IMG/VR virus record: IMGVR_UViG_3300032007_000010
Reading direction: 5' to 3' (one strand)
Length of the DNA: 64,000 bases
From: a virus
Lineage: Duplodnaviria; Caudoviricetes
In this document: positions 1 through 64,000 of the stretch, in pieces
How positions within the stretch are numbered: position 1 is the stretch's first letter
Layout: every line of letters starts with the position of its first letter
Notes under the pieces: model-generated
Databases searched by the model: none
The model's input: only the letters and a program-made list of their open reading frames with translations
Told to the model about the DNA's origin: nothing
Position numbers and translations under genes: made by a program

Positions 1-2
1 GG

Positions 3-260
3 AAAGACCAGGAGGGAAGCCGGCTGGTTATACATCTGGAACACACTGTATCTCTGCGTCCAGTTTTTACCAAGGAAGCCAATGCCGAATGCGAAGAACG
101 TATCAAGAGCATTGCCTACATCCTCAATATCGAGGGTGAAAACATGCGTGAAATGAGCAGAGATTTTAGTCTATGCTGCTACAATCTCACGGTTCCATTC
201 GGTGACATGCCTATCAGGCTGGCAGATGTCAATGCGACAAAACCAAAGTATTCCATATGA
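3..260 (+). CDS. 3' end of a hypothetical protein (partial, runs off window)
   Basis: Open frame from position 3 to TGA at 258-260, followed by a terminator-like hairpin. Confidence 0.55.
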   Translation, partial: KDQEGSRLVIHLEHTVSLRPVFTKEANAECEERIKSIAYILNIEGENMREMSRDFSLCCYNLTVPFGDMPIRLADVNATKPKYSI

Positions 261-268
261 TACACATC

Positions 269-298
269 AATCCCCTCCCGATCCTGGGAGGGGATTTT
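269..298 (+). terminator. Intrinsic terminator, CCCCTCCC/GGGAGGGG family copy 1
   Basis: aatcccctccc-gatcct-gggaggggatt followed by T-rich tail. Confidence 0.75.
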
Positions 299-316
299 CA
301 TTTCACATTTCACGAC

Positions 317-331
317 GACATTTTTATAATG
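317..331 (+). promoter_or_regulatory. Putative late-type phage promoter RACA-N4-TATAA
   Basis: GACAtttttaTAATG upstream of RBS and ATG 358; the same motif precedes about 12 transcription units. Confidence 0.6.
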
Positions 332-357
332 TGAAATGAAAAGAGGAGCTTTCCTTC

Positions 358-3300
358 ATGCCTAACATCTGGGTATCCACGGATCTTCATCTGTGGAATA
401 ATTACACCAAAAAACATTCGCGTCCCTTCCGCAGCGAACGTGAGTTCAAGGAATTGAGGGATGCCTACGCCGAGATCGGAGAATCCGACATTTGGATTTT
501 CCTCGGAGATCTATGTGACGAACCAACATCACACCGAGAGGAGCTCGGTGACTTCATCCGCAGCATCAACGGTCATCGCATACTCGTCAAGGGGAACCAT
601 GATGTGCAGACTGATGAGTTCTATCACAGCATCGGCTTCGAATATGTCTGTGATATCTGCGAATATCACGACCTGGTGTTCTCGCACCAGCGTCTCAGGG
701 TCAGCCCGAACTACATCAATATCCATGGTGATGATCATCTTGAAAAGCACAGACTAAACGATGGATGCCACATCAACGTCTATGCCGATGATCTCGTCGG
801 CAAACCGATCATGCTCGATGAGCTCCTCGATCTGAGCGGTGCGATCTCCCAGGATCTCGATGCCAAGGATCATCAGATGACCAACACCAAGGGCTGGTCA
901 TACCCGGATCCCTCGGTGTTGAACCGAGAGGATGGGAAACCGATCGTCCTCGATCTCTGTCTCCTCATCAAACCGTATCCGATGGATGAATCCGTCGATG
1001 AGTGCGATTCCGAGGACGACTACGAGGATCGAATCCTCGACGAGATCCTCTTCCAGGATGTGGAACAGACCAAAGATTTCGAAACCGACGATCACAAAGA
1101 TGAAAAGAAGCCTCATCGGATCCATGGCAAGAATGATGTGGTGGCCGAACGTCCAACCTCCATGGATGATGGTGAGGTGTGTGTTGACGAATCCATCGAT
1201 GGTCTTGCTGACATCTTCAACGAGGCCTTTGGTCACCTCACACAGTATTACCGCGTTGCTCCCGGCAACATGGATGGCGAGACGGTTCACCCGTCCATTC
1301 CTCAAAACTACTTCACCAAGCACGGCTACGAAGACAATGAGACTCCGAGGATATGCTTTTCGACTTCGATCGGCGGATGCCTCACGGCTCTTTCGCGCAA
1401 TCTCACCGACGAGATTCTCTATGTGCATGTGCCAGAGGAACTTCCTCCAGGATGTACCATATATCACCCCACCACGGCACAGGTTCCAGATTGCAAGCTC
1501 ACCGGTGAGGTCTGGCTTGACAAACCGTGCAAACTCTCGTGCATCGGCAAGATCAAGTGTCATCCGACCAGAGGAGTCGGCAAGAAGTTTAGATACGGTG
1601 ATGGTCGAATCGCAACGCTCTACAGCTGGATGTTCGAGTGGCTCGAGCGCTATGACCAGAAGAAGGAAAAGAAGCCGACCAACGAATCGGTCGAACTCAT
1701 CGACGAGGCGGCAAGAACTCGCAGTCTCTGGCGCGATAAGCTCTTCGGCGGAAGGTTGTTTGGCCGTCTGGCTTCGAATCTCTTCGTCAAGGTGACAATC
1801 GAAGATGGACACATCGAGATCCGTGGCATCAACTGCAACCTCTTGCTCCAGCGCATCAAGGAGAAATATGCCGAGGGCAAACTCCGCTACATCTTTGAGT
1901 GCAAATACAACGAGAAATCGTGGAAGGCATTCCAGGCAAAGAAAATCTCTCGTGGGCAAATGAAGATAGACTACGTCTATGCGCCGGAATTTTTCTGTCT
2001 AGAGTTTGTCACGTTGTTTAGAGAGCTTGGCGAAGCCTACGGTGATCGTTCCTATCTGCACATCGCCGAACTCATCTATGAAAATAGCTGGCTTTCGCAC
2101 GCGGATGAGATACGGGTCGACGATCTCAATCTCGAACCGCTCGGTTCCATTCGTCTTGAGCTTCTCGATCATCAGGTCGAGTTCATCCGCCAGTGGAATC
2201 AACTCAAGGCGCAGCTCAACCTCAATGGATATGTGCTCGCTTTCCAACCGGGCAAGGGAAAGACTCTCACCGCGGTTGGGCTGGCCCAGTGTCTGCACGC
2301 AAAACGCATCTACATCGTTTGCCCGAACAACCTCAAGGATAACTGGGCCCTCGAGCTAAGAAAATATTTTCAACGATACCAAAATATGAGAACTTGGATG
2401 GACGAGGTTTGTATTCTCGGCACGCCCAACGCCAAGCCCGAGACCGCGCGCTGGATCATCACGAACAATGAAAATATCAAGCTCATGCAGGCCGTTGCAG
2501 AGAATGATCCCGATGCGATGCTGATTCTCGACGAGTCTCACAATTTCCGCAACTACACCGGTGGTCGTGCGCAGGAGCTCTTCAAGCTCGCCGACACGAT
2601 CGGTTCGCACAACGTGCTCTGCATCTCTGCCACACCGATCAAAGCCGCACCGGCCGAAATTACTCCGGTGTTGAGGCTCATTGACCCCACCTTCACGGAC
2701 GAGGCGGCTTCCATGTACAGTCGCTGTTTCAGTCTCAACGAGACCGAGGCCATGAGCCTTGTGGCCACACGCTTTGGTAAGGTCATATACAGACCGCTCG
2801 ATGTCAATGTCCAACTTCCACCCAAGAATGAGCATGTGCTCGAGTTCTCGGCCGCACAGGAATCTCGCTACTACCTCAGCACCGTGCACGACGAGATCAT
2901 TGCCGATTTCAAGACTCGCCACGGCCAATGGGTCAAAGAATCCCGTGATGATATGGAATGGTTCCAGCAGACCGTGAGAACCTATTCTGATACCGATCGT
3001 CGCACCACAAATGGATATCTCGGATGGGTTATCTGGAGCTCCAATTCGCTGCGCAACGGTGGTGGAGAGGATTACCATGAACTCACGGTGGAGGAATACA
3101 TGCACTTCCTCGAGGACCATGTGCTCAACAACAAATGGTGCATCGGTGAGGATCGCAATCGGCTCATTGAACTGGAGCTCACCTTCCGCAAGGCGGCCAA
3201 GGTCTCCATGGGCAAGGCCATCGGGTCTATCCTTCCTCCGCGTCGCAACGAACTCTACACAAAACTCTTTCGTGAAAACACCGACCAGATTGCCGAGATG

Positions 3301-6300
3301 ATCCGAAATCGCACCAAGAAGACCATCATTTTCTCTACGATGGTGCCGGTTGTCAATGTCATCGCCGCCGGTCTCAATGGACTCGGTATCGGAACCGTGA
3401 AGATCACCGGCGAAACCAAGGACAGACTCTCCACACTCACCAAATTCAAGGAAGATCCTAGCACGCTGGTCATGGTGGCCACCTCCCAGTCACTCGGAGT
3501 GGGTGTTACTCTCACCGAAGCATCTCAGCTCTTCTACTTCGGTACACCCTGGAGATCCACCGACTATGAGCAGGCCTCCGATCGCATCTGGCGCATCGGC
3601 CAGACCGACCCAGTGGATATCTACACGGTGAAGATGAAATCCAAGGAGAAGAACCTCTCCGACCGCATGCAGGATATCCTCGACTGGTCTGCGCGCATGT
3701 TCGGCGTTGCCGTGGATGGTCAGGAACAACAGGAGCTCGTCGAGGCCGTGAACTATGTGCGCTACGTGGATCCCCATGTATGGGAACCCACCGAGGAATA
3801 TCTGGTCGAGAGCATGGTGAAGAGTGTTCCGGACATCTACTACAACAAGGAAGCCTTCGACAAGGGTGAGATCAATCTATGCTTCATCACCGGGCATTCG
3901 GGATCTGGCAAGTCCACCATGGGGAAATCCATGGAATCGAATGATAAGTCCAAGAAAACAGACTGGATCAACATGGATGATTGTCAGGTGGTGGCCGAGA
4001 AGTTCACCATGGACAACCTCAGAGAGTATTCGGGCCTTATCTACAGCTTCTTCGCCGGTCCTGGCAAGGACTTCTACATCAATAACTCCGACGAGCAGTA
4101 TGCCGAACTCTGTCGAAAGCAGCACATCGGAAACGAGGAGGGCGCCTACGAGAAAGCTCTGTTCACCAGATTTGTGGACTACGCGATCACCTATGCCAAC
4201 TCACACAAAGATCAACGATTCGTGCTCGAGGGAATCTGGATGTTTCTCTTCATCGAACCCGGAAAGCTCAAAGACTATGCGGTCTACATCAAGGGGACAT
4301 CCGCTCTGCTATCCAAGTGGAGAGCGGATCGACGTGACATTGCCAATGATGTTAGAAGCGAGAAGGGTGCGGTGAACAAGGTCAAGCGCCTGGCCAAGGA
4401 TATTGTCATGGCCAATCGTCGCAGCAGCTATCTCAGCTACAAGGATTTCGACAAGAAAATCACCGCCTGGCAGAATTACTATGGTCCTCTGGCAACGAAG
4501 CAACTGAACGAAGAAACCATAGAGATTCCGGCCGACACACCGGTGCATATTCTTGACATGAACGACTTCCATCGCATTGCTCGCGATTATGACGCCAGAG
4601 TGCGCCCCATCATCCAGGGTGATCCGATCATCAATGAGAGTACCAACAATGATGTGCGAGACATCAAGACCATCATCTCTAATCTCTCCAAGGAAGAGTC
4701 TGATCATGTCGGAGGCGGTTATTGGGTTGAATCGGATCATGTTATCTATCGCAAGATCGAACGGATCGATTCTAGCCCGGTAGCATTCATCGATGTGTAT
4801 TTGCTTCCGAAGTTCCCGAGAAAGGGGCTCGTGGTACTAGCGGTATCCAAGGATGCTCGCGGCAAGGGAATCGGGAAGAAACTGGTTGCTGGAGCCATCT
4901 CAGCGCTGAAATCCAGCAAAGATATCGATGCCCTGCGCTGGCTCGCGGATAACGACAATGAGGTCAGTCTAAAGATGGCGGTGGCCTGTGGTTTTGTCAA
5001 GACGAAGGTGATGAAGAGCGAGACTGAATTCATATATCAGCTCCACGAACCGATGTCTGAAGATGCGGCGGATCTTAGGGGTTATACTCGTGAGGAACAG
5101 GAGGACTACGCCAAGAAACATGGTATCAAATCCCCTGGTCATGATGTGGAGGCCGACAAGAAGATCAAGGAGTATGAGGATCCGGAGGATAAGCAGCGCA
5201 AACGTTATCAGCAGCAGCTTGACAGTCTCAAGAAGGCACGCAGGGTGAAGAAACACAAGCGTCGCGTGCGCAAGGTCAAGGAATTTTTCGGAATCGGATC
5301 GAAGGACCAGAAGAATACGTCACAGACCCAGAACAAGAATGAGGATGTGACCATGACTGTTCCGGGCAATCGAGGCGAGAACAATTACTTCGACAAGGCT
5401 CTCGCCAACGAGGCGGCGGTTGCATTGCCGGTCAATATCAAGTTCTCGACAAAGCCAGCCACAGATACCACACTCACGTATGGTTTCGTGCTGCTCACCA
5501 GAGAATATATTGGTTATTCCTCGACTTGTCAGCTCAGCAACGGATTTATTATTTCGGCCAAGGATGGAAGCGTTGCACGCCAACTCTACGATATTCGTCC
5601 GGACGGAAATAAGTGGTTTACCATCCACATGGTCCTTCTCACCACCGATGAACTTCGGTGTCTTCGTGATCGTCTCGAGGATTGTCTGTCCCAGAAGGTA
5701 AAACTATCCATCAATGAGAAACTCCTTGATAACGCCGTGGACGAAACCGATGACGATGGCATAGACTTTGTCAAGGGATTCATTGGAGCACTCATCGGTG
5801 CTAACTGTGAAGCCATCCCGGTGTTCGGAGGTCGTGGAAATACGACTAACGTATACTCACCCTTGCACATGTCATCCAGAGCCATTCTGAGACTTGCACG
5901 TCTCGCCAGGAGCAGTATGGAGGCCCGTGAGAACGGAAATTGCATGAATGCGGCCCTGAATCCCTTTGATCTATATCAGGATGACACGCTTTTATACAAA
6001 GCAAGGGTCTGTTCTGATGACGAGTGGGATCGCTACACTGAGAACATCGTGAGCCTAAAACTTCGTTTCCGCAATGGTCGCACCGTCGTCACACGTCACG
6101 AGTACCTGGTGCTGTTTAGGCGCAACGCACTCCTCCGCACCTGCTGCGATAGAGCCCTCGATGCTGAGGATCTCGCAAGGATTCGCGATGCGGTGGAGCA
6201 CTATGGATATTTCACCAACGTGCTCAATCTCTACTTCAGCCCAAACTTTGGTGGAATCCCACAGTTCGAGGATAACATCGTTGCCGCAGACATGGCCAAA

Positions 6301-6459
6301 CTCGTGGTGACGGCCAACGAAGCATTTGCCGGCTACCATCGCAAGCTCGTGGAGCGCGGCGAAACGATCAAAGAACACGGTGATGATCCGTGGATTCTGC
6401 GCTCCAAGAACCTCGTCCAACCATCGGGTGAACTCACACTGCTCGATGTTGTGCTCTGA
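358..6459 (+). CDS. Large multidomain polyprotein: calcineurin-like metallophosphoesterase, possible ADP-ribosyltransferase-like domain, SNF2-family helicase, P-loop kinase, GNAT acetyltransferase
   Basis: DLH/GD/GNHD/SH/HG phosphoesterase motifs; PGKGKT, ILDESH, SAT and QASDRIWRIGQ helicase motifs; GHSGSGKST; LAVSKDARGKGIG GNAT motif A; gaggag RBS. Confidence 0.85.
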   Translation: MPNIWVSTDLHLWNNYTKKHSRPFRSEREFKELRDAYAEIGESDIWIFLGDLCDEPTSHREELGDFIRSINGHRILVKGNHDVQTDEFYHSIGFEYVCDICEYHDLVFSHQRLRVSPNYINIHGDDHLEKHRLNDGCHINVYADDLVGKPIMLDELLDLSGAISQDLDAKDHQMTNTKGWSYPDPSVLNREDGKPIVLDLCLLIKPYPMDESVDECDSEDDYEDRILDEILFQDVEQTKDFETDDHKDEKKPHRIHGKNDVVAERPTSMDDGEVCVDESIDGLADIFNEAFGHLTQYYRVAPGNMDGETVHPSIPQNYFTKHGYEDNETPRICFSTSIGGCLTALSRNLTDEILYVHVPEELPPGCTIYHPTTAQVPDCKLTGEVWLDKPCKLSCIGKIKCHPTRGVGKKFRYGDGRIATLYSWMFEWLERYDQKKEKKPTNESVELIDEAARTRSLWRDKLFGGRLFGRLASNLFVKVTIEDGHIEIRGINCNLLLQRIKEKYAEGKLRYIFECKYNEKSWKAFQAKKISRGQMKIDYVYAPEFFCLEFVTLFRELGEAYGDRSYLHIAELIYENSWLSHADEIRVDDLNLEPLGSIRLELLDHQVEFIRQWNQLKAQLNLNGYVLAFQPGKGKTLTAVGLAQCLHAKRIYIVCPNNLKDNWALELRKYFQRYQNMRTWMDEVCILGTPNAKPETARWIITNNENIKLMQAVAENDPDAMLILDESHNFRNYTGGRAQELFKLADTIGSHNVLCISATPIKAAPAEITPVLRLIDPTFTDEAASMYSRCFSLNETEAMSLVATRFGKVIYRPLDVNVQLPPKNEHVLEFSAAQESRYYLSTVHDEIIADFKTRHGQWVKESRDDMEWFQQTVRTYSDTDRRTTNGYLGWVIWSSNSLRNGGGEDYHELTVEEYMHFLEDHVLNNKWCIGEDRNRLIELELTFRKAAKVSMGKAIGSILPPRRNELYTKLFRENTDQIAEMIRNRTKKTIIFSTMVPVVNVIAAGLNGLGIGTVKITGETKDRLSTLTKFKEDPSTLVMVATSQSLGVGVTLTEASQLFYFGTPWRSTDYEQASDRIWRIGQTDPVDIYTVKMKSKEKNLSDRMQDILDWSARMFGVAVDGQEQQELVEAVNYVRYVDPHVWEPTEEYLVESMVKSVPDIYYNKEAFDKGEINLCFITGHSGSGKSTMGKSMESNDKSKKTDWINMDDCQVVAEKFTMDNLREYSGLIYSFFAGPGKDFYINNSDEQYAELCRKQHIGNEEGAYEKALFTRFVDYAITYANSHKDQRFVLEGIWMFLFIEPGKLKDYAVYIKGTSALLSKWRADRRDIANDVRSEKGAVNKVKRLAKDIVMANRRSSYLSYKDFDKKITAWQNYYGPLATKQLNEETIEIPADTPVHILDMNDFHRIARDYDARVRPIIQGDPIINESTNNDVRDIKTIISNLSKEESDHVGGGYWVESDHVIYRKIERIDSSPVAFIDVYLLPKFPRKGLVVLAVSKDARGKGIGKKLVAGAISALKSSKDIDALRWLADNDNEVSLKMAVACGFVKTKVMKSETEFIYQLHEPMSEDAADLRGYTREEQEDYAKKHGIKSPGHDVEADKKIKEYEDPEDKQRKRYQQQLDSLKKARRVKKHKRRVRKVKEFFGIGSKDQKNTSQTQNKNEDVTMTVPGNRGENNYFDKALANEAAVALPVNIKFSTKPATDTTLTYGFVLLTREYIGYSSTCQLSNGFIISAKDGSVARQLYDIRPDGNKWFTIHMVLLTTDELRCLRDRLEDCLSQKVKLSINEKLLDNAVDETDDDGIDFVKGFIGALIGANCEAIPVFGGRGNTTNVYSPLHMSSRAILRLARLARSSMEARENGNCMNAALNPFDLYQDDTLLYKARVCSDDEWDRYTENIVSLKLRFRNGRTVVTRHEYLVLFRRNALLRTCCDRALDAEDLARIRDAVEHYGYFTNVLNLYFSPNFGGIPQFEDNIVAADMAKLVVTANEAFAGYHRKLVERGETIKEHGDDPWILRSKNLVQPSGELTLLDVVL

Positions 6460-6544
6460 TACCTACCTACTCTCCTTTCAAAGGCACCCGGGGCCCCTTG
6501 TGGTTCCGGGTGTCACCTTTTCCTGACACATAATTCGAAACGGA

Positions 6545-6556
6545 CTATATATTATA
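6545..6556 (+). promoter_or_regulatory. Putative early-type promoter TATATAWTATA
   Basis: ctatatattata ahead of a long run of small + strand genes; recurs at 17021, 17589, 20725, 22550 and 54379. Confidence 0.55.
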
Positions 6557-6626
6557 GCAATGAAACTCCGAAGGGAGATGGCCAGTCTCTTCGAGGTTAT
6601 CCAATAAACATAGGAGGAAACAAACA

Positions 6627-7508
6627 ATGAGCAACGAAAGCACGAACTTTGAGCAGAATCTCTGGGATAGGATTCTGAGCAAGGCGAGCACCGCACTGCT
6701 GGATAACGGCGATGTGGTGAAGCGCATCACCTTTGATCCCATGGGCACCGATCACACGCTTCAGCAGTTGATCACCGCCCACCTGCACCAGCTCATCGCG
6801 AAGAGCGACTATACGCTGGCCGAGCTCGGCTATCTGCACGCGAGCTCCGTATCCTTTGTGAAGGATCACATCGAAACCAAGATCTACTTTGTGCCGGAGC
6901 TGGCAACGCACAAGAAGCAGTCGAGCTTCCGCAGCACCTCTTCCGACCTGGTCCTGCATCCTGGTTTCAAGGAATTCCAGAACCATGTCTTTCTCGGTGA
7001 TCCCGATGCGGCGATCCGTGTTGGCGGAGCCGTGTTCATGGACATGGCGGTTCCCAAGTATCACATCGATACCGACGACGCCGGGCTCCCCGCCATCGTC
7101 ATCAAGGATGGTCACAAGCTCGACCAGGACGGTGAGACGCTGGCGGTCTATGGCAACATCGACATCATCCTCGCATCCTATCTGAACCTGAGTCTCTTTG
7201 ACCCGAACTTTGCGGTCAGCTATCAGACCATCGGCAACGGCGACAACCAGGACGCCGAACATCCGGCCATCATGATTTCCATGGGCGCCGAAAAGGAATT
7301 CCCGGTCAGGGTCACCGTCCAATGGAGCGCCGACAATGCGATTCCCTACGAGCCGGAGACGGCGGTTGCGTATCTCATCGAACGCGCCAAGAAGGAACAG
7401 ATCGCCGTCGAGTCACGCAAGGAGATCGCCTCCAAGGTCTCCAAGGAGGCCAAGGAGGCAACCAAGCGTCAGCGCAAGAACACCACATCCTGGACCAAGT
7501 TCCGCTGA
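6627..7508 (+). CDS. Hypothetical phage protein
   Basis: 293-aa ORF with aggagg RBS. Confidence 0.8.
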   Translation: MSNESTNFEQNLWDRILSKASTALLDNGDVVKRITFDPMGTDHTLQQLITAHLHQLIAKSDYTLAELGYLHASSVSFVKDHIETKIYFVPELATHKKQSSFRSTSSDLVLHPGFKEFQNHVFLGDPDAAIRVGGAVFMDMAVPKYHIDTDDAGLPAIVIKDGHKLDQDGETLAVYGNIDIILASYLNLSLFDPNFAVSYQTIGNGDNQDAEHPAIMISMGAEKEFPVRVTVQWSADNAIPYEPETAVAYLIERAKKEQIAVESRKEIASKVSKEAKEATKRQRKNTTSWTKFR

Positions 7509-7509
7509 G

Positions 7510-7752
7510 ATGGAAGTGCGCAAGAATCTTCGAATCATCTTCGATTCGACCTCGTCGATGGAGGATTACATCGATGCCTGCAATGCGGATCATGAGCTCA
7601 GAGAGCTGATGAACAACGAGGAGCCGAGCGAGCTGTTCTATGGTAATCCGTTGCATCGTGAGATTGTGATCCATGATGTCACACTTTATCAGACCGACAA
7701 GCTCCTGGACATCTCTCGCGAACATGGCAAGCTCGATTTTGAAATCTACTGA
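7510..7752 (+). CDS. Hypothetical protein
   Basis: MEVRKNL... ORF directly after the upstream stop. Confidence 0.65.
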   Translation: MEVRKNLRIIFDSTSSMEDYIDACNADHELRELMNNEEPSELFYGNPLHREIVIHDVTLYQTDKLLDISREHGKLDFEIY

Positions 7753-7769
7753 GGAAGGAAGATAATCCA

Positions 7770-7997
7770 ATGGCACAGGTAAATCGCAGTAGCAACTGCT
7801 ATGTGGAGATTCCCGAACATCTGCTCGATGGTCCCAAATCCAAGCCCGAGGCAAAGATGCAGATGTCGGTGAATCTCGTCGTCCCAAAGTGGATGGACGA
7901 CAAGAAAACCAACAAGTTCATCAGCGAACTCATGGAGGATGCGGCCAAGGAGTTCAAGAAGTACATCAAGAAACGCATCGAAAAAGAGGAGGATTGA
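7770..7997 (+). CDS. Hypothetical protein
   Basis: 75-aa ORF with RBS, in operon. Confidence 0.7.
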   Translation: MAQVNRSSNCYVEIPEHLLDGPKSKPEAKMQMSVNLVVPKWMDDKKTNKFISELMEDAAKEFKKYIKKRIEKEED

Positions 7998-8000
7998 ACC

Positions 8001-8210
8001 ATGAACGGTAATAGAACCACGGTGGCCGATCTCATGCACACGCTGGAGCAGGTCGCCGACAAGTATGGCGATGAAACCGAGGTGCTGATCTCGGTCAAGC
8101 CCGGGCTCGACGAAGGTCATATGACGTTCAGGACCCACATGGTCGGTGAGAACAAGGTCCCGCAGCTGATCCTGAGTCCCAACATCCCCATCCCATCCAT
8201 GCCGACATGA
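8001..8210 (+). CDS. Small protein (MKxxEL..L....GD.V-like family)
   Basis: TVADLMHTLEQVADKYGDETEV; gaggagg RBS. Confidence 0.7.
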   Translation: MNGNRTTVADLMHTLEQVADKYGDETEVLISVKPGLDEGHMTFRTHMVGENKVPQLILSPNIPIPSMPT

Positions 8211-8285
8211 AAGGGGCATGAGTCATGTACACCGATTATCAATATCGTCCGCCCTACTGGCAGAATCCGAACTACATGATTCCCG

Positions 8286-8612
8286 ATGAAAGCGATCTCA
8301 ACCCGCCAGGATTCTCAGCCATCTTCAGGGCTGAGCTCGAAGCGAATGAGAAGAAAGCGAGGAACAGCCACGATGTCCTTTGATCCGAAACGTCGCAGAA
8401 ACCTCCGGGATCCGCTCACCGGAATACTGAGCGCAGAGCGTCTTGTGGATGAGCTGAGACGTCTTCCGGCCGACACGCCCATCAGCATCTGTGGGGCCAA
8501 CGAAGCATTCATCCACGTGGATGTTGATGATCACAACAATGTGATCGGCGCCACCCTTGATCACGACCCCCTCGACGATGCATATCCCGAGGGATCCTTC
8601 GACGAGGATTAA
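8286..8612 (+). CDS. Hypothetical protein (start uncertain)
   Basis: ORF in operon; an internal ATG start is plausible. Confidence 0.55.
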   Translation: MKAISTRQDSQPSSGLSSKRMRRKRGTATMSFDPKRRRNLRDPLTGILSAERLVDELRRLPADTPISICGANEAFIHVDVDDHNNVIGATLDHDPLDDAYPEGSFDED

Positions 8613-8615
8613 CCA

Positions 8616-8912
8616 ATGGGAAGGGAGGTCAAAACGATGGAGAATAATCTGACCCAATCGGACAGCAGCTTCGAGGAATTATTCCCATATGCCAATGAAG
8701 GCGACAAGATCCAATCCTACGGTCTGCTCTGCACCAAGCAAACCGTACCCTGTAGGGTCTGTGGTAAACCGACACGATTCGTCGAGTGGTGCACCGAATC
8801 CAGGCTCTGCGGAACTGAATGCTATCGGAAACATATGGACATGATCAACAAGATCTGCAACGATTCCGATGCGGAGGAAGATACTGATGGAACAGAACAA
8901 ATGTCTGAGTGA
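8616..8912 (+). CDS. Small Cys-rich (zinc-finger-like) protein
   Basis: CRVC...CGTEC motifs. Confidence 0.65.
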   Translation: MGREVKTMENNLTQSDSSFEELFPYANEGDKIQSYGLLCTKQTVPCRVCGKPTRFVEWCTESRLCGTECYRKHMDMINKICNDSDAEEDTDGTEQMSE

Positions 8913-9201
8913 TTACATCCGTGGGTATAAGGTCATCAGGACACTAAACATCAAGGCCGTATGCCCAAAATGTAATGTGGATATGGTAAAAGCCAAAACA
9001 AACATCGATGCAATGATACATGGCGGTGCACACTGCTATGTGTACGAGTGCCCAGGATGTGGTGATATCATCGAATCTGATGTTGCATTTCCGTTTCAGC
9101 GAATAGAGTTTGATGTCGGAAATCCAATCACCTTCAGCTCAGATGAAGTCGAGACATTCGGTATTCTCAAGAACGAGCATGATATTAAAAAGGAGAATTG
9201 A
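8887..9201 (+). CDS. Zinc-ribbon protein
   Basis: CPKC...CPGC; ggagg RBS upstream of ATG 8887. Confidence 0.65.
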   Translation: MEQNKCLSDYIRGYKVIRTLNIKAVCPKCNVDMVKAKTNIDAMIHGGAHCYVYECPGCGDIIESDVAFPFQRIEFDVGNPITFSSDEVETFGILKNEHDIKKEN

Positions 9202-9202
9202 C

Positions 9203-9715
9203 ATGAACAAAGAAGTGAATCCCATCCGCATCAGCAAGGACCTTGCCGAGAGCATCGTTCATCAGCTGAACGTTGCACTCAACGCGCAGTGCTTCGACGA
9301 GAAGCTCGGCACACATGACGATATCAAACTCTTTGGACACCAGAGCATTTCGTACGAGCGTCTCATCGACATGCTTGAGCTGCTCGAGCATCCGGAGCGC
9401 ACCGAAGAGCACCAGACCGTCGAGGTTGATCACGGTACTCAGCAGATTGTGATCTCACTCATGGATGCTCTCAACCTCAGCGACATGCTCAATCGATGCA
9501 CGATCATGTTCGGCTGGCTCATCGACGTTGACGATGCCGGGGCCCTCGAGGCTCTCCGTAGCCTCAACGAATCTATCGGTAGGTCGCTGGTAGGGTTCGG
9601 TGGATCCGAGGCATATCTCAGAGCAAATGCGCAGTGGGCAAGCTGGCGCGATGGGTGCAAAATCAAGGAGGGTCAAGTCAATGGCAAAGAAGGACAGGGA
9701 AGCTCCGAAGGCTGA
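9203..9715 (+). CDS. Hypothetical protein
   Basis: aaggag RBS before ATG 9203. Confidence 0.7.
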   Translation: MNKEVNPIRISKDLAESIVHQLNVALNAQCFDEKLGTHDDIKLFGHQSISYERLIDMLELLEHPERTEEHQTVEVDHGTQQIVISLMDALNLSDMLNRCTIMFGWLIDVDDAGALEALRSLNESIGRSLVGFGGSEAYLRANAQWASWRDGCKIKEGQVNGKEGQGSSEG

Positions 9716-10088
9716 CATCAAGCAAATTCACGGATACCTCAACGAACGTCACAACAAAGTTGTGGCAACCGTTGCCTGGGGTGATGGAGATCCGAAGCTC
9801 AACATCCGTGCCTGCTGGGAGGATGATGACGGCGAGCTCAAGCTCGGCAAGGGCGTCACGCTCACCGCGGAGGAGGTTGATGAGCTCACCGGAATCCTCG
9901 TATCCGCACGCAACACCGGCGAGATTCAGAAGGTGAACAAGGAAGGGCGCAAGGCCGTGAACTTCAACAAGATCTTCGCCGAGGGCCAGGAGGTCCTCGA
10001 CAAGAGGGCTGACGGTCACACCATGACCAAGGACGGTTTCGTGGTGCTCAAGAAGCGTCCCGGAGTGAAGCTTCCCTATGAACAGTGA
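9681..10088 (+). CDS. PC4/YdbC-like ssDNA-binding protein with C-terminal extension
   Basis: WGDGDPKLNIRACWE...KLGKGVTLTAEEVDEL resembles the PC4/YdbC signature; aaggagg RBS. Confidence 0.7.
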   Translation: MAKKDREAPKADIKQIHGYLNERHNKVVATVAWGDGDPKLNIRACWEDDDGELKLGKGVTLTAEEVDELTGILVSARNTGEIQKVNKEGRKAVNFNKIFAEGQEVLDKRADGHTMTKDGFVVLKKRPGVKLPYEQ

Positions 10089-10096
10089 GGTAGAAG

Positions 10097-10600
10097 ATGT
10101 CGATCATGTATCTCATGTCCGGCCCAAGCGGTGCCGGAAAGACAACCTTTGCAAAGAAACTCGCCGAGGATAGGAACCTGCAGTATCTCGGCATCGACGA
10201 TTTCTACGCCGTATTCAACGGCTCTGAGAAGAGACACGAGGATGAATTCGATGTGTGGATGGCCTTCTTTCAGGCCATCCACCTCGCTGAGCTCAAGGGG
10301 CGCAACATCGTCGTGGACACCAATTCTCCGACCAAGAGCAAGCGCACCGAGTTCCTGGATTGGTTCGGCGGATTCGACCAGCACGTGCTAATCTTCGTCA
10401 ATGCTCCCGTGGAACTCTGTGTTGCGAATAACCTGTCCCGCGAGCGTGTAATTCCGGAGGATGCAATGAACGAGATCATTGCCAGCATCGAGCATCCTCT
10501 CATCGAAGATGATCCACGCTGGGACAATGTCCAATGTTACATGAACAGGAACAACACCGGATATGATCTATATCCGACACCGACGAAGAAAGGCAGATAG
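10097..10600 (+). CDS. P-loop kinase (polynucleotide kinase/AAA_33-like)
   Basis: GPSGAGKTT Walker A, VVDTN and lid-like NLSRER. Confidence 0.8.
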   Translation: MSIMYLMSGPSGAGKTTFAKKLAEDRNLQYLGIDDFYAVFNGSEKRHEDEFDVWMAFFQAIHLAELKGRNIVVDTNSPTKSKRTEFLDWFGGFDQHVLIFVNAPVELCVANNLSRERVIPEDAMNEIIASIEHPLIEDDPRWDNVQCYMNRNNTGYDLYPTPTKKGR

Positions 10601-10602
10601 CT

Positions 10603-10776
10603 ATGAAGATCAGTGAGGTAGTGTATACCCTCAACAAGATCATTGCCGAGCACGGCGATCTCGAGCTGGTCGTGACCAGCGGTGATGGTGACGAGCGCAT
10701 GCCCGTCACCGATGTTGGAATCAGCGAAGCACTGGGCGGTGGAGATCTCGCCGCCTACGTTAGCGCCGACGAATGA
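10603..10776 (+). CDS. Small protein (MKISE family), below the ORF-track cutoff
   Basis: MKISEVVYTLNKIIAEHGDLELVV... 57 aa, translated manually. Confidence 0.65.
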   Translation: MKISEVVYTLNKIIAEHGDLELVVTSGDGDERMPVTDVGISEALGGGDLAAYVSADE

Positions 10777-10788
10777 AGGAGTGGTACC

Positions 10789-11046
10789 ATGAAGGCAGAA
10801 GATATTCGCAATGCCAACAAAAAGGTGATGGAGCTTGACAATCTTGTCAGACTATACAATATCATCAAAACGGATGTGGTGAATGGCGCTCCGAACTACG
10901 ATGGCTACATCCACCGTCACGGGGATTCGTTTCGGATCAATGTTGATGGTATGTACATCAGACCGGACAAAGAATTCATGGATTTTCTGACCGGTTGGAT
11001 CAACGGTAGGATCACCACGATCAAAGCCGAGATCGAGAAACTCTAG
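10789..11046 (+). CDS. Hypothetical protein
   Basis: aaggag RBS, in operon. Confidence 0.7.
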   Translation: MKAEDIRNANKKVMELDNLVRLYNIIKTDVVNGAPNYDGYIHRHGDSFRINVDGMYIRPDKEFMDFLTGWINGRITTIKAEIEKL

Positions 11047-11067
11047 ACATTAGGAGGATGAATCAAC

Positions 11068-11313
11068 ATGGAAGTCAAGAAACTCAATGAATTTGCACCC
11101 AGAGTATTTGACATCGTCAGGCAGATCTGCGACGACGCCGCGGCCGCAAAACCCGGCAGCATCGAGTTCCGCTCGGCCATCGACGAGCTCGACGACTGCT
11201 CCAAGGTTCTGCTGAGCCAGTTCGACCCTGACACGGTGCGCGACATCGAGGAGAACACGTGCAATGATAACCTCTGCACACTGTTGGAGGAAGCTGAACC
11301 CTTCCTGCAATGA
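11068..11313 (+). CDS. Hypothetical protein
   Basis: aggagg RBS. Confidence 0.7.
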   Translation: MEVKKLNEFAPRVFDIVRQICDDAAAAKPGSIEFRSAIDELDDCSKVLLSQFDPDTVRDIEENTCNDNLCTLLEEAEPFLQ

Positions 11314-11349
11314 GGTAACGATCATAAAAATATAGGAGGATCAAGAAAT

Positions 11350-11958
11350 ATGGAAGCGGCAAAACTGATCGAAGATGTCACAAGCGCATTTGAGCATCTC
11401 GATACCAATCCCAAGGTGGTCATCGGCAACATGGATCTCATCGGACATCTCGAGATCGACAGCGTCGGTGCCGTTCGCTCCGACGCCGATGAACGCCACG
11501 GCTACATCAACGATGTGATCATCTACGCCAAACTTCCGGAGTCGACGCGCAGCGCATACGATGCAATGCATAATAACATCGCAAAGGTCGTCAACACCAT
11601 CAATGTCCTCGAAAACGCCGCAAGCTCCGAACGGTGCAAGGAAGCGCGCGAGCTTCTCAACGAATTCGAGCTCATTGCGTCCCAACTTGCTTTCGTCTCC
11701 GGCATCACCAGCATCGAACAATATATGGAGAACGTGCCGGACGCTGTTTTCGAGCCCGAGAAAACCCATGCCATGAAGATCAGCGAAGTCATCTCGGCTC
11801 TCGAGGCAATCAAGGTGATTCAGGGTGATATTGAGTGCATGTGCCCGCCCTGTTCCGGCGACAACTTCCGTCCGGTGGAGCGCGTCGGCACCGGTATCTA
11901 CGATGATGGAACCGTCAAGGCCGACATCATGGACGGTGCAGATCCGGAGGAATTGTGA
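11350..11958 (+). CDS. Hypothetical protein with C-terminal MKISE-family module
   Basis: aggagg RBS; MKISEVISALEAIKVIQGDIEC in the C-terminal part. Confidence 0.7.
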   Translation: MEAAKLIEDVTSAFEHLDTNPKVVIGNMDLIGHLEIDSVGAVRSDADERHGYINDVIIYAKLPESTRSAYDAMHNNIAKVVNTINVLENAASSERCKEARELLNEFELIASQLAFVSGITSIEQYMENVPDAVFEPEKTHAMKISEVISALEAIKVIQGDIECMCPPCSGDNFRPVERVGTGIYDDGTVKADIMDGADPEEL

Positions 11959-12374
11959 TGCCGAGAAAGAAAGCCTCAACGGAGGCAGATACACAGATGT
12001 CAACCGGTAGGGTTAAGCTGCTCAGCGATGGGGTCCATATTCTCGGCACCGAGTATAAAATAGAGATTCATAGCACAAATAGCGACAAGAAGTTGTTGAC
12101 CTCGGACGGCTACATTACCTATGGCGCTCATGTCATAGTCATCGAGGATATGATGGATTCAGCCTATGATGGCTATACGACCGAATGCATTGCACAACAG
12201 TGGAAGAGCACATTGAGACATGAGATTGTCCACGGTTTTCTCCGCGAGAGCGGATTGGGCTCAGGCTGTGGAAAGTTTGATAGAGGTTGGGCAAACAACG
12301 AGGAAATGGTCGATTGGTTTGCCCTCCAGGGCCCGAAGATCATGGAAGCCTGGAAGGAGTGCGGTTGTCTATGA
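11955..12374 (+). CDS. HExxH metallopeptidase-like phage protein
   Basis: TLRHEIVHGFLRESGL...NEEMVDWFA. Confidence 0.7.
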   Translation: MMPRKKASTEADTQMSTGRVKLLSDGVHILGTEYKIEIHSTNSDKKLLTSDGYITYGAHVIVIEDMMDSAYDGYTTECIAQQWKSTLRHEIVHGFLRESGLGSGCGKFDRGWANNEEMVDWFALQGPKIMEAWKECGCL

Positions 12375-12547
12375 GGATCTCCAAACTCATCTCATTCCTC
12401 AAGAAGGTTGAGAAATCAGAAGGCGACATCAAGGTCGGGTTCTATCTCTCGGACTACGGCGAGGATGCCAAACTCGAATCCACCATGATCACCAACGGCA
12501 AGAAACCGAAGCTCCTGATCATGCTTGAACTCAAGAAGGGAGATTAG
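12371..12547 (+). CDS. Small protein (MKISE family)
   Basis: MRISKLISFLKKVEKSEGDIKV; ATGA overlap with the upstream stop. Confidence 0.65.
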   Translation: MRISKLISFLKKVEKSEGDIKVGFYLSDYGEDAKLESTMITNGKKPKLLIMLELKKGD

Positions 12548-12829
12548 AGCCATGGATCAAATGAACCTCACAGATCTCGAGGCAACCAAACAACTTTTTG
12601 ACAGACTGAAGATTCTCTACGCCGAGAGTACAGAAGATCTGGGCAGTGAAGAAAACCCATGGTTTCAGATCATCGGCGTCTCTGGTACCGAGGCTTCATC
12701 CGTCGTCGTGACTATGGCTACATCGAGAAACTCAAGTACGTCAAGATAGCCCGTCGCAGTCTCAGTCGCATCAGAAGAAAGCAGAAGATCCAAAAGAAAA
12801 TACAATCATTATTCAGGAGGTAACACACT

Positions 12830-13678
12830 ATGGCATTCGAACTTATCATCGTCAACAAGACCAGCCTTCCGACCAAGGACCTCGCCGCTAAGATCCACTA
12901 CAGTCTCGTCGGCTGCCCGGCCTACATCGACAGCGACATCCTTCTCCACCAGCCAGACGAAACCGACCCTCAGGACACTATCCTGCTGATGTTGAACGGA
13001 GAGCGTCCCAGTTCCCCGGAGCCGAAGAATCCCCAGGTGACGTTTCGCGCCAATGTCACTGACGCCGACGTCAGCTTCATGGATCTCAATGAGGTCAGAA
13101 AACGCTGGCCCAATGTCAAGGCGGACTGCGACAAACACGATACCGTCAAGGAGAAGCAGGCTAGGCTCCATGACTATGTGGCAGCGTGGCTGACGGAGCA
13201 CTGCGAACATGACCTTGAATCTTCCACTCCGGAGGGAGTGCTCTACGATGGCTACATTGCCAGCCTTAGTGCAACGCCCGACGCAACCATTCCGACCAGG
13301 CTCGAATTCTCCATCGCCTGCATCGACGCTTTCCTGAATCGCGACGTGTTGATATGCGACACCGACGTTGACATCGAGCTCTTCGATACGGATCTGGTGA
13401 ACCGCGTCTGGGAAAGAGTCTTCTATGACGACGGTTCTCTCGACGGGCTCGAATTGACCGCCGTGGTCCGGAATAACGACCATAAGGCCGATTATGAGAC
13501 CATGACCGTCGATGAGCGCTGGGCCACGTTCACCCGTGACATGACCGACGAGGAGAAGGCCATCTGGCTCGACAAAGACGGCAAGCGGAAGGGCTTCGAC
13601 TATCCCATCACCATCGAAGAGGACGACCAGCTCAAGAAGAAGTTCACTGAGCTCCACGCCCTCAGAAAGGAGGACTGA
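12830..13678 (+). CDS. Hypothetical protein
   Basis: 282 aa, aggaggt RBS. Confidence 0.8.
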   Translation: MAFELIIVNKTSLPTKDLAAKIHYSLVGCPAYIDSDILLHQPDETDPQDTILLMLNGERPSSPEPKNPQVTFRANVTDADVSFMDLNEVRKRWPNVKADCDKHDTVKEKQARLHDYVAAWLTEHCEHDLESSTPEGVLYDGYIASLSATPDATIPTRLEFSIACIDAFLNRDVLICDTDVDIELFDTDLVNRVWERVFYDDGSLDGLELTAVVRNNDHKADYETMTVDERWATFTRDMTDEEKAIWLDKDGKRKGFDYPITIEEDDQLKKKFTELHALRKED

Positions 13679-13990
13679 ACCAATGCTAAAAAATCATATT
13701 CAACAACTGCAGCGGCTTCAAGACCGAAGCCCTCTACGACAAGATGGTCGCAGCGCTCGGCGACGTCTTTGGAGAATTCCGAGAGCACAACCGTTTCGAA
13801 CTCTATCCATGGGACCACGAGGGTCCGATGTCATGGTATCATTGTAACTTCTACTTCAGACCGGACGGAAGCTTTGTGCTGATCGACTACGGTGAATAAG
13901 AGATGAACCCCGGGATAAAAATCCCGGGGTCTCTTTCTTTTTATACAAGATGCTACAGATCTATAATGGACATCAGATAAAGTATCCCTG

Positions 13991-14533
13991 ATGCTGCCCA
14001 TTTTGACATGGTTATATACCTTGGGAGATGGAAGAAAGGGGTATATGACAATCATGATACTGTCCGAAAACACCTATATCCGCATCGGTGAGATACCGAA
14101 GGACAAGCACTCCACAATATACTACAACGGTCTTCCGGTCGGCAAGGAGGACGGTCTTGCGGTCTACGACTGCGCCCGAGACAAGGATCTCCATGACTGG
14201 AGAATCGTATTGTCCAAGCCCGTGAATGGTGCAACGGTGCTGATTCTCGCGGATCTGCTCGAGGCTGTCTACGCCGGCGAAGCCAAGGTCTACATCATTG
14301 TTGGCAAACGGATTGGAACCTCCACCGATGGAACACCGCTCATCGATCCGCTCGCCATCATCGAGGATGTGACCGATCAATTCCGGGAACTCCCGGATCT
14401 CGCACAGATGCGAGCAAATGAAGTAGAACCACGCAGCGGCAAGACCTACATGGATCTGGCCGTTGCTAAAGTTGATAAGAAGGAGGATGAACATGCCACC
14501 GAGGAAGAACAGCGCCATCCCGAAGGCGATTGA
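13991..14533 (+). CDS. Hypothetical protein (true start probably ~14045)
   Basis: ORF following RACA-N4-TATA motifs at 13954 and 14005. Confidence 0.7.
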   Translation: MLPILTWLYTLGDGRKGYMTIMILSENTYIRIGEIPKDKHSTIYYNGLPVGKEDGLAVYDCARDKDLHDWRIVLSKPVNGATVLILADLLEAVYAGEAKVYIIVGKRIGTSTDGTPLIDPLAIIEDVTDQFRELPDLAQMRANEVEPRSGKTYMDLAVAKVDKKEDEHATEEEQRHPEGD

Positions 14534-15776
14534 TACCTCGCTGCTGGAGGTTGGCTATGCGCGCTACAACGCCGCCTCCGGCTGGGACGATCTGGAACGA
14601 GATGACGACGGCTTTGTGATACTTCGTCCGACGGCTTCCCACGTCGATCGTCACATGAATGCTCTGAGCACCGACATCGACACGCTCGAGGCGAAGCTCA
14701 AGAAGTACCGCAAGGAACAGGCCGAAACCGCGAAGTATCAGAAGTCCGAGGAATACAAAGAGTCCAAGAAGAACGAAAACAAGAAGAAGAAAAAGAAGAA
14801 GCGCGAGACCCTCATCAACATGGTCTTCAACACCGCCGATGCGGACAACGCCGACGAAGATGAGGAGCTCTACGATGAGGAGGACGGTTCCGGCTACATC
14901 GAAAAGAAGAAGCGCGGTCGTCCCAAAAAGGTGGGCAACTCGCTCGATACCACCTATGGCATGCGCTTTGCGCCGATCATGGACATGCTCAACCAAAAGT
15001 CCCAGGAGTTTGACCAGATCGCAAAAGACATCGAGGCTGAGCTCGCCGAGAACAAGAACAGTGCCAGATCCATGTATCGATCCTCGCAGATGAGCAACAT
15101 GCTATCGGCCAAGTCATCGTCGCTCTCGGCCATCACCTCCATGGCATCTCTGGCCACGACTCTTTCCAGACTCGAGTATCAAAAGGAGAAAGATAAGCGG
15201 GCCGAGACCGGCAACCAGGATAAGGAAGTTGCCAGCATGGCCGCGAAGTTCCTGCGCGGCAGCCTCGACGACATCGAGGACGAGGACTTCTCCAAGAAAC
15301 GCAAGAAGAAGGACAAGAAGGGAAAGAAGGATAAGAGCACCAGAAATCCCTATGGTAACTTCAAGTCACTCTCTGCCGACGATGACGATGATGACGAGGA
15401 TGTTGCAACCTTCGGAAGCATTAGCAAGTCCGGCGGAAAGAAGGGAAAGGTGTCCGACGAAGAACAGAAGGAGCTTGCCATGGAGTTCGCCAAGACTCTC
15501 AAGAGCCGCAAGGACGAGATCAAGCTCACACCGCACGAGAAGGCGCTCGCGCTCGAGGGAACCTTCCATGTGATGGTGCTCTGTGATCCGCTGGATCCTA
15601 ACGGTACCTGGAAGTATGTTCCGATAGACAATAAGTCCGGCAAGATCCTCAAGGATGATGCATACAAAGATCTTCTTCCCAAAAAGAAGAAGGCTCGCAT
15701 GAGATTTTCGCTCGAAAAGGGGAGAGCGATCGACCTGAACTCGGCTAGAACCTATAAACTGATGTACAAATCATAA
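14493..15776 (+). CDS. Highly charged (Lys/Asp-rich) hypothetical protein with coiled coils
   Basis: aggagg RBS before ATG 14493; poly-K and poly-D tracts; N-terminal RDDDGFVIL motif. Confidence 0.8.
   Translation: MPPRKNSAIPKAIDTSLLEVGYARYNAASGWDDLERDDDGFVILRPTASHVDRHMNALSTDIDTLEAKLKKYRKEQAETAKYQKSEEYKESKKNENKKKKKKKRETLINMVFNTADADNADEDEELYDEEDGSGYIEKKKRGRPKKVGNSLDTTYGMRFAPIMDMLNQKSQEFDQIAKDIEAELAENKNSARSMYRSSQMSNMLSAKSSSLSAITSMASLATTLSRLEYQKEKDKRAETGNQDKEVASMAAKFLRGSLDDIEDEDFSKKRKKKDKKGKKDKSTRNPYGNFKSLSADDDDDDEDVATFGSISKSGGKKGKVSDEEQKELAMEFAKTLKSRKDEIKLTPHEKALALEGTFHVMVLCDPLDPNGTWKYVPIDNKSGKILKDDAYKDLLPKKKKARMRFSLEKGRAIDLNSARTYKLMYKS
15732..15776 (+). repeat. Copy 1 of duplicated C-terminal coding segment (DLNSARTYKLMYK)
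   Basis: The same peptide is encoded again, with different synonymous codons, at 16882-16926. Confidence 0.85.
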
Positions 15777-15872
15777 AGAATCCCGGTATACCACACAAAA
15801 CGGTATACCGGGCCTTTATTTTTGAAACGAATAACAGTACTATAGTTTCTTAAATAAAGGAGAGTATTACAG

Positions 15873-16883
15873 ATGAAAACAGTAAAAGAGGGAGAACGTT
15901 TTGGCAGGCTTACTGTTACAGGATACAAAGCAACAGAGCGCTGGTCAAATGGTAAACTCAAGTATGTATATTATTGCAAATGTGATTGCGGAGAGACAGT
16001 AGAAGTTGACGTATACAATCTTTTGAGTGGTCGATCAACAAGTTGTGGGTGTTATGTGCGTGAAATAAAAAAGATTCGAAGAGACAAGGAAATGCTTGGT
16101 AAACGGTTTGGTAAGCTAACCGTTATAGAACCTGTAGAGACTGAAAAGAAAAGCAACGGAAAAGACTATATTGTTCGATACCGTTGCAAATGCGATTGTG
16201 GTAATACATGTATTGTGCGTTATTCTCAATTAGTAGGGGGTCTTACAAAAAGCTGTGGGTGTTTACATCATGAAATACCTGCGGAGAAATATGCTGTCAA
16301 TAAAGATAGCGTGAATAGTAGGCTTTATTGGATCCATGCAGGTATACTAGATCGGACTAAAAATAACCCCGTGTATATTCCACGCGGGATTGCCGCCGAG
16401 TGGGCGCTTCCGAATGGTGTTGGATATAAAAATTTCAAAGAATGGTCATATAAAAACGGCTATTACGAGCAGCCAAAAGAAACCCCTCGAAAGGATAAAT
16501 TAACAATAGATAGATGGCCAGATCCAGAAGGGCCGTATTCACCGGATAATTGTCGGTGGGTTACAATGAAGGAACAATCAAACAATAGATGGACAAATTC
16601 TAAAATACGAATAAATAATAAGATATACAATTACGCTCAAGCCGCTGAAGTATTTGGCCTTGGCGAACATTTCATAAATCATAGAGTGATGGGAGGGTGG
16701 AGTAATTCGGCCATTGCATACGCTATTGAACATCAAGATCTTAGCGTTCATCGTAAAAACCGCGAATATTATGACAAGTGTGGTTTTCGTGTATTGATTC
16801 CGAGAACAAACGAGGATTTTCCAACAGCAAAAGGAACGGGAAGCAATAAAACAAAGCTAAAAGGAACAGATGTTGTGGTATGA
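15873..16883 (+). mobile_element. Free-standing HNH-type homing endonuclease gene
   Basis: Two G.RFG.LTV...C.CDCG...SCGC repeats and TIDR..D..G.YSPDNCRWVT..EQ.NNR; markedly AT-rich relative to its flanks. Confidence 0.85.
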
Positions 16884-16926
16884 TCTGAATAGTGCTCGTA
16901 CCTATAAGCTGATGTACAAGAACTGA
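16882..16926 (+). repeat. Copy 2 (orphaned) of duplicated C-terminal coding segment
   Basis: gat ctg aat agt gct cgt acc tat aag ctg atg tac aag aac tga. Confidence 0.85.
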
Positions 16927-16985
16927 ACATTTATATGATGCTCAGCCGCAGGGTGTCGATTTGTTTCATGATCTTCTCCTTTGAA

Positions 16986-17009
16986 ACCCCTCCCATTTCC
17001 GGGAGGGGT
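16986..17009 (+). terminator. CCCCTCCC hairpin family copy 2
   Basis: acccctccc-atttcc-gggaggggt. Confidence 0.7.
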
Positions 17010-17046
17010 CTTCGTTTTGAATATATAATATAGAGGTAATGATCAA

Positions 17047-17547
17047 ATGATGGGAGGATTTCACATGAATAACAGATGGGTAAACGGTAGGAAGGTTGAA
17101 CCAACCGAGCGTCAAAACGAAGTTCTTGGATTTTTGGACAAATTCATTCAGCACGGTGTATCCAACGACAAGGCTCACGGAGTTGATGTGTTATACAACC
17201 AATTCATGAGTGGATACTGTCTACACTTCGCATTGATGCTACAGGGGCTATTTCAGCGCGGCAAAGTATGCCTCGCTGCTCCCTTCGGTCACATGGTCTG
17301 GATGGACGACGATGGAACCTGCTATGATTATGGTGGTTTCTATGATGGCGAAGCGTATTACTTCATACCGATTGATATGATTCCGAAATCCATGCTCACA
17401 GATTTCCGTCATGTTCCGAGCGAGGTGCCAACGGCGTACATATCAAAAACTCGGTGTATTTGGCTTATGAAGAGATACTGTGATCTGGCTGGAATCGATT
17501 ACGATGCTGAAGCCGAGCGCTATCTCAAGCCCAGTGCTGTGCGATAG
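17047..17547 (+). CDS. Hypothetical protein (possible Cys-His papain-like fold)
   Basis: FMSGYCLHFALML...GHMVW...YDYGG pattern; likely start ATG 17065. Confidence 0.65.
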   Translation: MMGGFHMNNRWVNGRKVEPTERQNEVLGFLDKFIQHGVSNDKAHGVDVLYNQFMSGYCLHFALMLQGLFQRGKVCLAAPFGHMVWMDDDGTCYDYGGFYDGEAYYFIPIDMIPKSMLTDFRHVPSEVPTAYISKTRCIWLMKRYCDLAGIDYDAEAERYLKPSAVR

Positions 17548-17552
17548 GTCGG

Positions 17553-17585
17553 ATCCCTCCCAAATAACCGGGAGGGATTCTTTTT
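17553..17585 (+). terminator. CCCTCCC hairpin family copy 3
   Basis: atccctccc...gggagggat plus T tract. Confidence 0.7.
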
Positions 17586-17672
17586 GGTCTATATAATATA
17601 AAAATGAACAATGGTGTCGAACAGCTGACGACATCATTGTAACCATACTATCAAGAAAGGAATTAGTAGACA

Positions 17673-17906
17673 ATGAAAGTTAGAGATCTTATTTCGGTAC
17701 TCGAGAACTTCGACCCTGATCTCGATGTAACCCTGAGCTTTGAGCTCGACAATGAGGGTCATACAGTACACTTTGATCCCCGCTTCGAAGAGATTGAAAC
17801 CAACGACGGCGATGTGATCGACATAGACATCGGTGATATTGAGTGCCAGGATGACTACGATGGCATATCTGATGTGCTCGATGAAGATGACGAAAACGAT
17901 GAGTGA
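17673..17906 (+). CDS. Small acidic protein (MKV.DLI..L family)
   Basis: MKVRDLISVLENFDPDLDV. Confidence 0.7.
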   Translation: MKVRDLISVLENFDPDLDVTLSFELDNEGHTVHFDPRFEEIETNDGDVIDIDIGDIECQDDYDGISDVLDEDDENDE

Positions 17907-17939
17907 AATACATAATCGGGCATACGACTCAGGAAAGGT

Positions 17940-18428
17940 ATGAACACCATGGATAGAAAACTTGAGAATGAAATCAAACTCGCCGCAGCGTTGCTCAAGC
18001 ATATCGACGGGTCTACTCCCGATGAGATGCGTGAGTATCTCGAGGATCTTGAACCAAAGGATGCGAATGCGCTCTTCGAAGACCTTGACGAACTCAAGCG
18101 GCTGCTGCGACGCATCCATGAGCACTATGACGGAGGGCTGGAGACTCCGGAGCGCATCGATCTCGATCTGCACTTTACCCACATTACCCAGGAGGCAAAG
18201 AACCGTATTCTCGCCATATGTGGGTTCAGCGATCTTTTCAGAATGGGCGACGAACCCGTCATATCGTTTATTGGAAACATGGGCGATGATTTCTTCGGCA
18301 TGAGCGCCAAGATCGAGTGCACATCTCTTCCGACGAGCCAACACGAGGATGATCTGGAGATCGAGGAAGCTCGTAGGAAAGGTGAGCTCATCGAGGAAGA
18401 TGGCGAAGGAGACAATGAAAATGAATAA
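17940..18428 (+). CDS. Hypothetical protein
   Basis: 162-aa ORF in operon. Confidence 0.7.
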   Translation: MNTMDRKLENEIKLAAALLKHIDGSTPDEMREYLEDLEPKDANALFEDLDELKRLLRRIHEHYDGGLETPERIDLDLHFTHITQEAKNRILAICGFSDLFRMGDEPVISFIGNMGDDFFGMSAKIECTSLPTSQHEDDLEIEEARRKGELIEEDGEGDNENE

Positions 18429-18660
18429 CAATAATGAACATCGACCTATCGATACGGAGAGTACCATGGATAGGTTGCAGCGAGAGGATAGATTCCTCGC
18501 CCACGGTCATGTCTATGGAACCATGAGTCCGCAGATATGATCAAAGAGCATTCTGGGGGAGACCCCTGGTATCAGTTCCTAGAGGAACAAACAAGATCCA
18601 TGCATGCGAAGGGTTACTCCGGTGGCCCGCTCATATACACGAAGAACATGGAGGAGAATC

Positions 18661-20022
18661 ATGAATAATCTCACAAAACGCAAGTATCGTTTTACCTACG
18701 GCTATGCCTTTCCCGAGAAACATCCGGAGTGCCCTGATTTCGAGGGTGAGTACTACGTACAGCTCAGCGACACCGACGTGATCGAAGAGGGCGAAACTCC
18801 CAACGAAGCAGGTTTCCTCGTCGTGGCCATGGACCGCTTCGTCGAAGAGCGTAATACCATGGAGCTCAACGAGACTGAGGAGTATGAGCTTCACAGCATC
18901 ACAATCGTTCCCATCACCAGAACGGTTAAGGATCCCAGCGATGTATTGAAAGCACTCATGGATGATTACGTCAATGAGGCGGATTCCATGACTGATCTGA
19001 TCCTCTGCTGGCTCGATGAGGATGAGTCTCATACCCTCACCGACGAGGAGATCCAAACCCTGATCGAGTTTGCCGGGGATGAGAACTATGTGACGGTGGA
19101 AGACATTCGACACATGTCGACGCATGACCCAATGTGCAATGTCGAACCTTACAAGAATGCACAGGCCATGTTTGACGTCATGAAAGAACTCGACGTTGGC
19201 AGCGATCATTTCACCGAGAGACTCAAATATGTTGATAGGCGCATCGAGATTGACACCGAATGTCTCAACACCGCCTGCGGCAATAAAGAAACCAGTCGTT
19301 ATCTGCACCGCATCAATCAGCTTAAGAAATATAAGAAGATGCTCAACATGATTGCGTTCATCGATCGTGTGGAGTCTTCGGATTTGAACGAACGGCTCAT
19401 CATGCTCCGGCTGATCGCGGAACAATTCGGTGTACCGATAATCACGGCTGAACAGGGGAATGAATCTGCAGCCCCTGGTGCATATGGTTCCGGCAAGGTT
19501 GATGGTGTGATTGCCATGGGCGAAACCGTCACATTCGACGGCATCGAATGGATCGTGGTCAATGTGGACAAGGATAGATACACCCTCATGAAGAAGACGA
19601 TCGACAAGATCTCCGCGTTCGGACTCTCCACAAATTATCGCGGTTCGTACATTGCTGATAGATGCGAAGAGTTTCAGGCCCACATGAGCAATGCTGCACT
19701 TTCGATGATCAGCGATAAAACTGTCCAGGGGGTCACTGCCAAGGTATGGATCGCCACCAAGTCCATGATCGAAGAATGGACGGATTCCGACAATCCCACC
19801 AACAACATGTATGGTAGTGTGCGTGTGTGGGATTTCCAAGATACGACGATCGATGCTAAGAAAAACGGTTCCTACTGGTGCCCCGATCCGTCCGACTCCA
19901 ACTATGTCTGGTACGTTAATTGTGGCGGCTACTTCCTCAACTACATTCCGAGCGATGCGCGTGGGTTCCGCCCCTGCATCGAAGTTATTGGGAGGGGCGA
20001 GCATGTATCCAATGTCACCTGA
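18661..20022 (+). CDS. Fusion protein with C-terminal DGR-target-type (C-type-lectin-like) domain
   Basis: C-terminal ~165 aa paralogous to 25229/25957 (FDGIEWIV...YTLMKK...AKVWIATK...YWC...GFRPCIEV); gaggag RBS before 18661. Confidence 0.8.
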   Translation: MNNLTKRKYRFTYGYAFPEKHPECPDFEGEYYVQLSDTDVIEEGETPNEAGFLVVAMDRFVEERNTMELNETEEYELHSITIVPITRTVKDPSDVLKALMDDYVNEADSMTDLILCWLDEDESHTLTDEEIQTLIEFAGDENYVTVEDIRHMSTHDPMCNVEPYKNAQAMFDVMKELDVGSDHFTERLKYVDRRIEIDTECLNTACGNKETSRYLHRINQLKKYKKMLNMIAFIDRVESSDLNERLIMLRLIAEQFGVPIITAEQGNESAAPGAYGSGKVDGVIAMGETVTFDGIEWIVVNVDKDRYTLMKKTIDKISAFGLSTNYRGSYIADRCEEFQAHMSNAALSMISDKTVQGVTAKVWIATKSMIEEWTDSDNPTNNMYGSVRVWDFQDTTIDAKKNGSYWCPDPSDSNYVWYVNCGGYFLNYIPSDARGFRPCIEVIGRGEHVSNVT

Positions 20023-20671
20023 TCAGGAGAATAATATTCAGGCGATGCGGAATTACTGGAATACGCATCCGGAGATTCGAGGCATCAACCCTGTGACTTT
20101 CTGGTTGCACATGTACTATGCATATGCGATGCAGACGTTCATTCCGGGAGTTTCCAAGAATCCGATGTATATCGTATCCGAAGTCAAGCTCATCGAGGAT
20201 ATCGTCGACTATCGATCCAGGACCGAGGAGAACATCACCGATATTGACCAAAAGGCGCAGTTGATCAAGGACTTCATCGATCGCGTGGATGAATACATTA
20301 GATTACACCATTCGGACGTGGTTGACGCCCTCGAGGTTATCGCCGAGAATCCGGACTATCTATCCGCAGTGATCTTCGTGAACGATGGTAGCTTTCGCAC
20401 CAATCGCATTATCCTGTCAGAGGCTGAGTTCGCGTATTGTGCCATCGAAAGGAACGGGGAATGCGTCCTCATCAACACCATCACGCACAATCAAGCTGAA
20501 CCTGCGATAAAACATATCATCGAGGAAGATGGTGTGATATTCGTGCAACTTGTGCCCAAAGCGTACACGGAAAGGATTCTCAGATATAACCGTTTGATGA
20601 GTCAGATCGGCCACTATGGCAGCGAACCATCATACCGTCGCATCGGTCCGTTACCTTCGATCTGGTTCTGA
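20003..20671 (+). CDS. Hypothetical protein
   Basis: MYPMSPDQ... ORF overlapping the upstream gene end. Confidence 0.65.
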   Translation: MYPMSPDQENNIQAMRNYWNTHPEIRGINPVTFWLHMYYAYAMQTFIPGVSKNPMYIVSEVKLIEDIVDYRSRTEENITDIDQKAQLIKDFIDRVDEYIRLHHSDVVDALEVIAENPDYLSAVIFVNDGSFRTNRIILSEAEFAYCAIERNGECVLINTITHNQAEPAIKHIIEEDGVIFVQLVPKAYTERILRYNRLMSQIGHYGSEPSYRRIGPLPSIWF

Positions 20672-20762
20672 GGAATCAAAGAAACCGCTTCCTTCGTGGG
20701 GCGGTTTCTTTTTGCTCGAACATCCATATATAATAGACATCCCCGAGAAAGGAGACATTCTC

Positions 20763-22094
20763 ATGCTTCATGTAGGACGACCACAGGACTATCCAGATGA
20801 CTACGGGCAGTGGAATAGACTCTATTCCGTGCAAGAATGGCCCGAGGAAGAGGTCATCCAATACGATCGTCATATCCAAAAGACAAGCTATAACCAGGCC
20901 ACCATCACCGGTGCCGTGGTCGACTGGATCAAGTCATTCTTCCCGGCAGGATATTTCAAGCGCACGAGGATCACCACCGAATCTGCGTATGGGGAATTCA
21001 AGAGTTTCATGCGCAACATATACAAGCTCGAAAAACCGTTCATGATCATCGATCCACAATCCATCACCCACGATGATGAGAGCCTCTTTGGTCAGAACAT
21101 GACCGATCGCTACAACTTCTATGATCCGGGGAACGAGGGCATTGGCCCCGCCCTGATCTACTCGCTTCCGATCCTCAAGACGGATTCCATCGAGCTCGTC
21201 TATCGACGCAATCGTTTCCGCTTCGACTTTGACATGATGATCATGGAGCAGAATCTGGATCGTCAGCTCAACACCTACAACATGTTGCTCATGCGCATTC
21301 GGCATAACTCAAAGTTTACGCTGGATCGAACGCTTCCGTATCTGCTGCCGAGCAAGCAGATGAAATTCATCGCCAAGGTGCATGGGTATGAATATGGCAC
21401 CGAGGAGTTCGTGAGATTCCTCAACTCCGTGTCCAAATACTCGATCATCATGCGTGTCACACCCAACGGCGTGGTTCTTCACTACATGCTCGTCCCAACA
21501 CAGCTAATGTGCGAAGTGACCGGCTATCCAAACCGCGACACGCCGGAAACCAGCAATGCCATCGAGTGGGGCGCCAGGCTCACCGAAGAATTCATCTTCA
21601 AGGCTGATGTGCCGTCGGAATTCATTCTCATGATTCCCGAGAAGGCCGACTTTGTCCCCTACGAAGAAATCATCGATGACACGCCGGATCTCATCACCAT
21701 CACTAACCCGGACTATGCGGATCTGGACTGGCCCACCGAGATCAATGGGTACACGGCGGCGGTGAAGTTCGATGTGGAGTTCCAGCAGGGCGACGACAAC
21801 AAAATTGCCATTCTCCCCGAATGCTATCGCACCATCGATCCGGATATTCGCAACGTGATCCTCGAGTGTGTCCAGAAGAAGGGGAAATTATCAGATCTCA
21901 TGCTGGTGCGAGCCTACCCCAACGGTTCCTACATGAATGCGCCGGCCGTGTTTGACGACGAGGGAATCCTGACCATCGGAAACCCGCAGGTCGGGAAGCT
22001 ATACACAATTATGGTTTACATCAACCTCGGAACGATCAATATCATACGCGAGGGGAAAAATAAACAACACATCGGCACCATCGAAAAGTACTGA
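20763..22094 (+). CDS. Hypothetical protein, possibly virion structural
   Basis: aaaggag RBS before ATG 20763; long ORF. Confidence 0.75.
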   Translation: MLHVGRPQDYPDDYGQWNRLYSVQEWPEEEVIQYDRHIQKTSYNQATITGAVVDWIKSFFPAGYFKRTRITTESAYGEFKSFMRNIYKLEKPFMIIDPQSITHDDESLFGQNMTDRYNFYDPGNEGIGPALIYSLPILKTDSIELVYRRNRFRFDFDMMIMEQNLDRQLNTYNMLLMRIRHNSKFTLDRTLPYLLPSKQMKFIAKVHGYEYGTEEFVRFLNSVSKYSIIMRVTPNGVVLHYMLVPTQLMCEVTGYPNRDTPETSNAIEWGARLTEEFIFKADVPSEFILMIPEKADFVPYEEIIDDTPDLITITNPDYADLDWPTEINGYTAAVKFDVEFQQGDDNKIAILPECYRTIDPDIRNVILECVQKKGKLSDLMLVRAYPNGSYMNAPAVFDDEGILTIGNPQVGKLYTIMVYINLGTINIIREGKNKQHIGTIEKY

Positions 22095-22178
22095 ATTGCT
22101 TCCTGTTTTCTTTGTGATCGAATTTGAATTTCATCGAACATTAGTATACTTAATGCTTCGGGAAAGGAGGAGGATATC

Positions 22179-22505
22179 ATGGGTCTATTTGATAAGCTCA
22201 GAGCACGCAGCGAGCAGCGCAGGACAGCACAGCTCGAGGCCGAGCACGCATCCGTGGAGCAGCGTCTCCGCGATGAACTCTTTGCCATGTCGATCGAAGA
22301 ACCTGAAAAACGCACGGTTGAATTCAAGAATCGTCGCTATGTGCTCGAGATCACCAAGACCGGCGAGCGCAAGTTCAGCGTGCACGAACCCTTCGAAAAC
22401 AACGGCAAGAAAATGTGGAGATACAACACCGTGATCTACACGGCGGCCGGCGAACAGGGCAGTGCTAGGACGGGAGTCTATCCGGCCTCCTTTGCGAATA
22501 GGTGA
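22179..22505 (+). CDS. Hypothetical protein
   Basis: aggaggagg RBS; AACAttagtaTA motif at 22137. Confidence 0.75.
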   Translation: MGLFDKLRARSEQRRTAQLEAEHASVEQRLRDELFAMSIEEPEKRTVEFKNRRYVLEITKTGERKFSVHEPFENNGKKMWRYNTVIYTAAGEQGSARTGVYPASFANR

Positions 22506-22507
22506 TC

Positions 22508-22541
22508 AAAATCCCCTCCCCAACCATCGGGAGGGGATTTT
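22508..22541 (+). terminator. CCCCTCCC hairpin family copy 4
   Basis: aaaatcccctccc...gggaggggatttt. Confidence 0.75.
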
Positions 22542-22583
22542 ACTTTGGTCTATATAATATAACCTTGAAGTAACAAACGAAAG

Positions 22584-22997
22584 GTGGTAGGAATATCCAT
22601 GAATCTGATCCTGAGCTATCGCATCGCGCAGCTCGAAGCAACCATCATCAATGATGTGAAGTCGCTCAGAAAGAGTACCAACGAAGCAACCATTGCGACC
22701 CGACGCGACCGTCTCATGCTTGACATCGGAAAGCTGATCCCATTCTATCACGCGACCAGAAACGAGATGATTCGTTGCGAGGCATTGGAATACACCGGTG
22801 CGGTGTTGCTGGGAATCAATCCGAAATACGGCATCAAACTCTATGATCGCGGTCTCGAGCTCATCGGCAACGAAATATCAAGATTCAACCGCGGAAACTA
22901 CACAGCAGAACAATTCATCAACTACAAGCATAATCTCTCGATGACCGGCATGTTCGGCAATGACAGGACGGTCGTAAAAGACGATGTCAAAAATTAA
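22584..22997 (+). CDS. Hypothetical protein
   Basis: ORF after the ctatataatata motif; likely start ATG 22599. Confidence 0.7.
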   Translation: MVGISMNLILSYRIAQLEATIINDVKSLRKSTNEATIATRRDRLMLDIGKLIPFYHATRNEMIRCEALEYTGAVLLGINPKYGIKLYDRGLELIGNEISRFNRGNYTAEQFINYKHNLSMTGMFGNDRTVVKDDVKN

Positions 22998-23000
22998 CAC

Positions 23001-23822
23001 ATGGGAGGAAACAACATGAATCGAATCGTACATCTGGACAGCGGGGAGATCTTTCCCCTCGACCACTATGGCATCGGCACCGAGCCGTTGCGCGACGCTG
23101 TGCGCGATGTCATTGCGCTCTATCTCACCAACACATCTCCGGTGGATGTCGAGAAAGCGTTTATCGACGGATCATCCTTCGTCATCGAAACACACTATGA
23201 CCAGGGTGATCTTACCCACGATGCCGGTGATGTTGACGTCTGCGAGGACTACGCATCCTATATCGTGGCCGGCTCGGTCGTCGACAAGGGCAACGGCCTT
23301 GTCATCGTCACCATGGGCAAGGCTATGAGCGAGAAGGAACAGCTCATCGCCGCGCGCACCATGGAGCGTCGCATCAACAATCTCGAGAAAAGGCTCCGCG
23401 AGATTACAAACTCCTACGAGCAGATCCGGGCCCAGAAGAAGCAGCTCGAATTCGAGAACCTGCGTATCTCCGAGGAATTCAAGGCTCTCCAAGACATGAT
23501 CAACGCCGTGAACAACGCACAGATCATTCCCGAGGGTGAACCGATCGGCGATCCGGACGATCTCTATCCGTCAGACATGCCCGTCGACAGTCTCGAACAG
23601 GATGAGGATCCGATCTATCCGGTCGAAGAGCCGGATCCGATCGATGCTCCTCCGACCGAGGTGGTCCCCGTCGAGGATGTGCCGGTCGTCGAGGAAAAGC
23701 CCAAGAAACCCAAGAAAACCGTGGAAAAGAAGGTCTACAAGCGCAAAACGGCTCCCAAGACCGATGAAAAACCCAAGACCGAGAAGAAAACAACTCGGTC
23801 CAAGAAGAAAAATGCCTTCTAG
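23001..23822 (+). CDS. Hypothetical protein with coiled coil and Pro/Lys-rich tail
   Basis: ORF; ggagg RBS suggests start 23016. Confidence 0.75.
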   Translation: MGGNNMNRIVHLDSGEIFPLDHYGIGTEPLRDAVRDVIALYLTNTSPVDVEKAFIDGSSFVIETHYDQGDLTHDAGDVDVCEDYASYIVAGSVVDKGNGLVIVTMGKAMSEKEQLIAARTMERRINNLEKRLREITNSYEQIRAQKKQLEFENLRISEEFKALQDMINAVNNAQIIPEGEPIGDPDDLYPSDMPVDSLEQDEDPIYPVEEPDPIDAPPTEVVPVEDVPVVEEKPKKPKKTVEKKVYKRKTAPKTDEKPKTEKKTTRSKKKNAF

Positions 23823-23835
23823 GATACCATCAAAT

Positions 23836-23870
23836 ACCCCTCCCGGTGATCCGGGAGGGGTTTCTTTTTC
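23836..23870 (+). terminator. CCCCTCCC hairpin family copy 5
   Basis: acccctcccgg-tgat-ccgggaggggt plus T tract. Confidence 0.75.
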
Positions 23871-24049
23871 CCTCAAAACAACATTTTTACCCCTAAATTT
23901 TGTTGCATCTTAGACCCTACCTTTTGGCAGGTGTCGACATATGGCAGTTTTGGCAGAGATTTCAGCACATCAACTCGCTGCAAACCCTTTATTCATGCGG
24001 GTTTCGGGCGTTTCGTCAAAATATAACAACACCAAGGAGGTGTGATTTA

Positions 24050-25225
24050 GTGGCAGTTCTGAAACAGAGGCTTCACAGGTTCAATGGCGCCTCCTATGAT
24101 ACGATTCACTTCGAGACCGAGGTTGCCTGTGTTGTCGGACTCCCGGAGTGGGTCAAGTCGGCCACCAAGCCGGCCTACACAGCCTCGGAGATCACGTCCA
24201 CCGGTGGCACCGTCCAGTCCGACCTGGATAGCTATCTCCCCGAGGTGCAGGCCACCGACGATGCGCCCGCCGCCACCAAGGAATCCAAGCTCGTGGTTGG
24301 GCCCTCGAGTGCCTGGGTTCATGGAGTGAACATCCTCGATTCCGGATCCCAGGGCGTGTCCCGCAGCGTTGATGTTACCCTCGCTGCCTCGGGCTGGGAG
24401 GGAAGCTCCGCTCCCTACACCCAGCGCATCTTCGTCTCTGGTCTCATGGCGGGCCAGGATGGTGTCATCGGTCCTGGCCAGAGCGCCAGCGATGCTCAGG
24501 CCACGGCCATCGAGGATGCCTGCATGCGCATCAGTGCCCAGGATTCTTCCACGCTCACGATCACGGCAAAGGGCGCGAAACCGAGCATCGATCTTCCGGT
24601 GCAGATTCTCCTCTTCACCACGACCACCGATGAGGGCTATCTCATCGGCTCCTGCCCCCAGGCGATCCCCGTGACGCTCACGGTGGCCGGCTGGGATTCC
24701 ACCGCCAAGACCCAGACCGTGGCGGTACCTGGCATCGTCGCCGACGAACTCAAGCAGAAGATCGAGCCGAACCCCTCCAATGCGTCGAGCGCTGAGTACT
24801 TCGATTGCAACGTGCGTGCCACCGCACAGGCCACGGATTCGCTCACCTTCACCTGCGATGAGATTCCAACCGCAGCGCTGACGGTCTACGTGCTCATCAC
24901 CGCCATCGCCGAGACCACCGGGACCGTTCCAGTCGGGGCAGGCATCGGTGTGCACCAGTACGCTACCATGAAGACGGTGACCACGGGTACAAGCTGGACC
25001 GACAACGGAGACGGCTGGTATCAACAAACGATCACGATTCCCGGGACGACGGAGAATACCCAGGTGGATCTCCAGAACGATGAGGATGTCATCGACCAGA
25101 TGGAGGAGGATGGTTGCAGCAACCTCTTCGTCAAGAACGTGGATGGAACACTGTATCTCATGGCCAAGGATGCTCCGTTGAGTGTTGCGGTGACCCTCCA
25201 GGTCAACCTGAAGGAGGTGTATTGA
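24050..25225 (+). CDS. Tail-fibre/adaptor-like protein with three repeated beta modules
   Basis: GTG start after aaggagg; N-terminus (LKQRLHRFNGASYDTIHFET) shared with the genes starting at 49079 and 51080; three VTL..GW....YTQ.I.V.G-like repeats. Confidence 0.7.
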   Translation: MAVLKQRLHRFNGASYDTIHFETEVACVVGLPEWVKSATKPAYTASEITSTGGTVQSDLDSYLPEVQATDDAPAATKESKLVVGPSSAWVHGVNILDSGSQGVSRSVDVTLAASGWEGSSAPYTQRIFVSGLMAGQDGVIGPGQSASDAQATAIEDACMRISAQDSSTLTITAKGAKPSIDLPVQILLFTTTTDEGYLIGSCPQAIPVTLTVAGWDSTAKTQTVAVPGIVADELKQKIEPNPSNASSAEYFDCNVRATAQATDSLTFTCDEIPTAALTVYVLITAIAETTGTVPVGAGIGVHQYATMKTVTTGTSWTDNGDGWYQQTITIPGTTENTQVDLQNDEDVIDQMEEDGCSNLFVKNVDGTLYLMAKDAPLSVAVTLQVNLKEVY

Positions 25226-25228
25226 TCC

Positions 25229-25894
25229 ATGGGAACAATCTATGGTGATGCACTCAAATCTGGAGGGAAGTTCGACTTCAGTGGAGCGAATGTAACAGTG
25301 GATGATTTGCCAATCGGTGTATATGCTTGGGATGCTAATGGTACACTGATAGGACGGGAAGCAGATCCTGGTGAATACGGCTCCAATGTCATCTCCGGAA
25401 CTCTTACCAAAGGTTCATATGTACGTTTTGATGGCATCGACTGGATCGTTGCGAATGTCTCCGGCAACACCTACACCCTGATGCTGAAGAAGATGACCGA
25501 GACCACAACCTTCGGTTCGTCGACCAGCTATAGTGGCAGTACCATCACGTCGAAGTGCACGACCTTCCAGAATGCGATGTCGGCGAATGCGCTGTCGGTG
25601 GTCAACTCGAAGACGGTACAGTCGGTTACAGCGGAGGTGTGGATCGCTACGAGATCCGACATCGAATCCTGGACCGATAGCAACGACCAGACCAGTTCTG
25701 CCTGGTCTGGCATTCGCAAGTGGACGGGCTCGTCCGAGGATGACTATGCCGTGAAAGACATCTATAGCTACTGGTGCTCTGATCCGGACGGCTCCGGCCG
25801 TGTCTGGGCCGTCGCTTACATCGGCCTCTTCGTCAACGACAACGGTCCGAGCTATGCGCGTGGGTTCCGCCCTTGTATCGAAGTTGTACAATGA
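25229..25894 (+). CDS. DGR-target-type receptor-binding domain protein
   Basis: CLec-like C-terminus ending GFRPCIEV; VR-like NNC/NNT codon pattern at 25781-25885. Confidence 0.8.
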   Translation: MGTIYGDALKSGGKFDFSGANVTVDDLPIGVYAWDANGTLIGREADPGEYGSNVISGTLTKGSYVRFDGIDWIVANVSGNTYTLMLKKMTETTTFGSSTSYSGSTITSKCTTFQNAMSANALSVVNSKTVQSVTAEVWIATRSDIESWTDSNDQTSSAWSGIRKWTGSSEDDYAVKDIYSYWCSDPDGSGRVWAVAYIGLFVNDNGPSYARGFRPCIEVVQ

Positions 25895-25956
25895 ACAAAA
25901 GTGACCCGCCCAGGAGCGGGCGGGTCTTCTCATAACAATGAAAGGAGGAATGCTCC

Positions 25957-26670
25957 TTGATTCAGAATCAACCAAATCCCAATACCATATCAGAGCTCCA
26001 GGCTGAGATCAACTACTGGAAAAGGCGGTATGAGGAGAAAACTTTTGACTTTTCTGGGGCCACCGCAACACCGGACGATATTCTCCAGGGGGTTAAGGCT
26101 TGGGATGCCACCGGCACACTGATCACTGGCACTTATGTGTTTCCTGGTGAATATGGTTCTCCCGAGATTGCTGGTACTCTCACAAAGGGCTCATACGTCA
26201 GGTTCGATGGGTTGGATTGGATTATCGCCAAGGTGAACGGTTCCACCTACACACTCATGCTGAAGAAGATGACGGAGACGACGCAGTTTGGCTCGTCGAT
26301 CTACTACAGTGGTTCGACAATCGCATCCAAGTGCACGACCTTCCAGGGTACCATGTCTGCCGAGGCGCTGTCGGTCGTCAACTCCAAGACCGTACAATCT
26401 GTCACGGCCAAAGTGTGGATTGCCCAGAAGACCGACATCGAATCCTGGACTGTCAGCAGCGAACCGTCTTCGTCAGATTGGTCTGGTATTCGCAAATGGA
26501 CCGCCAACGATGGCATCTACGATTCGGTCGGAGCTACCAACTACTGGTGCTCGAATACGAACGACTCCAGTTATGTCTGGATCGTCACTTCCGACGGCTA
26601 CTTCTACGGCCGCAATAGTCCGAGTAAGACGTATGGTTTCCGACCCTGCATCGAAGTCACTCAATCCTGA
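25957..26670 (+). CDS. DGR-target-type receptor-binding domain protein
   Basis: Paralog of 25229; TTG start with aaaggagg RBS. Confidence 0.8.
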   Translation: MIQNQPNPNTISELQAEINYWKRRYEEKTFDFSGATATPDDILQGVKAWDATGTLITGTYVFPGEYGSPEIAGTLTKGSYVRFDGLDWIIAKVNGSTYTLMLKKMTETTQFGSSIYYSGSTIASKCTTFQGTMSAEALSVVNSKTVQSVTAKVWIAQKTDIESWTVSSEPSSSDWSGIRKWTANDGIYDSVGATNYWCSNTNDSSYVWIVTSDGYFYGRNSPSKTYGFRPCIEVTQS

Positions 26671-26749
26671 TCATAGATAACAGCCCCGCCTCCATCAAGG
26701 GGCGGGGCACCCATCGTTTCAAAATCAATCAATAAAGGAGGAATTTCAC

Positions 26750-28075
26750 ATGGGAATCGTATCGGGCTTCGGAGCAAATCCCGGCATCGGAGCCGTGATT
26801 GATCTTAGGAAGAAGGTTGAACTCTGCCCGAGCATCATCGTGAATGTGCCCACCGGCAGCACGGTATCCTGCACGAAGGGTACGATCAGTCTCACCGCAC
26901 TGTCCATCGATGTTGGAGCGGAGACGGATACCCATACCTTCCAACCCACCGAGGAGGGAACCTGGACGCTGAGAGCCACGCTCGGTGAGGACGAGAGTGA
27001 AACCGAGGTGTTGGTCGAGAAGACCAACTACGAAGAGGATCTCGAATACTTCACCAATCCCATCGAGGGAAATGTTGTGCCCGGTCAGGTTGTCACCTTT
27101 GACAACAAGAGCTGGATTGTCCAGCACGTGGATGGAAACATTGCCTATTTGGCATCCAACGGGATTCTGTCCACGGGTGCGTTCAACAGCAACAGCAGAA
27201 ACGCGTACCTTGGCTCGGATCTAGCAGCCAAAGCTGCTGACTACCAAACAAACAACATGAGTGCCAAAGCGCTCAAATATTGTCAGGATGTTACCGTCAA
27301 CGGAGTTACCAGCAAGGTCTTCATTCCCTCTAAAGCTCAGTATGAATCCGAATGGAGCTGGCCGTCTGCCTCGGCGGACAACCGCAAGCAGACCGGCGGC
27401 AACAGCTGGTATTGGACCTCTTCGCCGTATCCCAACGACTCCAGCAATGTGTGGTTCGTGGATGGCAACTTCAACAGCATCATCGCCAACTATGCCGATG
27501 GCGGTTTCCGGCCCGCGGTGGCCGTGAAGTTCCGCAAGGAGATCGGAGACGGTGAATATGGTTCTTCCAAGATCGCCGGCACTCTGGAGAAGGGTCAATT
27601 CGTCAAATTTGATGGGCAGGATTGGATCGTTGCCAATGTATCTGGTTCAACCTATACGTTGATGTTGAAGAAGATGACGGAGACCACTGCATTTGGATCC
27701 AGCACAACATACTCTGGCAGCACCATCGCATCCAAGTGCACGACCTTCCAGAACGCGATGTCGGCCAATGCACTGTCAGTGGTCAACTCGAAGACGGTCC
27801 AGAGCTTCACCGCCAAGGTATGGATTGCAACAAAATCCGACATCGAATCCTGGACCGATACTGCTAATCCGACCAGTTCTGCCTGGTCTGGTATCAGAAA
27901 ATGGTCTGGAACCACTGAAGATGACTATGCCGTGTCGGGTATCTATACCTATTGGTGCTCTGATCTGGACGGTTCCAGCTTTGTCTGGGAGGCCGAGAAT
28001 CAAGGTAATTTCGGCAGCAGCGCTCCGGCTGCTGTGTTTGGCTTCCGTCCCTGTATCGAAGTCACCCAAAGCTAA
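26750..28075 (+). CDS. Tandem two-domain DGR-target protein with an internal TR-matched VR
   Basis: Domain 1 ends GGFRPAVAVKF (paralog of the 47565 gene); domain 2 ends GFRPCIEV (paralog of 25229). Confidence 0.85.
   Translation: MGIVSGFGANPGIGAVIDLRKKVELCPSIIVNVPTGSTVSCTKGTISLTALSIDVGAETDTHTFQPTEEGTWTLRATLGEDESETEVLVEKTNYEEDLEYFTNPIEGNVVPGQVVTFDNKSWIVQHVDGNIAYLASNGILSTGAFNSNSRNAYLGSDLAAKAADYQTNNMSAKALKYCQDVTVNGVTSKVFIPSKAQYESEWSWPSASADNRKQTGGNSWYWTSSPYPNDSSNVWFVDGNFNSIIANYADGGFRPAVAVKFRKEIGDGEYGSSKIAGTLEKGQFVKFDGQDWIVANVSGSTYTLMLKKMTETTAFGSSTTYSGSTIASKCTTFQNAMSANALSVVNSKTVQSFTAKVWIATKSDIESWTDTANPTSSAWSGIRKWSGTTEDDYAVSGIYTYWCSDLDGSSFVWEAENQGNFGSSAPAAVFGFRPCIEVTQS
27421..27515 (+). repeat. 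DGR variable repeat VR2 (remote, internal)
   Basis: Matches the reverse complement of TR 46493-46593 with 11 substitutions, all at TR adenines, plus an in-frame 6-nt deletion. Confidence 0.9.
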
Positions 28076-28093
28076 CAAAGGAGGTATATCATC

Positions 28094-29146
28094 ATGGCGT
28101 TTCTGTCTCTCGGTGTTCTCAATCGGAACAAACCAAACATCAGGGATGTCCTCCTGCACAAACCCTCAACATCGTCCCAGCTCGTATATACCGGGGAGTC
28201 GCTCTCCCCGGTCTGGGACAACTATGATCCGGACAAACTCACCATCTCCGGGGATCTCTCCGGGATCAACGCTGGTACCTATACCACGACATTCACTCCG
28301 AAGCTCGGAGTATTCTGGGAGGATGGGACAAGTAACCCGTACAATGTTGGCTGGAGCATCGGCAAGGCCACACCCACCGCAAGCATCGACAAGAGTACCG
28401 TGACCCTGGATGCGAGCAAGACCTCCGACACAATCACGGTGACCACGAATTCGGATGGTGCGGTCAGTGCAAGCAGTGACAACACCGGAGTTGCCACGAC
28501 CAGCGTATCCGGAAAGGTTGTGACCGTTTCTTCGGTCAACGATACCACCGGCAGCGCCAATGTCAGCATCGGTGTCGGTGCCGGAAATAATTACATCGCC
28601 TATCCGAGCGTCATGAGCGTGGCGGTCACCACCAGCTTCTTTGTCAATCCGCTCAACAAGGATACCATGACACTTGGGGATGAAACCGTTTACTTCACCG
28701 CCTATCCGTCCATTACCTGGCAGGTACAGCATCTGGATGGGAATTATGCCTATCTGGCGTTGTATCCGATAACTGAACGGAGTGTATTTGGTTCCAGTAC
28801 AACCTATTCCGGATCCACCATTGCACAGAAGTGCACAGACTATCTGAATAACACCATACCCAATGTTGCTGACTATCTGGAAGAGGTCACTGTGAACGGT
28901 GTCACTGCTAAGGTCTTCATTCCTTCTAAAGCTATGTATCAGACCGAGTGGAATTGGCCGAAGACCAGCGCTTCCAATCGTAGTTGCATGATAAACGGTG
29001 CCTATATAGCATATTGTACATCTACTGCGGCCGACTCCGGCAGTGTGTGGAGCGTGAGTGGCGATGGCAACTTCTACAGCGGCTACGGCCCGTCGGCTGC
29101 GTTCGGCTTCCGTCCAGCGGTTAAAGTTAAATATAAAGCTTTGTAA
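28094..29146 (+). CDS. Ig-like repeat plus DGR-target-type domain protein
   Basis: Shares YTG...P.W.NYD..KLTISGD and Ig-like segments with the 47565 gene; ends GFRPAVKVKY. Confidence 0.8.
   Translation: MAFLSLGVLNRNKPNIRDVLLHKPSTSSQLVYTGESLSPVWDNYDPDKLTISGDLSGINAGTYTTTFTPKLGVFWEDGTSNPYNVGWSIGKATPTASIDKSTVTLDASKTSDTITVTTNSDGAVSASSDNTGVATTSVSGKVVTVSSVNDTTGSANVSIGVGAGNNYIAYPSVMSVAVTTSFFVNPLNKDTMTLGDETVYFTAYPSITWQVQHLDGNYAYLALYPITERSVFGSSTTYSGSTIAQKCTDYLNNTIPNVADYLEEVTVNGVTAKVFIPSKAMYQTEWNWPKTSASNRSCMINGAYIAYCTSTAADSGSVWSVSGDGNFYSGYGPSAAFGFRPAVKVKYKAL
29030..29086 (+). repeat. Partial VR: 57-nt core differing from TR only at adenines
   Basis: gcc gac tcc ggc agt gtg tgg agc gtg agt ggc gat ggc aac ttc tac agc ggc tac versus TR aac aac tcc aac aat gtg tgg aac gtg aat aac gat ggc aac ttc aac aac aac aac; flanks differ at non-A sites. 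Confidence 0.7.
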
Positions 29147-29487
29147 AGATGATGCTTGTGTGTTTACTCATATATCAATCATTCACGATGTAATTATCAG
29201 CTGAATTTGTCCCAGGGGCCATCATAGTGCTCCTGGGACACGTTTTTGTACAACGGCTATCCATTCTCAATGTTCTCGGCTTTGTCACTGTTCTGGCACC
29301 AAAGAAAGAGATCGGTGATGAGCTGATATATGGATGAGGATGATCCCGGACGTTGTGATATGCTGGAAAAGATGCGTCGCAACATTAAATACAATAACTT
29401 TCATCCGATCAGCAGTCACTATCCGGACTGCTACTATCTTTTGCCACATGCGGCATGCTGGAACATGGACTAGCAACGATTCAAACG

Positions 29488-29528
29488 AAGAAAAGACGGA
29501 CCCGACCTGGGTCCGTCTCTTTTTTTTT
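29488..29528. terminator. Bidirectional terminator between convergent gene blocks
   Basis: agacggaccc-gacct-gggtccgtct with an A-rich tract before and a T tract after. Confidence 0.8.
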
Positions 29529-29532
29529 GTTG

Positions 29533-29823
29533 TCAATCGTGTTTTTCGAGCATGTCGTACCCGGAGACCTCACCATTTTCCGCGAGTAGCTCGGAGGCAT
29601 CCTCGTTGAACGGGACTGTTCCAAAGTATTTCTCGCAGTCCTTGTTGGTGCAGAGGAACACAGGCTCACCGCGCAGAAAAATACCAACCTTGGCGCCACA
29701 TTTTGGGCAGACCTCGGGCACATCCTCACCCTTGTCATTCTTGCGTGGGATCTTTTTGTTCGATTTCTCGTTGAGCAACATTCCAGCTGTCTCCAGGAGT
29801 TGCTTCAGTTCGTTATCATTCAT
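29533..29823 (-). CDS. Small zinc-ribbon protein
   Basis: CPKC...CTNKDC; gaggag RBS. Confidence 0.75.
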   Translation of the reverse strand: MNDNELKQLLETAGMLLNEKSNKKIPRKNDKGEDVPEVCPKCGAKVGIFLRGEPVFLCTNKDCEKYFGTVPFNEDASELLAENGEVSGYDMLEKHD

Positions 29824-29836
29824 GGATATTCTCTCC

Positions 29837-32119
29837 TCACATGATGAGTCCAATGAGCGATTCCATTTCAGCACTCACAGACTCGTTGGTGGTCTTTTCC
29901 TGGGATTCGATGAATTTCTCGAGCTCCTCCATGGCCGAGAGCTGCTGCTTCTCGATCTCGGCAAGCTTCTTGGCGATGCTCTCGCAGGCTCTGGAGGATT
30001 GACGTTCGATCTCGGTCAGAGTGTTCACCGAGGATTTGGTGGTGTTCGCGTCCTCGATGATGATCTGATTGAGTTCCACAGAATCCTTGGTTTTGTCGGA
30101 GGAAACATTTTTGTGTCTCTCGAACCATTCCTTGATGCTCTTGATCATGTTTCTGACAATTTCGATGAATCGAGCGAATAGCTTTCTCAGGAAATCGATC
30201 GCCTTCTTGACAGCAGTTTTCACATGACTCCAGAGGGTTGCAACCGTGATTGCCTCCAGCAAGGTTCCCTCGTCGAGCACAGGAACATCGAATTCGTCAT
30301 CCGTCGACTGTGCAAAGTACCATGCCTCGCCGAGCATCTCGGCCGCCTCGTTTAGGTAGCTCTCGGCCGAAGCGTATAGATCAACATCCATCGCATCCTC
30401 GACGATGAGCGAATTCCTGGCATAGTGAACCTTCACACCTTTGATCTTCTTGAACTTCGGATCCAGATTCATATGACCCGGATTGCACATCGAGAGATAG
30501 ATGTTCTTTGAACCATGATCGATTAGACTCTGGAGCAGTTCATTCACATCGGTGAAGGTACCATGTTCGGTGGAAATCGGCTGGCAAGTCCAGACCATAT
30601 CACGATTGGCACGTCGAATCAATTCATTGCCAGCGCGAGCTCCACGATTTGTGATCTTCGACTGATCTGCGATCTCATCCTTGTACTTTTGATAATCAGT
30701 CCAGAGTTTGTGAGCATTCTTCTTATCGGAATCGGTCAGATCATTGTCTGGATAATGTTTGTCAAAATCAACAACATATTTGATTATCTGCCATGAGCAG
30801 TAGGGATTATCGATTGGATCAAGTTCCTTTTCAAAAAACTTATCAAGCGACTTGTTTTGGTTCTGATAGTTGCGCAGAGCCTTCTTCTGCATATCCAATA
30901 TTTTCTTATCAGAATCGGAGGGTTCACCTTTGCTCTCTACTCGTTTGATGGCAGATTCAAGGCCGTCGATCATGTCGTCGTTGGATATGTGTAGATACTC
31001 GAGTGCACTGTTTAGTTCATATGCACCATGCTCGAACGCATCGAAATAATCCTTCACCTTTCGTTTCGAATCAAGCAGATCGATCTCGGTTTTATGCTTA
31101 ATGCGTCTCATTTCTCTGTTGGTCGTATTGGCATCCTTGTATTTGTAGCTACCATGACATGAAACAACGGTATCGTACTCGATGCAATGCTGAATAATAC
31201 GATCGATGGTTTCGGTATGCTCAAAACCCGTTTTCCCCTTGGTTACGTAGAATTTTCCCGCTCCGAGCTTGGAGAAGTCGTAACCGTAGCTCGTCTTGAA
31301 GCTCTTCTCATTGTCCTTGAGGGCATCCTTGATATTCTTCACCGAAAGCGCTCGTACCTGATCATCATTGGACTCGAGTCCACGCATGAGCACCAGTGCC
31401 TCGGCTTCGGTGTATCCGAGTAGCTCATGATTCATGGAAAGCATTGCTCGGAGCGCCGCACAGATCATGTCACAATAGTCGATGCGGCTTTGGATCATGC
31501 GATGAACTTTCTTTGGATCAGTCTCCTTTGTTCCATACCCAACCGAGAGAATCAATTCGCTTGCAAGATTGTCCCAATCACTACGATACTCGGCGTTTTC
31601 TCCGGTATATTCAGCAAAGCGTTCTGCAAAGGTTTTGATCGAAGAGCACATGCGTTCAAAGACGAGCAGGTTATTATTACGCTGAAGCAGTTCTTTGGTA
31701 TCATAGATGCCGGCTCTAACCTTGGTGTTGCGAGAATTTTCTAGGTACTGGTCGATCTTGTTGTACTTGTCGGTTAGTTCATCAAGATGAGCACTCGCCA
31801 TCGCATTGTAAGCACCAACAATGTTCTCGGAGAGCAGGATCGCTTCGTCGCGTTCCTTGTGATAGTCCTCGATGGCGATGTGAATCATGTCATCCAGCAC
31901 ACCACCGTGAACAAAATCGGCTTTTTCCAGATGATCCGGATGTGCAATGTTTGTTCCATTCCACTCGGCACGGAGGCGCTCTTCGTTCCATCCTTTATGT
32001 TCGGCCGCAGCAACCAGTCTCTCACGCAGCGCCTCTGGAATCATGTCGTAGGATACGAAGGTTGTGGCACCGTGAGTCTCTGTGACCTCGAGCAATGCTA
32101 CCTGGGTCTCTCTGAGCAT
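29837..32119 (-). CDS. Putative clan CD (caspase-fold)-like cysteine protease, paralog 3, probably virion-associated
   Basis: DTVVSCHG...WTCQP...DVNEL...NIYLSMCNPG; C-terminal amphipathic module shared with its paralogs. Confidence 0.55.
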   Translation of the reverse strand: MLRETQVALLEVTETHGATTFVSYDMIPEALRERLVAAAEHKGWNEERLRAEWNGTNIAHPDHLEKADFVHGGVLDDMIHIAIEDYHKERDEAILLSENIVGAYNAMASAHLDELTDKYNKIDQYLENSRNTKVRAGIYDTKELLQRNNNLLVFERMCSSIKTFAERFAEYTGENAEYRSDWDNLASELILSVGYGTKETDPKKVHRMIQSRIDYCDMICAALRAMLSMNHELLGYTEAEALVLMRGLESNDDQVRALSVKNIKDALKDNEKSFKTSYGYDFSKLGAGKFYVTKGKTGFEHTETIDRIIQHCIEYDTVVSCHGSYKYKDANTTNREMRRIKHKTEIDLLDSKRKVKDYFDAFEHGAYELNSALEYLHISNDDMIDGLESAIKRVESKGEPSDSDKKILDMQKKALRNYQNQNKSLDKFFEKELDPIDNPYCSWQIIKYVVDFDKHYPDNDLTDSDKKNAHKLWTDYQKYKDEIADQSKITNRGARAGNELIRRANRDMVWTCQPISTEHGTFTDVNELLQSLIDHGSKNIYLSMCNPGHMNLDPKFKKIKGVKVHYARNSLIVEDAMDVDLYASAESYLNEAAEMLGEAWYFAQSTDDEFDVPVLDEGTLLEAITVATLWSHVKTAVKKAIDFLRKLFARFIEIVRNMIKSIKEWFERHKNVSSDKTKDSVELNQIIIEDANTTKSSVNTLTEIERQSSRACESIAKKLAEIEKQQLSAMEELEKFIESQEKTTNESVSAEMESLIGLIM

Positions 32120-32121
32120 GA

Positions 32122-32442
32122 TTAACCAACCCCTTTCTTGGTGTTATTCTGAAAGCCAATCTTGCCCTTACAACTCGAGGTTGGCATAAATACCACCGAG
32201 GTGCTGATGATCGAGTAATCTGCTGGTCGAATGAAAAGCGTTCTTGGCACCTGTTTTCCGTGTGCTGGAAGATCAATTTGAAACATATGATCTTGATCTT
32301 CGATTGCTTTGGTCAGCTCTCCATCTAACCAAGCCTTGATCTCGAGGGCTTCCTTGCGACTACGGCATTTGCGGGTCATGTCGATTGCTTTATCATAGCG
32401 CTTGTTCTCAGCGGCAATACCCACCGCATAGTATCCTTTCAT
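32122..32442 (-). CDS. Hypothetical protein
   Basis: ggaggtg RBS, in operon. Confidence 0.7.
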   Translation of the reverse strand: MKGYYAVGIAAENKRYDKAIDMTRKCRSRKEALEIKAWLDGELTKAIEDQDHMFQIDLPAHGKQVPRTLFIRPADYSIISTSVVFMPTSSCKGKIGFQNNTKKGVG

Positions 32443-32457
32443 GCTAACACCTCCGGA

Positions 32458-34758
32458 TCATCGCATGATCAGACGCATGAGGCTCTCCATCTGTGGTTCG
32501 GCGCCGGAGGCCTGTTTGTCGGCGAAGTCTTCGAGTCTGCGGAAATTCTCGGTCTGTTCGCGCTCGAGCTCGGATACCTTGCGATTGATCTTCTCGCAGG
32601 CGGACACAACCTCCTTCTCCATGGAAGCGATGTCCTTGATCTGGTACTGTCGAAGCTGTGCATCCTCGACCAGGAACACCGCGCCGGGCACCGGAGACGA
32701 GAGCTTTCCGCTCTTGGCACGCCCGAGCAGAGATTTGACGTTCTCGCGAATCTTCTTGATCATCGCGGCAAGGAAGGCGAGCATCTTCTTGAACCAACCC
32801 GCCACGGCGGCGGCGGCCTTGCGGACGATGGCCTTGATCTTTGCCCAGAGCTCGGCCGCGGTCACCTCGTTCATGGGTTCGAAACTCTCCACGAGCATCG
32901 CGTAGTCATCTTCAACAATGTCATCGTCGAACTCGCCCAGACCGAAGTCCATCACAAACTCATCGAGATGAGCCGAGGTTTCGTTGATGATATCATCGAG
33001 CATGTTCCAGCCGGCACCATCGGACTCCTCGGCGGAGGACTCCACAACAACGCTGGACATCGGATACTCAACCTTCGCCTTCATGCGCTTCCGAAGCTCC
33101 TCGGTCTCCTTGTCGAGCTTCTGGCCGCCGGGATTGCAGGAGAGCAGAAGAATGTTCTTGAAGCCATTGTTGAGCAAGCTCTTGACCAGCTCATTCACAT
33201 CCTCGTACTTGGATCCATCGATGGACTTGATGGGCTGGATGGTCCAGCGCGCATCCGCACCGTCGGATTCTTCGAAGATCTCCATATACTTCTGGAGCAT
33301 GATCTGACTGATGGTGGCCTGCTGCTGAGCAAAGGACTTGACCACGAACTGATCCTGGGCCTTCTCGCCATCGTCCGCGTAGTTCTCGCGGGATGCCTCG
33401 ACCGCGTCCTTCCAGACATCGTTGATCGCATCATTGAGCTGTTCAAGCACCTCATCGATGGCCTCTTTGTATTCGGAGAAGATCTTATCGGCGCGCTTCG
33501 GGTCGTAGTTGTCCCAGCTCTTCTTGTCGATCTTTCCGAAGGTGGCATTGATGGTCTTGTCGGTCTTCTCGATCGCGGAACCTATGGCCACCGCCACCTT
33601 CTGCGGAACCTGGGCAACGGCCTTGTCCCACTTCGGTTTGAAGGCGTTGTAGCGCTGCTCGTAGTATCTCTTCAGGTCGATGGCCAGCTTGTCCGCGCGC
33701 TTGCGGAGATCAGCCATAGCCTCGTTCTCGTAGGCACCGTGGCCGATCACCACCGCATCATGGGTGGAGAGAAGCTGCAGCGTGCGATCGATCTTCTGGG
33801 AGACCTCGTGTGGTCCGAGAAACCCGTCATCCTCGGAGACCGTGAAGAGCACACCGTAGCCGAGCGATCGCAGATCCCAGATGGTATCCTTGTGGAACTT
33901 GTTCTCGTTCTTGGCGATGAGCTCCTTGACCTCGCGCACGCCGGCCTGCCAGGTTTTCTGATCCTTGGAGTCGAGCTTGGTGGTCAGCAGCTCGGCCTCG
34001 GCCTTGGTGATGCCGAGGATGTTGTAGTTCATGCGCACCATGTTGCGGAAGGTCTGGAGCTGGGCATTGCACATGGTGATGCGATACTGGAGCTGTGCCT
34101 TGATCTCCTGGGGAGTGCTCTTTGGTTCATAGGTCCACTCGGTGGCGAGCTTGCGCATATCGCCGAGGTTGAGCGGTCCCTCCTCGGGATCTCCGAAAAC
34201 ATCCATGTATTCCTTGTACTGATTCACCAGCAACGAATAGATCGTCTGGAGCTGTGTGCATCCTGCGTAGATCATCGACGACACATCTGGGGCCTCGTCT
34301 TCCATGCTACGCTCGCCCGTGGCGTGGGCAATGAGCTCGTCCTCGTACCTCTTGATGGTCTCCCAGGCCTTCTTGGCGTCACCCTCGATCATCTCGTTGT
34401 AGGCCTTGACCACGTCCTGCGATGCGAGCACCGCCTCGTCGAGTTCCTTGTTGTACTCCTCGAGCACACGCATGGCTCGGTCGGTGATGGTGTCGGATCC
34501 GGCCACCGCCACGTTTGTGTTCTGGATAGCGTTCGGGCCGGAGGTCTTTTCATGCGCGTCGCGCACGCTTTCCTCATCTCCGCCGATTCCGAAGTCCGCA
34601 TACTCATGCTCCGCACCTGCGAGAACCTTCTTCCGGAACCATTCGGGGAGCGCATCGAAGCTTAGCTCGACCTGTTTCATGCCTCCGGCTTCCTTCTTGA
34701 CATCCTCGAGCATCGGTTCGAGGTATCCAACTGGACTGGAAATAAGCAAGGGAATCAC
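32458..34758 (-). CDS. Putative clan CD-like cysteine protease, paralog 2
   Basis: DAVVIGHG...WTIQP...DVNEL...NILLLSCNPG. Confidence 0.55.
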   Translation of the reverse strand: MIPLLISSPVGYLEPMLEDVKKEAGGMKQVELSFDALPEWFRKKVLAGAEHEYADFGIGGDEESVRDAHEKTSGPNAIQNTNVAVAGSDTITDRAMRVLEEYNKELDEAVLASQDVVKAYNEMIEGDAKKAWETIKRYEDELIAHATGERSMEDEAPDVSSMIYAGCTQLQTIYSLLVNQYKEYMDVFGDPEEGPLNLGDMRKLATEWTYEPKSTPQEIKAQLQYRITMCNAQLQTFRNMVRMNYNILGITKAEAELLTTKLDSKDQKTWQAGVREVKELIAKNENKFHKDTIWDLRSLGYGVLFTVSEDDGFLGPHEVSQKIDRTLQLLSTHDAVVIGHGAYENEAMADLRKRADKLAIDLKRYYEQRYNAFKPKWDKAVAQVPQKVAVAIGSAIEKTDKTINATFGKIDKKSWDNYDPKRADKIFSEYKEAIDEVLEQLNDAINDVWKDAVEASRENYADDGEKAQDQFVVKSFAQQQATISQIMLQKYMEIFEESDGADARWTIQPIKSIDGSKYEDVNELVKSLLNNGFKNILLLSCNPGGQKLDKETEELRKRMKAKVEYPMSSVVVESSAEESDGAGWNMLDDIINETSAHLDEFVMDFGLGEFDDDIVEDDYAMLVESFEPMNEVTAAELWAKIKAIVRKAAAAVAGWFKKMLAFLAAMIKKIRENVKSLLGRAKSGKLSSPVPGAVFLVEDAQLRQYQIKDIASMEKEVVSACEKINRKVSELEREQTENFRRLEDFADKQASGAEPQMESLMRLIMR

Positions 34759-34775
34759 TCCTTTGTCTGTTTATT

Positions 34776-34790
34776 CATTATAGAAATGTC
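34776..34790 (-). promoter_or_regulatory. Putative late-type promoter
   Basis: GACAtttctaTAATG on the minus strand. Confidence 0.6.
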
Positions 34791-34836
34791 CCAGAATATC
34801 AGGATCCCCGGAATTGACCGGGGATCCTGTCGTGGC

Positions 34837-37800
34837 TCATCTGCAACGTTTGCTGCGCCAATCCTCGAATTTGGGCGTGCTGTATTCGAAAATGCTGGGT
34901 TCACTGTCGTGGCTATAGTACCACACCTTTTTCGACCTGAGTGAGAAGAGGAAGTGATCACCGTTGCCCACCGCACCGAGCGGGATGAGCTGATATTTAT
35001 CAAACTCCTTCTCCTCTTCCTCGGTGTCGGCGCCATAGAATCTCTTTGTGAGTTCGGGGGTACCGTAGATCATGCGGCCGAGGGTTGCGATATCGGAGGT
35101 GCTGAGACCCTCAAACTTCCCATCATAGGTATCTTCACAGAAGTATGAAATGACAGCCTTGGGAGTCACTTTGATCTTGGTGTCACCATTTGGGCCGTTA
35201 ATGAAATCGGGGCATTTCTCGAGAATCTTGGTTGCTTTGGCCTCATCGAACGTACCAAGCGCAGCCTCGTTCAGCCAGCCGCTCATGAGCTCTTCGGCGG
35301 ACTCGTTCTGTGCCTCTGGATTTGCCTTGGCGTAGAGATCCTCGGCCACATCCTTCGGAAGGTATCCGACGATGTTGACGAGGTTCGGCTCCTTGGTCGT
35401 GGTTTCGACCTTGAACGGAACATTGCGCGAACGGAGCCAGGATTGGGTCGTGGTCGCGGCCTTCTTGGCGAGCGCCTCGACGCGCTTGTTGATCTCTTCG
35501 TCGCCACGATTCTGCACGTAAACATAGCCAAGATCGACACCCCATGCCTTCTTGCCTTTGTATTCGTCGGTGGGGCCATAGTATACCACGAAGTCGGTGC
35601 CGATTTCGATGCCATCTTCCTTGTCCTTTTCGCCGAGGAGGGTCTTGAGCTTCTCATCGAGCTCATCTTCGCCGGTCATGTAGTTGTCGGCGATCCAGCC
35701 GCGAATCTTCTTGTTGAGCTTCCGTTCCGCACGATTCTCCTTGACCTTCGCGAGCACCGCCTCGCCGAGCGCAGCATAGTCCTCGGAGGATGCACACTCG
35801 TTCTGAATCTTGGTCAGCGCGGCGTTGAGGTCCTTGAGCGAATCCATGCAGCGCTTCTCGAGGGTTTGGATCTGCTCGCCGATGCTTTCGCAGGACCTGA
35901 CCATGGAGGACTCGAGTTCGCTCCAGCTCGTCACGGCCTTCTCCTCAAACTTGGCCTTGTCTCCATCCACAGCGATGGCGGGATTCGGGACACCGTCGGC
36001 CAGCTTGTCCTCGACGGTCTTGCCCTTCTTCACGTCCTTGAAGAAGCCGTGAATCTTGTCGATCATCCGACGGAACTTCTCGATGCCCCGCTTGAAGAGG
36101 TTGGAGAACTTCACCGCTGTGAGCTTGATGATGTTCTTGATCTTTGCCCAGAGGTCGGAGACCCCCTCGTCGATGATCTCGTCGCCCAGCGCAATCGCGG
36201 CCTCGTTGAGCGATTCGACCTCGTGGTAGGAGAATCCAAGCTCCTCGCAGGCCTCCATGAGATGGAGCTCGGTCTCGTTCATGATGTCATAGCAGTGGGA
36301 GAATTCACTGATCTCGTCGGCGCCGTAGGTACCCTCGGCGAGGAGGCTGTTGGTGGCAACCTTGAAGGTCACATCCTTCATCTCCCTGAGGTCCTTGTCC
36401 AATTCATGATGACCCGGGTTGCAGGACATGATGCAGATGTTCTTGAAACCTTCGCGCGCGAGCTGGCGACAAATCTCATTGACATCGGTGAGCGCTCCGG
36501 AGGATTTCTCGGTGCGCACGGGCTGGCAGTACCATACCTTCTTGCCGGAGAAGAGTCCGTTTTCGATGCGGGCGTATTGATACCAGGCACGCTGATATCT
36601 TCCGGCCACGCTCTGGATCTTCTTCTTGGCATCGGCGATCTCCTGGTTGAGATCGGCAACCTGCTTCTTGTACTCTTCCATGTTCTTGGCACCAACGAGA
36701 CCATTCATATCGGTGATGAGTCGATCAACGACCTGGATGGCCTGGGCCAGATCCACGTTTGCCTGGTCGAGTTGCTTGCGCAGCGTTTCAATCTCCTTGG
36801 CATCGGTCTGGGCGGGATCGAGTCTGTCGAGCTGCGCCGCAATCTTGTCACGCACGGCCTTGAGCTTGAGCGCTTCCTTCTTGGCGGAGTCAATCTTTTT
36901 GCCGAACTCCTCGCGGATCTTCTTGACCTCGGGCGATTCGTCACGTTTGATGTTGCGCATGATGCGCGCCTTCTCGTCCTCGAGCTTTTCGATCTTGGAG
37001 ATGAGGTCTTCTACCTTCTTGGTGATGGGATGAAGCACTTCGTTGTTATACTTCATACCCTTCCTGGTCTGAGAACCACCATGGGCGAGCACCGTGGCAT
37101 CATGGTTGAGGCAGACACCGAGAATATGATCGATGGCAGTAAAGACATCCAGACCCATCTTGTCGGTGGTGTAGAAGAGCACACCGCCGCCCACGGAACG
37201 GAAATCAAACATGCCGTCACGGGGCTGGAACTTCTTCTTGTTCTGGATGATGAGCTGCTTGACCTGTCGGATCGACGCGGTGCGTTCCTTCTCGTTGCCA
37301 TTCTTTATGGATACCGAGAGCATCTTTGCCTGGTCCTTGGTGATGCCAAGCATCGCGTAGTTCATGTCGAGCATGGTGCTCAGGGTTCCGACCATGGCCT
37401 CGTACATGGCGAGGCGTGCCTTGAGGATGGCCTTGATCTCCTCGGGATCATTGCTAGGCTGATAGACACAGTTGATGACCATCTGACGAATCTCCGCCTC
37501 GGTGAGACGAATCTCCATGCCGGCGCCATGCGTCTTGTCAACGGCGCCCTGCATATCCAGCACCATTCTGAGCGCATTGAGCACGGGCTGGAGACCGGCC
37601 TCGGCGATGGCGCGCTGCGCATCTTCATTGGACATGTTTTTGAGGCAGGCCATGACAAAGTCGATGGCCTTCTGGGCCTGACCCTGGAGCATCGCATTGT
37701 AGGCCTTCACAATGTTCTCGGCATTGAGGACCGCCTCATCCTGTTCTTTCTTATACTGATCCATGGCACGAACGAGCACCGTATTGATGGCATCGCCCTC

Positions 37801-38022
37801 CTGGAGCGAAGACCTGTCCTGGGTCGCCCAGCGTGTGCCGTTGATATAGTTGATGATCATGGCCATGGGATAACCATTCTTGGAGGCCCACTCCTGGAGC
37901 TCACGCTTGACGCGGGGAGGGAGATCCTTGTAGGATACGTGCAGCTCACGCATCTTGTTCACCGCCTCATCGAGCAGCGGCGTTGCCAGCCCAATGTGGC
38001 AAAGTTCAACACTCTGCATCAT
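34837..38022 (-). CDS. Putative clan CD-like cysteine protease, paralog 1, with extra C-terminal domains (last one SMI1/KNR4-like)
   Basis: DATVLAHG...WYCQP...DVNEI...NICIMSCNPG; terminal LIPLGAVGNGDHFLFS...VWYYSHD resembles SMI1/KNR4. Confidence 0.55.
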   Translation of the reverse strand: MMQSVELCHIGLATPLLDEAVNKMRELHVSYKDLPPRVKRELQEWASKNGYPMAMIINYINGTRWATQDRSSLQEGDAINTVLVRAMDQYKKEQDEAVLNAENIVKAYNAMLQGQAQKAIDFVMACLKNMSNEDAQRAIAEAGLQPVLNALRMVLDMQGAVDKTHGAGMEIRLTEAEIRQMVINCVYQPSNDPEEIKAILKARLAMYEAMVGTLSTMLDMNYAMLGITKDQAKMLSVSIKNGNEKERTASIRQVKQLIIQNKKKFQPRDGMFDFRSVGGGVLFYTTDKMGLDVFTAIDHILGVCLNHDATVLAHGGSQTRKGMKYNNEVLHPITKKVEDLISKIEKLEDEKARIMRNIKRDESPEVKKIREEFGKKIDSAKKEALKLKAVRDKIAAQLDRLDPAQTDAKEIETLRKQLDQANVDLAQAIQVVDRLITDMNGLVGAKNMEEYKKQVADLNQEIADAKKKIQSVAGRYQRAWYQYARIENGLFSGKKVWYCQPVRTEKSSGALTDVNEICRQLAREGFKNICIMSCNPGHHELDKDLREMKDVTFKVATNSLLAEGTYGADEISEFSHCYDIMNETELHLMEACEELGFSYHEVESLNEAAIALGDEIIDEGVSDLWAKIKNIIKLTAVKFSNLFKRGIEKFRRMIDKIHGFFKDVKKGKTVEDKLADGVPNPAIAVDGDKAKFEEKAVTSWSELESSMVRSCESIGEQIQTLEKRCMDSLKDLNAALTKIQNECASSEDYAALGEAVLAKVKENRAERKLNKKIRGWIADNYMTGEDELDEKLKTLLGEKDKEDGIEIGTDFVVYYGPTDEYKGKKAWGVDLGYVYVQNRGDEEINKRVEALAKKAATTTQSWLRSRNVPFKVETTTKEPNLVNIVGYLPKDVAEDLYAKANPEAQNESAEELMSGWLNEAALGTFDEAKATKILEKCPDFINGPNGDTKIKVTPKAVISYFCEDTYDGKFEGLSTSDIATLGRMIYGTPELTKRFYGADTEEEEKEFDKYQLIPLGAVGNGDHFLFSLRSKKVWYYSHDSEPSIFEYSTPKFEDWRSKRCR

Positions 38023-38040
38023 GATAGTTTACCTCTCCTT

Positions 38041-40431
38041 TCAGTCGAGTTCAGATTGATATTGATCGTAGTTGATATTTTTGCTCTGCTTCGAGCTCGC
38101 CGGACCAATTTCATGGTTTTGTAGCAGATTCTTCGGAAAATCACCGTTGATATCTAAACGCTTGTACCATGGATCCTCCGCAGAGGAACCCGCATCGCTA
38201 CCTAACCCATCATCGGCAACCGCAGTTTCACCCTCGGAAAGCACGTGCACAAGCACAGTTTCACAGAGGACCTCATCCAGGTACCTTGCGTATGGATGAT
38301 TGATCGGGAGCTGGAAGGTGCATTCAAGCTGGCGATATTTTTCATTGAGGTGTTTCACATAGACCGCTCGATCATCCTTCGAAATCTTGGAGATATTATC
38401 CATGGCTTTGCGCACATCAGGCTCATTCACCACCGGATAGAGCTTCTTGGATGGGAGCAGATAGTCATCCTCCTTGAATTCTGCCACACCGGCGGTTTCA
38501 TCGAGCATGGTCACCCAGTCTGCCGCCTCATCGAGCGGAATATCCAGCATGTAGTTGAGACCGTAGAATCCCGCCACCGACTCATCGAGACGGAGCTTCT
38601 TCGGTGCATAGGGATAGATCGGCGAATCCTTCTTGAAACGAATATCCATTCCAAGCTCATCGATGCGACGGCAAATGTTGTGGGCCAGCGTCTTTCGATC
38701 CTCCGGATCCTTGCAGTGGTGGAACATGGAGATTGCCGCCCGCACATGCTTCTCATCGTGGAGTGGATATCGACGCTGTTTCGGAAGACCGAACATTGAG
38801 TCTGGAAGTTTATCCCTCTCGGCCTTGGTCATGGACTCATCGAGATTCTCTTGCGCTTCGATCACAATCGATCCAAAGTTCTTATCCCGTTTCGCATCGG
38901 TAAGTATCACATCATAGCCAGGGTGACGCACATATCGACCGGTATCGTTGCCGGCATTGAGGGTTTGCCCAACAAACTTCTTACCATAACATCTAGCCGC
39001 ATCAAATAGATCATCAATGAGAATCGGTCTGGCGCAATCTAGCTTTTGATCTTTGATCACATCGTCCACGCAGATATGGGCGGAAAGATCGTACACTGGA
39101 TCACCAACCCGTTTGCCGTAGATATTGATCATGCCGGACTGAGTAGGATAAGCGACCGAAGAAAAGACAAGATTTCCAACCTTGATATTGTCTCCATAAT
39201 GATCGAAGCCCAGCATATCCTTTACCCAGGTAGGAGTCTTCCACTCATTTCCGTATGGTTCAAATTCGCACAATGCCTTTGTGCAGTTGACGAATAGCAT
39301 ACTCTTGAGCTTCTCATAGTTCCTATCCTGGCCGGTGCAATATCGACCGAGATGAATCCAGAGGTCACCCTCACCAATATCACCAAATGCACGATCCCAG
39401 GGACCACGACGAAGCTCACGACCCTTGGCATCCTTGGAAAAGCTTGGACCATTGCGCTGTTCCTCGAAATTTTTGAGCATTGCCGGAAGCATCTTCTCGG
39501 TTGAGACGAAGATGCGACGATATTTTCGCGCACTCTCAGCCGTCTCGTGCAGTGCAGATCCGATGAACATCTGATAATAGTTGACCTTTCGCGACTCCAC
39601 TTCTTTCATGGATTCGGCCGAGATCTTGAATCCGTACTTCTTGTACATCTCGATGGCAACTTTATTGTCACAGAACACGGCGAGTGCATTGCCTCGAAGA
39701 TGTTTCACCGCATAGTCGAGGGCCTGCGTGCCAAGACCGTGCCCTCGCAGAGATTTCTCAACCTCGAGGTTTCCGATCCAATTATAGTTGTCCCCCTCTT
39801 CACGCCCATCGTCCGGATATCCAACAGCCACAGCGACGACGGGTTTTCCGTCGAGCTCCCAGCAAACGGTTGCGCAGTATTTCGAACTCGGACCGACATC
39901 CTTGAGAACACCCTTCTTACCTTTCTCGCGAAGATATGTTGTGTCCACGTTGATGAGCTTGAGGTCCGACAGCTTCATGGGTTCGCCCTGTCTATGCTTC
40001 GGATCGAGTTTGGATTTTGACGAGGATTCGGCCAGCATCGAGTCCGGGATATAGTCGTAGTCCGCACGCTTCTCATTATCCATCTCAAGATCAGTCTCCG
40101 TGCTCACATCGTCCCCGATGATGCTGTCGGTCTTCGATTCCGGAAAATCCGTACCATCATCGTGGCGAACATTGGCATTCTTCGCGATAGGAGAATGACT
40201 CGTATAGGCCGGATCGTACACCTGTTCGAGGATGGAGTTTCGAAAGAACTCTTCTCCGGTCATGTCGTGCACATCGTCCACATGATCGTCATTGTGGTCG
40301 AGGAGATTTTCTTCGGGCCTGTGATCATTCTCGAGTTCACGCTTAAGTTCGGTGTAGAATGTATCGAGCCAATCTCTGCGGTTTGCGTTGGGCTCCGGTG
40401 ACACGTTGCTGGGATGATAGTTCATGCTCAT
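38041..40431 (-). CDS. Multidomain protein: GNAT, degenerate phosphoesterase, and two F/Y.LP....YP...E..VR.A repeat modules
   Basis: LEVEKSLRGHGLGT...N..A..MYKKYGF GNAT; DLWIHLG...LVFS...INIYG resembles the 358 phosphoesterase without its metal ligands. Confidence 0.7.
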   Translation of the reverse strand: MSMNYHPSNVSPEPNANRRDWLDTFYTELKRELENDHRPEENLLDHNDDHVDDVHDMTGEEFFRNSILEQVYDPAYTSHSPIAKNANVRHDDGTDFPESKTDSIIGDDVSTETDLEMDNEKRADYDYIPDSMLAESSSKSKLDPKHRQGEPMKLSDLKLINVDTTYLREKGKKGVLKDVGPSSKYCATVCWELDGKPVVAVAVGYPDDGREEGDNYNWIGNLEVEKSLRGHGLGTQALDYAVKHLRGNALAVFCDNKVAIEMYKKYGFKISAESMKEVESRKVNYYQMFIGSALHETAESARKYRRIFVSTEKMLPAMLKNFEEQRNGPSFSKDAKGRELRRGPWDRAFGDIGEGDLWIHLGRYCTGQDRNYEKLKSMLFVNCTKALCEFEPYGNEWKTPTWVKDMLGFDHYGDNIKVGNLVFSSVAYPTQSGMINIYGKRVGDPVYDLSAHICVDDVIKDQKLDCARPILIDDLFDAARCYGKKFVGQTLNAGNDTGRYVRHPGYDVILTDAKRDKNFGSIVIEAQENLDESMTKAERDKLPDSMFGLPKQRRYPLHDEKHVRAAISMFHHCKDPEDRKTLAHNICRRIDELGMDIRFKKDSPIYPYAPKKLRLDESVAGFYGLNYMLDIPLDEAADWVTMLDETAGVAEFKEDDYLLPSKKLYPVVNEPDVRKAMDNISKISKDDRAVYVKHLNEKYRQLECTFQLPINHPYARYLDEVLCETVLVHVLSEGETAVADDGLGSDAGSSAEDPWYKRLDINGDFPKNLLQNHEIGPASSKQSKNINYDQYQSELD

Positions 40432-40439
40432 GATTCAAA

Positions 40440-41684
40440 TCACCCCTCCTTCATTTTGCTCAGATCAGGAAGATAGCTCATGGCGGAGATAAAGTCCATG
40501 CGCCGTTCCGTGTTGTTGCGATAGGACCCATGTGGATCAGTGAAGTTGATGCCACACTCGGCGAGAATGCTGAGGATGGATGGTCTATGCCCGAACGCCT
40601 GCGGATTGTCGATCGCCGCACGAATGCTGCGCAGCGCATCCATGCGCGCCTCGGATAAAACGCCGACCGGCACGAAGCTATGTACCTCGAGACCGTCAAA
40701 GCATGGGTCGTCGTGAGAAACCTCGTGCAACGTATCTTCGCGCAGTGAATCGATGTAGATGCGCGACAGCTTTGAGTCTTCGCTGAGACCCACAAATGCC
40801 GGCATATTGGTACTGGGGTCATAGGCAGTTATGAGATAACAACCGCCTTCCTCATCGAATCCCATGAGATTGACCGAAGCATCTGGGTCGGCAGCATGCT
40901 CTTGGATGACCACAAAGTTCTTCGATCTCGCCGCGGAATCTTCGTAGGGTTCCTCGTGTGTGATGTGATAGAGAAGTTCCACGAAGGGACCATAGTTCTG
41001 ACCGGCAATCTTGATGAAATTGTACTTGGTCTGACGACGCATGACCTCATCCTTGAGATAGTTCTTATACTTGGTATCCTTCACAAACGCGGGATTCGTG
41101 TTGGTCTTGTCACCGCCATCCTTGATCTCCACGAGCAGATTGTAGTCCGGCAGATAGTAGTCTGGATCATATTTGCGAATCCTATCGCTCTTCGGATCGT
41201 AGTATTCGAAGAACTCCGGGGATCGGGTGATCATGTTGGAACGAAGTTCGAGCACGAGCGAACAGAATTGCAGGAAGTTCTTCTCGGGACCAGAGAGGTA
41301 GTCCACGGAACCACCGTCTATGAAGCGGTATGTGCCGGCGGTGTGTCGCTTGGTCTGCATCTCGCGCTGGTGTTCCATGTCGTCGAGCAACGTCTCCTTG
41401 CCATGGATGCGCACATGATTGGTGACCGCATTCTTGCGCACGGTCTCACGACATTTTGGGTTGTTGCAGAGCTTGTGCGGTTTACCAGTCTTTTCGTTCC
41501 AATCGGTCTCACCACCACAGACCATGCAGCGACCGTGGATGGTACCATGGGTGGATTTGTAGAGTGACTGTGCCGCATCCAGGCCCTCGTCGGCAAGTTC
41601 CCGGGCGTGGTATCGATTCAGATGCTCGATCATATCGTCCTTGAGACGAGCGGTTCTACCGCAGAAATGACATCTGTATGACAT
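40440..41684 (-). CDS. Zinc-finger plus PD-(D/E)xK (TnsA-like) endonuclease-domain protein
   Basis: CHFC...H...H, CMVC...C...C; YDPDYYLPDYNLLVEIKD. Confidence 0.7.
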   Translation of the reverse strand: MSYRCHFCGRTARLKDDMIEHLNRYHARELADEGLDAAQSLYKSTHGTIHGRCMVCGGETDWNEKTGKPHKLCNNPKCRETVRKNAVTNHVRIHGKETLLDDMEHQREMQTKRHTAGTYRFIDGGSVDYLSGPEKNFLQFCSLVLELRSNMITRSPEFFEYYDPKSDRIRKYDPDYYLPDYNLLVEIKDGGDKTNTNPAFVKDTKYKNYLKDEVMRRQTKYNFIKIAGQNYGPFVELLYHITHEEPYEDSAARSKNFVVIQEHAADPDASVNLMGFDEEGGCYLITAYDPSTNMPAFVGLSEDSKLSRIYIDSLREDTLHEVSHDDPCFDGLEVHSFVPVGVLSEARMDALRSIRAAIDNPQAFGHRPSILSILAECGINFTDPHGSYRNNTERRMDFISAMSYLPDLSKMKEG

Positions 41685-41737
41685 GAAATTACACGTCCTC
41701 CTTTCTTGGAAAATAGGGCATTTGGGCCCATATCTCT

Positions 41738-41751
41738 CTTATATTCATGTC
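41738..41751 (-). promoter_or_regulatory. Putative late-type promoter
   Basis: GACAtgaataTAAG on the minus strand. Confidence 0.55.
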
Positions 41752-41840
41752 ATTCTGGAACACTTCTCGTATAAAATGAAATGACTAAACTTCACTATAA
41801 TCAGACATATCCCAACTCTACCGAAAGGAAGGTGATATGC

Positions 41841-42245
41841 ATGGGTAATCGGACGGTGGATCTGACCTGGAGAACCGATGGCGGCGGTACTCCTATCCTA
41901 TCCCGACGTGCGGAGCTCGTGCTCAATAAGATTGAGATGTTGCTGAATCTCATACCTGGGAAAGATCCCAGGGATCCTGAACGGGGCCTCAACGTGAGAT
42001 CCCGCCTCAACAAAACCTATGCGGAGCCGACCCGGGACACCAGCTTCGAGGCCGAGATCACCAAACAGATCACCAAGTACACCGATATCATCGTTTCTCA
42101 GGTCATGGTGGTCTACAAGGATGAGATCATGTTCATCTACATGGCAATTACCTGGCAGGGAGAGGCATTCCTGGTGGATATCAAGGTTGATGACAACACA
42201 TTGACCTCACAGCTTCGCAGCCCCACGGCAAACACCGTGATATGA
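41841..42245 (+). CDS. Possible baseplate wedge (gp25-like) protein
   Basis: LL...PG.DP.DP..G pattern and size; inference only. Confidence 0.4.
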   Translation: MGNRTVDLTWRTDGGGTPILSRRAELVLNKIEMLLNLIPGKDPRDPERGLNVRSRLNKTYAEPTRDTSFEAEITKQITKYTDIIVSQVMVVYKDEIMFIYMAITWQGEAFLVDIKVDDNTLTSQLRSPTANTVI

Positions 42246-42274
42246 GATTGGAAAGAAAGGATGGACCATAAAAC

Positions 42275-44041
42275 ATGGCAAATAAACACAACGGGCAGTT
42301 CCCGAACATCGACAACATCGCCCAGCGTCGAGCGCCAAACCAGGTGACCGTGGCACGGGCCGTGGATGCGGATCCACTCTCCGCCGTGCGCCAGGCCACC
42401 GGCCTCAATATCACCGAGGCTGATCTGCGCAGCATCACCAACGATGAGCCAACAACCGCGAAGGTTGCCGGAGAGATTAGCCCGGGCGATTCCTACGGCA
42501 AGAGTGGCCTGCGAGCCCTCACGCCGCAGGAGACCCAGGAACTATCCGACGATTATGTCCCCATCGATGTGGACAAGGAACTCGAGGAGGCCGAAGATGC
42601 CAAGATCGAAAAACATGCGCAGGAAAGTTTCCAGAGCATGGAAGATCTCTTCGACGGCGCCCTTGACGAGGAGGAAGAACGCGAGAAGCGCATCGTCGAA
42701 GCGGCAAAGAAGCCGGAGGAGCGCGAGAAGCTCGTGACCGAGAAGCAGAAGGCCGAGGCGGCCAAGGTTGCCTACAAACCCGACATGATGGACGACGATG
42801 ACGAGCTCATCCAGCGCCGCGAACGTCTTGTCTCCGGAGAGAATGAACGCACGGCCATGGACAGCGAAGCTGGCGAAGAGGACGATCTCATGCCGGCCTA
42901 CGACGATGACGACGATCCGATTCCTGTGGCCACGGACGGTGAGGCCGACGAACAGAAACGTCCGACTCCGGATCAGTCCGATGAAGAGCAGGCCGACTAC
43001 ATTCGAAATCTCCGAACCGTAAACTTTGGCAGCGCCGAAGACGATGACGACGCGGGCATGGACATCTCCTCGGTGGTACACGTGCGCCGCGAACGGGCGA
43101 CCGTGGTGCCCTCCACCGAGCGGAGCTCAAACTATCGTTCGGTCGGAGACCAGGCTTTCATCAACGCCATGAATCGATACAAGCGCGATAAGTTCCGCGT
43201 CATCACCGCGCCACTCATCAACTCAGGCTTCAGCGTTGACATCGTAGGAACAGCACCCATGGATCTGACCCTGCTCTATGCCGCGGTGGATGAGAATACT
43301 CCGCAGGCTGACTACGAGATCGAGAAGATGAAGACCGTGATTCGCAACGTGGTTGCGGCAAATCCCAAGGTCAAGTCCGAGAATCTGCGCAACATGATCC
43401 ACTTCGCCGACTATCAGATCATGGCCTATGCACATGTCTGCGGAACACTCAAGGATGTGGAGCTCATCCACACCTGCGATTCCTGCGGCAAGGACTTCCA
43501 CATCGTGGCAGCGTCCACCGATCTGGTGCTCAACGCCGATGACATGAAGGAGCGAATTCAACAGATCCGTTCGGCCACCAGCGCCGGAGAAAACTCTCTG
43601 CTGGCCAAGGACGAGCGTCTCGAATGGAGCACCGGGCACACGGTGATCCTCGGTCATCCGTCATACCACGAGTACATTCGTCACCTCGAGGAGCTGCGTG
43701 CCACGCTGCGTCAGCTGAGCTCCACCGAGAATACCCGACTCCGCGCCATCGTGCAGATTCTCCCCTATGTTCGTTCTGCCGAGCTCGCCGAGATCGGTCG
43801 CACCAACAACCTCTACCAGAGATATCTGGCCATCACCATGCTCGACGAGGATGAGTACGCCGAGCTCGTCGAACACGTCGACGCCATGCGTCGTCAGATC
43901 GTCGTTCCCGAGTTTGGCATTCGCCGCGTGAGATGTCCCCACTGCCACAAATACAATAACAACATTCGCTACAGCGATCTCACCGACCTGGTTTTTTTCC
44001 ATACCACGGTCAGCCGCTTGTTGAAGCAAACCGCCCGCTGA
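42275..44041 (+). CDS. Acidic N-terminus plus CxxC-containing C-terminal domain; possible baseplate-hub/tail assembly chaperone
   Basis: HTCDSCG and RCPHCH near the C-terminus ending LVFF; resembles T4 gp26-like layout (inference). Confidence 0.45.
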   Translation: MANKHNGQFPNIDNIAQRRAPNQVTVARAVDADPLSAVRQATGLNITEADLRSITNDEPTTAKVAGEISPGDSYGKSGLRALTPQETQELSDDYVPIDVDKELEEAEDAKIEKHAQESFQSMEDLFDGALDEEEEREKRIVEAAKKPEEREKLVTEKQKAEAAKVAYKPDMMDDDDELIQRRERLVSGENERTAMDSEAGEEDDLMPAYDDDDDPIPVATDGEADEQKRPTPDQSDEEQADYIRNLRTVNFGSAEDDDDAGMDISSVVHVRRERATVVPSTERSSNYRSVGDQAFINAMNRYKRDKFRVITAPLINSGFSVDIVGTAPMDLTLLYAAVDENTPQADYEIEKMKTVIRNVVAANPKVKSENLRNMIHFADYQIMAYAHVCGTLKDVELIHTCDSCGKDFHIVAASTDLVLNADDMKERIQQIRSATSAGENSLLAKDERLEWSTGHTVILGHPSYHEYIRHLEELRATLRQLSSTENTRLRAIVQILPYVRSAELAEIGRTNNLYQRYLAITMLDEDEYAELVEHVDAMRRQIVVPEFGIRRVRCPHCHKYNNNIRYSDLTDLVFFHTTVSRLLKQTAR

Positions 44042-44052
44042 TCCGAGCATGG

Positions 44053-44298
44053 GTGAAGAAGTGCAAGGATACCGCAAAGGACTATCGCGACATGGTCTAC
44101 AACGCGCACACGATCCTCAAGGACTATCACAGCTACGATGACATCATGTCGACGCCGCTGCGGGACATCATCGATGACATCGAATACTTCACGCCCAAAC
44201 TCAAGGAAATCACACGGCGCCAGGAGGCTGACCGTCTCAGAGCCGAATTTTCCGGCAAGGCTAACATGGTAAAACCGGGAGGAAGGAGATACGAATGA
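44053..44298 (+). CDS. Hypothetical protein
   Basis: ORF in operon. Confidence 0.6.
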   Translation: MKKCKDTAKDYRDMVYNAHTILKDYHSYDDIMSTPLRDIIDDIEYFTPKLKEITRRQEADRLRAEFSGKANMVKPGGRRYE

Positions 44299-44666
44299 GC
44301 AGAGAACACAAGCTCAATCTCACCCGCCCCGAGTTTCTCAGAAAGATTCTCACCGAAGGAGATGACCATCGCGACATTCGTGAGTCTGATCTGATCCAGC
44401 TCATGAATCGAGGCAATGCCCTCCCCTACTGTAGCTACACGGCCATCATGGAGCTGGATATGAAACCCTCCGACATGGTCTACATCGGCATCGATGAGGA
44501 AGGAACCGTGGCCATGAAACTCTCCAGCAAGGAGCTGGCCAAGCGGGTGAAACAACAGACCAACAAGGAGGTCATCAGCATGGGCATCCACCGCTACAAG
44601 ATGCATGTGAAGATCTCCGGTGCATATGTCTTCGTGACCATCGATCAGCTCGAGGACGAGATCTAA
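44295..44666 (+). CDS. Hypothetical protein
   Basis: aaggag RBS, overlapping stop/start. Confidence 0.7.
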   Translation: MSREHKLNLTRPEFLRKILTEGDDHRDIRESDLIQLMNRGNALPYCSYTAIMELDMKPSDMVYIGIDEEGTVAMKLSSKELAKRVKQQTNKEVISMGIHRYKMHVKISGAYVFVTIDQLEDEI

Positions 44667-44674
44667 AGAAAACT

Positions 44675-44702
44675 ATCCCCTCCCAATTCGGGAGGGGATT
44701 TT
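44675..44702 (+). terminator. CCCCTCCC hairpin family copy 6
   Basis: atcccctccc-aattc-gggaggggat followed by ttt. Confidence 0.7.
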
Positions 44703-44804
44703 GTTGTGTCAAGATCAGTACCCGTCGATGGTACAAAATAATCAGAATTCAGAAGATAAAATATCACAGGGGCCTTTATTGTGCCCCTGTGATAATGTTT
44801 TGTA

Positions 44805-46217
44805 TCAATATGTAGTAAAATCGGTAAACGAAATTCTGGAATGTTCAGTACTTTTGCCTCGTTTATGAGATTTCTCATGCTTATTCTTATCCTGATAATT
44901 TCGGCTTATCGGTGGTAGCGGAAGATATCTATCGTCATCCACAACCATATCCAGATTTTCAAACTTAGCAATATCTCGCTCCATATGAACCCCAGCCCAT
45001 CGCATCTTCCTCTTTGATTTAATTGTGTTATAGAACCTATCCCCATATAGAGACCCATCTTTCTTCTTTGGTCGTTTTCGCAATATGATAAAGCCGTTAC
45101 TATCGAAATCTGTATCTTCCAGTGTGGTTCTATACTCAGCCATGGTTCTTGGTTCGAACTCTTTTCCTCCAAGCATATGCATGGTTTTCTCGTATAAATT
45201 CTTAGATTTTTCAGTTTCGCCGCGTTTTGCATGACCGTGCCATGATTCTAGCGAATCTATCGCAGCGCTGCGCTCAATGATTCCATCTTCAACCATAGCA
45301 ACATGCTTGGTGAGTTTGCGTTTTTCGTTACGTACTTTGCCAGGAAGTACTGTCATATCAACATTATGGGTACGTAGGTTGTATCTAAAATTGAACCCAA
45401 TGAATCGAATACCTTCTGCATAAGGATGGATCTGACTCTTCGGATTGAGCTCAAGATCAAGTTTCTCTTCAACGTATCTTTTGATTTCTTTGTAGCAATG
45501 CTTCAAATACTCTTTGTCCTTATGAATAAGATAAAAATCATCCATATAACGACCATAATATTTTATCTGAAGCTTCTCTTTGATAAAGTGATCGAGTCCA
45601 TTTAGATAATAGACTGCGAGCCATTGTGACGTCTGGAACCCGATGCATAGACCGCGGGTCGACCCATCAAAATCTTCGATTGCGTATATGAGAGTATGCA
45701 TGAGGTCCTGTAATTTTTTATCTATTGGTAGCTTTCGAATCATCTTCATGCAGATCTCACGATTGATTTCATAGAAAAAATGATGGATGTCGCAAGATAG
45801 TACGAACCCATTGTTGGTGTATCCCATCTCGGCAGAAAATGCATTCATGTTATGTCTAATACGCTCCTCCGCAAGTGCACTGCCTTTTCCTTCTTGTGTT
45901 GCATAGTTGTCGTATATTAGCATTGGTTGTATGGCAGGTTCTAGGACATGTTTGCACATGAGTCGTTGAACTATTTTATCTTCAAACTGATTTGCGGTTA
46001 TCTCTCGCTTCTTCGGTTCGTATATGATAAATGAGTATAGATCAGTGATACGATAGGTTCCTTTTATGAGGCGAGTATATAATTTATTGATATTTTTGGT
46101 CAGATCTAGGTGAAATTTAACAACCTCATTGCGAGTGGTCTTTCCTTGTCGACAATGGTAGTATGCTCGCAGAAGATTTTCATAGGTAACCACATCTTCA
46201 TATCTTATAACCTTCAT
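44805..46217 (-). CDS. DGR reverse transcriptase with C-terminal extension
   Basis: IYEPKKREI, DKIVQR, CDIHHFF, GLCIGFQTSQ, YGRYMDDF, LELNPK and FIGF motifs; likely start ATG 46217 (MKVIRYE). Confidence 0.95.
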   Translation of the reverse strand: MKVIRYEDVVTYENLLRAYYHCRQGKTTRNEVVKFHLDLTKNINKLYTRLIKGTYRITDLYSFIIYEPKKREITANQFEDKIVQRLMCKHVLEPAIQPMLIYDNYATQEGKGSALAEERIRHNMNAFSAEMGYTNNGFVLSCDIHHFFYEINREICMKMIRKLPIDKKLQDLMHTLIYAIEDFDGSTRGLCIGFQTSQWLAVYYLNGLDHFIKEKLQIKYYGRYMDDFYLIHKDKEYLKHCYKEIKRYVEEKLDLELNPKSQIHPYAEGIRFIGFNFRYNLRTHNVDMTVLPGKVRNEKRKLTKHVAMVEDGIIERSAAIDSLESWHGHAKRGETEKSKNLYEKTMHMLGGKEFEPRTMAEYRTTLEDTDFDSNGFIILRKRPKKKDGSLYGDRFYNTIKSKRKMRWAGVHMERDIAKFENLDMVVDDDRYLPLPPISRNYQDKNKHEKSHKRGKSTEHSRISFTDFTTY

Positions 46218-46492
46218 CTCTTGGCCTCTTAACTTTGATCTAAACGACAGTATAAACCCACCACCATACGGTGGTGTTGATCTCATCCACGTACCAGAAT
46301 CGGTGCTATTTCAACCGAGTCGGGCATATGAATGAGCGCGGGTACGTTTCTCCATTGAAGCATAGTAGAGCCTCTCCGGACAGGATACAATCTCCTTGCA
46401 CCTACGATATGCGTTCGACTGATCCAATGTGAGATCAGTTTACTAGATCGATCGCTGCTGCACGTCTATAAGACATGCAACATAGGCACAAT

Positions 46493-46593
46493 CGGGCCGG
46501 AAACCGCCATTGGTATTGTTGGCGTTGTTGTTGTTGAAGTTGCCATCGTTATTCACGTTCCACACATTGTTGGAGTTGTTGGGATTCGGCGAA
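46493..46593 (-). ncRNA. DGR template repeat (TR)
   Basis: Non-coding, AAC/AAT-rich (reads SPNPNNSNNVWNVNNDGNFNNNNANNTNGGFRP); matches two VRs except at adenines. Confidence 0.95.
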
Positions 46594-46630
46594 CTTTACT
46601 CACGTAGACCGTAACCTAATATACATATGT

Positions 46631-46666
46631 TCCCAACAACTCCTATTGGCCCGATTGTGTCTATGT
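46631..46666 (-). other. TR-leader segments antisense to both TR ends
   Basis: 46631-46643 is the exact reverse complement of 46572-46584; 46648-46666 is the reverse complement of 46480-46498 at 18/19 positions. Confidence 0.85.
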
Positions 46667-46702
46667 GAGACAACGCATTGTGTGTGATATAAATAAACAG
46701 CG

Positions 46703-47275
46703 TCATGCAGTGAATTTATCCTTTTCGTCATCAGAGTTGTTTGCTCGTTTTATCAAAACGACAAACCCATCACTATCCCTATATTTTTCCAACTCATTCC
46801 ACTGACGTTTAATCTGACCTCTCACCCAACGCTCATGTGCTCTGATAACGTATTCCTTTCTGCTTGGCAATTTACGCTTTTTGTTGTATGCATTCTTCTT
46901 TGTATATCCAAATGCCGTTTCAACCTTAGTCATCAATTCTGCCAACTCTTTCGTGTTGTTCAAATTGGTAATTCGTGTTGATAGTTGAATAAGCGATAAT
47001 AGACGATGATAATGATCTTGTGCTTTTTCAAAATGTTTTAGCTGTTTCTTCGCAGTCTTTTTGTGCTTGGGACTCATCGCAAGAGCAGTGTTTAGTTCTG
47101 CGCAAAATTCTTCGCATTCAGATAAGATTTTATCCGTTACAACAAATCGATAGCGTTTTGGTACATATTTTTCATTATTATAGACCGTAGCCAGATATTT
47201 GAATAAGTTTTCTGAATGAATGGCCACCGCATAGGGTTCACCCTTGCCCTTGGTTTTATATTTCGGCCTTGACAT
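46703..47275 (-). CDS. avd: DGR accessory variability determinant (Avd-like) with C-terminal extension
   Basis: Basic helical protein with PKRYRF...KI motif, directly upstream of TR and RT. Confidence 0.8.
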   Translation of the reverse strand: MSRPKYKTKGKGEPYAVAIHSENLFKYLATVYNNEKYVPKRYRFVVTDKILSECEEFCAELNTALAMSPKHKKTAKKQLKHFEKAQDHYHRLLSLIQLSTRITNLNNTKELAELMTKVETAFGYTKKNAYNKKRKLPSRKEYVIRAHERWVRGQIKRQWNELEKYRDSDGFVVLIKRANNSDDEKDKFTA

Positions 47276-47328
47276 AGAGCATATTCCCCCAAATATATAA
47301 TCAGCATCGCGGCCTTCGGCCGTGTTGG

Positions 47329-47342
47329 CTTATAATTGTGTC
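47329..47342 (-). promoter_or_regulatory. Putative late-type promoter driving avd-TR-RT
   Basis: GACAcaattaTAAG on the minus strand, ~55 nt upstream of avd. Confidence 0.55.
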
Positions 47343-47374
47343 TTTATATTTCAAAAATGATATAAAAATTTGAT

Positions 47375-47404
47375 GCTCCCGGGGTGATACAACACCCCGG
47401 GAGC
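47375..47404. terminator. Strong hairpin between target gene and avd promoter
   Basis: gctcccggggtg-atacaa-caccccgggagc. Confidence 0.65.
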
Positions 47405-47564
47405 AATCATGTCTGGAATCAAATAACTGGTTGCATGTATGGTCGTGGGACATAATTGTTCTCGACTACGCTTCGCTCATAACCCTGCCAATGGGCGGGT
47501 TATGGTCGGAACAAAATATGCCCACTATTGAACCTGTGTTCAAATACATGCAACAATACATCTA

Positions 47565-49079
47565 TCACGCCTGGAACTGTACTTTAACTGCGGGCCGGAA
47601 ACCGCCATTGGTATCGTTGGCGCTGAAGTAGCTGCCGAAGCTGCCATCGTAACGCACGCCCCACACAACGCTGGAGTTGCCGGGATCCGGCGTAGAGGTC
47701 CAGTACCAGCTGTTGCCGCCGGTCTGCTTGCGGTTGTCCGCAGACGCTTTTGGCCAATCCCAATCAGACTCGTACTGTGCCTTAGACGGGATGAAAACCT
47801 TGCTGGTACCACCATTGACCGTCACAGACTGGCAGTACGACATAGCTTCGCTACCGAGCGTCGTCTCATAGTTAGCGCAGGTTGTCTTGAGGATATCGGA
47901 ATTCGCGTAAACATTGCTGTTAGACGACGCAAATGCTCCGGTAGAAACGATACCATTCGACGCCAGATATGCATATTTACCGTCAACATGCTGGACGATC
48001 CAGCTCTTGCCCGCAAAGGTGACCGTAGAACCAGCAGATACCGTGCCACTGATCGGATTCACGAAGAAGCTGGCGGTGACCGAGCACGTCTTGCTTGCAG
48101 CGGTGTAGTTACCGCCGCTGGCTGTCACTGTGATCGTGGCAGTACCAGTTGTATCGTTCACGCTGCTCACCGTCACCGTGGAACCGCTGCGGCTCACTGT
48201 GACCACGCTGGTATTGTCGGAGCTGACGCTCAGCGTACCATCGTAGTTGCCGCTGATGGTGAAGGTGGTGGACTTGGTGGTGCTGTTCAGCGTGATGCTG
48301 GTCTTGCTGAGCGACATGGTGTTGGCCGCCTTGCTGATGGTGACAGTGCACTTCTTCGCCGCCGCAACCGCGGTCCAGTTTCCGTTGGTCGCATCAGCAT
48401 CCACGCGGCAATAGATGTCGTAGGAACCGGCATTGATCGCGCTGGGCAGGCTGCTGACATAGGCGCTGGAAGCCGGTGCGGAAGAACCGGCCGTGACCGC
48501 CGCGTAGAGCAGCGTACCAAAGGTGGTGGAGCCGGCATTGACCAGGGTCTGCGAAGATCCTGTGTAGGTGAGGGTCTTCGCCGTGGGAGCCGTGATGGTC
48601 GGGGTCGCCGGATTGAGCGTCCAGGTCTTGTAGACGATGCGACGATCCAGCGTGGATGCCCAGACGTATCCCTTCTTGGGTGTGAAGCCCACGGTGTAGG
48701 TACCCTGGTTGGTGGCGCTGGTGTCGCCGGAGATGGTGAGCTTGGTGGAATCGTAGTTGTTCCAGCTCGGGCTCCGGCTGGAGCCGTTGTAGGTCGGATT
48801 GCTCGCCACGGACGGCTCGACATCGATCTCCTCATTGGCAGCGGAGGTCGCCACCTCGTATGGGAGGTTGTTGATGCCAATGAAGACCTTGCTGGTACCC
48901 ACCAGGATCTTGCCCGAAGCGAGGGTCTCGGGGGCATCGTCGGTGACCTGCACCTCGGGCAGACTACCCTCAACCGTGGTGCCGTCCGGGCGCAGCACCA
49001 GGCTGCTGTCCGTCTCGAAGTGCACCGTATCATAGCTCGAGCCGTTGTAGCGATGCAGCCTCTGTTTCAGAGTTGCCAT
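47565..49079 (-). CDS. DGR target: tail-fibre/receptor-binding protein with Ig-like repeats and C-terminal CLec-like domain
   Basis: Start MATLKQRLHRYNG after ggagg RBS; VR at the 3' end. Confidence 0.9.
   Translation of the reverse strand: MATLKQRLHRYNGSSYDTVHFETDSSLVLRPDGTTVEGSLPEVQVTDDAPETLASGKILVGTSKVFIGINNLPYEVATSAANEEIDVEPSVASNPTYNGSSRSPSWNNYDSTKLTISGDTSATNQGTYTVGFTPKKGYVWASTLDRRIVYKTWTLNPATPTITAPTAKTLTYTGSSQTLVNAGSTTFGTLLYAAVTAGSSAPASSAYVSSLPSAINAGSYDIYCRVDADATNGNWTAVAAAKKCTVTISKAANTMSLSKTSITLNSTTKSTTFTISGNYDGTLSVSSDNTSVVTVSRSGSTVTVSSVNDTTGTATITVTASGGNYTAASKTCSVTASFFVNPISGTVSAGSTVTFAGKSWIVQHVDGKYAYLASNGIVSTGAFASSNSNVYANSDILKTTCANYETTLGSEAMSYCQSVTVNGGTSKVFIPSKAQYESDWDWPKASADNRKQTGGNSWYWTSTPDPGNSSVVWGVRYDGSFGSYFSANDTNGGFRPAVKVQFQA
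47591..47692 (-). repeat. DGR variable repeat VR1
   Basis: About 18-19 substitutions versus TR, all at adenines, plus one extra NNC codon in the AAC run. Confidence 0.95.
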
Positions 49080-49487
49080 GTTTATCCTCCTTTTCGATGG
49101 AATTTTGGGATGGTGTTGGCACATCCCCGTCTGGTCTGGGAACTGTTTTTGTGCGCACGAATCGAAGTCGTGGCCATTTCATACCTCCTATCTCGTAAAA
49201 ATTGTAAGAAAAACGCCCCCGGAAACGGGGGTAATGAAGGTTTTTATCTGACCGTAGGGTTTTTGGCAGAAAATCTAATACCACACATTTTGGCAGAGAT
49301 TTTCACATTGCCTTACCGCAGGTAATGACCTCTCGGGTCATAACCCTCATTTCATCATGATTTCCTGAAGCGTTCTCTTATTATTCTGTTCGGTATTTCA
49401 ATTTGTACGAGACGGGAAAGGGCCCCGGGTTGATGATGCTCAGCCCGGGACCCGGTTGTGTTCCCAGTATCGACCTAGGCTCGTTGA

Positions 49488-51080
49488 TCAGGTAATGGTC
49501 TCGAACCACAGGCCGTTGGTCTGCTGGTTGGTGGGCTCGCTGGCCGCGAAGGACGCCTCGACGAAGCCGAGCGCGGTGATGTCGCTGGCGACGACGGCGG
49601 TGGTGCCAGAGACGTGGCCGGTGCCATCGACCGTGACCTTGTAGAAGCCGTTGGTCTTGGCGGTGTAGGTCGGATGCGTGTAGGGAGTGGCCCACTCGCC
49701 GGCGCCATTCAGGAACTTGCCCTGATCGCCCTTCGCAGGAGCAGGAACGAGACCCTTGGTGCCCGCCGCGCTCGCGGAGGCCGCACCCATGGTGTCCATG
49801 TCACTCTTGATCTGGGCAACGGTGACCACATCGCTGGTCGTGCCGTCGATGGTCTTCGTGATCTTCTTGTTGGTGCCGTCGTAGGCAACCGTGGAGACGG
49901 TGGCGGACTTGTCAGCCTTGTCGGCGATGTCGCTGGCCTGCAGGAAGGTCTCGAAGGTGCCGGCCTGGCTCAGAGCCTTGCTCGTGGTGGCGCCATCGAA
50001 GGCGACGCTGGCACGGGCGACCTTGTTGCCGTCGGAGGCATCGATGATGGCGAGCTTGTCACCGTTGGCGATGGTCGCATCGCTGGCGATCGCACCATCG
50101 TTGGTGATGTTGCCATGGGTGTGGCTCAGAGGAGTACGAGCGTCGCTGAGGCGAGGATCGTTCTCGAGGATTGCGGTGGCACCCTTTCTGAGGGTGACGG
50201 TGTGACCACTGACATCGATATCGGTCACGACATTACCGGTGTCGGTGGCGGGGGTGGTACCCTTGGAGAGCTCGGCCTCGTCCTGCCAGGTGGCCTGGGC
50301 GCCGTTGACGCTCTTCAGGACCTTGCCGGTGGCGGTGGCGGCGGGAACATGCTTCGTGTCATCGATGCTATGCGCATAGGCGGCGGCACCGCGATCACCA
50401 CGATAGGCGGTGGACTCGGTCTCGCCGAGGGCCAGGCTCGCGCTGATCTCGACATAGTCGCTGCCGCCCCAACGATAGGTCAGGTTGGTGTCCTTGGTGA
50501 CATAGATCTTGCCGCTCTCGCCGGTGGCGGGGAAAGCAGCACGATTCGCAAACTCGAGTACGTCGTCGACGTAGCTGGGCAGCTGGCTGGAGGGAACCTT
50601 GCCGGTGTTGTCGAGCTCCGCGAGACCATTGTTGGCGCCCTTGAGGCTGGTCTCGAGCTTGTTATCGAGCTGGGTCTGGATGCTGGAGGTGACACCGGCC
50701 ACGTAGCCGATCTCGGTGGCGGTCACGCCGGAGTCGGCGACGGCGCCGCTGGCATTGGTGATCAGGGCCTTGCCCTTGATGGTGTCGGAGACCAGATCGC
50801 TCAGATCGTGGTTGTGCTCGGCCGCAGCGAAGTCAGCAGCCTTCTTGCCGGAATCGGCCAGGTCGCCGGCGGAGGTGAGACTCGCGAAGTTGCCGGACGT
50901 GGCGCTGGTAACCTTGTTGGCACTGTTGGTCTCGAGCACGCTCAGCGCAGACTCGACTGTGCCATTGGCCGCACCACCCACGGTGTAGCGAAGAACTTCG
51001 CTGGCCTGGGTTTCGAGGTGCAGTACGTCATACTGACCTTCGGTGTTCTTTCTGCGAAGACGATATTTCAGAATGGCCAT
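49488..51080 (-). CDS. Tail fibre protein
   Basis: NGLAELDNTGKVPSSQLPSYVDDVLE..FPATGESGKIYV...YRWGGS.YVEIS and DPRLSDARTP fibre-type motifs; shared N-terminal module. Confidence 0.8.
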   Translation of the reverse strand: MAILKYRLRRKNTEGQYDVLHLETQASEVLRYTVGGAANGTVESALSVLETNSANKVTSATSGNFASLTSAGDLADSGKKAADFAAAEHNHDLSDLVSDTIKGKALITNASGAVADSGVTATEIGYVAGVTSSIQTQLDNKLETSLKGANNGLAELDNTGKVPSSQLPSYVDDVLEFANRAAFPATGESGKIYVTKDTNLTYRWGGSDYVEISASLALGETESTAYRGDRGAAAYAHSIDDTKHVPAATATGKVLKSVNGAQATWQDEAELSKGTTPATDTGNVVTDIDVSGHTVTLRKGATAILENDPRLSDARTPLSHTHGNITNDGAIASDATIANGDKLAIIDASDGNKVARASVAFDGATTSKALSQAGTFETFLQASDIADKADKSATVSTVAYDGTNKKITKTIDGTTSDVVTVAQIKSDMDTMGAASASAAGTKGLVPAPAKGDQGKFLNGAGEWATPYTHPTYTAKTNGFYKVTVDGTGHVSGTTAVVASDITALGFVEASFAASEPTNQQTNGLWFETIT

Positions 51081-51145
51081 GCTTGGTATTCCTCCTTAAT
51101 AGAATGGATTCATGAATCTTTGTCTGGAAGATGATGACGAGAGGG

Positions 51146-51838
51146 TTAGCCCTCGGCATCCGTGATGGGCATGGCCCAGTAGTCGCCGACGGTCTGATCG
51201 GTTGGCGCCTCATCGGATTGCACAATCTGCTGATGACCGCCGCCGTTCTGGGACCATTGTCCCCATGCGGTGTAGCCGGTGCCTGCGACGTATTCATCAC
51301 CGCAGCGCTGATAGTAAATCGTGTTTGCATCCGCGAAGGCGAGCTGGATAGGCCTGTAGTCGGTTGCCGGTACCACCGAGGAAGTCTCATCGATGCTGTC
51401 ATTTTTGATGGCAGCGTCCTGGACCATGGTGAGCACGAAGCAATAGTCTCCCGCGAAGGATGACTCTTCGCCGAGGCCCACGATGCTGCGCTTCTTGAGC
51501 TCCAGCGTGAGTCCCTGTCCATATTCGCAGGGTGAAAGATTCTTGTCGACGTTGATGAGAATGTTGTGGAGACCGGCCACCTTGGAACCGATCACATTGC
51601 CATCGCCGTCGAGCACGGGGATGAGTCCAGTATCCTCGTCCTCCGAAGGCTCGAGCACTGCCTTCTCCAGATCCTGCACCAGAGAAGCCATTTCTTTGAG
51701 TTTGAAGGGAAGATCGGACAGATCACCGAGTGCCTCGGAAATATCATCGAACTGACCCGTAAGTTCGTTGATTTTCCTAAAGTTCTCCGCCACCTGCTTA
51801 AAGGTTGAGGGATTCATTGTGGACGTTTGATCGCTCAT
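51146..51838 (-). CDS. Hypothetical tail-associated protein
   Basis: aaaggagg RBS; upstream of the fibre gene; AACAttgataTAATG at 51869-51883. Confidence 0.7.
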   Translation of the reverse strand: MSDQTSTMNPSTFKQVAENFRKINELTGQFDDISEALGDLSDLPFKLKEMASLVQDLEKAVLEPSEDEDTGLIPVLDGDGNVIGSKVAGLHNILINVDKNLSPCEYGQGLTLELKKRSIVGLGEESSFAGDYCFVLTMVQDAAIKNDSIDETSSVVPATDYRPIQLAFADANTIYYQRCGDEYVAGTGYTAWGQWSQNGGGHQQIVQSDEAPTDQTVGDYWAMPITDAEG

Positions 51839-51915
51839 AACAGAGATTTTGACCTCCTTTCTCTATCACATTATATCAATGTTGCTGGATCGAGTTTTGC
51901 CTCGACATGATTATA

Positions 51916-52086
51916 AGCGGTCGTTTCCGTTGTTGTTTTGCACGTGCGGGGCGTGCGGAACACAAGCCGTGACAGAACGAAACATCAGAGGACCAGTGCA
52001 GCAATCTTCATGTCATCCTCCCAAGATATAATACCATTCTTCGACGATTCCTTCCATCATCTCTTGTCCGGACGGAAGCGACCGCT
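51916..52086 (+). ncRNA. Candidate structured RNA or long 5' leader of the lysin gene
   Basis: 15-bp closing stem 51916-51930/52072-52086 (one G-U pair) starting at the promoter motif 51904-51917. Confidence 0.35.
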
Positions 52087-52168
52087 GTTATTTGATATGC
52101 CCGATCGGCGGCGTGCTCCGGTGCGTCGCCGCTTTGCCATGAACAAATCTCAGAAAGGAGGGCAAACC

Positions 52169-54322
52169 ATGGCCAAGAACTACCGTGCCATAGTGGTTGC
52201 CAACGAACTCGCCGATGTGGGTGTGCTCGGTGGAAAACACAGTGGCGATGATATCTACATCAAATACTACAACAAGCGCAACGGTACGACCTTCAATGTC
52301 GATGATACTCCGTGGTGCGCCATCTTCCAGTCCCACCACCTGCGCAAGGCAGGGGTTCCAACCTCGGTGTGCCCGGACTTTGCATCCTGCACAACCCTGC
52401 GCGATGGATGGCTCATTCCGAAGGGAATCTGGAAGCTACGCAGCTCCGGCTATGTGCCCAAGCCCGGTGATCTGATCATGTTCAACTGGAACAAGGTCAT
52501 GACCAAGGTGCAGCACGTCGGCATGGTCGAGAAGGTGGTCGGATCGACGGTGTACACCATCGAGGGCAACTCCAAGAACGGATATCCGGACGCGGGCGTG
52601 CGGCACAAATCCTATGCACTGAACAGCGCCTACATCGTTGGCTACGGCGCACTCAACTACGAAGGTGCCATCACCAACTCCGCCGGCTATGACAATGGGA
52701 AGCTCAGCAACGCCCAGGTCAAGGAGATGCAAATATACTATGGTCTCACCGTTGATGGTTACTGGGGACCCAACTCCAAAAAGACCACCGGCCTCTCCGC
52801 CGACGATGCCTGGACGAAGTATCAGGCCTCGAAGACATCGACCGCGATCAGCTATGCGGTCGGTGCCGACAACGAGCACACGATCTTCAACTTCCTGACC
52901 CAGGCGATGGGACTCAGCGTGGCCGCGGCCTGTGGTGCGCTGGCAAACATCGCCAACGAATCCAATTTCAATCCGAATGCCAGCGGCGATGGTGGTACGA
53001 GCTACGGCATTTGCCAATGGCACAATTCACGCTTTGACAATCTCAAGAAATTCGCATCCGCCGCCGGCAAGGACCACCGCACCCTGGACACCCAGCTTCG
53101 GTTCCTGAAGACCGAGCTCGAGGGTTCCTATTCAAAGGTGCTCGACGGGATGAGATCAGCATCGAACGACTCCAACGGCGCATATTCATCCGGATATATC
53201 TGGTGTGAGAAATTCGAGATCCCGTCGGATACCACGAAGACCGCAAACGCTCGCGGCTTGCTGGCCAAGAACACCTACTGGCCGAAATATACCAAAAGTG
53301 TCACATCATCCTCAGATTCTCCCACGCCAACCAATGTGGCCCAGGAGAGTCCTTTCGGAGTCATCAAGACCGGAAAACAGCTCGCCGAGGCCCTCACGAA
53401 GATCGCCAAGGGATACAAGACGCTGTATGTGTCCGGTTGCTTCGGTGCGCCCATGACCACCGCAAACAAGGCGCGCTACAGCACAAACAACAGCTACAAC
53501 AAACAGGCCGCACGGACGAAGCTCATCCTCGCCGCGTCGGCCGACACCTTCGGCTTCGACTGTGTCTGTCTCATCAAGGGTGTGCTCTGGGGTTGGAACG
53601 GAGATGTCTCCGATACCTACGGCGGTGCTCGCTACGGTTCGAACGGAGTCCAGGACATCGGCGAAGATCAGATGTTTGGCCTGTGCACCGATGTCTCCGA
53701 AAACTTCAACAGCATCGAATTGGGTGAGCTCCTGTGGATGAGTGGACATGTTGGTGTCTACATCGGCGATGGTCTCGCGGTAGAGTGTACCCCATCATGG
53801 AAGAACGGCGTGCAGATCACCGCGGTGAATCGAACCAAGATCGGCTACAATCGTCGCAACTGGACCAAACATGGCAAACTACCATACGTGAACTATGGAA
53901 CAACGACAGGAACCGTGAAGTATGCGAACATGGTCAGAGAGTTCCAGAAATGGATCAATGCCAACTTCAGCATCGGAGACAAGCTCTCCGTGGACGGAGA
54001 CTTTGGTCCGAAGACACGCAGAGCCGCTATCATGGCGATCCAGAAGACCCTCAACACCGACCACGGCAAGAAACTCACCGTCGACGGTTCCTTCGGCATG
54101 CTCACGCGCATGGCCTTCCCGACCCTCAGGTTCGGTTCCAAGGGCAAGCTTGTGTATCTGGCCCAGGGTCTACTCTATGCCAACGGCTACGATCCCAACG
54201 GTTTTGATGGTTCCTTCGGAAGTGGATGTCAGGCCGCGGTGTCCAGCTATTGCAGGGCCAAGAACCTCGCGGCCACGGGCACCCTCACCGGAACAACCAT
54301 GCAACATCTCTGCAACGACTGA
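52169..54322 (+). CDS. Multi-catalytic peptidoglycan hydrolase: CHAP, phage-tail-lysozyme-like, NlpC/P60-like and PG-binding domains
   Basis: PWCAIF...HVGMV...TIEGN; NIANESNFNP...YGICQW; FDCVCLIKG...GHVGVY; VDG.FG..T repeats; aaaggagg RBS before ATG 52169. Confidence 0.85.
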   Translation: MAKNYRAIVVANELADVGVLGGKHSGDDIYIKYYNKRNGTTFNVDDTPWCAIFQSHHLRKAGVPTSVCPDFASCTTLRDGWLIPKGIWKLRSSGYVPKPGDLIMFNWNKVMTKVQHVGMVEKVVGSTVYTIEGNSKNGYPDAGVRHKSYALNSAYIVGYGALNYEGAITNSAGYDNGKLSNAQVKEMQIYYGLTVDGYWGPNSKKTTGLSADDAWTKYQASKTSTAISYAVGADNEHTIFNFLTQAMGLSVAAACGALANIANESNFNPNASGDGGTSYGICQWHNSRFDNLKKFASAAGKDHRTLDTQLRFLKTELEGSYSKVLDGMRSASNDSNGAYSSGYIWCEKFEIPSDTTKTANARGLLAKNTYWPKYTKSVTSSSDSPTPTNVAQESPFGVIKTGKQLAEALTKIAKGYKTLYVSGCFGAPMTTANKARYSTNNSYNKQAARTKLILAASADTFGFDCVCLIKGVLWGWNGDVSDTYGGARYGSNGVQDIGEDQMFGLCTDVSENFNSIELGELLWMSGHVGVYIGDGLAVECTPSWKNGVQITAVNRTKIGYNRRNWTKHGKLPYVNYGTTTGTVKYANMVREFQKWINANFSIGDKLSVDGDFGPKTRRAAIMAIQKTLNTDHGKKLTVDGSFGMLTRMAFPTLRFGSKGKLVYLAQGLLYANGYDPNGFDGSFGSGCQAAVSSYCRAKNLAATGTLTGTTMQHLCND

Positions 54323-54458
54323 CATGAAAACGGGAGACCATGATGGGTCTCCCGTTTCTAATCTCAATGTGGAATGAACTATATATTATAATGGTGATGG
54401 AACGGAGAGATACAAGAACTCTGTTCCATCAATTCTATTTCCCAGAAAGGAGGGTATC

Positions 54459-54965
54459 ATGGGTATCTGGGAACTAAACCGTCGCATCCTGGAGATGTAT
54501 AACTCGTGCAGCTATGCCGACTTCGAGAGTCTGATGGATGATCTGGTCAAAGCGGATCGAGGGGTCAACATCGCAAGATTCTTCCGATCACGTTGGTATC
54601 TCTGGAACTGGATCAGACCGAGGGACTTCTATAAAATGATGGCCCGCTACATCGTCGAAAAGGTTGGATCACACGAGTTCGATCGTGCGGAGTTCATGCT
54701 GAATCTGATCCTCGAGGATCAGAGAGTCCCGGAGAAGGTGAAACAGACCTTCGTCTGGGGGATCACCAAACAGATTCCGCTGATCACGATGGGAACGCTG
54801 CGCTACATGTCGGCCGAACGCATACACAACATGCTCACCGGCCATAAAGAGATCGTTTCCGATGAGTTTCTCCGCCCGGTGCTGATGGTTATTCTGTCCT
54901 ACCGCGATAGACTCGCGGAACTACAATCCAGAGGAGGAACAACCATTGAAGACAATGATCTATGA
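54459..54965 (+). CDS. Hypothetical protein
   Basis: RBS; follows ctatatattata at 54379. Confidence 0.75.
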   Translation: MGIWELNRRILEMYNSCSYADFESLMDDLVKADRGVNIARFFRSRWYLWNWIRPRDFYKMMARYIVEKVGSHEFDRAEFMLNLILEDQRVPEKVKQTFVWGITKQIPLITMGTLRYMSAERIHNMLTGHKEIVSDEFLRPVLMVILSYRDRLAELQSRGGTTIEDNDL

Positions 54966-56889
54966 GCGTACATTCATTCGATTCTTTCGGGAATGTCTCG
55001 CTCAGGTGGATTCGAAGATTCCGCTCCAGGAGCGAGTATTCTTCGTCGGCATTTCAGCATCCAACCTCATGGAGTCGCTAACCACACGCTATCCAATGGC
55101 GGTGAAGGAGCTCAAGCACGGAGATCTCGAGAGTTATCAGCGTGACATCGGTGAATTCTATGCGCAGATCGTCAAGACCTGGAACAAGTTCAATCAGAGA
55201 TACGAACTGATCAAGCCGGTCGACGAGCTCAAGAAAGGGGCAGGTGAGTGGGTGCGCAAAACATTCAAGAAGGATGTGTTCCCTGCGCTCCAGCCCATGA
55301 CCGTTGACAAGGGCAAGGATCTGAATCTGCGTCCGGGTCTCTATCTTATCGTGACCACCGAGGATACGAAGAAGGATCGCCGGATGGTCAACTACATAGA
55401 GATACCGAAGAAGCTCCCGCGCCACATCGTCGTCGACGACAAGCATTTCGCAGTCGACGTGGTGGATCTGATCCAGAACAACCTCGAGTTCATGTTCAAG
55501 GATCGTCGCATCGTCTCGAGCTATCCGATCATCATCAATCGCTCCGCCGAGATACAGCTCAGCCAGCTCTCCGATCTCGATCCGTTGGATCAGGTTCGGG
55601 CAACGCTCAAGGAGCGGGAGAAATCATGGATCTCCACGCTCGAGGTGGGCACCACCGACAAGAAGGAGCTCAAGCGACTCAAGAATCTCATCAACATTTC
55701 CCCGGACACGGTGATTCTCGCGTCCAAGCATGATATCGGTCTCGCCGCGCTCAAGGATATCCCGAGCGAGGTGTTCCGGGACAAGGATCGTTCGCGCAAG
55801 GCGAGGATCTACAAGACCTGGCCCAAGGATGACCTGTTCGCCCACATCAAGAAACAGGACCGTCTCGCGGCGCATCCCTACGAGAGCTATCAGCACAGCT
55901 TCGTGCGATTCCTGGAGCTGGCTTCGACCGATCCGGACGTGGTGTCCATCAAGATAAGCCTCTATCGCGTCTCGGACAATTCGAAGATCATCAACGCGCT
56001 TTTGACCGCCGCCGACAAAGGCAAGTCGGTGACCGTGCTGATAGAACTCAAGGCGCGCTTCGATGAGCAGCACAACATCGAGATCGCCAATCTCCTCGAA
56101 TCCGGTGGCGTGCGTGTTGCCTTCACCGATCCGAACATGAAGACCCATGCCAAGCTCTGCCTTGTCACGCGGCGCGAGAAGAAGGGACTGGTGACCTACT
56201 GTCAGGTCGGCACCGGAAACTATTCCGAGACCAATTCTAAACAGTACACCGACTATTCGTACTTCACCGCCAACAAGGACATGGCATACGATCTCACGCG
56301 CTTCTTCGATCTCCTGACCTCGAACCAGGGAACCTTCAAATCCCGCAAGGTGGTCTATGCACCATACAACATGCGCGAAACCATCGACGAAGAGATCGAC
56401 ACCGAGATCAAGAAGGCCAGGGCCGGGAAGGTTGCCAGGATTGTTATCAAGTGCAATGGGCTCACCGACGAATCCCTGGCGAAGCATCTGGAGAAGGCGG
56501 CGGACAGCGGTGTCAGGGTCCAGCTCATCATCCGAGGCGCCTGCATCATCGGTTCCCGCAGAAACCTGACGGTGAAGTCCATCGTCGGATTTCACCTCGA
56601 GCATTCCCGGATCTATCAGTTCGGAAAGGGTGATCGAGCTCGCATATACATCGGTTCCGCCGATGCGATGCGTCGGAACCTGTCCATGCGCCACGAGCTG
56701 CTCATCCTCGTGGAACAGAAGGATATCCGCGAGAGACTCATGAAGCATCTCGGGTGGTATCTCGACGACAACCAACTCTCCTGGAAGATCCTCAAGGACT
56801 ATGGTCTCGAACGCATCGAACCGAAGGATGGGGAGAAGAAGATCAACGTGCAGGAAAAAATGGCTCAGGAAGCCAAGGAGGAAAACTAA
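54946..56889 (+). CDS. ppk1: Polyphosphate kinase 1
   Basis: HPYESY, IKISLYR, ELKARFDE, KTHAK (phospho-His), GTGNY, EHSRIY and GSADAMRRNL motifs. Confidence 0.92.
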   Translation: MKTMIYERTFIRFFRECLAQVDSKIPLQERVFFVGISASNLMESLTTRYPMAVKELKHGDLESYQRDIGEFYAQIVKTWNKFNQRYELIKPVDELKKGAGEWVRKTFKKDVFPALQPMTVDKGKDLNLRPGLYLIVTTEDTKKDRRMVNYIEIPKKLPRHIVVDDKHFAVDVVDLIQNNLEFMFKDRRIVSSYPIIINRSAEIQLSQLSDLDPLDQVRATLKEREKSWISTLEVGTTDKKELKRLKNLINISPDTVILASKHDIGLAALKDIPSEVFRDKDRSRKARIYKTWPKDDLFAHIKKQDRLAAHPYESYQHSFVRFLELASTDPDVVSIKISLYRVSDNSKIINALLTAADKGKSVTVLIELKARFDEQHNIEIANLLESGGVRVAFTDPNMKTHAKLCLVTRREKKGLVTYCQVGTGNYSETNSKQYTDYSYFTANKDMAYDLTRFFDLLTSNQGTFKSRKVVYAPYNMRETIDEEIDTEIKKARAGKVARIVIKCNGLTDESLAKHLEKAADSGVRVQLIIRGACIIGSRRNLTVKSIVGFHLEHSRIYQFGKGDRARIYIGSADAMRRNLSMRHELLILVEQKDIRERLMKHLGWYLDDNQLSWKILKDYGLERIEPKDGEKKINVQEKMAQEAKEEN

Positions 56890-56890
56890 A

Positions 56891-57490
56891 ATGATCATAC
56901 TATATCAGAATGAAATCATCAAATCCATCGACTCGGCCATCGCCCTGGTTTGCCAGGACATCGGGAATATCCACGAGATGACGCTGGACATCGCCAAGGA
57001 TGTGATCTCCCGAAGCCATGCCAACGATGATCTTGTCCAGCGCCTGGCCACCGGAATTCGCCTCGGATTCGAGGAGATCCGGGGATCCATCGTGGATCCC
57101 CTCGGTGGTCCGTTCGGAACCTTCGATTTCGATTCGCTGCAGAGCCCGGAGCTGCGGAACATTCTGAGGCAGAACCTCGACAAGGGACGCTATCTCCCGC
57201 TTTTGATCGGTCTCAAGGAAACGGACGTGAACAAGCAGATGGGGATCGCGGCACTCTTCACCATGTGCGGTGCGCACGAGAAACACATGCTCATCACCAT
57301 GAATCTCCCCGAGCTCTATGCGCAGTCCAAGGGTTGCTCGGATCCGGAGCTTCCGGAGGACGGCATGACACACTTCCTGTTCCCGCTCATGTTCGTGCGA
57401 AAGGGCGGCGGCTATCTGCCCGTCACGCTCTTCGACGACAAGGCCATCAGTGTCACCTTCCTGCGACCCGCGGGAGGCGAAAACGGATGA
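56891..57490 (+). CDS. Hypothetical protein
   Basis: ATG immediately after the ppk1 stop. Confidence 0.7.
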   Translation: MIILYQNEIIKSIDSAIALVCQDIGNIHEMTLDIAKDVISRSHANDDLVQRLATGIRLGFEEIRGSIVDPLGGPFGTFDFDSLQSPELRNILRQNLDKGRYLPLLIGLKETDVNKQMGIAALFTMCGAHEKHMLITMNLPELYAQSKGCSDPELPEDGMTHFLFPLMFVRKGGGYLPVTLFDDKAISVTFLRPAGGENG

Positions 57491-57999
57491 GGATCTTATA
57501 TAACCTCGATGAACTCCCCAGCGTAACCACACATCTCATGGCCGTGTGTATGGATCCATCTCGGGAACTCGCCGAACGGGTGATGGATCACATCTTCGCA
57601 GCCGCGTCGCTACCATTCGAGGAACGATGCACTCGAGAACACATGAAGGATCTGTGGGACTGGGTATTGCCGAGGAGACATGACTGGATCAGTATTGAGG
57701 CTGGTCGTGTCAAACCCTCACGCGACAAAGGTGTTGATCCGGATGAGTATGGTGCCATAGCCTGCGCGTTGCCTGGACGAGAACAGAGCGGATCCATGTT
57801 CTCCACCACGGCGCTCATCATCGCCACCGCGCGCTACCGCGACAACACAAATCATCACATTGCCATGCTGTGGCATCCAAGAAACACATCAACCTTCGAG
57901 AAACTCGCCGTGCTCCTGCCAGATAGAGATAGGGAAGACAAGCTGGTGTTGAGGGGTACCACGGGAATCTCGGAGAGTCGCACCATCTGGAGTTTCTGA
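57487..57999 (+). CDS. Hypothetical protein
   Basis: ATGA overlap with the upstream gene. Confidence 0.7.
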   Translation: MRILYNLDELPSVTTHLMAVCMDPSRELAERVMDHIFAAASLPFEERCTREHMKDLWDWVLPRRHDWISIEAGRVKPSRDKGVDPDEYGAIACALPGREQSGSMFSTTALIIATARYRDNTNHHIAMLWHPRNTSTFEKLAVLLPDRDREDKLVLRGTTGISESRTIWSF

Positions 58000-58081
58000 G
58001 GAGCGGGGATTATTCCCGCTCCTTTTTACGGTGAACAAATATATAAATCTGCGCCGTTTACAGAAGGTGGTGATTAGCAAG

Positions 58082-58537
58082 ATGAATACGGCAGAACTCA
58101 CGGTTAACCTTAGCAGCATTCTAAGTATTCTCACTTCTATCGCGCTCATGGGCCTCGGTTGGTACTACGCTCACCAGAAGTCCAAGAGCGATGAGCTCAA
58201 GAAGCTCGAAAAGAAGAACGAAGAGAAGAAAAACAAGGAGCTCACCGAGAAGCTGAACAATGCCATCGATCGCATCAACGAAGTGAGCGAGAATGCCGAG
58301 ACCACAAAGGATACGCTGGACTCATTGGCTAGGGATCTTGCGGAGGTTGAGAAACTGAGCAAGCTCAATGGTCAGTACACGCATGAGCTGGCGCAACTTG
58401 TGACGACACTCTCGGAGGGTCTTCGTGACAATCATCTCGATGGCAATATCACCAGGGCGGTGGAGCGCTATCGCGCCTTCGAATCGAAGGCCATGGAATC
58501 CTTTGTCACCGGAGAATATCTTCACAGCTCTCACTGA
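58082..58537 (+). CDS. Single-TM plus coiled-coil membrane protein (holin-like candidate)
   Basis: Hydrophobic LSSILSILTSIALMGLGWYYA followed by a charged coiled coil; late-type motif at 58034. Confidence 0.5.
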   Translation: MNTAELTVNLSSILSILTSIALMGLGWYYAHQKSKSDELKKLEKKNEEKKNKELTEKLNNAIDRINEVSENAETTKDTLDSLARDLAEVEKLSKLNGQYTHELAQLVTTLSEGLRDNHLDGNITRAVERYRAFESKAMESFVTGEYLHSSH

Positions 58538-58893
58538 ATTATCCAGATAACATCCATGATCATGGGTATTATCCCACAGACTGTAATAGGCGAAGATTTG
58601 TTAATGCCAGAAAATGTGTCCAAAAAGATTGCTCCCCGGAATATCCGGGGAGCATCTCTTTTATATACGATGGTGGACCTGGTGTGGTCGGATTCACACC
58701 CCGCGATCATCATGCTCACAGAACGCCTGTGCTGCGTGGGGCCATACACCAAAGCCCGAGAGCAGATGTCAATATCAGACCAGCAGACCTGTTACCATCG
58801 ATTGGCAGGTGACCAGAAGATGAATACGGTATAGATATGTTCAACGAAGATCGACACAACCGAAATCCAAACAATGAAAGGAAGTGATCGGTC

Positions 58894-60046
58894 ATGGGAG
58901 ATAGCAGAAAATCAAACGGAAAGATAGAGAATAAGTACGGAAGGATTTTCGGCTACTGCATATGACACAGATAGTCGAGTTTCAACCACCGATCAGAAGG
59001 AAGATCGTCAGATAGACAGCCTCACAAACTATGGCGTCCCAGAGCATCTGATCTTCGTTGACAAACAATCCGGAAAGACCTTCAATCGTCCTGCCTACAA
59101 GCGATTGGTGCGCGTGGTGCGCAAGGGAGACATCATCGTCATAAAGGAGCTCGATCGACTCGGACGCAATTACCAAGAGATCATCGATCAATGGCGCATG
59201 CTGACCATCGACATAGGCTGCGGCATCCATGTGGTGGACATGCCGATACTGAACACCTCCGGTGATCCGGAGGATCTGGTCTCGAAATTCATCACGGACA
59301 TGATGCTCCAGGTCCTGTCCTTCGTTGCGCAGAACGAACGCGAGGCAACCATCAAACGCCAGCGAGAGGGCATCGATGCGGCGGCCCGCAGGCGCAAGGT
59401 CACCTTCGGGAGACCGAAGAAGCCGATGCCATTTGATTTCTGGGAGATATATATCATGTGGAGGACTCACGAATACACGGTGGGTGAGCTCCAGGAATTC
59501 TGTCATGCGACCTATGGCATATCCACACGAACCTTCTATCGTCGTATCAACGAGCTCAACGCTCGATTCGGTGATATTCCACCAAACCGTCTCCACGACA
59601 TGATCCTGGACAAGGAGTTCTTCGTTGGCATCAAATTCGACAACGAACGTCTGGAGCAGGGTATCGGGTACTACAACCCTTACACGATGAATAATCCGGA
59701 GACGAATCGCAAGACCCGTGAATGGCTCAAGCGCAAACAGGATCACAACGAACAGGACGAGGAGACAGCACGGAAGGAAATGCTGCGAATTCGGCAGCTC
59801 GAGTTCCGCGAGCGCTTCAATCTGCCGGACCCGTATATCATGCGCATCGAAGATCTTCCCATGCCGGACATGACCGAAGATTTCCCGGAAAAGCTCATTC
59901 CTCGCAAGGGACACAGGATGCAGAAGAAACCCACAAAGTATGACGGTATCGCGGATATCCTTACCGATGATCAGCCCGTGATACCGACCGTGGAGGACGA
60001 CCTCGTGGATCCCGGTGATCCCATGAAGACCATCGTCATCATCTGA
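58894..60046 (+). pseudogene. Serine recombinase (resolvase family) interrupted by a 16-bp insertion
   Basis: ATG 58894 reads ...RIFGYC then stops; RVSTTDQKEDRQ...DKQSG...RP...LDRLGRN...ER...RQREGI resumes at 58976 in another frame. Confidence 0.8.
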
Positions 60047-60134
60047 TGCTGGTATTCGGTGAATTTGACATTGGTATAAGGTTGAAAACCCAGACAGGGT
60101 TTCACTAATTCATGGAAAGGAAGGTAAATCTTTC

Positions 60135-60740
60135 ATGACGAAGGTAACCAGCAAGATCAGGGCGGGTTTTACGCTCACCCTGAACGGTGCGGACTACTAC
60201 ATGGAGAAGGGCCGAGACATCGATGAGCTCCGAGTGCATGGCCCCTACAGCGATGAGATCGTATCCGGTAAACTCATCGGATTTTCCATCCGCGACCGTC
60301 ATTCTTCCAACAGAGATGCCAGCATCTACGACGGTATCCCGACCCACATGTTTGTCACGGATCACATGGCAAACATCAAGGACCTCGAGCTCAGTTCCGA
60401 GATCGCACATCTCATGATCCTCGCGCCCGTGGAACCCGGCCAGGGTGCCATTGAGCACGAGATCGTCGTGACGAAGGTTCCGGTGGATCGCATTGTCGGA
60501 ATCACCGGCACGTTCACGGATCCCGAGGGCAACGTGACCATGACCGTGGATCTCACCGATGAGACGGTGTCTATCTCCGAGCTCTTGGCCCAGGCAGATC
60601 CGGAGGTGACGACATCTCTGGTTATCGGAACCGGTGACATCGAGGAATCCATCCAGATCGCCGTCGATGCGAATGTGCTCGGCGAGAACGCGAGTGTTCC
60701 CCAGAACTTTGATCAGAATCCGGAAGAGGAGGTGGCATGA
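60135..60740 (+). CDS. Hypothetical protein, probably structural
   Basis: RBS; GACAttggtaTAAG at 60067. Confidence 0.75.
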   Translation: MTKVTSKIRAGFTLTLNGADYYMEKGRDIDELRVHGPYSDEIVSGKLIGFSIRDRHSSNRDASIYDGIPTHMFVTDHMANIKDLELSSEIAHLMILAPVEPGQGAIEHEIVVTKVPVDRIVGITGTFTDPEGNVTMTVDLTDETVSISELLAQADPEVTTSLVIGTGDIEESIQIAVDANVLGENASVPQNFDQNPEEEVA

Positions 60741-62689
60741 TGGGAACCAAATTCACCAAACCCGTGACCATTGATGCTCCTGGCAAAGATGTCGTGTTTG
60801 ATGGATGCGACTTCAGCAACGAGGCGCATGTAATCATCGAGTACGCGAGCACCGTCACCATCAAGAACTGCAGATTCTTCAATCTCGTCGGAACCGCAGC
60901 TCCGATTCAGATCAAGAACGCTGCGCTCCTCTGTGTCAGCAACTGCTACTTCGGCATGCCCATCGAGGGCGACTATGACGAACTCATCGAGAACTTCGAT
61001 TCCTGCAACAACGAGTTCTGCAACAACTTTGTTCGTTCTGCGGCGCCGCTCAGGCTCACGAACCTCAGCATGGAGGGTCTCTGCCGCATCATCAAGATCA
61101 ACGACAACCACTTCGAGAAATCGGCACCGGCGATCATCGTCTCTCCGAAGGAAAGCCCCTGCGTCACCATCGAGGCCAAGCGCAACACCGCGAAGTCCTA
61201 CGTTGGCGAATACGAAGGCATCGTGGCGATCCAGCCGTACGGAACCGAGACGGTTTCCATGAACAGCGTCGTCGTCGATCTCACCGGCAAGTATTACCTC
61301 TACGCCGGCAAGGATGATACCCAGTTCTCCAAGAAGGATAATCTTCCGATCGTCGTGATCAACGAAAAGGTGGTCAAGACGAAGGATCTGACGCTGGCCG
61401 GTGACACGGTCATCGACATGCCCTTCGACTCCATCGAATGGAAGACCGGCTTCGTTCCCGCCGACACCAAGATCACCAGAACTACCACCGGTCGCGTGGT
61501 GATCTACGACGATGGTGAAGTCCTCGACACCAAGGCCGAGTACGCCGAACAGCTCCCGAACTGGGAACTGGTCTATGATCCCGAATATCTCAGCGTATCC
61601 ACCGCTCCGACGGCCTACTCATCCTACATCGGCTTTGTGCTCAAGGGTGTCAAGGCCGGCGAAACGACCATCGAATATCGCAACAAGGAAGATGAGACGG
61701 CGAAGGTCAGTGCGACCATCAAGATCGATCACTATCTGAGCATCCGCATCGCGCCGAGTGGCACACACCTCGTCGAAGCGGGTGCGGTCGAGATCGATGC
61801 TAGCAGCACCTTCGATGGCGAGGCCATGAATCTCGACGAATATACCTTCACCAGCTCCGATGTCAGCATTGCCACGATCGATGGCACAACGATCAGCCCG
61901 CTCAAGGCCGGCAGCATCAATGTCATCGCGACCAAGAAGAGCGATGCCAGCGTGTCTGCCACCGCCACGGTGTCCTTTGTCGCGGCAGCGGTCAAGATCG
62001 ACGACACCTTCTATGATACCATCAAGAGTGCGCTGAAGGCGGCCAAGTCCGGTGATACTCTGGTTCTCCAGCGCGATGTGGTCGAAAGCGTGAGCTTCGC
62101 GGGTGAACTTCCCCGTGTGGATGGCTTTGTGCTGAACATTGATCTGAATGGCCACACCTGGACGAGCAGTGCGACCCAGTCCTACGCGTTCCGCTGCGAC
62201 TACGGTATCGTGACCATCAAAGATAGCATCGGCGGCGGTGCGATCAGCTACGGCAAGGACTATGCACTCGTCGTGAGCCACCTGGCCGGAGACTATGTCT
62301 CCAAGCTGATCATCGAGGCCGGCACGTTCACGGGCAAGACCTCTGTCCTCCAGGATGGCACCGCCGGTGGAACCGGTAGCAACAAGAAATACTACGGTGG
62401 TGAGGTCGAGATCCTCGGTGGTACGTTCATCACGGTTCCCGACGAAGGTGAGTCCTATGATGATCAGGGCAACTTCAGGTACACGCTCAACATGCTGGAC
62501 ATGAACGAGTCCGCATATCCCGGCGGTATCTACAGCCCGTCCGTGATCAGCGTCAAGGGCGGTACCTTCCAGAAATTCAATCCGCAGAACTGCGCGGCCG
62601 AGGGTCCGAACACCAACTTCGTGGCCGAAGGCTATGCTGCGGTGGACAACGGCGATGGCAGCTGGACTGTCAAACCGGTCAACGAGTAA
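60737..62689 (+). CDS. Beta-helix and Ig-like domain protein (virion surface/adhesin-like)
   Basis: FDGCDF/IKNCRF/VSNCYF beta-helix-like repeats; FTSSDVSIATID Big_2-like motif; IDLNGHT. Confidence 0.65.
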   Translation: MMGTKFTKPVTIDAPGKDVVFDGCDFSNEAHVIIEYASTVTIKNCRFFNLVGTAAPIQIKNAALLCVSNCYFGMPIEGDYDELIENFDSCNNEFCNNFVRSAAPLRLTNLSMEGLCRIIKINDNHFEKSAPAIIVSPKESPCVTIEAKRNTAKSYVGEYEGIVAIQPYGTETVSMNSVVVDLTGKYYLYAGKDDTQFSKKDNLPIVVINEKVVKTKDLTLAGDTVIDMPFDSIEWKTGFVPADTKITRTTTGRVVIYDDGEVLDTKAEYAEQLPNWELVYDPEYLSVSTAPTAYSSYIGFVLKGVKAGETTIEYRNKEDETAKVSATIKIDHYLSIRIAPSGTHLVEAGAVEIDASSTFDGEAMNLDEYTFTSSDVSIATIDGTTISPLKAGSINVIATKKSDASVSATATVSFVAAAVKIDDTFYDTIKSALKAAKSGDTLVLQRDVVESVSFAGELPRVDGFVLNIDLNGHTWTSSATQSYAFRCDYGIVTIKDSIGGGAISYGKDYALVVSHLAGDYVSKLIIEAGTFTGKTSVLQDGTAGGTGSNKKYYGGEVEILGGTFITVPDEGESYDDQGNFRYTLNMLDMNESAYPGGIYSPSVISVKGGTFQKFNPQNCAAEGPNTNFVAEGYAAVDNGDGSWTVKPVNE

Positions 62690-62700
62690 CTATCAGAACG

Positions 62701-62739
62701 AAAAGAGAGGACCTCCGACGGGTCCTCTCTTTCTTTTTT
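62701..62739. terminator. Bidirectional terminator
   Basis: aaaagagaggacc-tccgacg-ggtcctctcttt plus T tract, between convergent genes. Confidence 0.8.
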
Positions 62740-62753
62740 GTGATGAAGCAGTG

Positions 62754-63533
62754 TCAGGCCGTAAGAATCACCTTCTGATGAGCCTTGAATCTCTGCACAA
62801 TGTTTTCTGATATGATCGCAGAATTCTCGAGCTCGATCGTCGCAGAATCGGTGATGGTCCCGAAGATCGGTTCGCCCGTGGGATTGAGTTCATCCACCCT
62901 GGTATAGTGAAATCTATACAGATGCCGATAGCGTGGGCCATAACTATGTGCCAGTCGAATATTGTGCAGCTCTCGCTCTCTGGGCTCATCCCTCATGGTG
63001 GCGGCGTTCAAAACCCGCGGTATCATGCTATCAAGCTGAATCACCTCGAGATCATCCACGCATGAGAAGTGGTAAAAGATCATGTTTCCGGTCGATATGT
63101 GAAGTATGCATCCGACATCAGGATCCGCATCCAGTTTCTCGAGCAAACTGGTCTCGACCATGTTTTGTGCGAAGGTGCTGATGCGATTCGCTATCGCGTT
63201 GCTGATCGCATTGCCGATCATGATTTCCTTGGTCTTCTCATCGATACCGTTTGCGACCCGAAGCCGTTCTGCGAATTTCACGATCGGCTCAGAATATGCG
63301 ATGCCTGTCGTATATGGATAGGGCATGATGCGCATGCTTGCCGTGGCATTGTGGGACTCAACATCACCGTCATAGCGCATGCTGTAGGAAACCTCGAAGC
63401 TGTTTGTGCCCTCGACATATTCGACCATGTCGTTGAATACGGGAAGCGGAATCAGCACGTCTCCGAGGCGATCAATCTCTTCGTTGTAGATCGAATCGTA
63501 GTACTTGTCTCTTCGTCTCATATCATACTCCAA
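62754..63533 (-). CDS. Hypothetical protein
   Basis: 259-aa ORF. Confidence 0.7.
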   Translation of the reverse strand: MEYDMRRRDKYYDSIYNEEIDRLGDVLIPLPVFNDMVEYVEGTNSFEVSYSMRYDGDVESHNATASMRIMPYPYTTGIAYSEPIVKFAERLRVANGIDEKTKEIMIGNAISNAIANRISTFAQNMVETSLLEKLDADPDVGCILHISTGNMIFYHFSCVDDLEVIQLDSMIPRVLNAATMRDEPRERELHNIRLAHSYGPRYRHLYRFHYTRVDELNPTGEPIFGTITDSATIELENSAIISENIVQRFKAHQKVILTA

Positions 63534-63585
63534 ATGAAAACAACCACGGGTGAACTCGATGTTCTCCCGTGGTCATCTTCGGTAC

Positions 63586-63996
63586 TTAGGTTTTGGTATT
63601 GAGGATTTCTTCCTCCTCCGCACTGAACTCATCATCCGCTGCGTTTGGATCGAAATCTCGCTCCTCGGTGCTCTCTTTGTACTCACGAGCCACCGCGGTC
63701 ATCTCTCGCTCGATCTCATCACCGATGTTGGTGATGGCCGCGTCGCTGAGCAGGCTTGTGTATGCAGACCAGTCGATATTGACCTGCTTCTTGATGAGCT
63801 CGAAGATGAACTTGGATCTCTGGTTCTCTGTGTTATCTCCGTTGAGCTCCGGCATGAGGTCCGCGATGCCCTCGGCATAGGTCTTTGCCTGGTTGATGTC
63901 GTCGATGATCGTCTGGGTGATCAATGTGTGCGGCTCGAAGAACGCAACCTCGATCTCGGATCGTTCGAGGGCCTTGACGGTTTCCTCGCTGCCCAT
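63586..63996 (-). CDS. Hypothetical protein (probably continues beyond the window)
   Basis: Frame open to the window edge. Confidence 0.65.
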   Translation of the reverse strand: MGSEETVKALERSEIEVAFFEPHTLITQTIIDDINQAKTYAEGIADLMPELNGDNTENQRSKFIFELIKKQVNIDWSAYTSLLSDAAITNIGDEIEREMTAVAREYKESTEERDFDPNAADDEFSAEEEEILNTKT

Positions 63997-64000
63997 GATC

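Follow-up and report, generated by a model that had tools for sequence, protein, structure and literature searches.

Known short docking peptides and a probable docking tag on DNA-handling proteins

The clients of sliding clamps carry short recognition motifs, among them the gp45-binding tails of T4 and RB69 gp43, gp33 and gp55, the QL[SD]LF motif for the bacterial beta-clamp and the PIP box for PCNA. In phage T7 the acidic, aromatic C-terminal tails of gp2.5 (SSB) and gp4 (helicase) dock on the gp5 polymerase, and the C-terminal DDDIPF of E. coli SSB acts as a hub. Atg8-interacting peptides follow the LIR/AIM pattern [DE]n-[WFY]-x-x-[LIV]; for RAD51, the oligomerisation or BRC motif is G-F-x-x-A. 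Eukaryotic transposases and homing endonucleases bear an NLS, and the elements recognised by proteases and chaperones can be hydrophobic with basic residues beside them.

Here we analyze a peptide tag found in a 64,000-nucleotide stretch of Caudoviricetes DNA, which we call the window, and in G001, a 231-kb IMG/VR relative that is 89% complete. The consensus of the tag is [Y/F]-R-D-x-[D/E]-G-F-h-x-L-x-[P/K/R]-[K/R], with the ten-residue core peptide R-D-x-D-G-F-h-x-L-x-K/R/P; alignment A2 gives R-D-x-[DE]-G-F-h-x-L-x-[PKR]-[KR]. The residues G, F and L are invariant, with L at F+3 and position +2 free, Asp is kept at -3 in 90% of tags or more, and most have D or E at -1. Thus an acidic turn precedes the F/L pair and a basic patch follows it. 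We found no published description of this tag.

How does the tag compare with the systems above? Like the sliding-clamp motifs, it is one short peptide placed on the flexible ends of many unrelated DNA enzymes, sometimes repeated, and used by transcription proteins (as in T4 late transcription) and by mobile-element proteins too; the clamp motifs are anchored by two or three hydrophobic residues, as the tag would be. However, D-x-D-G-F-h-x-L plus a basic tail is unlike QL[SD]LF, QxxLxxFF or a gp45-type tail, and comparison with known clamp, PIP and SSB-tail motifs revealed no resemblance. Moreover, searches of G001 at E<=10 with the Pfam N-terminal domains PF00712 (beta-clamp), PF00705 (PCNA) and PF02916 (T4 gp45) were negative, and the two PolB genes of this genome (174408-176507, minus strand; 178908-180956, plus strand) bear no tag, the best profile score being -3.3. 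The T7 and SSB tails are likewise acidic-plus-aromatic peptides on a phage ssDNA-binding protein and a replicative helicase, and both have counterparts here, in the PC4-like protein of the window and G001 and the DnaB-like protein of G001. Unlike those tails, the tag occurs on at least 12 proteins of G001, at either end or internally and followed by a basic patch, and RNAP, RT, Avd and HNH are among the clients. The beta-augmentation peptides of the LIR/AIM and RAD51/BRC kind share its shape (acidic residues, an aromatic residue at i, an aliphatic one at i+3), which is an analogy of form only. Finally, the cargo of chimallin nucleus import (PicA/Imp1, Chimalliviridae) includes similar classes, namely helicase, ligase, nvRNAP and homing endonucleases, and, as with the eukaryotic NLS, the label is found on selfish DNA-acting genes too. 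In contrast to the Chimalliviridae, where import is reported to proceed by surface patches (PMC13282480), G001 has no chimallin match, and AR9- and PBS1-like phages are not known to have a compartment (10.1101/2023.02.24.529968).

The tag and its carriers in the window

The original prediction, made from the letters of the window, named five tag peptides, and all five (on the PC4-like protein, p14493, HNH, RT and Avd) are present where it had placed them, although the HNH copy is weak when taken alone. The PC4-like ssDNA-binding protein (9681..10088, plus strand; 135 aa from the ATG at 9681) scores 29.9 bits against PF02229 PC4, above the Pfam cut-off of 25, and also matches phrog_26484. Its PC4 core covers residues 50-102 of the long ORF, and the tag TKDGFVVLKKRP (10026-10061, plus strand; 19.5 bits with the tag profile) covers residues 143-154, in a C-terminal tail for which a low-confidence AF2 model gives coil at a pLDDT below 50. 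In 14 of 14 family members this tail is kept, with the pattern ...KR..G.T-T.DGFh.L[KR][KR][KR]PG.

The clade marker protein p14493 (14493..15776, plus strand) has no Pfam or PHROG match, and consists of an N-terminal tag, long helices, an AT-hook-like KKRGRPKK, disordered stretches rich in K, E and D, and a C-terminal alpha/beta domain. It has 90 homologues at 37-99% identity, on contigs of up to 260 kb, and its tag, RDDDGFVILRP (14598-14630, plus strand; 18.2 bits), satisfies a strict pattern in 80 of the 90; the others are variants or N-truncated, so that essentially all 90 carry it. The AF2 model of p14493 has a pLDDT of 71, and Foldseek found no match for it in the PDB. Around the tag the pLDDT is about 80, and residues 36 and 42 form beta-bridges. 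In this model the N-terminal region that holds the tag is predicted with confidence, unlike a simple floppy tail, and the tag may be part of a small fold.

The HNH homing-type endonuclease (15873..16883, plus strand; phrog_374, E 6.7e-55, residues 67-299) sits in an AT-rich island, with a GC content of 0.42 in 16001-18000. Directly after its core, at residues 300-311, the C-tail holds the degenerate tag YDKCGFRVLIPR (16770-16805, plus strand), whose score of 4.7 bits is on its own indistinguishable from chance. However, an HNH protein of G001 from the same family, phrog_374, ends in the homologous tag EFIDKDGFKVLIPTK (13.9 bits), which aligns with EYYDKCGFRVLIPRT of the window, and because of this alignment we take the window copy to be, most likely, a real tag in which D has changed to C.

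The remaining two carriers are adjoining genes on the minus strand. The DGR reverse transcriptase (44805..46286; PF00078, E 6e-14; phrog_1423, E 3.5e-91) has its core at residues 25-369 and a C-terminal extension of about 120 aa with the tag FDSNGFIILRKRP at residues 394-406 (45069-45107, minus strand; 18.2 bits), while the DGR accessory protein Avd (46703..47275; phrog_3206, E 0.0028) has its core at residues 27-137 and, in its C-terminal extension, the tag YRDSDGFVVLIKR at residues 165-177 (46745-46783, minus strand; 23.0 bits). The expectation of a modular appendage outside the core folds was borne out, since the Pfam and PHROG cores end before the tags, p14493 being the case in which the region is instead modelled confidently. 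The tags, one to two copies, lie at the N- or C-terminal end of proteins that act on nucleic acids, including, as had been proposed, the mobile newcomers DGR RT, Avd and HNH.

Could such a peptide recur by chance? Translated in six frames, the window has four copies of the pattern GF[VI][VI]L, and all four fall inside long ORFs that are real genes (PC4-like, p14493, RT and Avd). In 5000 residue shuffles of the 64 ORFs of the window (20,023 aa) it appeared 0.05 times on average and at most twice, and the mean dropped to 0.002 once the flanking context ([DN] before, K/R after) was required. The comparison with shuffled controls that accompanied the original prediction, 4 observed against 0.05 expected, thus speaks against chance frequency. 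A tag profile made from 40 tags, which include the four of the window and so make the window scan partly circular, gives the four strong window copies 18.2-23.0 bits against 5.3 for the best reversed-sequence decoy in the window, and real tags and decoys form two separate score groups. Synonymous codons vary among the copies, which means that the tag is not a DNA repeat and is conserved at the protein level.

The tag in G001 and across the clade

G001 carries 14 tags on 12 proteins; the tags score 11.6-20.5 bits and the highest decoy 3.7. The carriers are the p14493 orthologue, a DnaB-like protein, nvRNAP beta-N with two copies, two HNH proteins, the PC4-like protein, RT, Avd and four proteins without a recognised function; a nucleic-acid role for the carriers is based on seven nameable proteins, the other five having no known function. 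The set of carriers is the same as in the window, in an independent relative at 27-51% identity. The nvRNAP beta-N of G001 (616 aa) matches AR9 gp105 (496 aa) only over residues 1-493, and both of its tags lie in the extra 120-aa tail. Degenerate copies are found at the GyrA N-terminus and in the N-extension of the NAD-ligase. The large SNF2 protein of G001 and the PolB C-terminus of L191 bear no tag.

Within the clade, G001, L188 and L190-L192 have the tag on the same carriers again, and the DGR pair of an RT domain with an adjacent Avd is present in the window and in all five of these. Among RT homologues the tag is found in 31 of the closest 40, 22 of these having two copies, in 16 of the next 39 and in none of the next 40, that is, in 47 of the 79 closest overall. 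The Avd family yielded 40 representatives by phmmer, of which 39 were scored: 24 have a tag above 6 bits and 7 more a degenerate one, about 31 of 39 together. Avd tags are present in six genomes, and in three genomes an RT without the tag adjoins an Avd with it, which fits a label needed once per complex. The tag is under purifying selection across the clade, in the RT, p14493, PC4-like and Avd families.

Outside the clade the picture changes: the window and G001 have 4.6-7.9 tags per 100,000 aa and the controls 0-0.4, none of 47 bacterial (GTDB) RT loci has the tag, and only one of 70 IMG/VR RT loci does, namely that of G001. The cultured relatives AR9, BpSp, LPJP1, S6 and phiR1-37 have neither the tag nor an enrichment. 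The genes recognised in the window or L188 as structural, lysis, terminase or PPK likewise have no tag. The tag belongs to uncultured jumbo phages of gut or rumen, a lineage with kinship to Bacillus phage AR9, and the term phage-specific has to be widened to clade-wide, given that roughly 90 relatives at least share it across 37-99% identity in p14493. It is real, modular, conserved and clade-restricted, and among the carriers that can be named it sits on nucleic-acid proteins only.

Docking, import and other readings of the tag

We give almost no credence to the reading that the tag recurs by chance or that each protein has it as a normal element of its fold. The HNH copy by itself is not significant, and in p14493 and the PC4-like family the residues around the tag are conserved too, but both the frequency test and the comparative test came out against this reading, given the excess over shuffled sequence, the two score groups and the recurrence on the same carriers in the relatives. 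Homologues outside the clade lack the tag, so that the proposal of a docking tag was not overturned by its turning up in their core folds. Somewhat less remote, if still very improbable, is a degron or modification-docking site for timed proteolysis of the DNA/RNA machinery or its modification by a phage enzyme. The hydrophobic core and basic flank resemble protease and chaperone recognition elements, and two large window proteins (358-6459 and 38041-40431) contain GNAT domains; however, mobile newcomers have no reason to gain and keep a degron, recruitment accounts better than destruction for the several copies on the essential nvRNAP and for a tag retained throughout the clade marker family, and no protease or adaptor is linked to the tag. 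It is also quite unlikely that the tag binds nucleic acid directly as an AT-hook-like mini-motif, a beta-hairpin plus basic patch tethering enzymes to phage DNA or RNA, perhaps through a clade-specific base modification. Its distribution is indeed AT-hook-like, on tails of unrelated nucleic-acid proteins, singly or in several copies, with K/R-rich patches behind them, the p14493 model has a hairpin-like turn at the tag, and, since the relatives AR9 and PBS1 have uracil DNA (PMC7824862), modified DNA is conceivable for the clade. On the other hand, the invariant residues are G, F and L, hydrophobic anchors together with conserved acidic residues are typical of a peptide held in a pocket and not of DNA contact, and a generic DNA-binding motif is unlikely to be restricted to a single clade.

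A more serious contender, though we consider it unlikely, is a localisation or import signal, in which the tag, NLS-like, admits proteins to a shielded, non-chimallin compartment or condensate of phage DNA and large cargo such as nvRNAP bears more copies. The carriers do read like all the proteins that need phage DNA, the selfish HNH, DGR RT and Avd included. The untagged DNA polymerase and large SNF2 protein, which a hub does not predict, could be explained by piggy-backing or co-injection, and p14493, universal, clade-private and with long disordered charged stretches, could be a scaffold. G001 also encodes a tubulin homologue, putatively akin to PhuZ (138784-139971, plus strand; PF00091, scoring 57 bits when the genome was searched and 54.9 bits for the protein itself), that has no tblastn match among cultured phages. 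Phage tubulins position replication compartments in the Chimalliviridae (PMC13282480), but a tubulin alone does not prove a compartment. Chimallin searches of the 89% complete G001 with PF25677 and phiKZ gp54 gave no match at E<=10, PBS1-like msRNAP phages have been reported to be without chimallin (10.1101/2023.02.24.529968), and we found no candidate for a shell or an importer. Moreover, an import signal of this kind conflicts with known phage-nucleus import, which uses surface patches and no linear signal (PMC13282480).

We consider it likely that the tag is an address or docking label for a common partner. A clamp, an import factor or a replication compartment, the partners suggested in the original prediction, would each be a conjecture. 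The lineage would have grafted a transferable short linear tag onto flexible terminal extensions of unrelated DNA- and RNA-handling proteins, and one clade-specific receptor protein would read it on all carriers, with the hydrophobic F and L anchored in receptor pockets and extra copies raising avidity. That the motif is private to the clade argues for a co-evolving protein reader over generic DNA binding. We infer that one protein reads the tag and that this reader sits on DNA.

The version of the docking label in which the reader is a DNA-bound hub has a chance close to, or just short of, even. Against it, both PolB proteins of G001 are untagged, while the polymerase is the first client one would expect of a replisome hub. 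A search for the receptor found none: the clamp-domain searches of G001 were empty, the ORFs around both PolB genes matched nothing in Pfam, in PHROGs or among PDB sequences, and the two of them examined in the ESM Atlas gave no clamp. A divergent clamp fold may nonetheless be encoded. According to Iyer et al. (PMC7824862), the PolB of this group is without a classical clamp.

To the best explanation as a whole, a transferable tag with a common clade-specific receptor at phage DNA, we would give even odds. Such a receptor would gather the tagged enzymes at replicating, transcribed phage DNA as a "tool-belt" hub, in the manner of sliding clamps, SSB tails and the acidic tails of T7, and the mobile-element genes of this lineage, DGR RT, Avd and HNH, would have gained the tag for the access it offers to that hub.

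Tag copies in the window and their form

Our analysis finds all five tag peptides where the original prediction had placed them. When the window is translated in six frames, the core GF[VI][VI]L appears four times, and all four copies lie inside long open reading frames: those of the PC4-like protein (9681-10088, +), of p14493, a clade marker protein of no known family (14493-15776, +), of the DGR reverse transcriptase, RT (44805-46286, -), and of its accessory protein Avd (46703-47275, -). Residue shuffles of the 64 window ORFs (20,023 aa) give a mean of 0.05 copies against the four observed, which bears out the expected excess over shuffled controls, and the mean drops to 0.002 when an acidic residue before the core and a basic residue after it are also required. 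Since synonymous codons differ among the copies, the signal lies at the protein level, and a DNA-level repeat as the origin of the tag is ruled out. The window tags fall outside the Pfam and PHROG cores of their proteins. On a profile built from 40 tags, with reversed sequences as decoys, the four window copies score 18-23 bits and the best decoy 5.3. The window HNH copy, CGFRVLIPR, reaches 4.7 bits and is not significant by itself; however, because it aligns with EFIDKDGFKVLIPTK, carried by a related phage on an HNH protein from the same PHROG family, we accept it as a degenerate tag.

The 40 aligned tags have the consensus R-D-x-[DE]-G-F-h-x-L-x-[PKR]-[KR], in which G, F and L never vary and at least 90% of the tags have D at -3. 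L stands three residues after F, and the position before L is free (I, V, K, Q, R or T). Many tags have an aromatic residue at -5, and some a W 7-11 residues upstream. AF2 models the p14493 tag region (pLDDT about 80) as a hairpin-like turn, its beta-bridges at residues 36 and 42, while the tail is coil in the low-confidence model of the PC4-like protein (pLDDT 47). Peptides such as the LIR/AIM motif and the RAD51 G-F-x-x-A motif bind by beta-augmentation, and the tag, with its acidic run followed by an aromatic anchor at i and an aliphatic one at i+3, would by analogy recall both.

Several other features of the window deserve mention. The tag codons of Avd (46745-46783, -) and RT (45069-45107, -) are identical at 25 of 33 nucleotides and have the choices GAT AGT ... 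TTG ... AAA CGA in common, which hints at copying of the tag from one gene of the AT-rich DGR cassette to the other, unless the two merely share the codon bias of the cassette. A conserved protein (20616-22094, +), 46% identical to its G001 orthologue, which adjoins the G001 RT, reads SWGGFFLLEHP at residues 27-37, close to its N-terminus; this stretch resembles the hydrophobic core of the tag without its acidic turn and falls below the profile threshold. A 2033-aa SNF2-helicase/GNAT fusion (358-6459, +) and a 796-aa GNAT-containing protein (38041-40431, -) are untagged, and a complete polyphosphate kinase 1 is encoded at 54946-56889.

Tag carriers across the clade

The window is part of a 287,669-bp ENA contig (ERZ27256887). 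Among the cultured phages of INPHARED we found no match to 21 kb of window DNA, nor to p14493 or the PC4-like protein, and in IMG/VR the clade comprises only the related phage IMGVR_UViG_3300029305_003510 (G001) and two fragments. G001 was reached through RT homologues and its whole sequence was analysed (230,855 bp, 41% GC, 89% complete); its syntenic genes are 26-61% identical to those of the window. Its phage RNA polymerase subunit, nvRNAP beta-N, matches AR9 gp105 and the proteins of PBS1, LPJP1, S6-like phages and phiR1-37 at 22-27% identity, and thus the lineage is a distant relative of the AR9/PBS1 group, msRNAP phages without chimallin (10.1101/2023.02.24.529968).

In G001 we count 14 tags, spread over 12 proteins: the p14493 orthologue, a DnaB-like helicase (in its C-tail), nvRNAP beta-N (two copies in a 120-aa tail absent from AR9 gp105), two HNH endonucleases, the PC4-like protein, RT (two copies), Avd and four proteins without assigned function; further degenerate copies stand at the N-terminus of GyrA and in the N-extension of the NAD-ligase. 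Per 100,000 aa of open frame the window has 4.6 tags and G001 has 7.9, compared with 0.4 in control RT loci from IMG/VR and 0 in bacterial ones, and AR9, BpSp, LPJP1, S6 and phiR1-37 show no tag enrichment and no genuine copies. Among RT homologues, 31 of the 40 closest are tagged (22 with at least two copies), as are 16 of the next 39. The original prediction had proposed checking whether homologues from elsewhere lack the tail, and they do: none of the 40 more distant RTs is tagged, nor any of 47 loci in bacterial genomes, and the single tagged locus among 70 in small IMG/VR phages is that of G001 itself.

The other carriers behave similarly. Essentially all full-length homologues of p14493 keep the tag, out of 90 homologues at 37-99% identity on contigs of up to 260 kb, and so do 14 of 14 PC4-like relatives. 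Of the Avd representatives, 24 of 39 score above 6 bits, with degenerate copies in 7 more. Tagged Avd occurs in six genomes (the window, G001 and those of loci L188, L190, L191 and L192), in three of which RT lacks the tag but Avd has it. The data thus show a label that is conserved and transferable, confined to one clade and, among carriers that can be named, to proteins acting on nucleic acids. The interpretation in the original prediction is partly borne out: the idea of a modular label on such proteins stands, while the term 'phage-specific' does not, the tag being clade-wide. In one sister genome a 57-aa ORF (L190:17913-18086, +) ends in the tag-like tail VRDKDGYVRLIPAVCM (8.5 bits), which suggests that the label is found on very small orphan proteins too.

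Nine of 120 RTs, none of which has the DGF tag, finish with tails resembling ANLQL[LMD][IV] or MDLSLMI. Such hydrophobic endings (ANLQL[LMD][IV]..., MDLSLMINL, QFRLML), which recall the QLxLxL clamp hexapeptide, are found on the clade RTs P0028, P0033, P0034, P0042, P0044, P0051, P0053, P0059 and P0061 and at loci L190-L192. We considered an alternative, 'swapped' address code in the RT tails of sister lineages and dropped it: the Avd beside three such RTs is still DGF-tagged, so no tag swap is seen.

What the tag may do

We consider it quite likely that one clade-specific protein reads the tag. Our favoured reading, to which we give close to an even chance, is that this reader would be a hub at the phage DNA, and we lean towards it over localisation or import, direct nucleic-acid binding, and a degron. 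Several observations speak against a classical clamp as the reader: no clamp domain was matched by Pfam in G001, the G001 PolB genes are untagged, and the PolB of this phage group is stated to be without a classical clamp (PMC7824862). Pfam, PHROGs, PDB sequence searches and the ESM Atlas showed no clamp among the ORFs flanking both G001 PolB genes, although a divergent one may be encoded there; unannotated ORFs in these flanks lie at 173671-174408 (-, 245 aa), 176722-177465 (-), 181036-182067 (+) and 183138-183962 (+). Two genes after the PolB gene lies a 326/344-aa protein (G001 182141-183121, +; L191:14994-16028, +) whose N-terminus is rich in Q/N/G and whose linker is rich in Gly/Arg; it has a conserved acidic tip, DDPVDINL.../DEPVDINL..., and its nearest named ESM Atlas cluster is Whirly-like. 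This protein is probably the phage SSB, bearing a tail peptide of its own that may serve for docking as a second motif.

That the tag is a localisation or import signal seems to us rather unlikely. In its compartment form, equally unlikely, the tag would admit proteins to a shielded DNA compartment or condensate of AR9-related jumbo phages that is not built from chimallin. Spatial organisation of some form is suggested by a tubulin homologue in G001, yet a chimallin nucleus is opposed by the lack of any chimallin found there and by reports that chimallivirus protein import uses no linear signal (PMC13282480). The homologue is a divergent 395-aa tubulin/FtsZ-family GTPase with the signature DGGTGSG (G001 138784-139971, +, equal to L089:5784-6971); it sits in the replication gene block without an accompanying chimallin and has no tblastn match in cultured phages. 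Direct binding of nucleic acid by the tag is improbable, with its conserved acidic residues, its hydrophobic anchors and its restriction to one clade all speaking against it, and a degron is more improbable still.

p14493, universal in the clade and private to it, is a candidate DNA-bound scaffold. Besides its N-terminal tag it has helices of roughly 100 residues, the AT-hook-like sequence KKRGRPKK and long disordered stretches rich in K/E/D, and its C-terminal alpha/beta domain is confidently modelled; Foldseek against the PDB gave no match to the fold. Co-folding of two PC4-like cores with this C-terminal domain and the Avd tail scored 0.00, a result that speaks neither for nor against binding.

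Literature searches on import signals and short linear motifs of jumbo phages, and on extensions of their DGR RTs, gave no description of the tag; it is a variant of the known principle of a shared docking peptide. Were the compartment reading true, it would be the first NLS-like address code in a bacterial virus, one that selfish elements such as the DGR and homing endonucleases would have had to copy in order to act on phage DNA. If one peptide brings at least a dozen proteins of replication, transcription and mobile elements to the same partner, then it exposes the organising hub or gate of a jumbo-phage lineage that is large and uncultured. Sequence alone would then list the orphan proteins that work on phage DNA, retroelements and homing endonucleases entering a new genome would have to gain its resident label before they could function there, and the tag would be a portable means of targeting proteins to phage DNA. 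Such routing would also allow one to ask directly how replication and late transcription are organised in msRNAP jumbo phages, which have neither chimallin nor a classical clamp.

Follow-up and report, generated by a model that had tools for sequence, protein, structure and literature searches.

The DGR of Bordetella phage BPP-1 (mtd-avd-TR-brt) is arranged in the order target gene, accessory gene, template repeat (TR) and reverse transcriptase (RT). Its TR and VR differ only at adenines of the TR, share a GC-rich 3' element, and the VR lies at the C-terminal end of a domain with a C-type-lectin fold. Many variations on this plan have been described. In a set of 372 DGRs, targets were non-adjacent in 45, at a distance of no more than 50 kb where the DGR was phage-associated. 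Some VRs are internal, and TR/VR indels occur in 7% of DGRs, mostly next to AAC, where in-frame indels have been attributed to RT slippage (Wu et al. 2018, NAR 46:11, PMC5758913). The multi-target systems of that study include Treponema denticola TvpA and its paralogues. The DUF6273-type CLec targets of gut Firmicutes phages, which include the tentaclins (PMC10743442) and targets of Faecalibacterium prophages (PMC11792537), provide a third point of reference. In these systems one TR writes two targets, the CLec-like domain, which is accompanied by Ig-like domains, ends C-terminally in a hypervariable beta-hairpin, and some single-domain targets are small.

The locus described here lies in a 64-kb stretch of phage DNA, which we refer to as the window, from a genome of ~288 kb. 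It shares with BPP-1 each of the features listed above, with the lectin fold being predicted. Unlike BPP-1, however, it belongs to a phage genome as large as ~288 kb, one of its two targets is non-adjacent, lies in inverted orientation and is internal to its gene, its VRs differ from the TR in length, and no obvious hairpin follows the VR. Its accessory protein of 190 aa is barely recognisable as Avd, and its RT carries a C-terminal extension of ~110 aa past the portion that aligns to bRT. The non-adjacent target, the internal VR and the AAC-adjacent indels are all shared with the multi-target DGRs of Wu et al., but of the eight paralogous domains in this genome just two have kept their match to the TR, and the rest resemble an array of decayed VRs in an apparent tail-fibre cluster. 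The likeness to DUF6273-type targets extends to each of the characteristics given above, although Pfam scores are sub-threshold, the genome is that of a jumbo phage, and the CLec domain is C-terminal rather than N-terminal as in the tentaclins. The locus is therefore an ordinary, well-documented kind of multi-target DGR, since multiple targets, non-adjacent targets, internal VRs and TR/VR indels are all known (Wu et al. 2018). We consider it highly probable that this is a canonical DGR that rewrites VR1 and VR2 from one TR, and that the other domains are paralogues written in the past.

The cassette

On the minus strand, the target gene (47565-49079) is followed by an Avd-like gene, the TR (46493-46593) and a DGR-type RT. 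The initial annotation had proposed a full cassette here, and this holds for the RT with its YMDD motif and for the 101-nt AAC-rich TR, whereas its Avd is recognised through weak matches. The RT gene (44805-46217, minus strand) codes for 470 aa and matches RVT_1 (6e-14) and the RT family PHROG 1423 (3.5e-91). Its open frame extends to 46286 (44805-46286, minus strand), but MKVIRY at 46217 is the likely start because the gene call in a relative gives a protein of 470 aa that is 99% identical. Among solved structures it is closest to the Bordetella DGR RT (PDB 8ub7, 1.4e-28), with IGFQTSQ/IGSLTSQ and YMDD/YMDD aligned. Both hallmarks of DGR-clade RTs are present, namely the motif-4 sequence [ILV]GxxxSQ and the YxDD catalytic motif.

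The accessory gene (46703-47275, minus strand) lies between the target and the TR. Homologues with 32% identity and the same synteny occur in three other jumbo-phage cassettes (L001-L003). The NF033474 (DivGenRetAVD) model gives weak matches to the L001 homologue (1.6e-4) and the window copy (0.11), both far below cutoff, and bAvd and four-helix-bundle clusters come up as leads in ESM Atlas (0.85, TM 0.5-0.6). Pfam (to E 10), a PDB profile search and NCBIfam yielded no convincing match. The protein thus appears to be Avd-like on the basis of synteny and profiles, and its assignment to Avd is weak.

A non-coding spacer (46218-46492, minus strand) separates the TR from the RT. A strong hairpin follows the TR directly on its 3' side, where the DNA fold of 46400-46505 (minus strand) reaches -18.5 kcal/mol (z -2.9). 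The spacer is 99% conserved in the contig of the relative (L022) and is presumably part of the DGR RNA.

The order of target, accessory gene, TR and RT recurs in the three other jumbo-phage contigs, all of which have an adenine-type TR/VR pair of their own. A megablast search with the cassette against 50,697 GenBank phages returned no match. RT relatives are found on many contigs of 200-330 kb, and thus this DGR lineage appears to be common in large, nearly unannotated gut or rumen phages.

The template repeat and its two variable repeats

The TR is the sole AAC-rich segment of the window. Its 99-nt core includes 34 adenines, mostly in AAC/AAT codons, and it aligns to two segments that we call VR1 and VR2. 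The cassette-adjacent target gene has a product of 504 aa (matching protein P0032, 504 aa) that is composed of a shared N-terminal module, Ig-like repeats and a C-terminal class-A CLec domain. VR1 (47591-47694, minus strand; 104 nt) is located in this last domain and differs from the TR by 18 substitutions and by one extra NNC codon in an (AAC)4 tract. VR2 (27421-27515, plus strand) resides 19 kb from the cassette on the opposite strand, inside gene 26750 (26750-28075, plus strand; 441 aa), where a class-A CLec domain with VR2 at its end continues in frame into a class-B CLec domain. It differs from the TR by 11 substitutions and a 6-nt in-frame deletion.

All 18 mismatches in VR1 (hypergeometric P 9e-11) and all 11 in VR2 (P 9e-7) fall at TR adenines. 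These are the two adenine-only matches noted in the initial annotation, which omitted that VR1 is 3 nt longer and VR2 6 nt shorter than the TR, both in frame. When compared with each other, VR1 and VR2 differ at 17 of 30 adenine sites and at none of 63 other sites, even though their scaffolds are only ~79% identical. A GC-rich element of 16 nt at the 3' end is identical in the TR, VR1 and VR2, and the flanking sequences diverge directly beyond it, suggesting that the element is an IMH-like recognition signal. A hairpin of the BPP-1 type was not found downstream of VR1, and the search at VR2 revealed only a 5-bp GGCC stem (z ~0). The extra codon in VR1 is of the form NNC and is not a copy of a neighbouring codon, which fits an origin during templated synthesis.

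Turnover since the split from a close relative

A related phage whose backbone is 95-98% identical (~3% divergence) provides a measure of recent activity. Its VR1 differs from that of the window at 21 of 34 adenine sites but at only 1 of 65 other sites. The 120-nt stretch that includes VR1 holds ~21 differences, compared with a density of ~2 per 60 nt on either side of it. The single difference at a G site probably reflects an A in the TR of the relative, whose assembly breaks on both sides of that TR. VR2 differs at 17 of 30 adenine sites and at 5 of 63 others, with those five mostly at a 5' indel. As the initial annotation anticipated, adenine-specific variation in a related genome thus extends beyond VR1.

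These sequence comparisons support activity of the DGR after the split from the close relative. Another explanation is that the DGR is a recently dead relic, in which VR1 and VR2 date from earlier writing and are no longer replaced. The lengths of VR1 (+3 nt) and VR2 (-6 nt) might mean that neither has been rewritten since its indel arose, and three near-identical assemblies of the phage (287,721, 287,669 and 287,660 nt) show no variation in VR1, VR2 or the orphan proteins discussed below. Given this complete identity, however, the three assemblies are uninformative on activity. The RT and accessory genes are intact, as is the TR, the RT is strongly conserved in the relative, and both VRs turned over within ~3% backbone divergence. 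In-frame, AAC-adjacent indels are also a known property of DGRs (PMC5758913), they recur in the VR2 of the relative and in L009 (an unrelated cassette from a metagenome), and the extra VR1 codon is not the copy of a neighbour. We therefore regard a dead relic as quite unlikely, and favor the reading in which the DGR has continued to rewrite both VRs.

Five orphan domains

Seven paralogous domains ending in GFRP[A/C] are distributed over the six genes in which they were originally noted (18661, 25229, 25957, 26750 with two, 28094 and 47565). A further paralogue, the eighth domain, is found ~150 kb away in the ~288-kb genome. Five of the seven window domains carry a VR-like segment but appear to be orphans with respect to the resident TR.

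Four of these orphans are of class B. The segment of gene 18661 (18661-20022, plus strand) spans ~19872-19974 and departs from the TR at 17-19 non-adenine and 19-20 adenine positions. Gene 25229 (25229-25894, plus strand) codes for a short protein of 221 aa consisting of an N-terminus of ~45 aa and the CLec domain, whose segment (~25768-25873) has 21-25 non-adenine mismatches. Gene 25957 (25957-26670, plus strand) codes for another short protein (237 aa) with its segment at ~26541-26646. In the second domain of gene 26750, the segment (27949-28051, plus strand) has 26-31 non-adenine mismatches and holds GAG and CAA codons, which do not fit NNY. The fifth orphan, in gene 28094 (28094-29146, plus strand; 350 aa), is a class-A' domain accompanied by Ig-like repeats that are common with the VR1 target. 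Its segment (~29012-29116) fits the TR of L009 better (21 adenine and 8 other mismatches) than the TR of its own genome (25 and 16).

Overall, the five segments are 53-64% identical to the TR, and each has 17-31 non-adenine mismatches, which is about as many as adenine ones. The 16-nt 3' element is also degraded, with 5-6 mismatches across all five (5 in genes 18661 and 28094, and 6 in gene 25229 and the second domain of gene 26750). Only gene 18661 has an orthologue in the relative, and so the assessment of orphan turnover rests on one of the five. Here, the VR-like segment has changed by 6 transitions over 115 nt, with 5 falling at third codon positions. This equals the gene background and differs sharply from the extensive adenine-site turnover of VR1 over equal divergence. 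The proposal that gene 18661 carries a live VR is thus not upheld. The broader suggestion of a separately diversified arsenal is correct in that the DGR is real and has more than one target, including the remote, opposite-strand VR2, but it does not extend to five of the seven domains, given their non-adenine mismatches and lost 3' element.

The codon pattern of the orphans nevertheless carries a mark of their history. Among class-B paralogues, differences per codon position are 0.29/0.27/0.52 in the scaffold and 0.46/0.43/0.20 in the VR-like segment, and the third base is C or T in 88 of 102 variable codons of the segments compared with 58% in the scaffold. This pattern points to past DGR writing, and therefore we read the orphans as fossil VRs.

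It is also conceivable that the orphans were never DGR targets, and that positive selection drove apart the ligand-binding loops of ordinary paralogues. Excess non-synonymous change is indeed common in the loops of receptor-binding proteins, and a search for a second TR that might match them, covering the 64-kb window and 20 kb of sequence surrounding the eighth paralogue, found none. However, the preponderance of C- or T-ending codons is the outcome expected from an AAY-type template and would be unexpected from selection alone. Furthermore, the orphan segments are collinear with the TR and with the TRs of related cassettes, and homologous domains are true VRs in other contigs, as exemplified by L009, where 14 of 14 mismatches fall at adenines. 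We hold this explanation to be very improbable.

The opposite proposal is that all seven (or eight) domains are live. The five orphans would then be written from at least one additional TR in another part of the genome, perhaps together with a second RT. In its favor, the orphan segments carry the DGR-type codon signature, and third positions vary less in the VR-like segment (0.20) than they do in the scaffold (0.52), as if templating had followed the divergence of the paralogues. The segment of gene 28094 also prefers a foreign type of TR, and the sequence covered amounts to ~105 kb of the ~288-kb genome, so that a further TR might lie in the other ~180 kb. However, the class-B segments differ among themselves at third codon positions and in the 3' element, such that one shared TR cannot write all of them now and each would need its own. 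Moreover, the gene 18661 segment has undergone only synonymous-type drift relative to the related phage, whereas VR1 and VR2 turned over, and none of the 120 best RT relatives listed sits on a contig that matches this genome in length. There is consequently little chance, in our estimation, that all domains are live, and we favor the interpretation that the five orphans are not current targets of the resident TR.

Wider searches gave only distant relatives of the orphan domains. Neither gene 26750 nor the class-B alignment had a match in scans of IMG/VR, and a scan of JGI metagenomes with the class-B alignment recovered relatives at 28-45% only. These JGI relatives included no class-B TR, but the class-A' cassette L009 was recovered.

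A model for target choice

In the mechanism we propose, the TR would be transcribed, and the RT together with the Avd-like protein would make a cDNA copy of it with misincorporations opposite adenines. This copy would then replace genomic segments that bear a matching 3' recognition element, for which only VR1 and VR2 qualify. Two lectin-fold binding tips would thereby be re-randomised at up to 34 adenine sites, mostly within AAY codons, and occasional slippage in AAC tracts might add or remove whole codons. The other five domains of the window and the sixth located ~150 kb away would be tips written earlier, either from an ancestor of this TR or from other TR lineages. These presumably lost the recognition element and now evolve as tips of fixed specificity, and related phages appear to trade tips as modules that are attached to conserved N-terminal anchors.

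Evidence for such exchange comes from the close relative, in which the N-termini of genes 25229 and 25957 bear class-A' rather than class-B domains. The orthologue of gene 26750 in that phage ends directly behind the first domain (263 aa).

A more speculative extension, about which we are rather doubtful, is that the locus is a two-tier system for host range. The DGR would re-randomise two tips, while useful earlier products would be 'frozen' by loss of the element and kept as a library of fixed tips, moved by recombination between N-terminal anchors and between related jumbo phages. If so, a tip could be re-armed by recombination that restores the 16-nt element.

If the proposed mechanism is correct, the locus offers an internally controlled case of DGR target choice, because among eight paralogous lectin domains only the two that keep the 16-nt element are rewritten. 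The six domains without the element would evolve normally, which makes this a natural experiment in which the target-recognition rule is testable. It would also indicate that DGR products can outlast DGR writing, as fixed, putative receptor-binding tips shuffled between jumbo phages.

Fold and putative role of the target proteins

AF2 models of both domain classes adopt the C-type-lectin fold that the initial annotation had expected, with pLDDT values of 83.6 for class B (gene 25229) and 82.2 for class A (gene 47565). When the models were compared with known structures by VIA-align, the class-B and class-A domains matched 9qa6 (Z 12.9 and 11.8, respectively) and 4eps (8.8 and 7.1). Matches to TvpA (2y3c; 7.1 and 6.3) and of the class-B model to Mtd (1yu0; 5.8) have Z values that chance arrangements can also reach. 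Further matches include dozens of C-type lectin domains, many of them CTLDs with Z 5-6.5. A Foldseek search against the PDB gave nothing below 1e-3, with a weak list dominated by C-type lectins. According to these models, the target domain is a C-type-lectin fold with the VR on its C-terminal strands.

Matches to DUF6273 (PF19789) fall below the gathering threshold of 23.5 bits for genes 26750 (20.4) and 47565 (16.8), and Pfam gives no DUF6273 match for the class-B proteins. Thus, judging from these scores, the CLec proteins of the window are best treated as distant DUF6273 relatives.

Pfam and PHROG are uninformative for most genes of the array and give no direct match to a virion role, and the Atlas leads obtained with the target N-terminus all have TM below 0.5. 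The N-terminal module is common to genes 23900 and 49488. The latter has weak PHROG matches to minor tail proteins, and a gene for a tail lysozyme is located nearby. The putative tips might function in tail fibres or in receptor binding.

Probable live and fossil targets of the DGR

The minus strand of the window carries a canonical DGR cassette, which an ORF listing and a repeat search resolve into a target gene (47565-49079), a 190-aa accessory gene (46703-47275), an AAC-rich template repeat (TR, 46493-46593) and a reverse transcriptase (RT) ORF (44805-46286) with an RVT_1 domain and a match to PHROG 1423 (3.5e-91). The initial annotation had this anatomy right, and the seven domains ending in GFRP[A/C] that it reported were all found in exactly those positions. 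The seven form three classes. Gene 26750 carries a class-A domain (...GGFRPAV) followed by a class-B domain (...GFRPCIEV); class A is otherwise represented by gene 47565 and class B by genes 18661, 25229 and 25957, while gene 28094 alone makes up class A' (PS..FGFRPAVKV). The same ~288-kb genome has an eighth copy, a class-B protein of 284 aa with an orphan VR-like segment, at a distance of ~150 kb (contig L005, 10001-10855).

The proposal that all seven domains are diversified tips holds for two probably live targets, whose mismatches to the TR are confined to adenines, but the other five (six with the eighth copy) are probably fossil VRs; the search for a TR covered the 64-kb window and 10 kb to each side of the eighth copy. 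VR1 (47591-47694), in gene 47565, differs from the TR by 18 substitutions, all 18 at adenines (P = 9e-11). For VR2 (27421-27515, plus strand), in the first domain of gene 26750, the count is 11 of 11 (P = 9e-7). Comparing VR1 with VR2 gives differences at 17/30 adenine sites and 0/63 other sites. Because no non-adenine difference occurs despite domain scaffolds that are only ~79% identical, both regions must have been written from the resident TR. In addition, a GC-rich 3' element of 16 nucleotides matches exactly among the TR, VR1 and VR2, and the sequences diverge immediately beyond it.

The five orphan segments in the window are only 53-64% identical to the TR, with 17-31 non-adenine mismatches apiece and 5-6 mismatches within the 3' element, of which the window holds only three exact copies. 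No second AAC-rich TR-like segment was found within the 64-kb window, nor any TR in the 10 kb flanking the eighth copy on each side.

The multiple targets, the non-adjacent target and the internal VR of this DGR are features already known. Multi-target systems make up 15% of DGRs (Wu et al. 2018, PMC5758913), non-adjacent targets occur in 45 of 372 DGRs and in phages lie within 50 kb, and internal VRs have been documented (PMC5758913). Gut phages very commonly carry DGRs. Phage DGRs with two targets bearing CLec/DUF6273 tips have been described (PMC10743442), the same number of targets as in the window.

Turnover between the window phage and a relative

Protein searches identified a close relative from sample ERZ27274630, with 95-98% backbone identity to the window phage. 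The VR1 target gene shows ~21 differences in the 120 nucleotides spanning VR1 and ~2 per 60 nucleotides elsewhere. Between the two phages, VR1 differs at 21/34 adenine sites and 1/65 other sites, and VR2 at 17/30 and 5/63, with most of those five at a 5' indel; this turnover points to DGR activity. In gene 18661, the VR-like segment carries 6 differences in 115 nucleotides, all six transitions and five at third codon positions, which is the background level of that gene. In the relative's assembly, one contig ends 75 nucleotides short of the TR and a 1.8-kb RT contig resumes at its last 6 nucleotides, as expected of a collapsed repeat. In three near-identical assemblies of the window's genome, the VR and orphan proteins are all the same, so this comparison is uninformative.

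VR1 has one additional NNC codon within an (AAC)4 tract, AATAAC is missing from VR2, and a different 6 nucleotides are missing from the relative's VR2 (contig L007, 12395-12510). The VR of an unrelated metagenome cassette (L009, 369-450) gains 3 nucleotides inside an AAC run. In this DGR lineage, VR and TR repeatedly differ in length by in-frame steps (+3, -6, -6 at a different site, +3), at or beside AAC/AAT codons. Such indels represent a known feature, since Wu et al. 2018 found length differences in 7% of the DGRs surveyed, 74% of them adjoining AAC, and attributed them to RT slippage (PMC5758913).

Origin of the orphan segments

Ordinary paralogy might be considered for the orphan segments, and pairwise differences among the five class-B copies were compared by codon position. 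The scaffold gives 0.29/0.27/0.52 differences per position, whereas the VR-like segment gives 0.46/0.43/0.20. Of 102 variable codons, 88 have C or T as their third base, compared with 58% in the scaffold, a bias that matches the NNY signature of AAY templates. We therefore read the orphans, from sequence, as fossils rather than ordinary paralogues. No single shared TR is writing the class-B copies now, because they vary at third positions (0.20) as well as in the 3' element.

The gene 28094 segment has 21 adenine and 8 other mismatches to the L009 TR, and 25 and 16 to the resident TR. This better fit suggests that tips written by other DGR lineages were imported by recombination.

Rearrangement is also evident within the array. 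The relative's orthologue of the VR2 gene is 263 aa and stops directly after the VR2 domain, so the 441-aa gene 26750 is a fusion with a class-B module, and this fusion makes VR2 internal. Genes 25229 and 25957 have N-termini that are 90-95% conserved in the relative, where they are joined to class-A' domains. The relative also has one extra class-A domain, with a scaffold 85% identical to that of VR1 and a VR-like segment that no longer matches the TR.

Predicted fold of the variable domains

AlphaFold models of a 221-aa class-B protein (pLDDT 83.6, pTM 0.80) and the VR1 domain (pLDDT 82.2, pTM 0.82) give the same ranking of structural matches (Z values in that order). [quoted passage not shown] TvpA, a DGR variable protein, is matched at 7.1 / 6.3, Mtd by the class-B model only (5.8), and dozens of C-type lectin domains appear further down both rankings. 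Two window proteins have sub-threshold matches to DUF6273, a CLec-like target domain of gut-phage DGRs (PMC10743442, PMC11792537). From genomic context only, we infer a virion role for the lectin-tip proteins.

The RT and accessory genes

The closest solved structure to the RT is the Bordetella DGR RT (bRT; 8ub7, 1.4e-28), and IGFQTSQ and YMDD align with bRT motifs. The relative has a 470-aa gene call with 99% identity to the RT, which suggests that the true start is 46217. A basic C-terminal extension of ~110 aa (44805-45200) follows the part aligning to bRT (328 aa). RT relatives from other jumbo phages are 435 aa in length.

The accessory gene has homologues (32% identity) in syntenic positions in three other jumbo-phage cassettes. 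The Avd model NF033474 matches the homologue in one of these (L001) at 1.6e-4 and the window copy weakly, at 0.11, and Atlas leads from the gene to bAvd and four-helix-bundle clusters. The gene is a weak candidate for Avd.

Of two hairpin-plus-T-run elements, 76% identical to each other, one lies where the lectin-tip array ends (29210-29250) and the other just past the RT stop codon (44764-44804). Both resemble terminators of a shared type.

Neighbouring genes

An AT-rich HNH endonuclease gene (15873-16883; PHROG 374, 6.7e-55) is missing from the relative, which is 96-98% identical. Because L007 runs from window position 15769 straight into 16881, with a 39-nucleotide overlap, the region (15770-16880) is a presence/absence insertion polymorphism. 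Three large tandem paralogues of 760, 766 and 1061 aa (29837-38022, minus strand) have several 40-105-nucleotide repeat families in common; they have no Pfam match, and their PHROG matches are weak and tape-measure-like. The DGR region is flanked by a 794-aa CHAP, tail-lysozyme and PG-binding protein (51938-54322) and by a gene (54946-56889) whose orthologue in the relative is polyphosphate-kinase-like, with PP_kinase and PLDc domains. PHROG matches assign phosphoesterase, DNA helicase and acetyltransferase-like regions to a 2033-aa protein (358-6459).

Follow-up and report, generated by a model that had tools for sequence, protein, structure and literature searches.

A remote, mid-gene variable repeat is probably a trans target of a phage DGR 19 kb away

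Introduction

Variable repeats (VRs) written by DGRs generally obey a C-terminal rule, for which a rationale based on cis elements has been given (Roux et al., 2021, PMC8144416). In the 64,000-nt stretch of DNA analyzed here (the window), a repeat matched to the template repeat (TR), termed VR2, is located in the middle of an open reading frame and far from the cassette. The question raised by this locus is whether VR2 is reached by retrohoming in trans into an internal site, or whether it is a VR that was frozen by gene fusion. Both readings were offered in the original prediction, the former together with a bivalent protein displaying two variable surfaces. Here, the match between VR2 and TR, the silent sites of the paralogous domains, the predicted fold of the target protein, the origin of the internal position and the variation of VR2 among alleles were analyzed.

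Genome context and DGR cassette

The window is a portion of an uncultured jumbo phage of about 288 kb. It is identical over 10.7 kb to a 287,669-nt ENA contig (L004), and matches of phage type comprise a helicase, HNH and decoration/tail proteins. The features of the cassette and of the remote array are listed in Table 1. The reverse transcriptase (RT) matched RVT_1 and phrog_1423, the latter at E 3.5e-91, and carries both the DGR motif-4 signature IGFQTSQ ([I/L]GxxxSQ) and the catalytic YMDD (YxDD). The closest solved structure was 8ub7 (E 1.4e-28), which we take to be the BPP-1 bRT complex. For the 190-aa ORF at the Avd position, sequence searches of Pfam, PHROG, NCBIfam and PDB returned no match.

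Relatives were sought in several collections. Megablast against the phage GenBank collection, with the cassette and with the VR2 gene cluster, gave no match; metagenome DNA scans for the VR/TR pattern and for the VR2 junction gave 0 matches each, and scans of IMG/VR returned nothing, or unrelated single matches only. The syntenic relative used below is a 169.7-kb ENA contig (L005), whose flanks are 95-96% identical to the window and whose allele is also present in a Logan assembly (L006).

Three structured segments were observed near the features of interest. Directly 3' of the TR on the minus strand, the segment 46400-46492 contains a 12-bp stem and folds as DNA at -21.7 kcal/mol (z -3.55), with no shuffle folding equally well; this segment probably corresponds to the structured spacer RNA from which cDNA synthesis is primed. 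Strong G+C-rich terminator-like hairpins are located at 26675-26720, 3' of the 237-aa gene and directly 5' of the ribosome-binding site of the VR2 gene, and at 47376-47404, about 190 nt 3' of VR1 in the gap separating the target gene from the Avd-position ORF.

Table 1. Positions of the DGR cassette, the remote repeat and neighboring genes in the window.
Feature	Position	Strand	Remarks
VR2, remote variable repeat	27421..27515	+	matched to TR; encodes residues ~225-255 of the 441-aa protein
VR2 gene, 441 aa (P0001)	26750..28075	+	ORF; low-confidence N-terminal ~100 aa, domain A (with VR2), linker, domain B
Linker and domain B block, 534 nt (178 codons)	27534..28067	+	missing from syntenic relative L005
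Imperfect 13-bp hairpin at VR2 3' end	27501..27535	+	not in VR1; significance doubtful
Template repeat TR	46493..46593	-	AAC/AAT-rich, 34 A in 101 nt
VR1, cis variable repeat, 3' end of cassette target gene	47591..47692	-	one codon longer than TR
Cassette target gene, 504 aa (P0076)	47565..49079	-	bears VR1
Avd-position accessory ORF, 190 aa	46703..47275	-	without family match
DGR reverse transcriptase, 493 aa	44805..46286	-	IGFQTSQ and YMDD motifs
Stand-alone paralogue of domain B, 237 aa, ends GFRPCIEVTQS	25957..26670	+	
Next gene, 350 aa, type-A-like C-terminal domain	28094..29146	+	VR-like part differs from TR at many non-A sites

Match between VR2 and TR

The entire window was compared with itself by BLAST, the matches being filtered by mismatch spectrum for adenine bias, and local alignment was applied as well. 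It was found by the filtered self-BLAST that the TR has exactly two adenine-biased partners in the window, VR1 and VR2. Every mismatch is located at a TR adenine, 18/18 for VR1 and 11/11 for VR2, the latter with P ~6e-6 given a TR that is 34% A. At the non-A positions VR2 is identical to the TR throughout (65/65), and 11 of the 30 aligned A positions are changed, six as A>T and five as A>G. A single in-frame gap of 6 nt removes two Asn codons and can be read in two equivalent ways, as the loss of AATAAC or as the loss of AACGAT combined with an A>G change. VR2 is in frame with its ORF and is followed by 186 further codons with no stop. Under the definition of a remote target given by Roux et al. 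(2021, PMC8144416), namely a VR off the cassette with a full-length TR match and at least 75% A bias, VR2 is a remote target, displaying 100% A bias at a distance of 18,978 nt from the TR on the opposite strand. Local alignment and self-BLAST therefore bear out, in coordinates and in description, the 95-nt match originally predicted at 27421-27515 with 11 adenine-only substitutions and a 6-nt in-frame deletion; its placement 19 kb off on the other strand, with a second target domain in frame behind, is likewise correct in distance, strand and frame.

The 3' ends of the repeats were also compared. The last 16-19 nt, rich in G+C, are common to VR1, VR2 and TR, and the match of both VRs to the TR stops at the same base: they end in ...GGTTTCCGGCCCG followed by C, and 5' homology to the TR is kept in both. 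Between VR1 and VR2, no common cis element was found beyond this G+C-rich end. It had been predicted that VR2 is followed by neither a stop nor an obvious hairpin. The former part stands, while the latter does not, since an imperfect 13-bp hairpin (27501-27535) overlaps the 3' end of VR2. The enclosing region of 105 nt folds no better than shuffles (z -0.39), and the hairpin is absent at VR1 and partly kept in L005. A downstream hairpin serving both VRs as a cis element is not supported: the VR2 hairpin has no counterpart at VR1.

Silent sites and paralogous domains

The lectin domains bearing VR1 and VR2 are old paralogues. Third-codon identity between them is 102/221 (46%) upstream of the repeat, 32/32 inside it and 2/6 downstream. 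This switch in silent sites at the VR borders implies that VR1 and VR2 were held identical to one TR at these sites while their scaffolds diverged. As far as the sequences allow a judgment, repeated copying from one template would be the only explanation that accounts for both the block of silent-site identity and the differences confined to adenines.

Plain paralogy, or gene conversion at the DNA level between lectin-domain genes, would produce a resemblance between VR2 and TR with no retrohoming at VR2, and the region does contain a mosaic array of such paralogues in which recombination is evident. However, VR1 as a donor cannot supply adenines in the TR state at positions where VR1 itself is mutated, and the TR as a DNA donor would leave an exact copy. 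The exclusive adenine bias (11/11, P ~6e-6) together with the abrupt change in silent-site identity at either border of the VR is the signature of a DGR. Moreover, the remaining paralogous domains, at the ends of 25957-26670 and 28094-29146 and in domain B, display many non-adenine differences from the TR. As a source of VR2, paralogy or conversion is effectively refuted by the mismatch spectrum, and its probability is very small.

A further paralogue was observed in the remote array of the syntenic relative. The C-terminal domain of a 298-aa gene (L005:4263-5159, P0010) is 85% identical in DNA to the cassette target domain of the window, VR1 included, and has several non-adenine differences from the TR of the window. 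This similarity indicates an exchange of lectin modules between cassette and remote array.

Fold and architecture of the target protein

A model of the 441-aa protein was built with AF2 from 71 homologues. It contains two confident domains, located at residues ~101-263 (A) and ~278-441 (B) and both with pLDDT>90, and in this model both fold as C-type-lectin-like domains. When the domains were compared with solved structures by VIA-align, domain A matched 9qa6 (Z 14.6) and numerous CTLDs (Z ~7), and domain B matched the C-terminal domain of Legionella Lcl (Z 9.8), TvpA (2y3c; Z 8.8), which is a DGR target, and Mtd (1yu0; Z 5.6). Foldseek with the whole model returned weak CTLD matches only, while VIA-align resolved both domains; DUF6273 matched the VR2 protein weakly. 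VR2 encodes the variable, presumably ligand-binding loops of the first lectin-like domain in a putative virion adhesin of 441 aa. A related metagenomic protein of 488 aa (P0012) contains two tandem lectin domains of the GFRP(A/E)VKV type, both type-A-like, indicating that the tandem lectin architecture recurs in the protein family.

Domain B belongs to a separate VR class, ending GFRPCIEV. This class is an orphan with two local copies, at 27940-28060 and 26540-26660. The homologues of domain B are hypervariable directly before GFRPC, as expected of a DGR target class, and this position of the variable loop would suit a true double-variable protein, with domain B diversified as well through a second TR beyond the 64-kb window or an additional cassette. 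Three observations oppose such a protein. The filtered self-BLAST recovered no TR for domain B within the window. The VR-like codons of domain B include GAG, CAA, CTG and GTG, whose third-base A or G cannot be reached from AAY by adenine changes. Finally, no homogenisation was found between domain B and its 237-aa paralogue, third-position identity being 26/45 in the VR-like part vs 64/128 upstream. With no TR in the window and no homogenisation, two DGR-variable surfaces are therefore unsupported, and a doubly diversified protein is improbable. The bivalent protein of the original prediction is retained in its two lectin folds, as obtained by AF2 and VIA-align, and loses the DGR variability of its second surface. 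Judged by template, codons and silent sites, the internal domain A appears to be the only one programmable by the DGR seen in the window, and domain B would not be programmable by the TR of the window.

Origin of the internal position

VR2 owes its internal position solely to a further lectin-like domain, of another VR class, that is joined in frame to its 3' side. The ortholog in L005 has 263 aa and is without domain B, and its VR is located 26 nt from the stop, i.e. at the 3' end of the gene. The alignment with L005 breaks off at window 27533 (L005 6784) and continues from window 28066 (L005 6783), so that the window has exactly 534 nt (178 codons) over L005, representing the linker and domain B. 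The fusion junction is exact and located at a CC/CCAA microhomology. Domain B ends in TQS-stop, as does the stand-alone paralogue, and the L005 gene ends in FQS-stop from the same downstream bases. From these shared endings, one microhomology deletion in the L005 lineage is the simplest history. The junction sequence thus suggests that the unfused form of L005 would be the derived one, generated by a single microhomology deletion of domain B, with an insertion as the alternative. The fused or unfused state is polymorphic among related phages.

These data bear on the second reading, in which VR2 is a fossil. It would have been written when it was located at the gene 3' end, the cis elements 3' of it would then have been lost or buried by the in-frame fusion of domain B, and the repeat would have been frozen since. 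The unfused ortholog has the canonical 3'-terminal layout that such a history starts from, cis elements have been argued to favor C-terminal VRs (Roux et al., 2021, PMC8144416), and the hairpin at VR2 is not common to VR1. However, a junction that points to the unfused form as derived by deletion counts against it, as do the internal VRs diversified naturally in Thiohalocapsa (PMC10907252).

Variation of VR2 among alleles

In the 90% cluster of the L005 protein, a third allele was found (P0074, 443 aa, Logan), and it shares the fused state of the window allele (P0001). The two fused alleles were compared as proteins. Scaffold A differs at 7/224 residues and the junction from GFRP to the linker at 3/29, while VR2 differs at 11/26 aligned residues and by four residues of length. 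The domain B scaffold differs at 42/116 residues, indicating a recombined allele. A near-identical scaffold and junction accompanied by a very different VR2 imply that VR2 was diversified while internal, although recombination instead of in-situ homing could in principle also produce the difference in P0074. Across P0001, P0074 and P0002, all variable VR2 residues lie on A-containing codons of the TR, and the A-free codons are all invariant; VR2 is hypervariable among alleles of which two are fused. The cis target behaves likewise, P0076 and P0008 having 5 scaffold residue differences and quite different VR1 sequences.

A marker of a different kind, at a non-adenine site of the TR, is provided by base 27422 at the 5' edge of VR2. 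Both the TR and the window's VR2 have T here (TCG, Ser), and VR1 and both VRs of L005 have A (ACG, Thr). At the protein level, TSSP is present only in the VR2 protein of the window, and TSTP in all six other proteins. The presence of the TR base in the VR2 of the window only indicates, on a marker that is a single base only, that a TR-derived tract was written in after the split from the fused P0074 lineage. The VR2 protein is carried by two near-identical contigs of ~288 kb and the VR1 protein by three, with the same proteins in each, and these sister contigs are therefore uninformative on activity. P0071 and P0072 differ only at the start-codon residue as given.

On these grounds the fossil reading is disfavored and considered unlikely. 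A repeat frozen by the fusion is difficult to reconcile with two fused alleles that have a common junction and very different VR2 sequences, with the TR-specific base found only in the VR2 of the window, or with 0/65 non-adenine differences and 32/32 identical silent sites in a repeat whose flanking silent sites are ~50% diverged between the paralogues. On the other side, the 6-nt deletion relative to the TR persists unrepaired in VR2, which full-length homing from the present TR would restore, and VR2 has fewer altered adenines (11/30) than VR1, with its 18 mismatches; both points count against present activity and are in keeping with a fossil. Of the two alternatives originally proposed, trans retrohoming into an internal site is the better supported, by the lack of non-adenine drift, the rise in silent-site identity from 46% to 100%, and the divergence of VR2 in P0074.

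Proposed mechanism and length variation

Taken at the level of the sequences, VR2 is probably a genuine trans target of the single DGR visible in the window. In the proposed process, the minus-strand cassette, comprising the RT, the TR, the Avd-position ORF and the VR1 target gene, would produce adenine-mutagenised cDNA from the TR. This cDNA would then replace both VR1 beside the cassette and VR2, 19 kb off and inverted. We infer that cDNA retrohoming is the mechanism, that homing continued past the fusion, and that it continues today.

The repeats also differ in length. Compared with the TR, VR1 is longer by 3 nt owing to one additional AAC-derived codon in the AAC run, which contains five codons in VR1 and four in both TR and VR2, and VR2 is shorter by 6 nt at AAT-AAC. 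Among seven related proteins, the loop from TS[ST]P to GGFRP ranges from 28 to 32 residues. This spread in loop length suggests changes in the length of the TR, or slippage during homing. A more ambitious proposal is tentative: active retrohoming in trans may reach the internal VR2, whose recognition signal would be contained wholly in coding sequence, such that no intergenic hairpin is needed, and in-frame length variants may arise by slippage of the RT on the AAT/AAC runs of the TR. If true, such slippage would account for the changes of +3 and -6 nt and for the loops of 28-32 residues, and DGRs would explore loop length besides sequence.

The locus represents a clean natural phage case of DGR writing at a site where the downstream flank is constrained coding sequence. 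It bears on the minimal cis information required per target, and hence on the retargeting of DGRs for directed evolution. It also indicates how arrays of target genes evolve: lectin modules are fused or deleted beside a VR that is presumably live. The value of the system is that of a well-resolved case and of a candidate for the study of minimal target requirements and possible length variation, with nothing new in principle.

Comparison with known systems

Multi-VR DGRs have been known since 2012 (PMC3521204), and the layout found here, a remote, inverted and mid-gene target, is uncommon yet already published in its elements: tandem VR-bearing lectin domains, trans targets and non-C-terminal VRs. 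A mid-gene VR as such is not without precedent (PMC10907252, PMC10743442). Within its own group, the distant relatives L001 and L002, phages of 256-260 kb with an RT that is 47% identical, have one VR each and no remote copy, which makes the remote target a feature of the lineage of the window phage; on VR2 itself these relatives are uninformative.

The closest parallel in target architecture is provided by DGR 4/5 of Thiohalocapsa PB-PSB1, in which single targets contain three tandem VR-bearing CLec domains, diversified in trans and with unequal VR activity as determined from reads (Dore et al., PNAS 2024, PMC10907252). In both systems an internal VR is followed in frame by a CLec domain and the targets are located away from the RT and TR; the difference in activity among the VRs of PB-PSB1, and targets shaped by domain shuffling, are counted as further likenesses. 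However, PB-PSB1 is cellular, its targets being sensors of conflict systems, and its tandem domains are homotypic and each matched by a TR, whereas the present protein belongs to a phage and its domains are heterotypic, the internal one only being TR-matched. Thus, with respect to the tandem multi-VR CLec type, two CLec domains are present, at residues 103-262 and 278-438, and the window provides a TR match for one of them rather than for each. Diversification in PB-PSB1 was established from metagenomic reads, and here it is deduced from allele comparison alone.

Among phages, nd4/nd12 and FP_Mushu/FP_Brigit from the gut (tentaclins, Hoc-like; PMC10743442) likewise combine a phage DGR with two target genes, one VR of which is not 3'-terminal. 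In those phages an N-terminal CLec domain is followed by Ig-like domains and both targets are located in a compact cassette, whereas here the second target lies inverted at a distance of 19 kb and its VR is followed by another CLec domain. Bordetella phage BPP-1, with Mtd, bRT, Avd, the IMH and a downstream hairpin, resembles the present system in an RT of the same clade, adenine-specific transfer from TR to VR, a target of CLec fold and a G+C-rich 3' end of the VR. It differs in having a single C-terminal VR and an intergenic hairpin; the present phage has a second VR that is remote and internal, no common hairpin, a 190-aa ORF without family match at the Avd position, and differences in length between VR and TR. 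Finally, the DGRs of Treponema denticola, Legionella and cyanobacteria (PMC4891356, PMC7517822, PMC3521204) also employ one TR for several VRs in paralogous genes, some of them remote. Those DGRs reside in bacterial chromosomes and have C-terminal VRs, whereas the setting here is a jumbo phage of ~288 kb with an array of shuffled lectin-domain genes.

Follow-up and report, generated by a model that had tools for sequence, protein, structure and literature searches.

An antisense leader that pairs with both ends of the template repeat is a conserved add-on to a BPP-1-type DGR RNA in phages

Introduction

The window analysed here is the whole stretch of 64,000 nucleotides of the virus record IMGVR_UViG_3300032007_000010 (Duplodnaviria; Caudoviricetes). 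Between the avd-like gene and the template repeat (TR) of its DGR there are two neighbouring segments antisense to the two ends of the TR, and the question raised by this locus is what such a leader does to the copying of the template. The original prediction had listed three roles for these arms, namely to set the start and stop points of reverse transcription, to present the template, or to regulate the DGR; of these, regulation is the option favoured by the evidence described below. As for the control of the timing and frequency of mutagenic cDNA synthesis in DGRs, the one structurally solved system, that of BPP-1, shows only the catalytic RNA scaffold.

In the BPP-1 spacer, Sp47–56 pairs with TR117–129 to give the template:primer duplex with the priming A56 and, two nucleotides later, Sp59–70 pairs with avd369–379, forming the cPRT Stop (Handa et al., bioRxiv 10.1101/2023.10.23.563531). 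Putative cPRT Stop duplexes were reported for 207 of 278 Avd-containing DGRs, in a survey that folded 40 nt upstream and 100 nt downstream with the TR left out (bioRxiv 10.1101/2023.10.23.563531). Arms like those of the window would be missed by that survey, because they lie 40 nt or more upstream and pair with the TR itself.

Results

The DGR cassette of the window

The minus-strand order of the cassette is target gene with VR1, terminator, avd-like gene, 110-nt leader, TR, spacer and reverse transcriptase (RT), and a second variable repeat is located elsewhere in the window:

47565..49124, minus: target gene, 519 aa, with VR1 at its 3′ end
47591..47693, minus: VR1, at the 3′ end of the 519-aa target gene
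27422..27515, plus: VR2, second variable repeat from the same TR source (TR/VR comparison)
47405..47374, minus: strong terminator, upstream of the avd-like gene
46703..47275, minus: Avd-like accessory gene, 190 aa (AF2 fold, clade conservation)
46493..46592, minus: TR, 100 nt (VR1 and VR2 substitutions all at TR adenines)
44805..46286, minus: DGR RT, ORF of 493 aa (RVT_1 match; IGFQTSQ)

Within the repeats, the substitutions of VR1 and VR2 with respect to the TR occur exclusively at TR adenines, and in addition to them there are in-frame codon indels in an AAC run. Given two diversified VRs, the DGR is evidently active. The RT fits the DGR clade by its RVT_1 match and by the (I/L)GxxxSQ motif, a hallmark of DGR RTs, which is present as an IGFQTSQ that was invariant in a 30-sequence alignment. 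The accessory protein gave no Pfam or PDB match at the sequence level. Its AF2 model (pLDDT 82) is a four-helix bundle with a C-terminal extension, and the best fold matches were S23-family bundles and, from BPP-1 Avd, the chains 4dwl and 8ub7/8ub8 (TM of 0.78–0.81 when normalised to the target, rmsd of 2.0–2.6 Å, weak Foldseek E-values). Judged from this modelled fold, the protein can be taken as Avd-type, and its family is kept across the clade described below. No terminator was found between avd and TR, and avd, TR and RT appear to form one transcription unit.

Pairing of the leader arms with the TR

The leader contains two arms, which are listed here with their targets:

46648..46666, minus: leader arm A, ACAUAGACACAAUCGGGCC, antisense to the TR 3′ end and flank (repeat finder, folds)
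46644..46647, minus: inter-arm linker AAUA, 4 nt (sequence)
46631..46643, minus: leader arm B, GGAGUUGUUGGGA, antisense to TR positions 8–20 (sequence, folds)
46572..46584, minus: B′, TR positions 8–20, the target of arm B, copied into cDNA (VR changes)
46480..46498, minus: A′, the last 6 nt of the TR plus 13 nt of flank, the target of arm A (repeat finder)

All that the original prediction had claimed about the complementarity itself was borne out. The segment 46631–46643 (tcccaacaactcc on the plus strand) is the exact reverse complement of 46572–46584 (ggagttgttggga), so that arm B (46643..46631) pairs 13/13 with 46584..46572. Four nucleotides away, arm A (46666..46648) pairs 18/19 with 46498..46480, which the repeat finder returned as 19 nt with 95% complementarity, and the single mismatch is A·C in the minus-strand RNA and G·U on the opposite strand. 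The arms are 57–75 nt (A) and 40–52 nt (B) upstream of the TR.

Both helices were present in the MFE and in the centroid structures of 241-nt and 491-nt minus-strand folds (z −4.3 and −6.1), and this gives the nested A-B-loop-B′-core-A′ fold that had been anticipated. Their duplex energies are −30.2 kcal/mol (A:A′) and −22.6 kcal/mol (B:B′); RNAduplex was noisy when run on long windows. In 1000 dinucleotide-preserving shuffles of 46440–46700, a 19-bp helix with one mismatch was never obtained (0/1000; the maximum was 15), and a perfect helix of at least 12 bp was obtained four times. A chance origin of the arms is ruled out by these shuffles together with the recurrence of the arms in relatives. 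The Rfam covariance models gave no match at E ≤ 1 over 46150–46800 on both strands.

Conservation and covariation in related cassettes

Homologues of the RT were taken from metagenome, IMG/VR and genome collections, and their TR/VR pairs were identified with a diagonal search that tolerates changes at adenines. The clade considered here is made up of nine distinct loci (W, the window, plus L002, L003, L004, L006, L007, L008, L009 and L081) which have in common the layout VR / avd-like gene / TR / RT, the accessory-protein family and RTs 41–51% identical; several of them are on phage contigs of 230–260 kb. The conservation evidence therefore consists of nine independent sequences. Genome-contig scans gave no further close relative, GenBank phages gave no relative above 39% identity, and further IMG/VR scans and a TR-pattern scan returned only known loci or unrelated DNA; database RTs 45–54% identical to that of the window also exist. 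The accessory-protein alignment was too divergent to be used as a search query.

A perfect helix of at least 12 bp between the leader and its own TR was found in 8 of the 9 clade loci (0/200 shuffles for each), and in none of 44 more distant family members, where the maximum was 9 bp. These are ungapped helix counts, used in place of a gapped antisense alignment of leader versus TR that was too noisy to separate cognate from non-cognate combinations. An A-type arm, directed to the TR 3′ end and flank, is present in the window, L002, L007, L008, L009 and L081, and it is missing in L003, L006 and L004. The B-type arm measures 12–14 bp in L003, L006, L007, L008 and L009, and 10 bp in L081; it is weak in L004, where 13 of 16 pairs are Watson-Crick, and in L002 it is reduced to a local stem of 7 bp. 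A third, middle arm occurs in L007, L008, L009 and L081, again collinear with the antisense TR. Since all the arms of the clade are collinear with the antisense TR, the leader can be described as an internally deleted antisense copy of the template.

The arm sequences vary from locus to locus and in each case track the TR of their own locus. Double changes from G-C to U-A and from C-G to U-A were read from the sequences of L007, L008 and L009, and RNAalifold run on these three loci retained both helices with two compensatory pairs. So, the arms and the compensatory changes that the original prediction would have looked for in homologous DGRs do exist, and the nested fold is kept in related cassettes with covariation. 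As related phages keep the arrangement with matching sequences of their own, the antisense leader is a real add-on to a known retroelement RNA. What is not constant is the number, position and spacing of the arms: the inter-arm linker varies in sequence and in length (about 1 to 16 nt), and directly 3′ of arm A the six loci that have this arm read A, A, A, U, U and C.

The arms are nearly all Watson-Crick, with 5 G·U versus 8 A·C among 241 pairs, unlike the spacer-core helices described below, which are rich in G·U. The G·U and A·C counts were also considered as a test of the strand under selection and turned out to be uninformative for this purpose, as well as for RNA versus DNA. An origin of the arms as products of the mutagenic cDNA of the element was rejected too, as adenine-type mutation was absent from every arm position opposite a TR adenine, in all the arms.

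Another pairing of the TR was observed in the three loci that lack arm A. In them (L003:3240–3300, L006:3192–3255, L004:995–1060), a spacer segment at about +33..+46 forms 12–15 bp with the part of the TR that lies just 5′ of A′. This helix shows a compensatory change between L003 (C-G) and L006 (U-A) and, in L192, contains G·U pairs. Instead of pairing in this way, that spacer segment can fold into a local 9-bp hairpin in L007, L008 and L009.

A separate BPP-1-like core in the spacer

Concerning the points at which cDNA synthesis starts and stops, their assignment to the arms was not supported. Against it stands a separate, BPP-1-like primer/Stop core of the spacer, covarying in about 45 relatives, with the following elements in the window:

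46606..46618, minus: M1, upstream strand of a Stop-like duplex, UAGGUUACGGUCU, pairing with 46393..46381
46481..46491, minus: P1 template strand, UUGUGCCUAUG, wholly inside A′ (11 bp, −12.7 kcal/mol)
46457..46481, minus: H1, 11-bp hairpin directly after the TR, candidate Avd-binding element (predicted folds)
46396..46406, minus: spacer primer strand, CGUAGGUGCAA, followed by the GG linker 46395–46394 (pairing with P1 template)
46381..46393, minus: spacer Stop strand, AGAUUGUAUCCUG, pairing with M1 (−11.8 kcal/mol)

The primer region reads CGUAGGUGCAA-GG-AGAUUG... and forms 11 bp (46406..46396 with 46491..46481); as in BPP-1, its paired strand has an A as last base (46396), two nucleotides ahead of the Stop strand. 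The 5–11 nt that precede the GG pair with the flank right after the TR, and both strands covary in the clade and in the family: the pairing is UUGUGCC:GGUGCAA in the window, UUGUAUU:GAUACAA in L002 and UUAGUUC:GAACUAA in L003. The P1 pairing covaries in L002, L003 and L006 and across the family. The first templated base predicted from this core, A46492, adjoins the last TR base shared with the VRs (G 46493), and this coincidence of the predicted start with the end of the TR/VR homology also argues against a start set by the arms.

The M1:Stop helix (46393..46381 with 46618..46606) covers 13 positions, with two G·U pairs and one mismatch. An equivalent helix was found in about 45 of 50 non-redundant relatives with many compensatory changes, its strand being preceded by CAAAGG or CAAGG in every case, and the cognate score was 10.8 versus 7.3 for non-cognate combinations. 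The predicted hairpin H1 resembles in position and size the stem-loop to which Avd binds in BPP-1 (Handa et al., bioRxiv 10.1101/2023.10.23.563531). By analogy with BPP-1, it is most likely the spacer core, and not the leader, that sets both the start and the stop of the cDNA, and it is improbable that the leader arms correspond to the BPP-1 clamp.

The A/T-rich stretch between the arms and the TR is part of the conserved approach to M1. A phage promoter at that place was considered and found unsupported, since its motif matches the window only twice when as many as 2 mismatches are allowed, a number equalled in 18 of 100 shuffles; a sigma-70 scan gave no promoter between the arms and the TR either.

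Some further observations were made on the core and its surroundings. At the position equivalent to 46492, the TR has A and the VR has C in 9/9 clade loci, and in L004, L007, L008, L009 and L081 two or three more bases (TT or TTG) match again after it. The A/C pair resembles a fixed difference of the IMH/IMH* kind, located where initiation is predicted. As for an IMH-type pairing of the primer strand with the VR flanks, no complementarity was seen by eye. In the family-wide form of the core (about 45 loci, for instance L011, L055, L092 and L166), AGGGnnnnnCCU upstream of the TR pairs with the CAAAGG-preceded spacer strand, and a primer-like strand, a conserved GAGUAR motif and then a hairpin are also present. 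As no Rfam model matched in the window, this family-wide DGR RNA core could seed a covariance model.

Overlap of the arms with the core, and read-through of the arm B target

The leader and the core would compete for the same bases. A′ includes the P1 template strand in its full length together with the predicted start site, so that A:A′ and P1 are mutually exclusive, and the overlap of the A′ target with the P1 template is found in 6/6 loci that have an A arm. The predicted energies are −30.2 kcal/mol for A:A′ versus −12.7 kcal/mol for P1, and −108.4 kcal/mol for the closed fold versus −82.9 kcal/mol for the fold with the core enforced. M1 lies in the 46-nt loop of the B:B′ hairpin, and M1:Stop would cross both leader helices as a pseudoknot.

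The other possibility contained in the original prediction, a stop at B:B′, is ruled out by the VRs. Adenine mutations of VR1/VR2 are found at 46587/46588 and at 46580–46581, i.e. 5′ of B′ and within it, and mutations inside and 5′ of B′ are found as well in the VRs of six relatives. It follows that the RT copies through B′ and that arm B is no stop. Towards the other end of the template, 46511 is the final adenine at which a VR is mutated, and the stretch between 46509 and 46493 is free of adenines, so that the exact cDNA start cannot be read from the VRs. With respect to the preceding gene, arm A is inside the avd frame or at most about 17 nt from the avd stop codon in 5 of 6 relatives, the gap being 34 nt in the window.

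Discussion

Comparison with BPP-1 and other RNAs

The DGR of the window is itself an ordinary one and its spacer core is of the BPP-1 type; what is undescribed is the upstream antisense leader. The original prediction did not recognise the two-arm arrangement from the BPP-1 model. For the upstream position this agrees with the literature covered, as an upstream two-arm antisense leader was found neither by full-text searches nor in the BPP-1 papers examined. BPP-1 does have a clamp of two adjacent duplexes, but it comes from the downstream spacer. Like that clamp, the arms of the window are two adjacent duplexes that join the TR boundaries with the template looped out, and one continuous strand pairs with the TR 3′ end and then, a few nucleotides on, with the TR 5′ side. 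The core of the window reproduces the BPP-1 order: primer strand, 2-nt linker, and Stop strand pairing with a motif upstream of the TR (AGGG...:...UCCU).

The differences are as clear as the similarities. In BPP-1 the continuous strand comes from the downstream spacer, whereas the window adds a second such strand upstream; the leader of the window is a near-perfect antisense copy of the TR and is directed to TR positions 8–20, not to sequence outside the TR; its second duplex is read through, and arm A would compete for template bases that the spacer primer also needs. The leader arms also lack the conserved priming nucleotide and the fixed short linker of the BPP-1 clamp. As for the surveyed cPRT Stop duplexes, in which the template is closed into a loop by pairing of upstream sequence with the TR 3′ end or with what follows it, they are similar to the arrangement seen here and correspond to M1:Stop.

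Outside DGRs, there is a resemblance to attenuators and riboswitch expression platforms, in that two exclusive pairings are available to one segment and the upstream one comes first, although here the output would be the initiation of reverse transcription and not transcription or translation.

A proposed lid on the predicted initiation site

The interpretation that we favour, at a little short of an even chance, is that the leader is a conserved "anti-TR" lid, either autoinhibitory or chaperoning, by which the initiation of cDNA synthesis is gated. According to it, the leader between avd and TR would act in cis as an "anti-TR", the internally deleted antisense copy of the template, and in the avd-TR-RT transcript it would zip the TR ends into a long interrupted hairpin with the adenine-rich core looped out. 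This closed hairpin should form first during transcription, because the spacer is transcribed later than leader and TR. It could not coexist with the initiation duplex, and in naked RNA the leader would win by a wide margin. Initiation from the spacer primer would require that arm A be displaced, and RT-Avd would have to open the lid or exchange arm A against the spacer primer. In some relatives, ribosomes finishing avd might help to open it; for the window, translation-assisted opening is speculative because of the 34 nt between the avd stop and arm A. In this way the lid would control or adjust the initiation of cDNA synthesis, and the template would be held in a compact form. From the overlap we infer a competition in vivo, with regulation as its outcome.

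The variable number, position and spacing of the arms fit generic sequestration better than a precise catalytic geometry. Some precedent for the effect of sequestration is provided by the BPP-1-derived DGRec, where pairing that sequesters Sp or avd segments with the TR markedly lowers mutagenic reverse transcription (bioRxiv 10.64898/2026.06.12.731847). Two points temper the idea. The DGR is evidently active despite a lid that is about 25 kcal/mol more stable than the open form, so that the lid may belong to the productive complex and not be a brake. Moreover, the three clade members that have no arm A and pair the neighbouring TR segment with the spacer (L003, L006 and L004) count against the lid.

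A stricter form of the same idea seems possible, if rather unlikely. In it, the leader would be an autoinhibitory "anti-primer", that is, a riboswitch-like two-state RNA in which the upstream antisense copy masks the start and is opened by RT-Avd or by ribosomes terminating at avd. If this were true, mutagenic cDNA synthesis would be gated by the supply of the proteins of the element itself, and a regulatory switch built into a DGR would have been described for the first time.

Other explanations of the leader

It may be asked whether the leader is itself the priming device. In retrons the primer strand is 5′ of the template, held by a terminal inverted repeat (msr/msd a1/a2), and priming takes place from a conserved branching G at the end of the a1/a2 stem. 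The leader would be, by analogy, a permuted clamp with the BPP-1 geometry presented from the upstream side, with arm A as the primer strand, arm B as the second duplex and a nucleotide of AAUA (about 46647) priming cDNA at C46499. The likeness to retrons is real in that an upstream strand pairs with the template 3′ end and the loop is closed beside the priming site. The 5′-to-3′ order of the pairing segments equals that of BPP-1 (Sp47–56 / 2 nt / Sp59–70), and a start at 46499 is compatible with the last mutated adenine at 46511 and with the lack of adenines between 46509 and 46493. We nevertheless consider this explanation unlikely. The spacer primer-GG-Stop core is still present and covarying in the clade, so that there is nothing to replace; unlike in retrons, the nucleotide next to arm A is not conserved (A, A, A, U, U, C), and RT, accessory protein and spacer core are all of the DGR type; linker lengths span about 1–16 nt; the RT copies through B′ in the window and in six relatives; and three members have no arm A.

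A role in RNA stability or processing is a further, quite unlikely, explanation. A nearly coaxial duplex of about 32 bp could shield the A-rich template from RNases, or could be an RNase III-type site whose cleavage would free the DGR RNA from the avd-RT message. The helices are indeed long and nearly perfect in Watson-Crick terms, the leader pairs with both template ends so that only the core is exposed, and the terminator at 47405..47374 upstream, with none between avd and TR, agrees with a joint avd-TR-RT unit from which an RNA might have to be released. However, a cut inside A:A′ would split the TR from the spacer primer that the conserved core requires in cis, and no nuclease site is identifiable in the sequence; as for protection alone, it leaves unexplained the constant position of arm A on the initiation site.

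Also improbable is an element acting at the DNA level, for instance an inverted repeat that shields the TR from self-homing, or a functionless relic, that is, an inverted partial TR duplication kept by gene conversion. These readings are kept alive by the near absence of G·U pairs in the arms, in which they differ from the RNA helices of the spacer core, and they agree with a leader collinear with the antisense TR and carrying internal deletions, as a recent copy would. Against them, complementarity is kept across RTs only 41–51% identical, with different arm sequences and compensatory double changes; the segments, of 10–19 bp, are short for recombinational homogenisation; and the lack of adenine-type mutation opposite TR adenines indicates that the arms are not products of the mutagenic cDNA of the element.

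Finally, it is very improbable that the arms serve product release, re-invading the TR ends of the RNA:cDNA hybrid and freeing the cDNA ends for VR annealing, since, although they cover both template ends and the processing of the RNA-cDNA hybrid has been described as an open step (PMC12875486), only 6–7 nt of the cDNA 5′ end would be freed in the window, the arm positions vary and the proposal is purely inferential.

Returning to the lid, its interest would be that this DGR clade of jumbo phages has, on top of the scaffold, a conserved and covarying antisense leader lying on the start site, which offers a mutable handle on the regulation of initiation. With the leader, nature also provides a test of the extent to which pairing of the template restricts DGR activity, a question already encountered empirically in engineered DGR mutagenesis. 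Apart from the leader, the primer-GG-Stop core with its upstream partner is common to BPP-1 and to a large Firmicutes-type/jumbo-phage DGR family, and may aid the annotation of DGR RNAs.

Minor features of the cassette

The true start of the RT is probably near 46217, 23 codons inside the listed 493-aa ORF, to judge from a database protein 99% identical to the RT that has 470 aa. A start near 46217 would give a TR-RT spacer of about 275 nt. The extra 5′ stretch of the ORF includes a 7-bp hairpin (46276..46259).

The C-terminus of the Avd-like protein (residues ~160–175) carries a conserved RDxDGFxxL motif, and a motif of this type appears twice in the C-terminal RT extension (44805 to ~45100) of the closest homologues, with the consensus FDxxGFIKL...FRDxDGFIKL. 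This may be a small module common to the Avd-like protein and the RT.

The avd-TR-RT cassette (44500–47500) has about 40% G+C versus 55–63% in the surrounding region, including its own target gene, and this contrast suggests that the cassette was acquired separately from its targets.

Concerning the (AAC)n run, VRs differ there from their own TR by whole codons. VR1 has one codon more than the TR, and VR2 has two codons fewer, slightly upstream; in the relatives, the VR is longer than the TR by 3 nt (L002), 6 nt (L004/L005), 3 nt (L006) and 9 nt (L009). These codon indels suggest slippage at the run, adding loop-length diversity.
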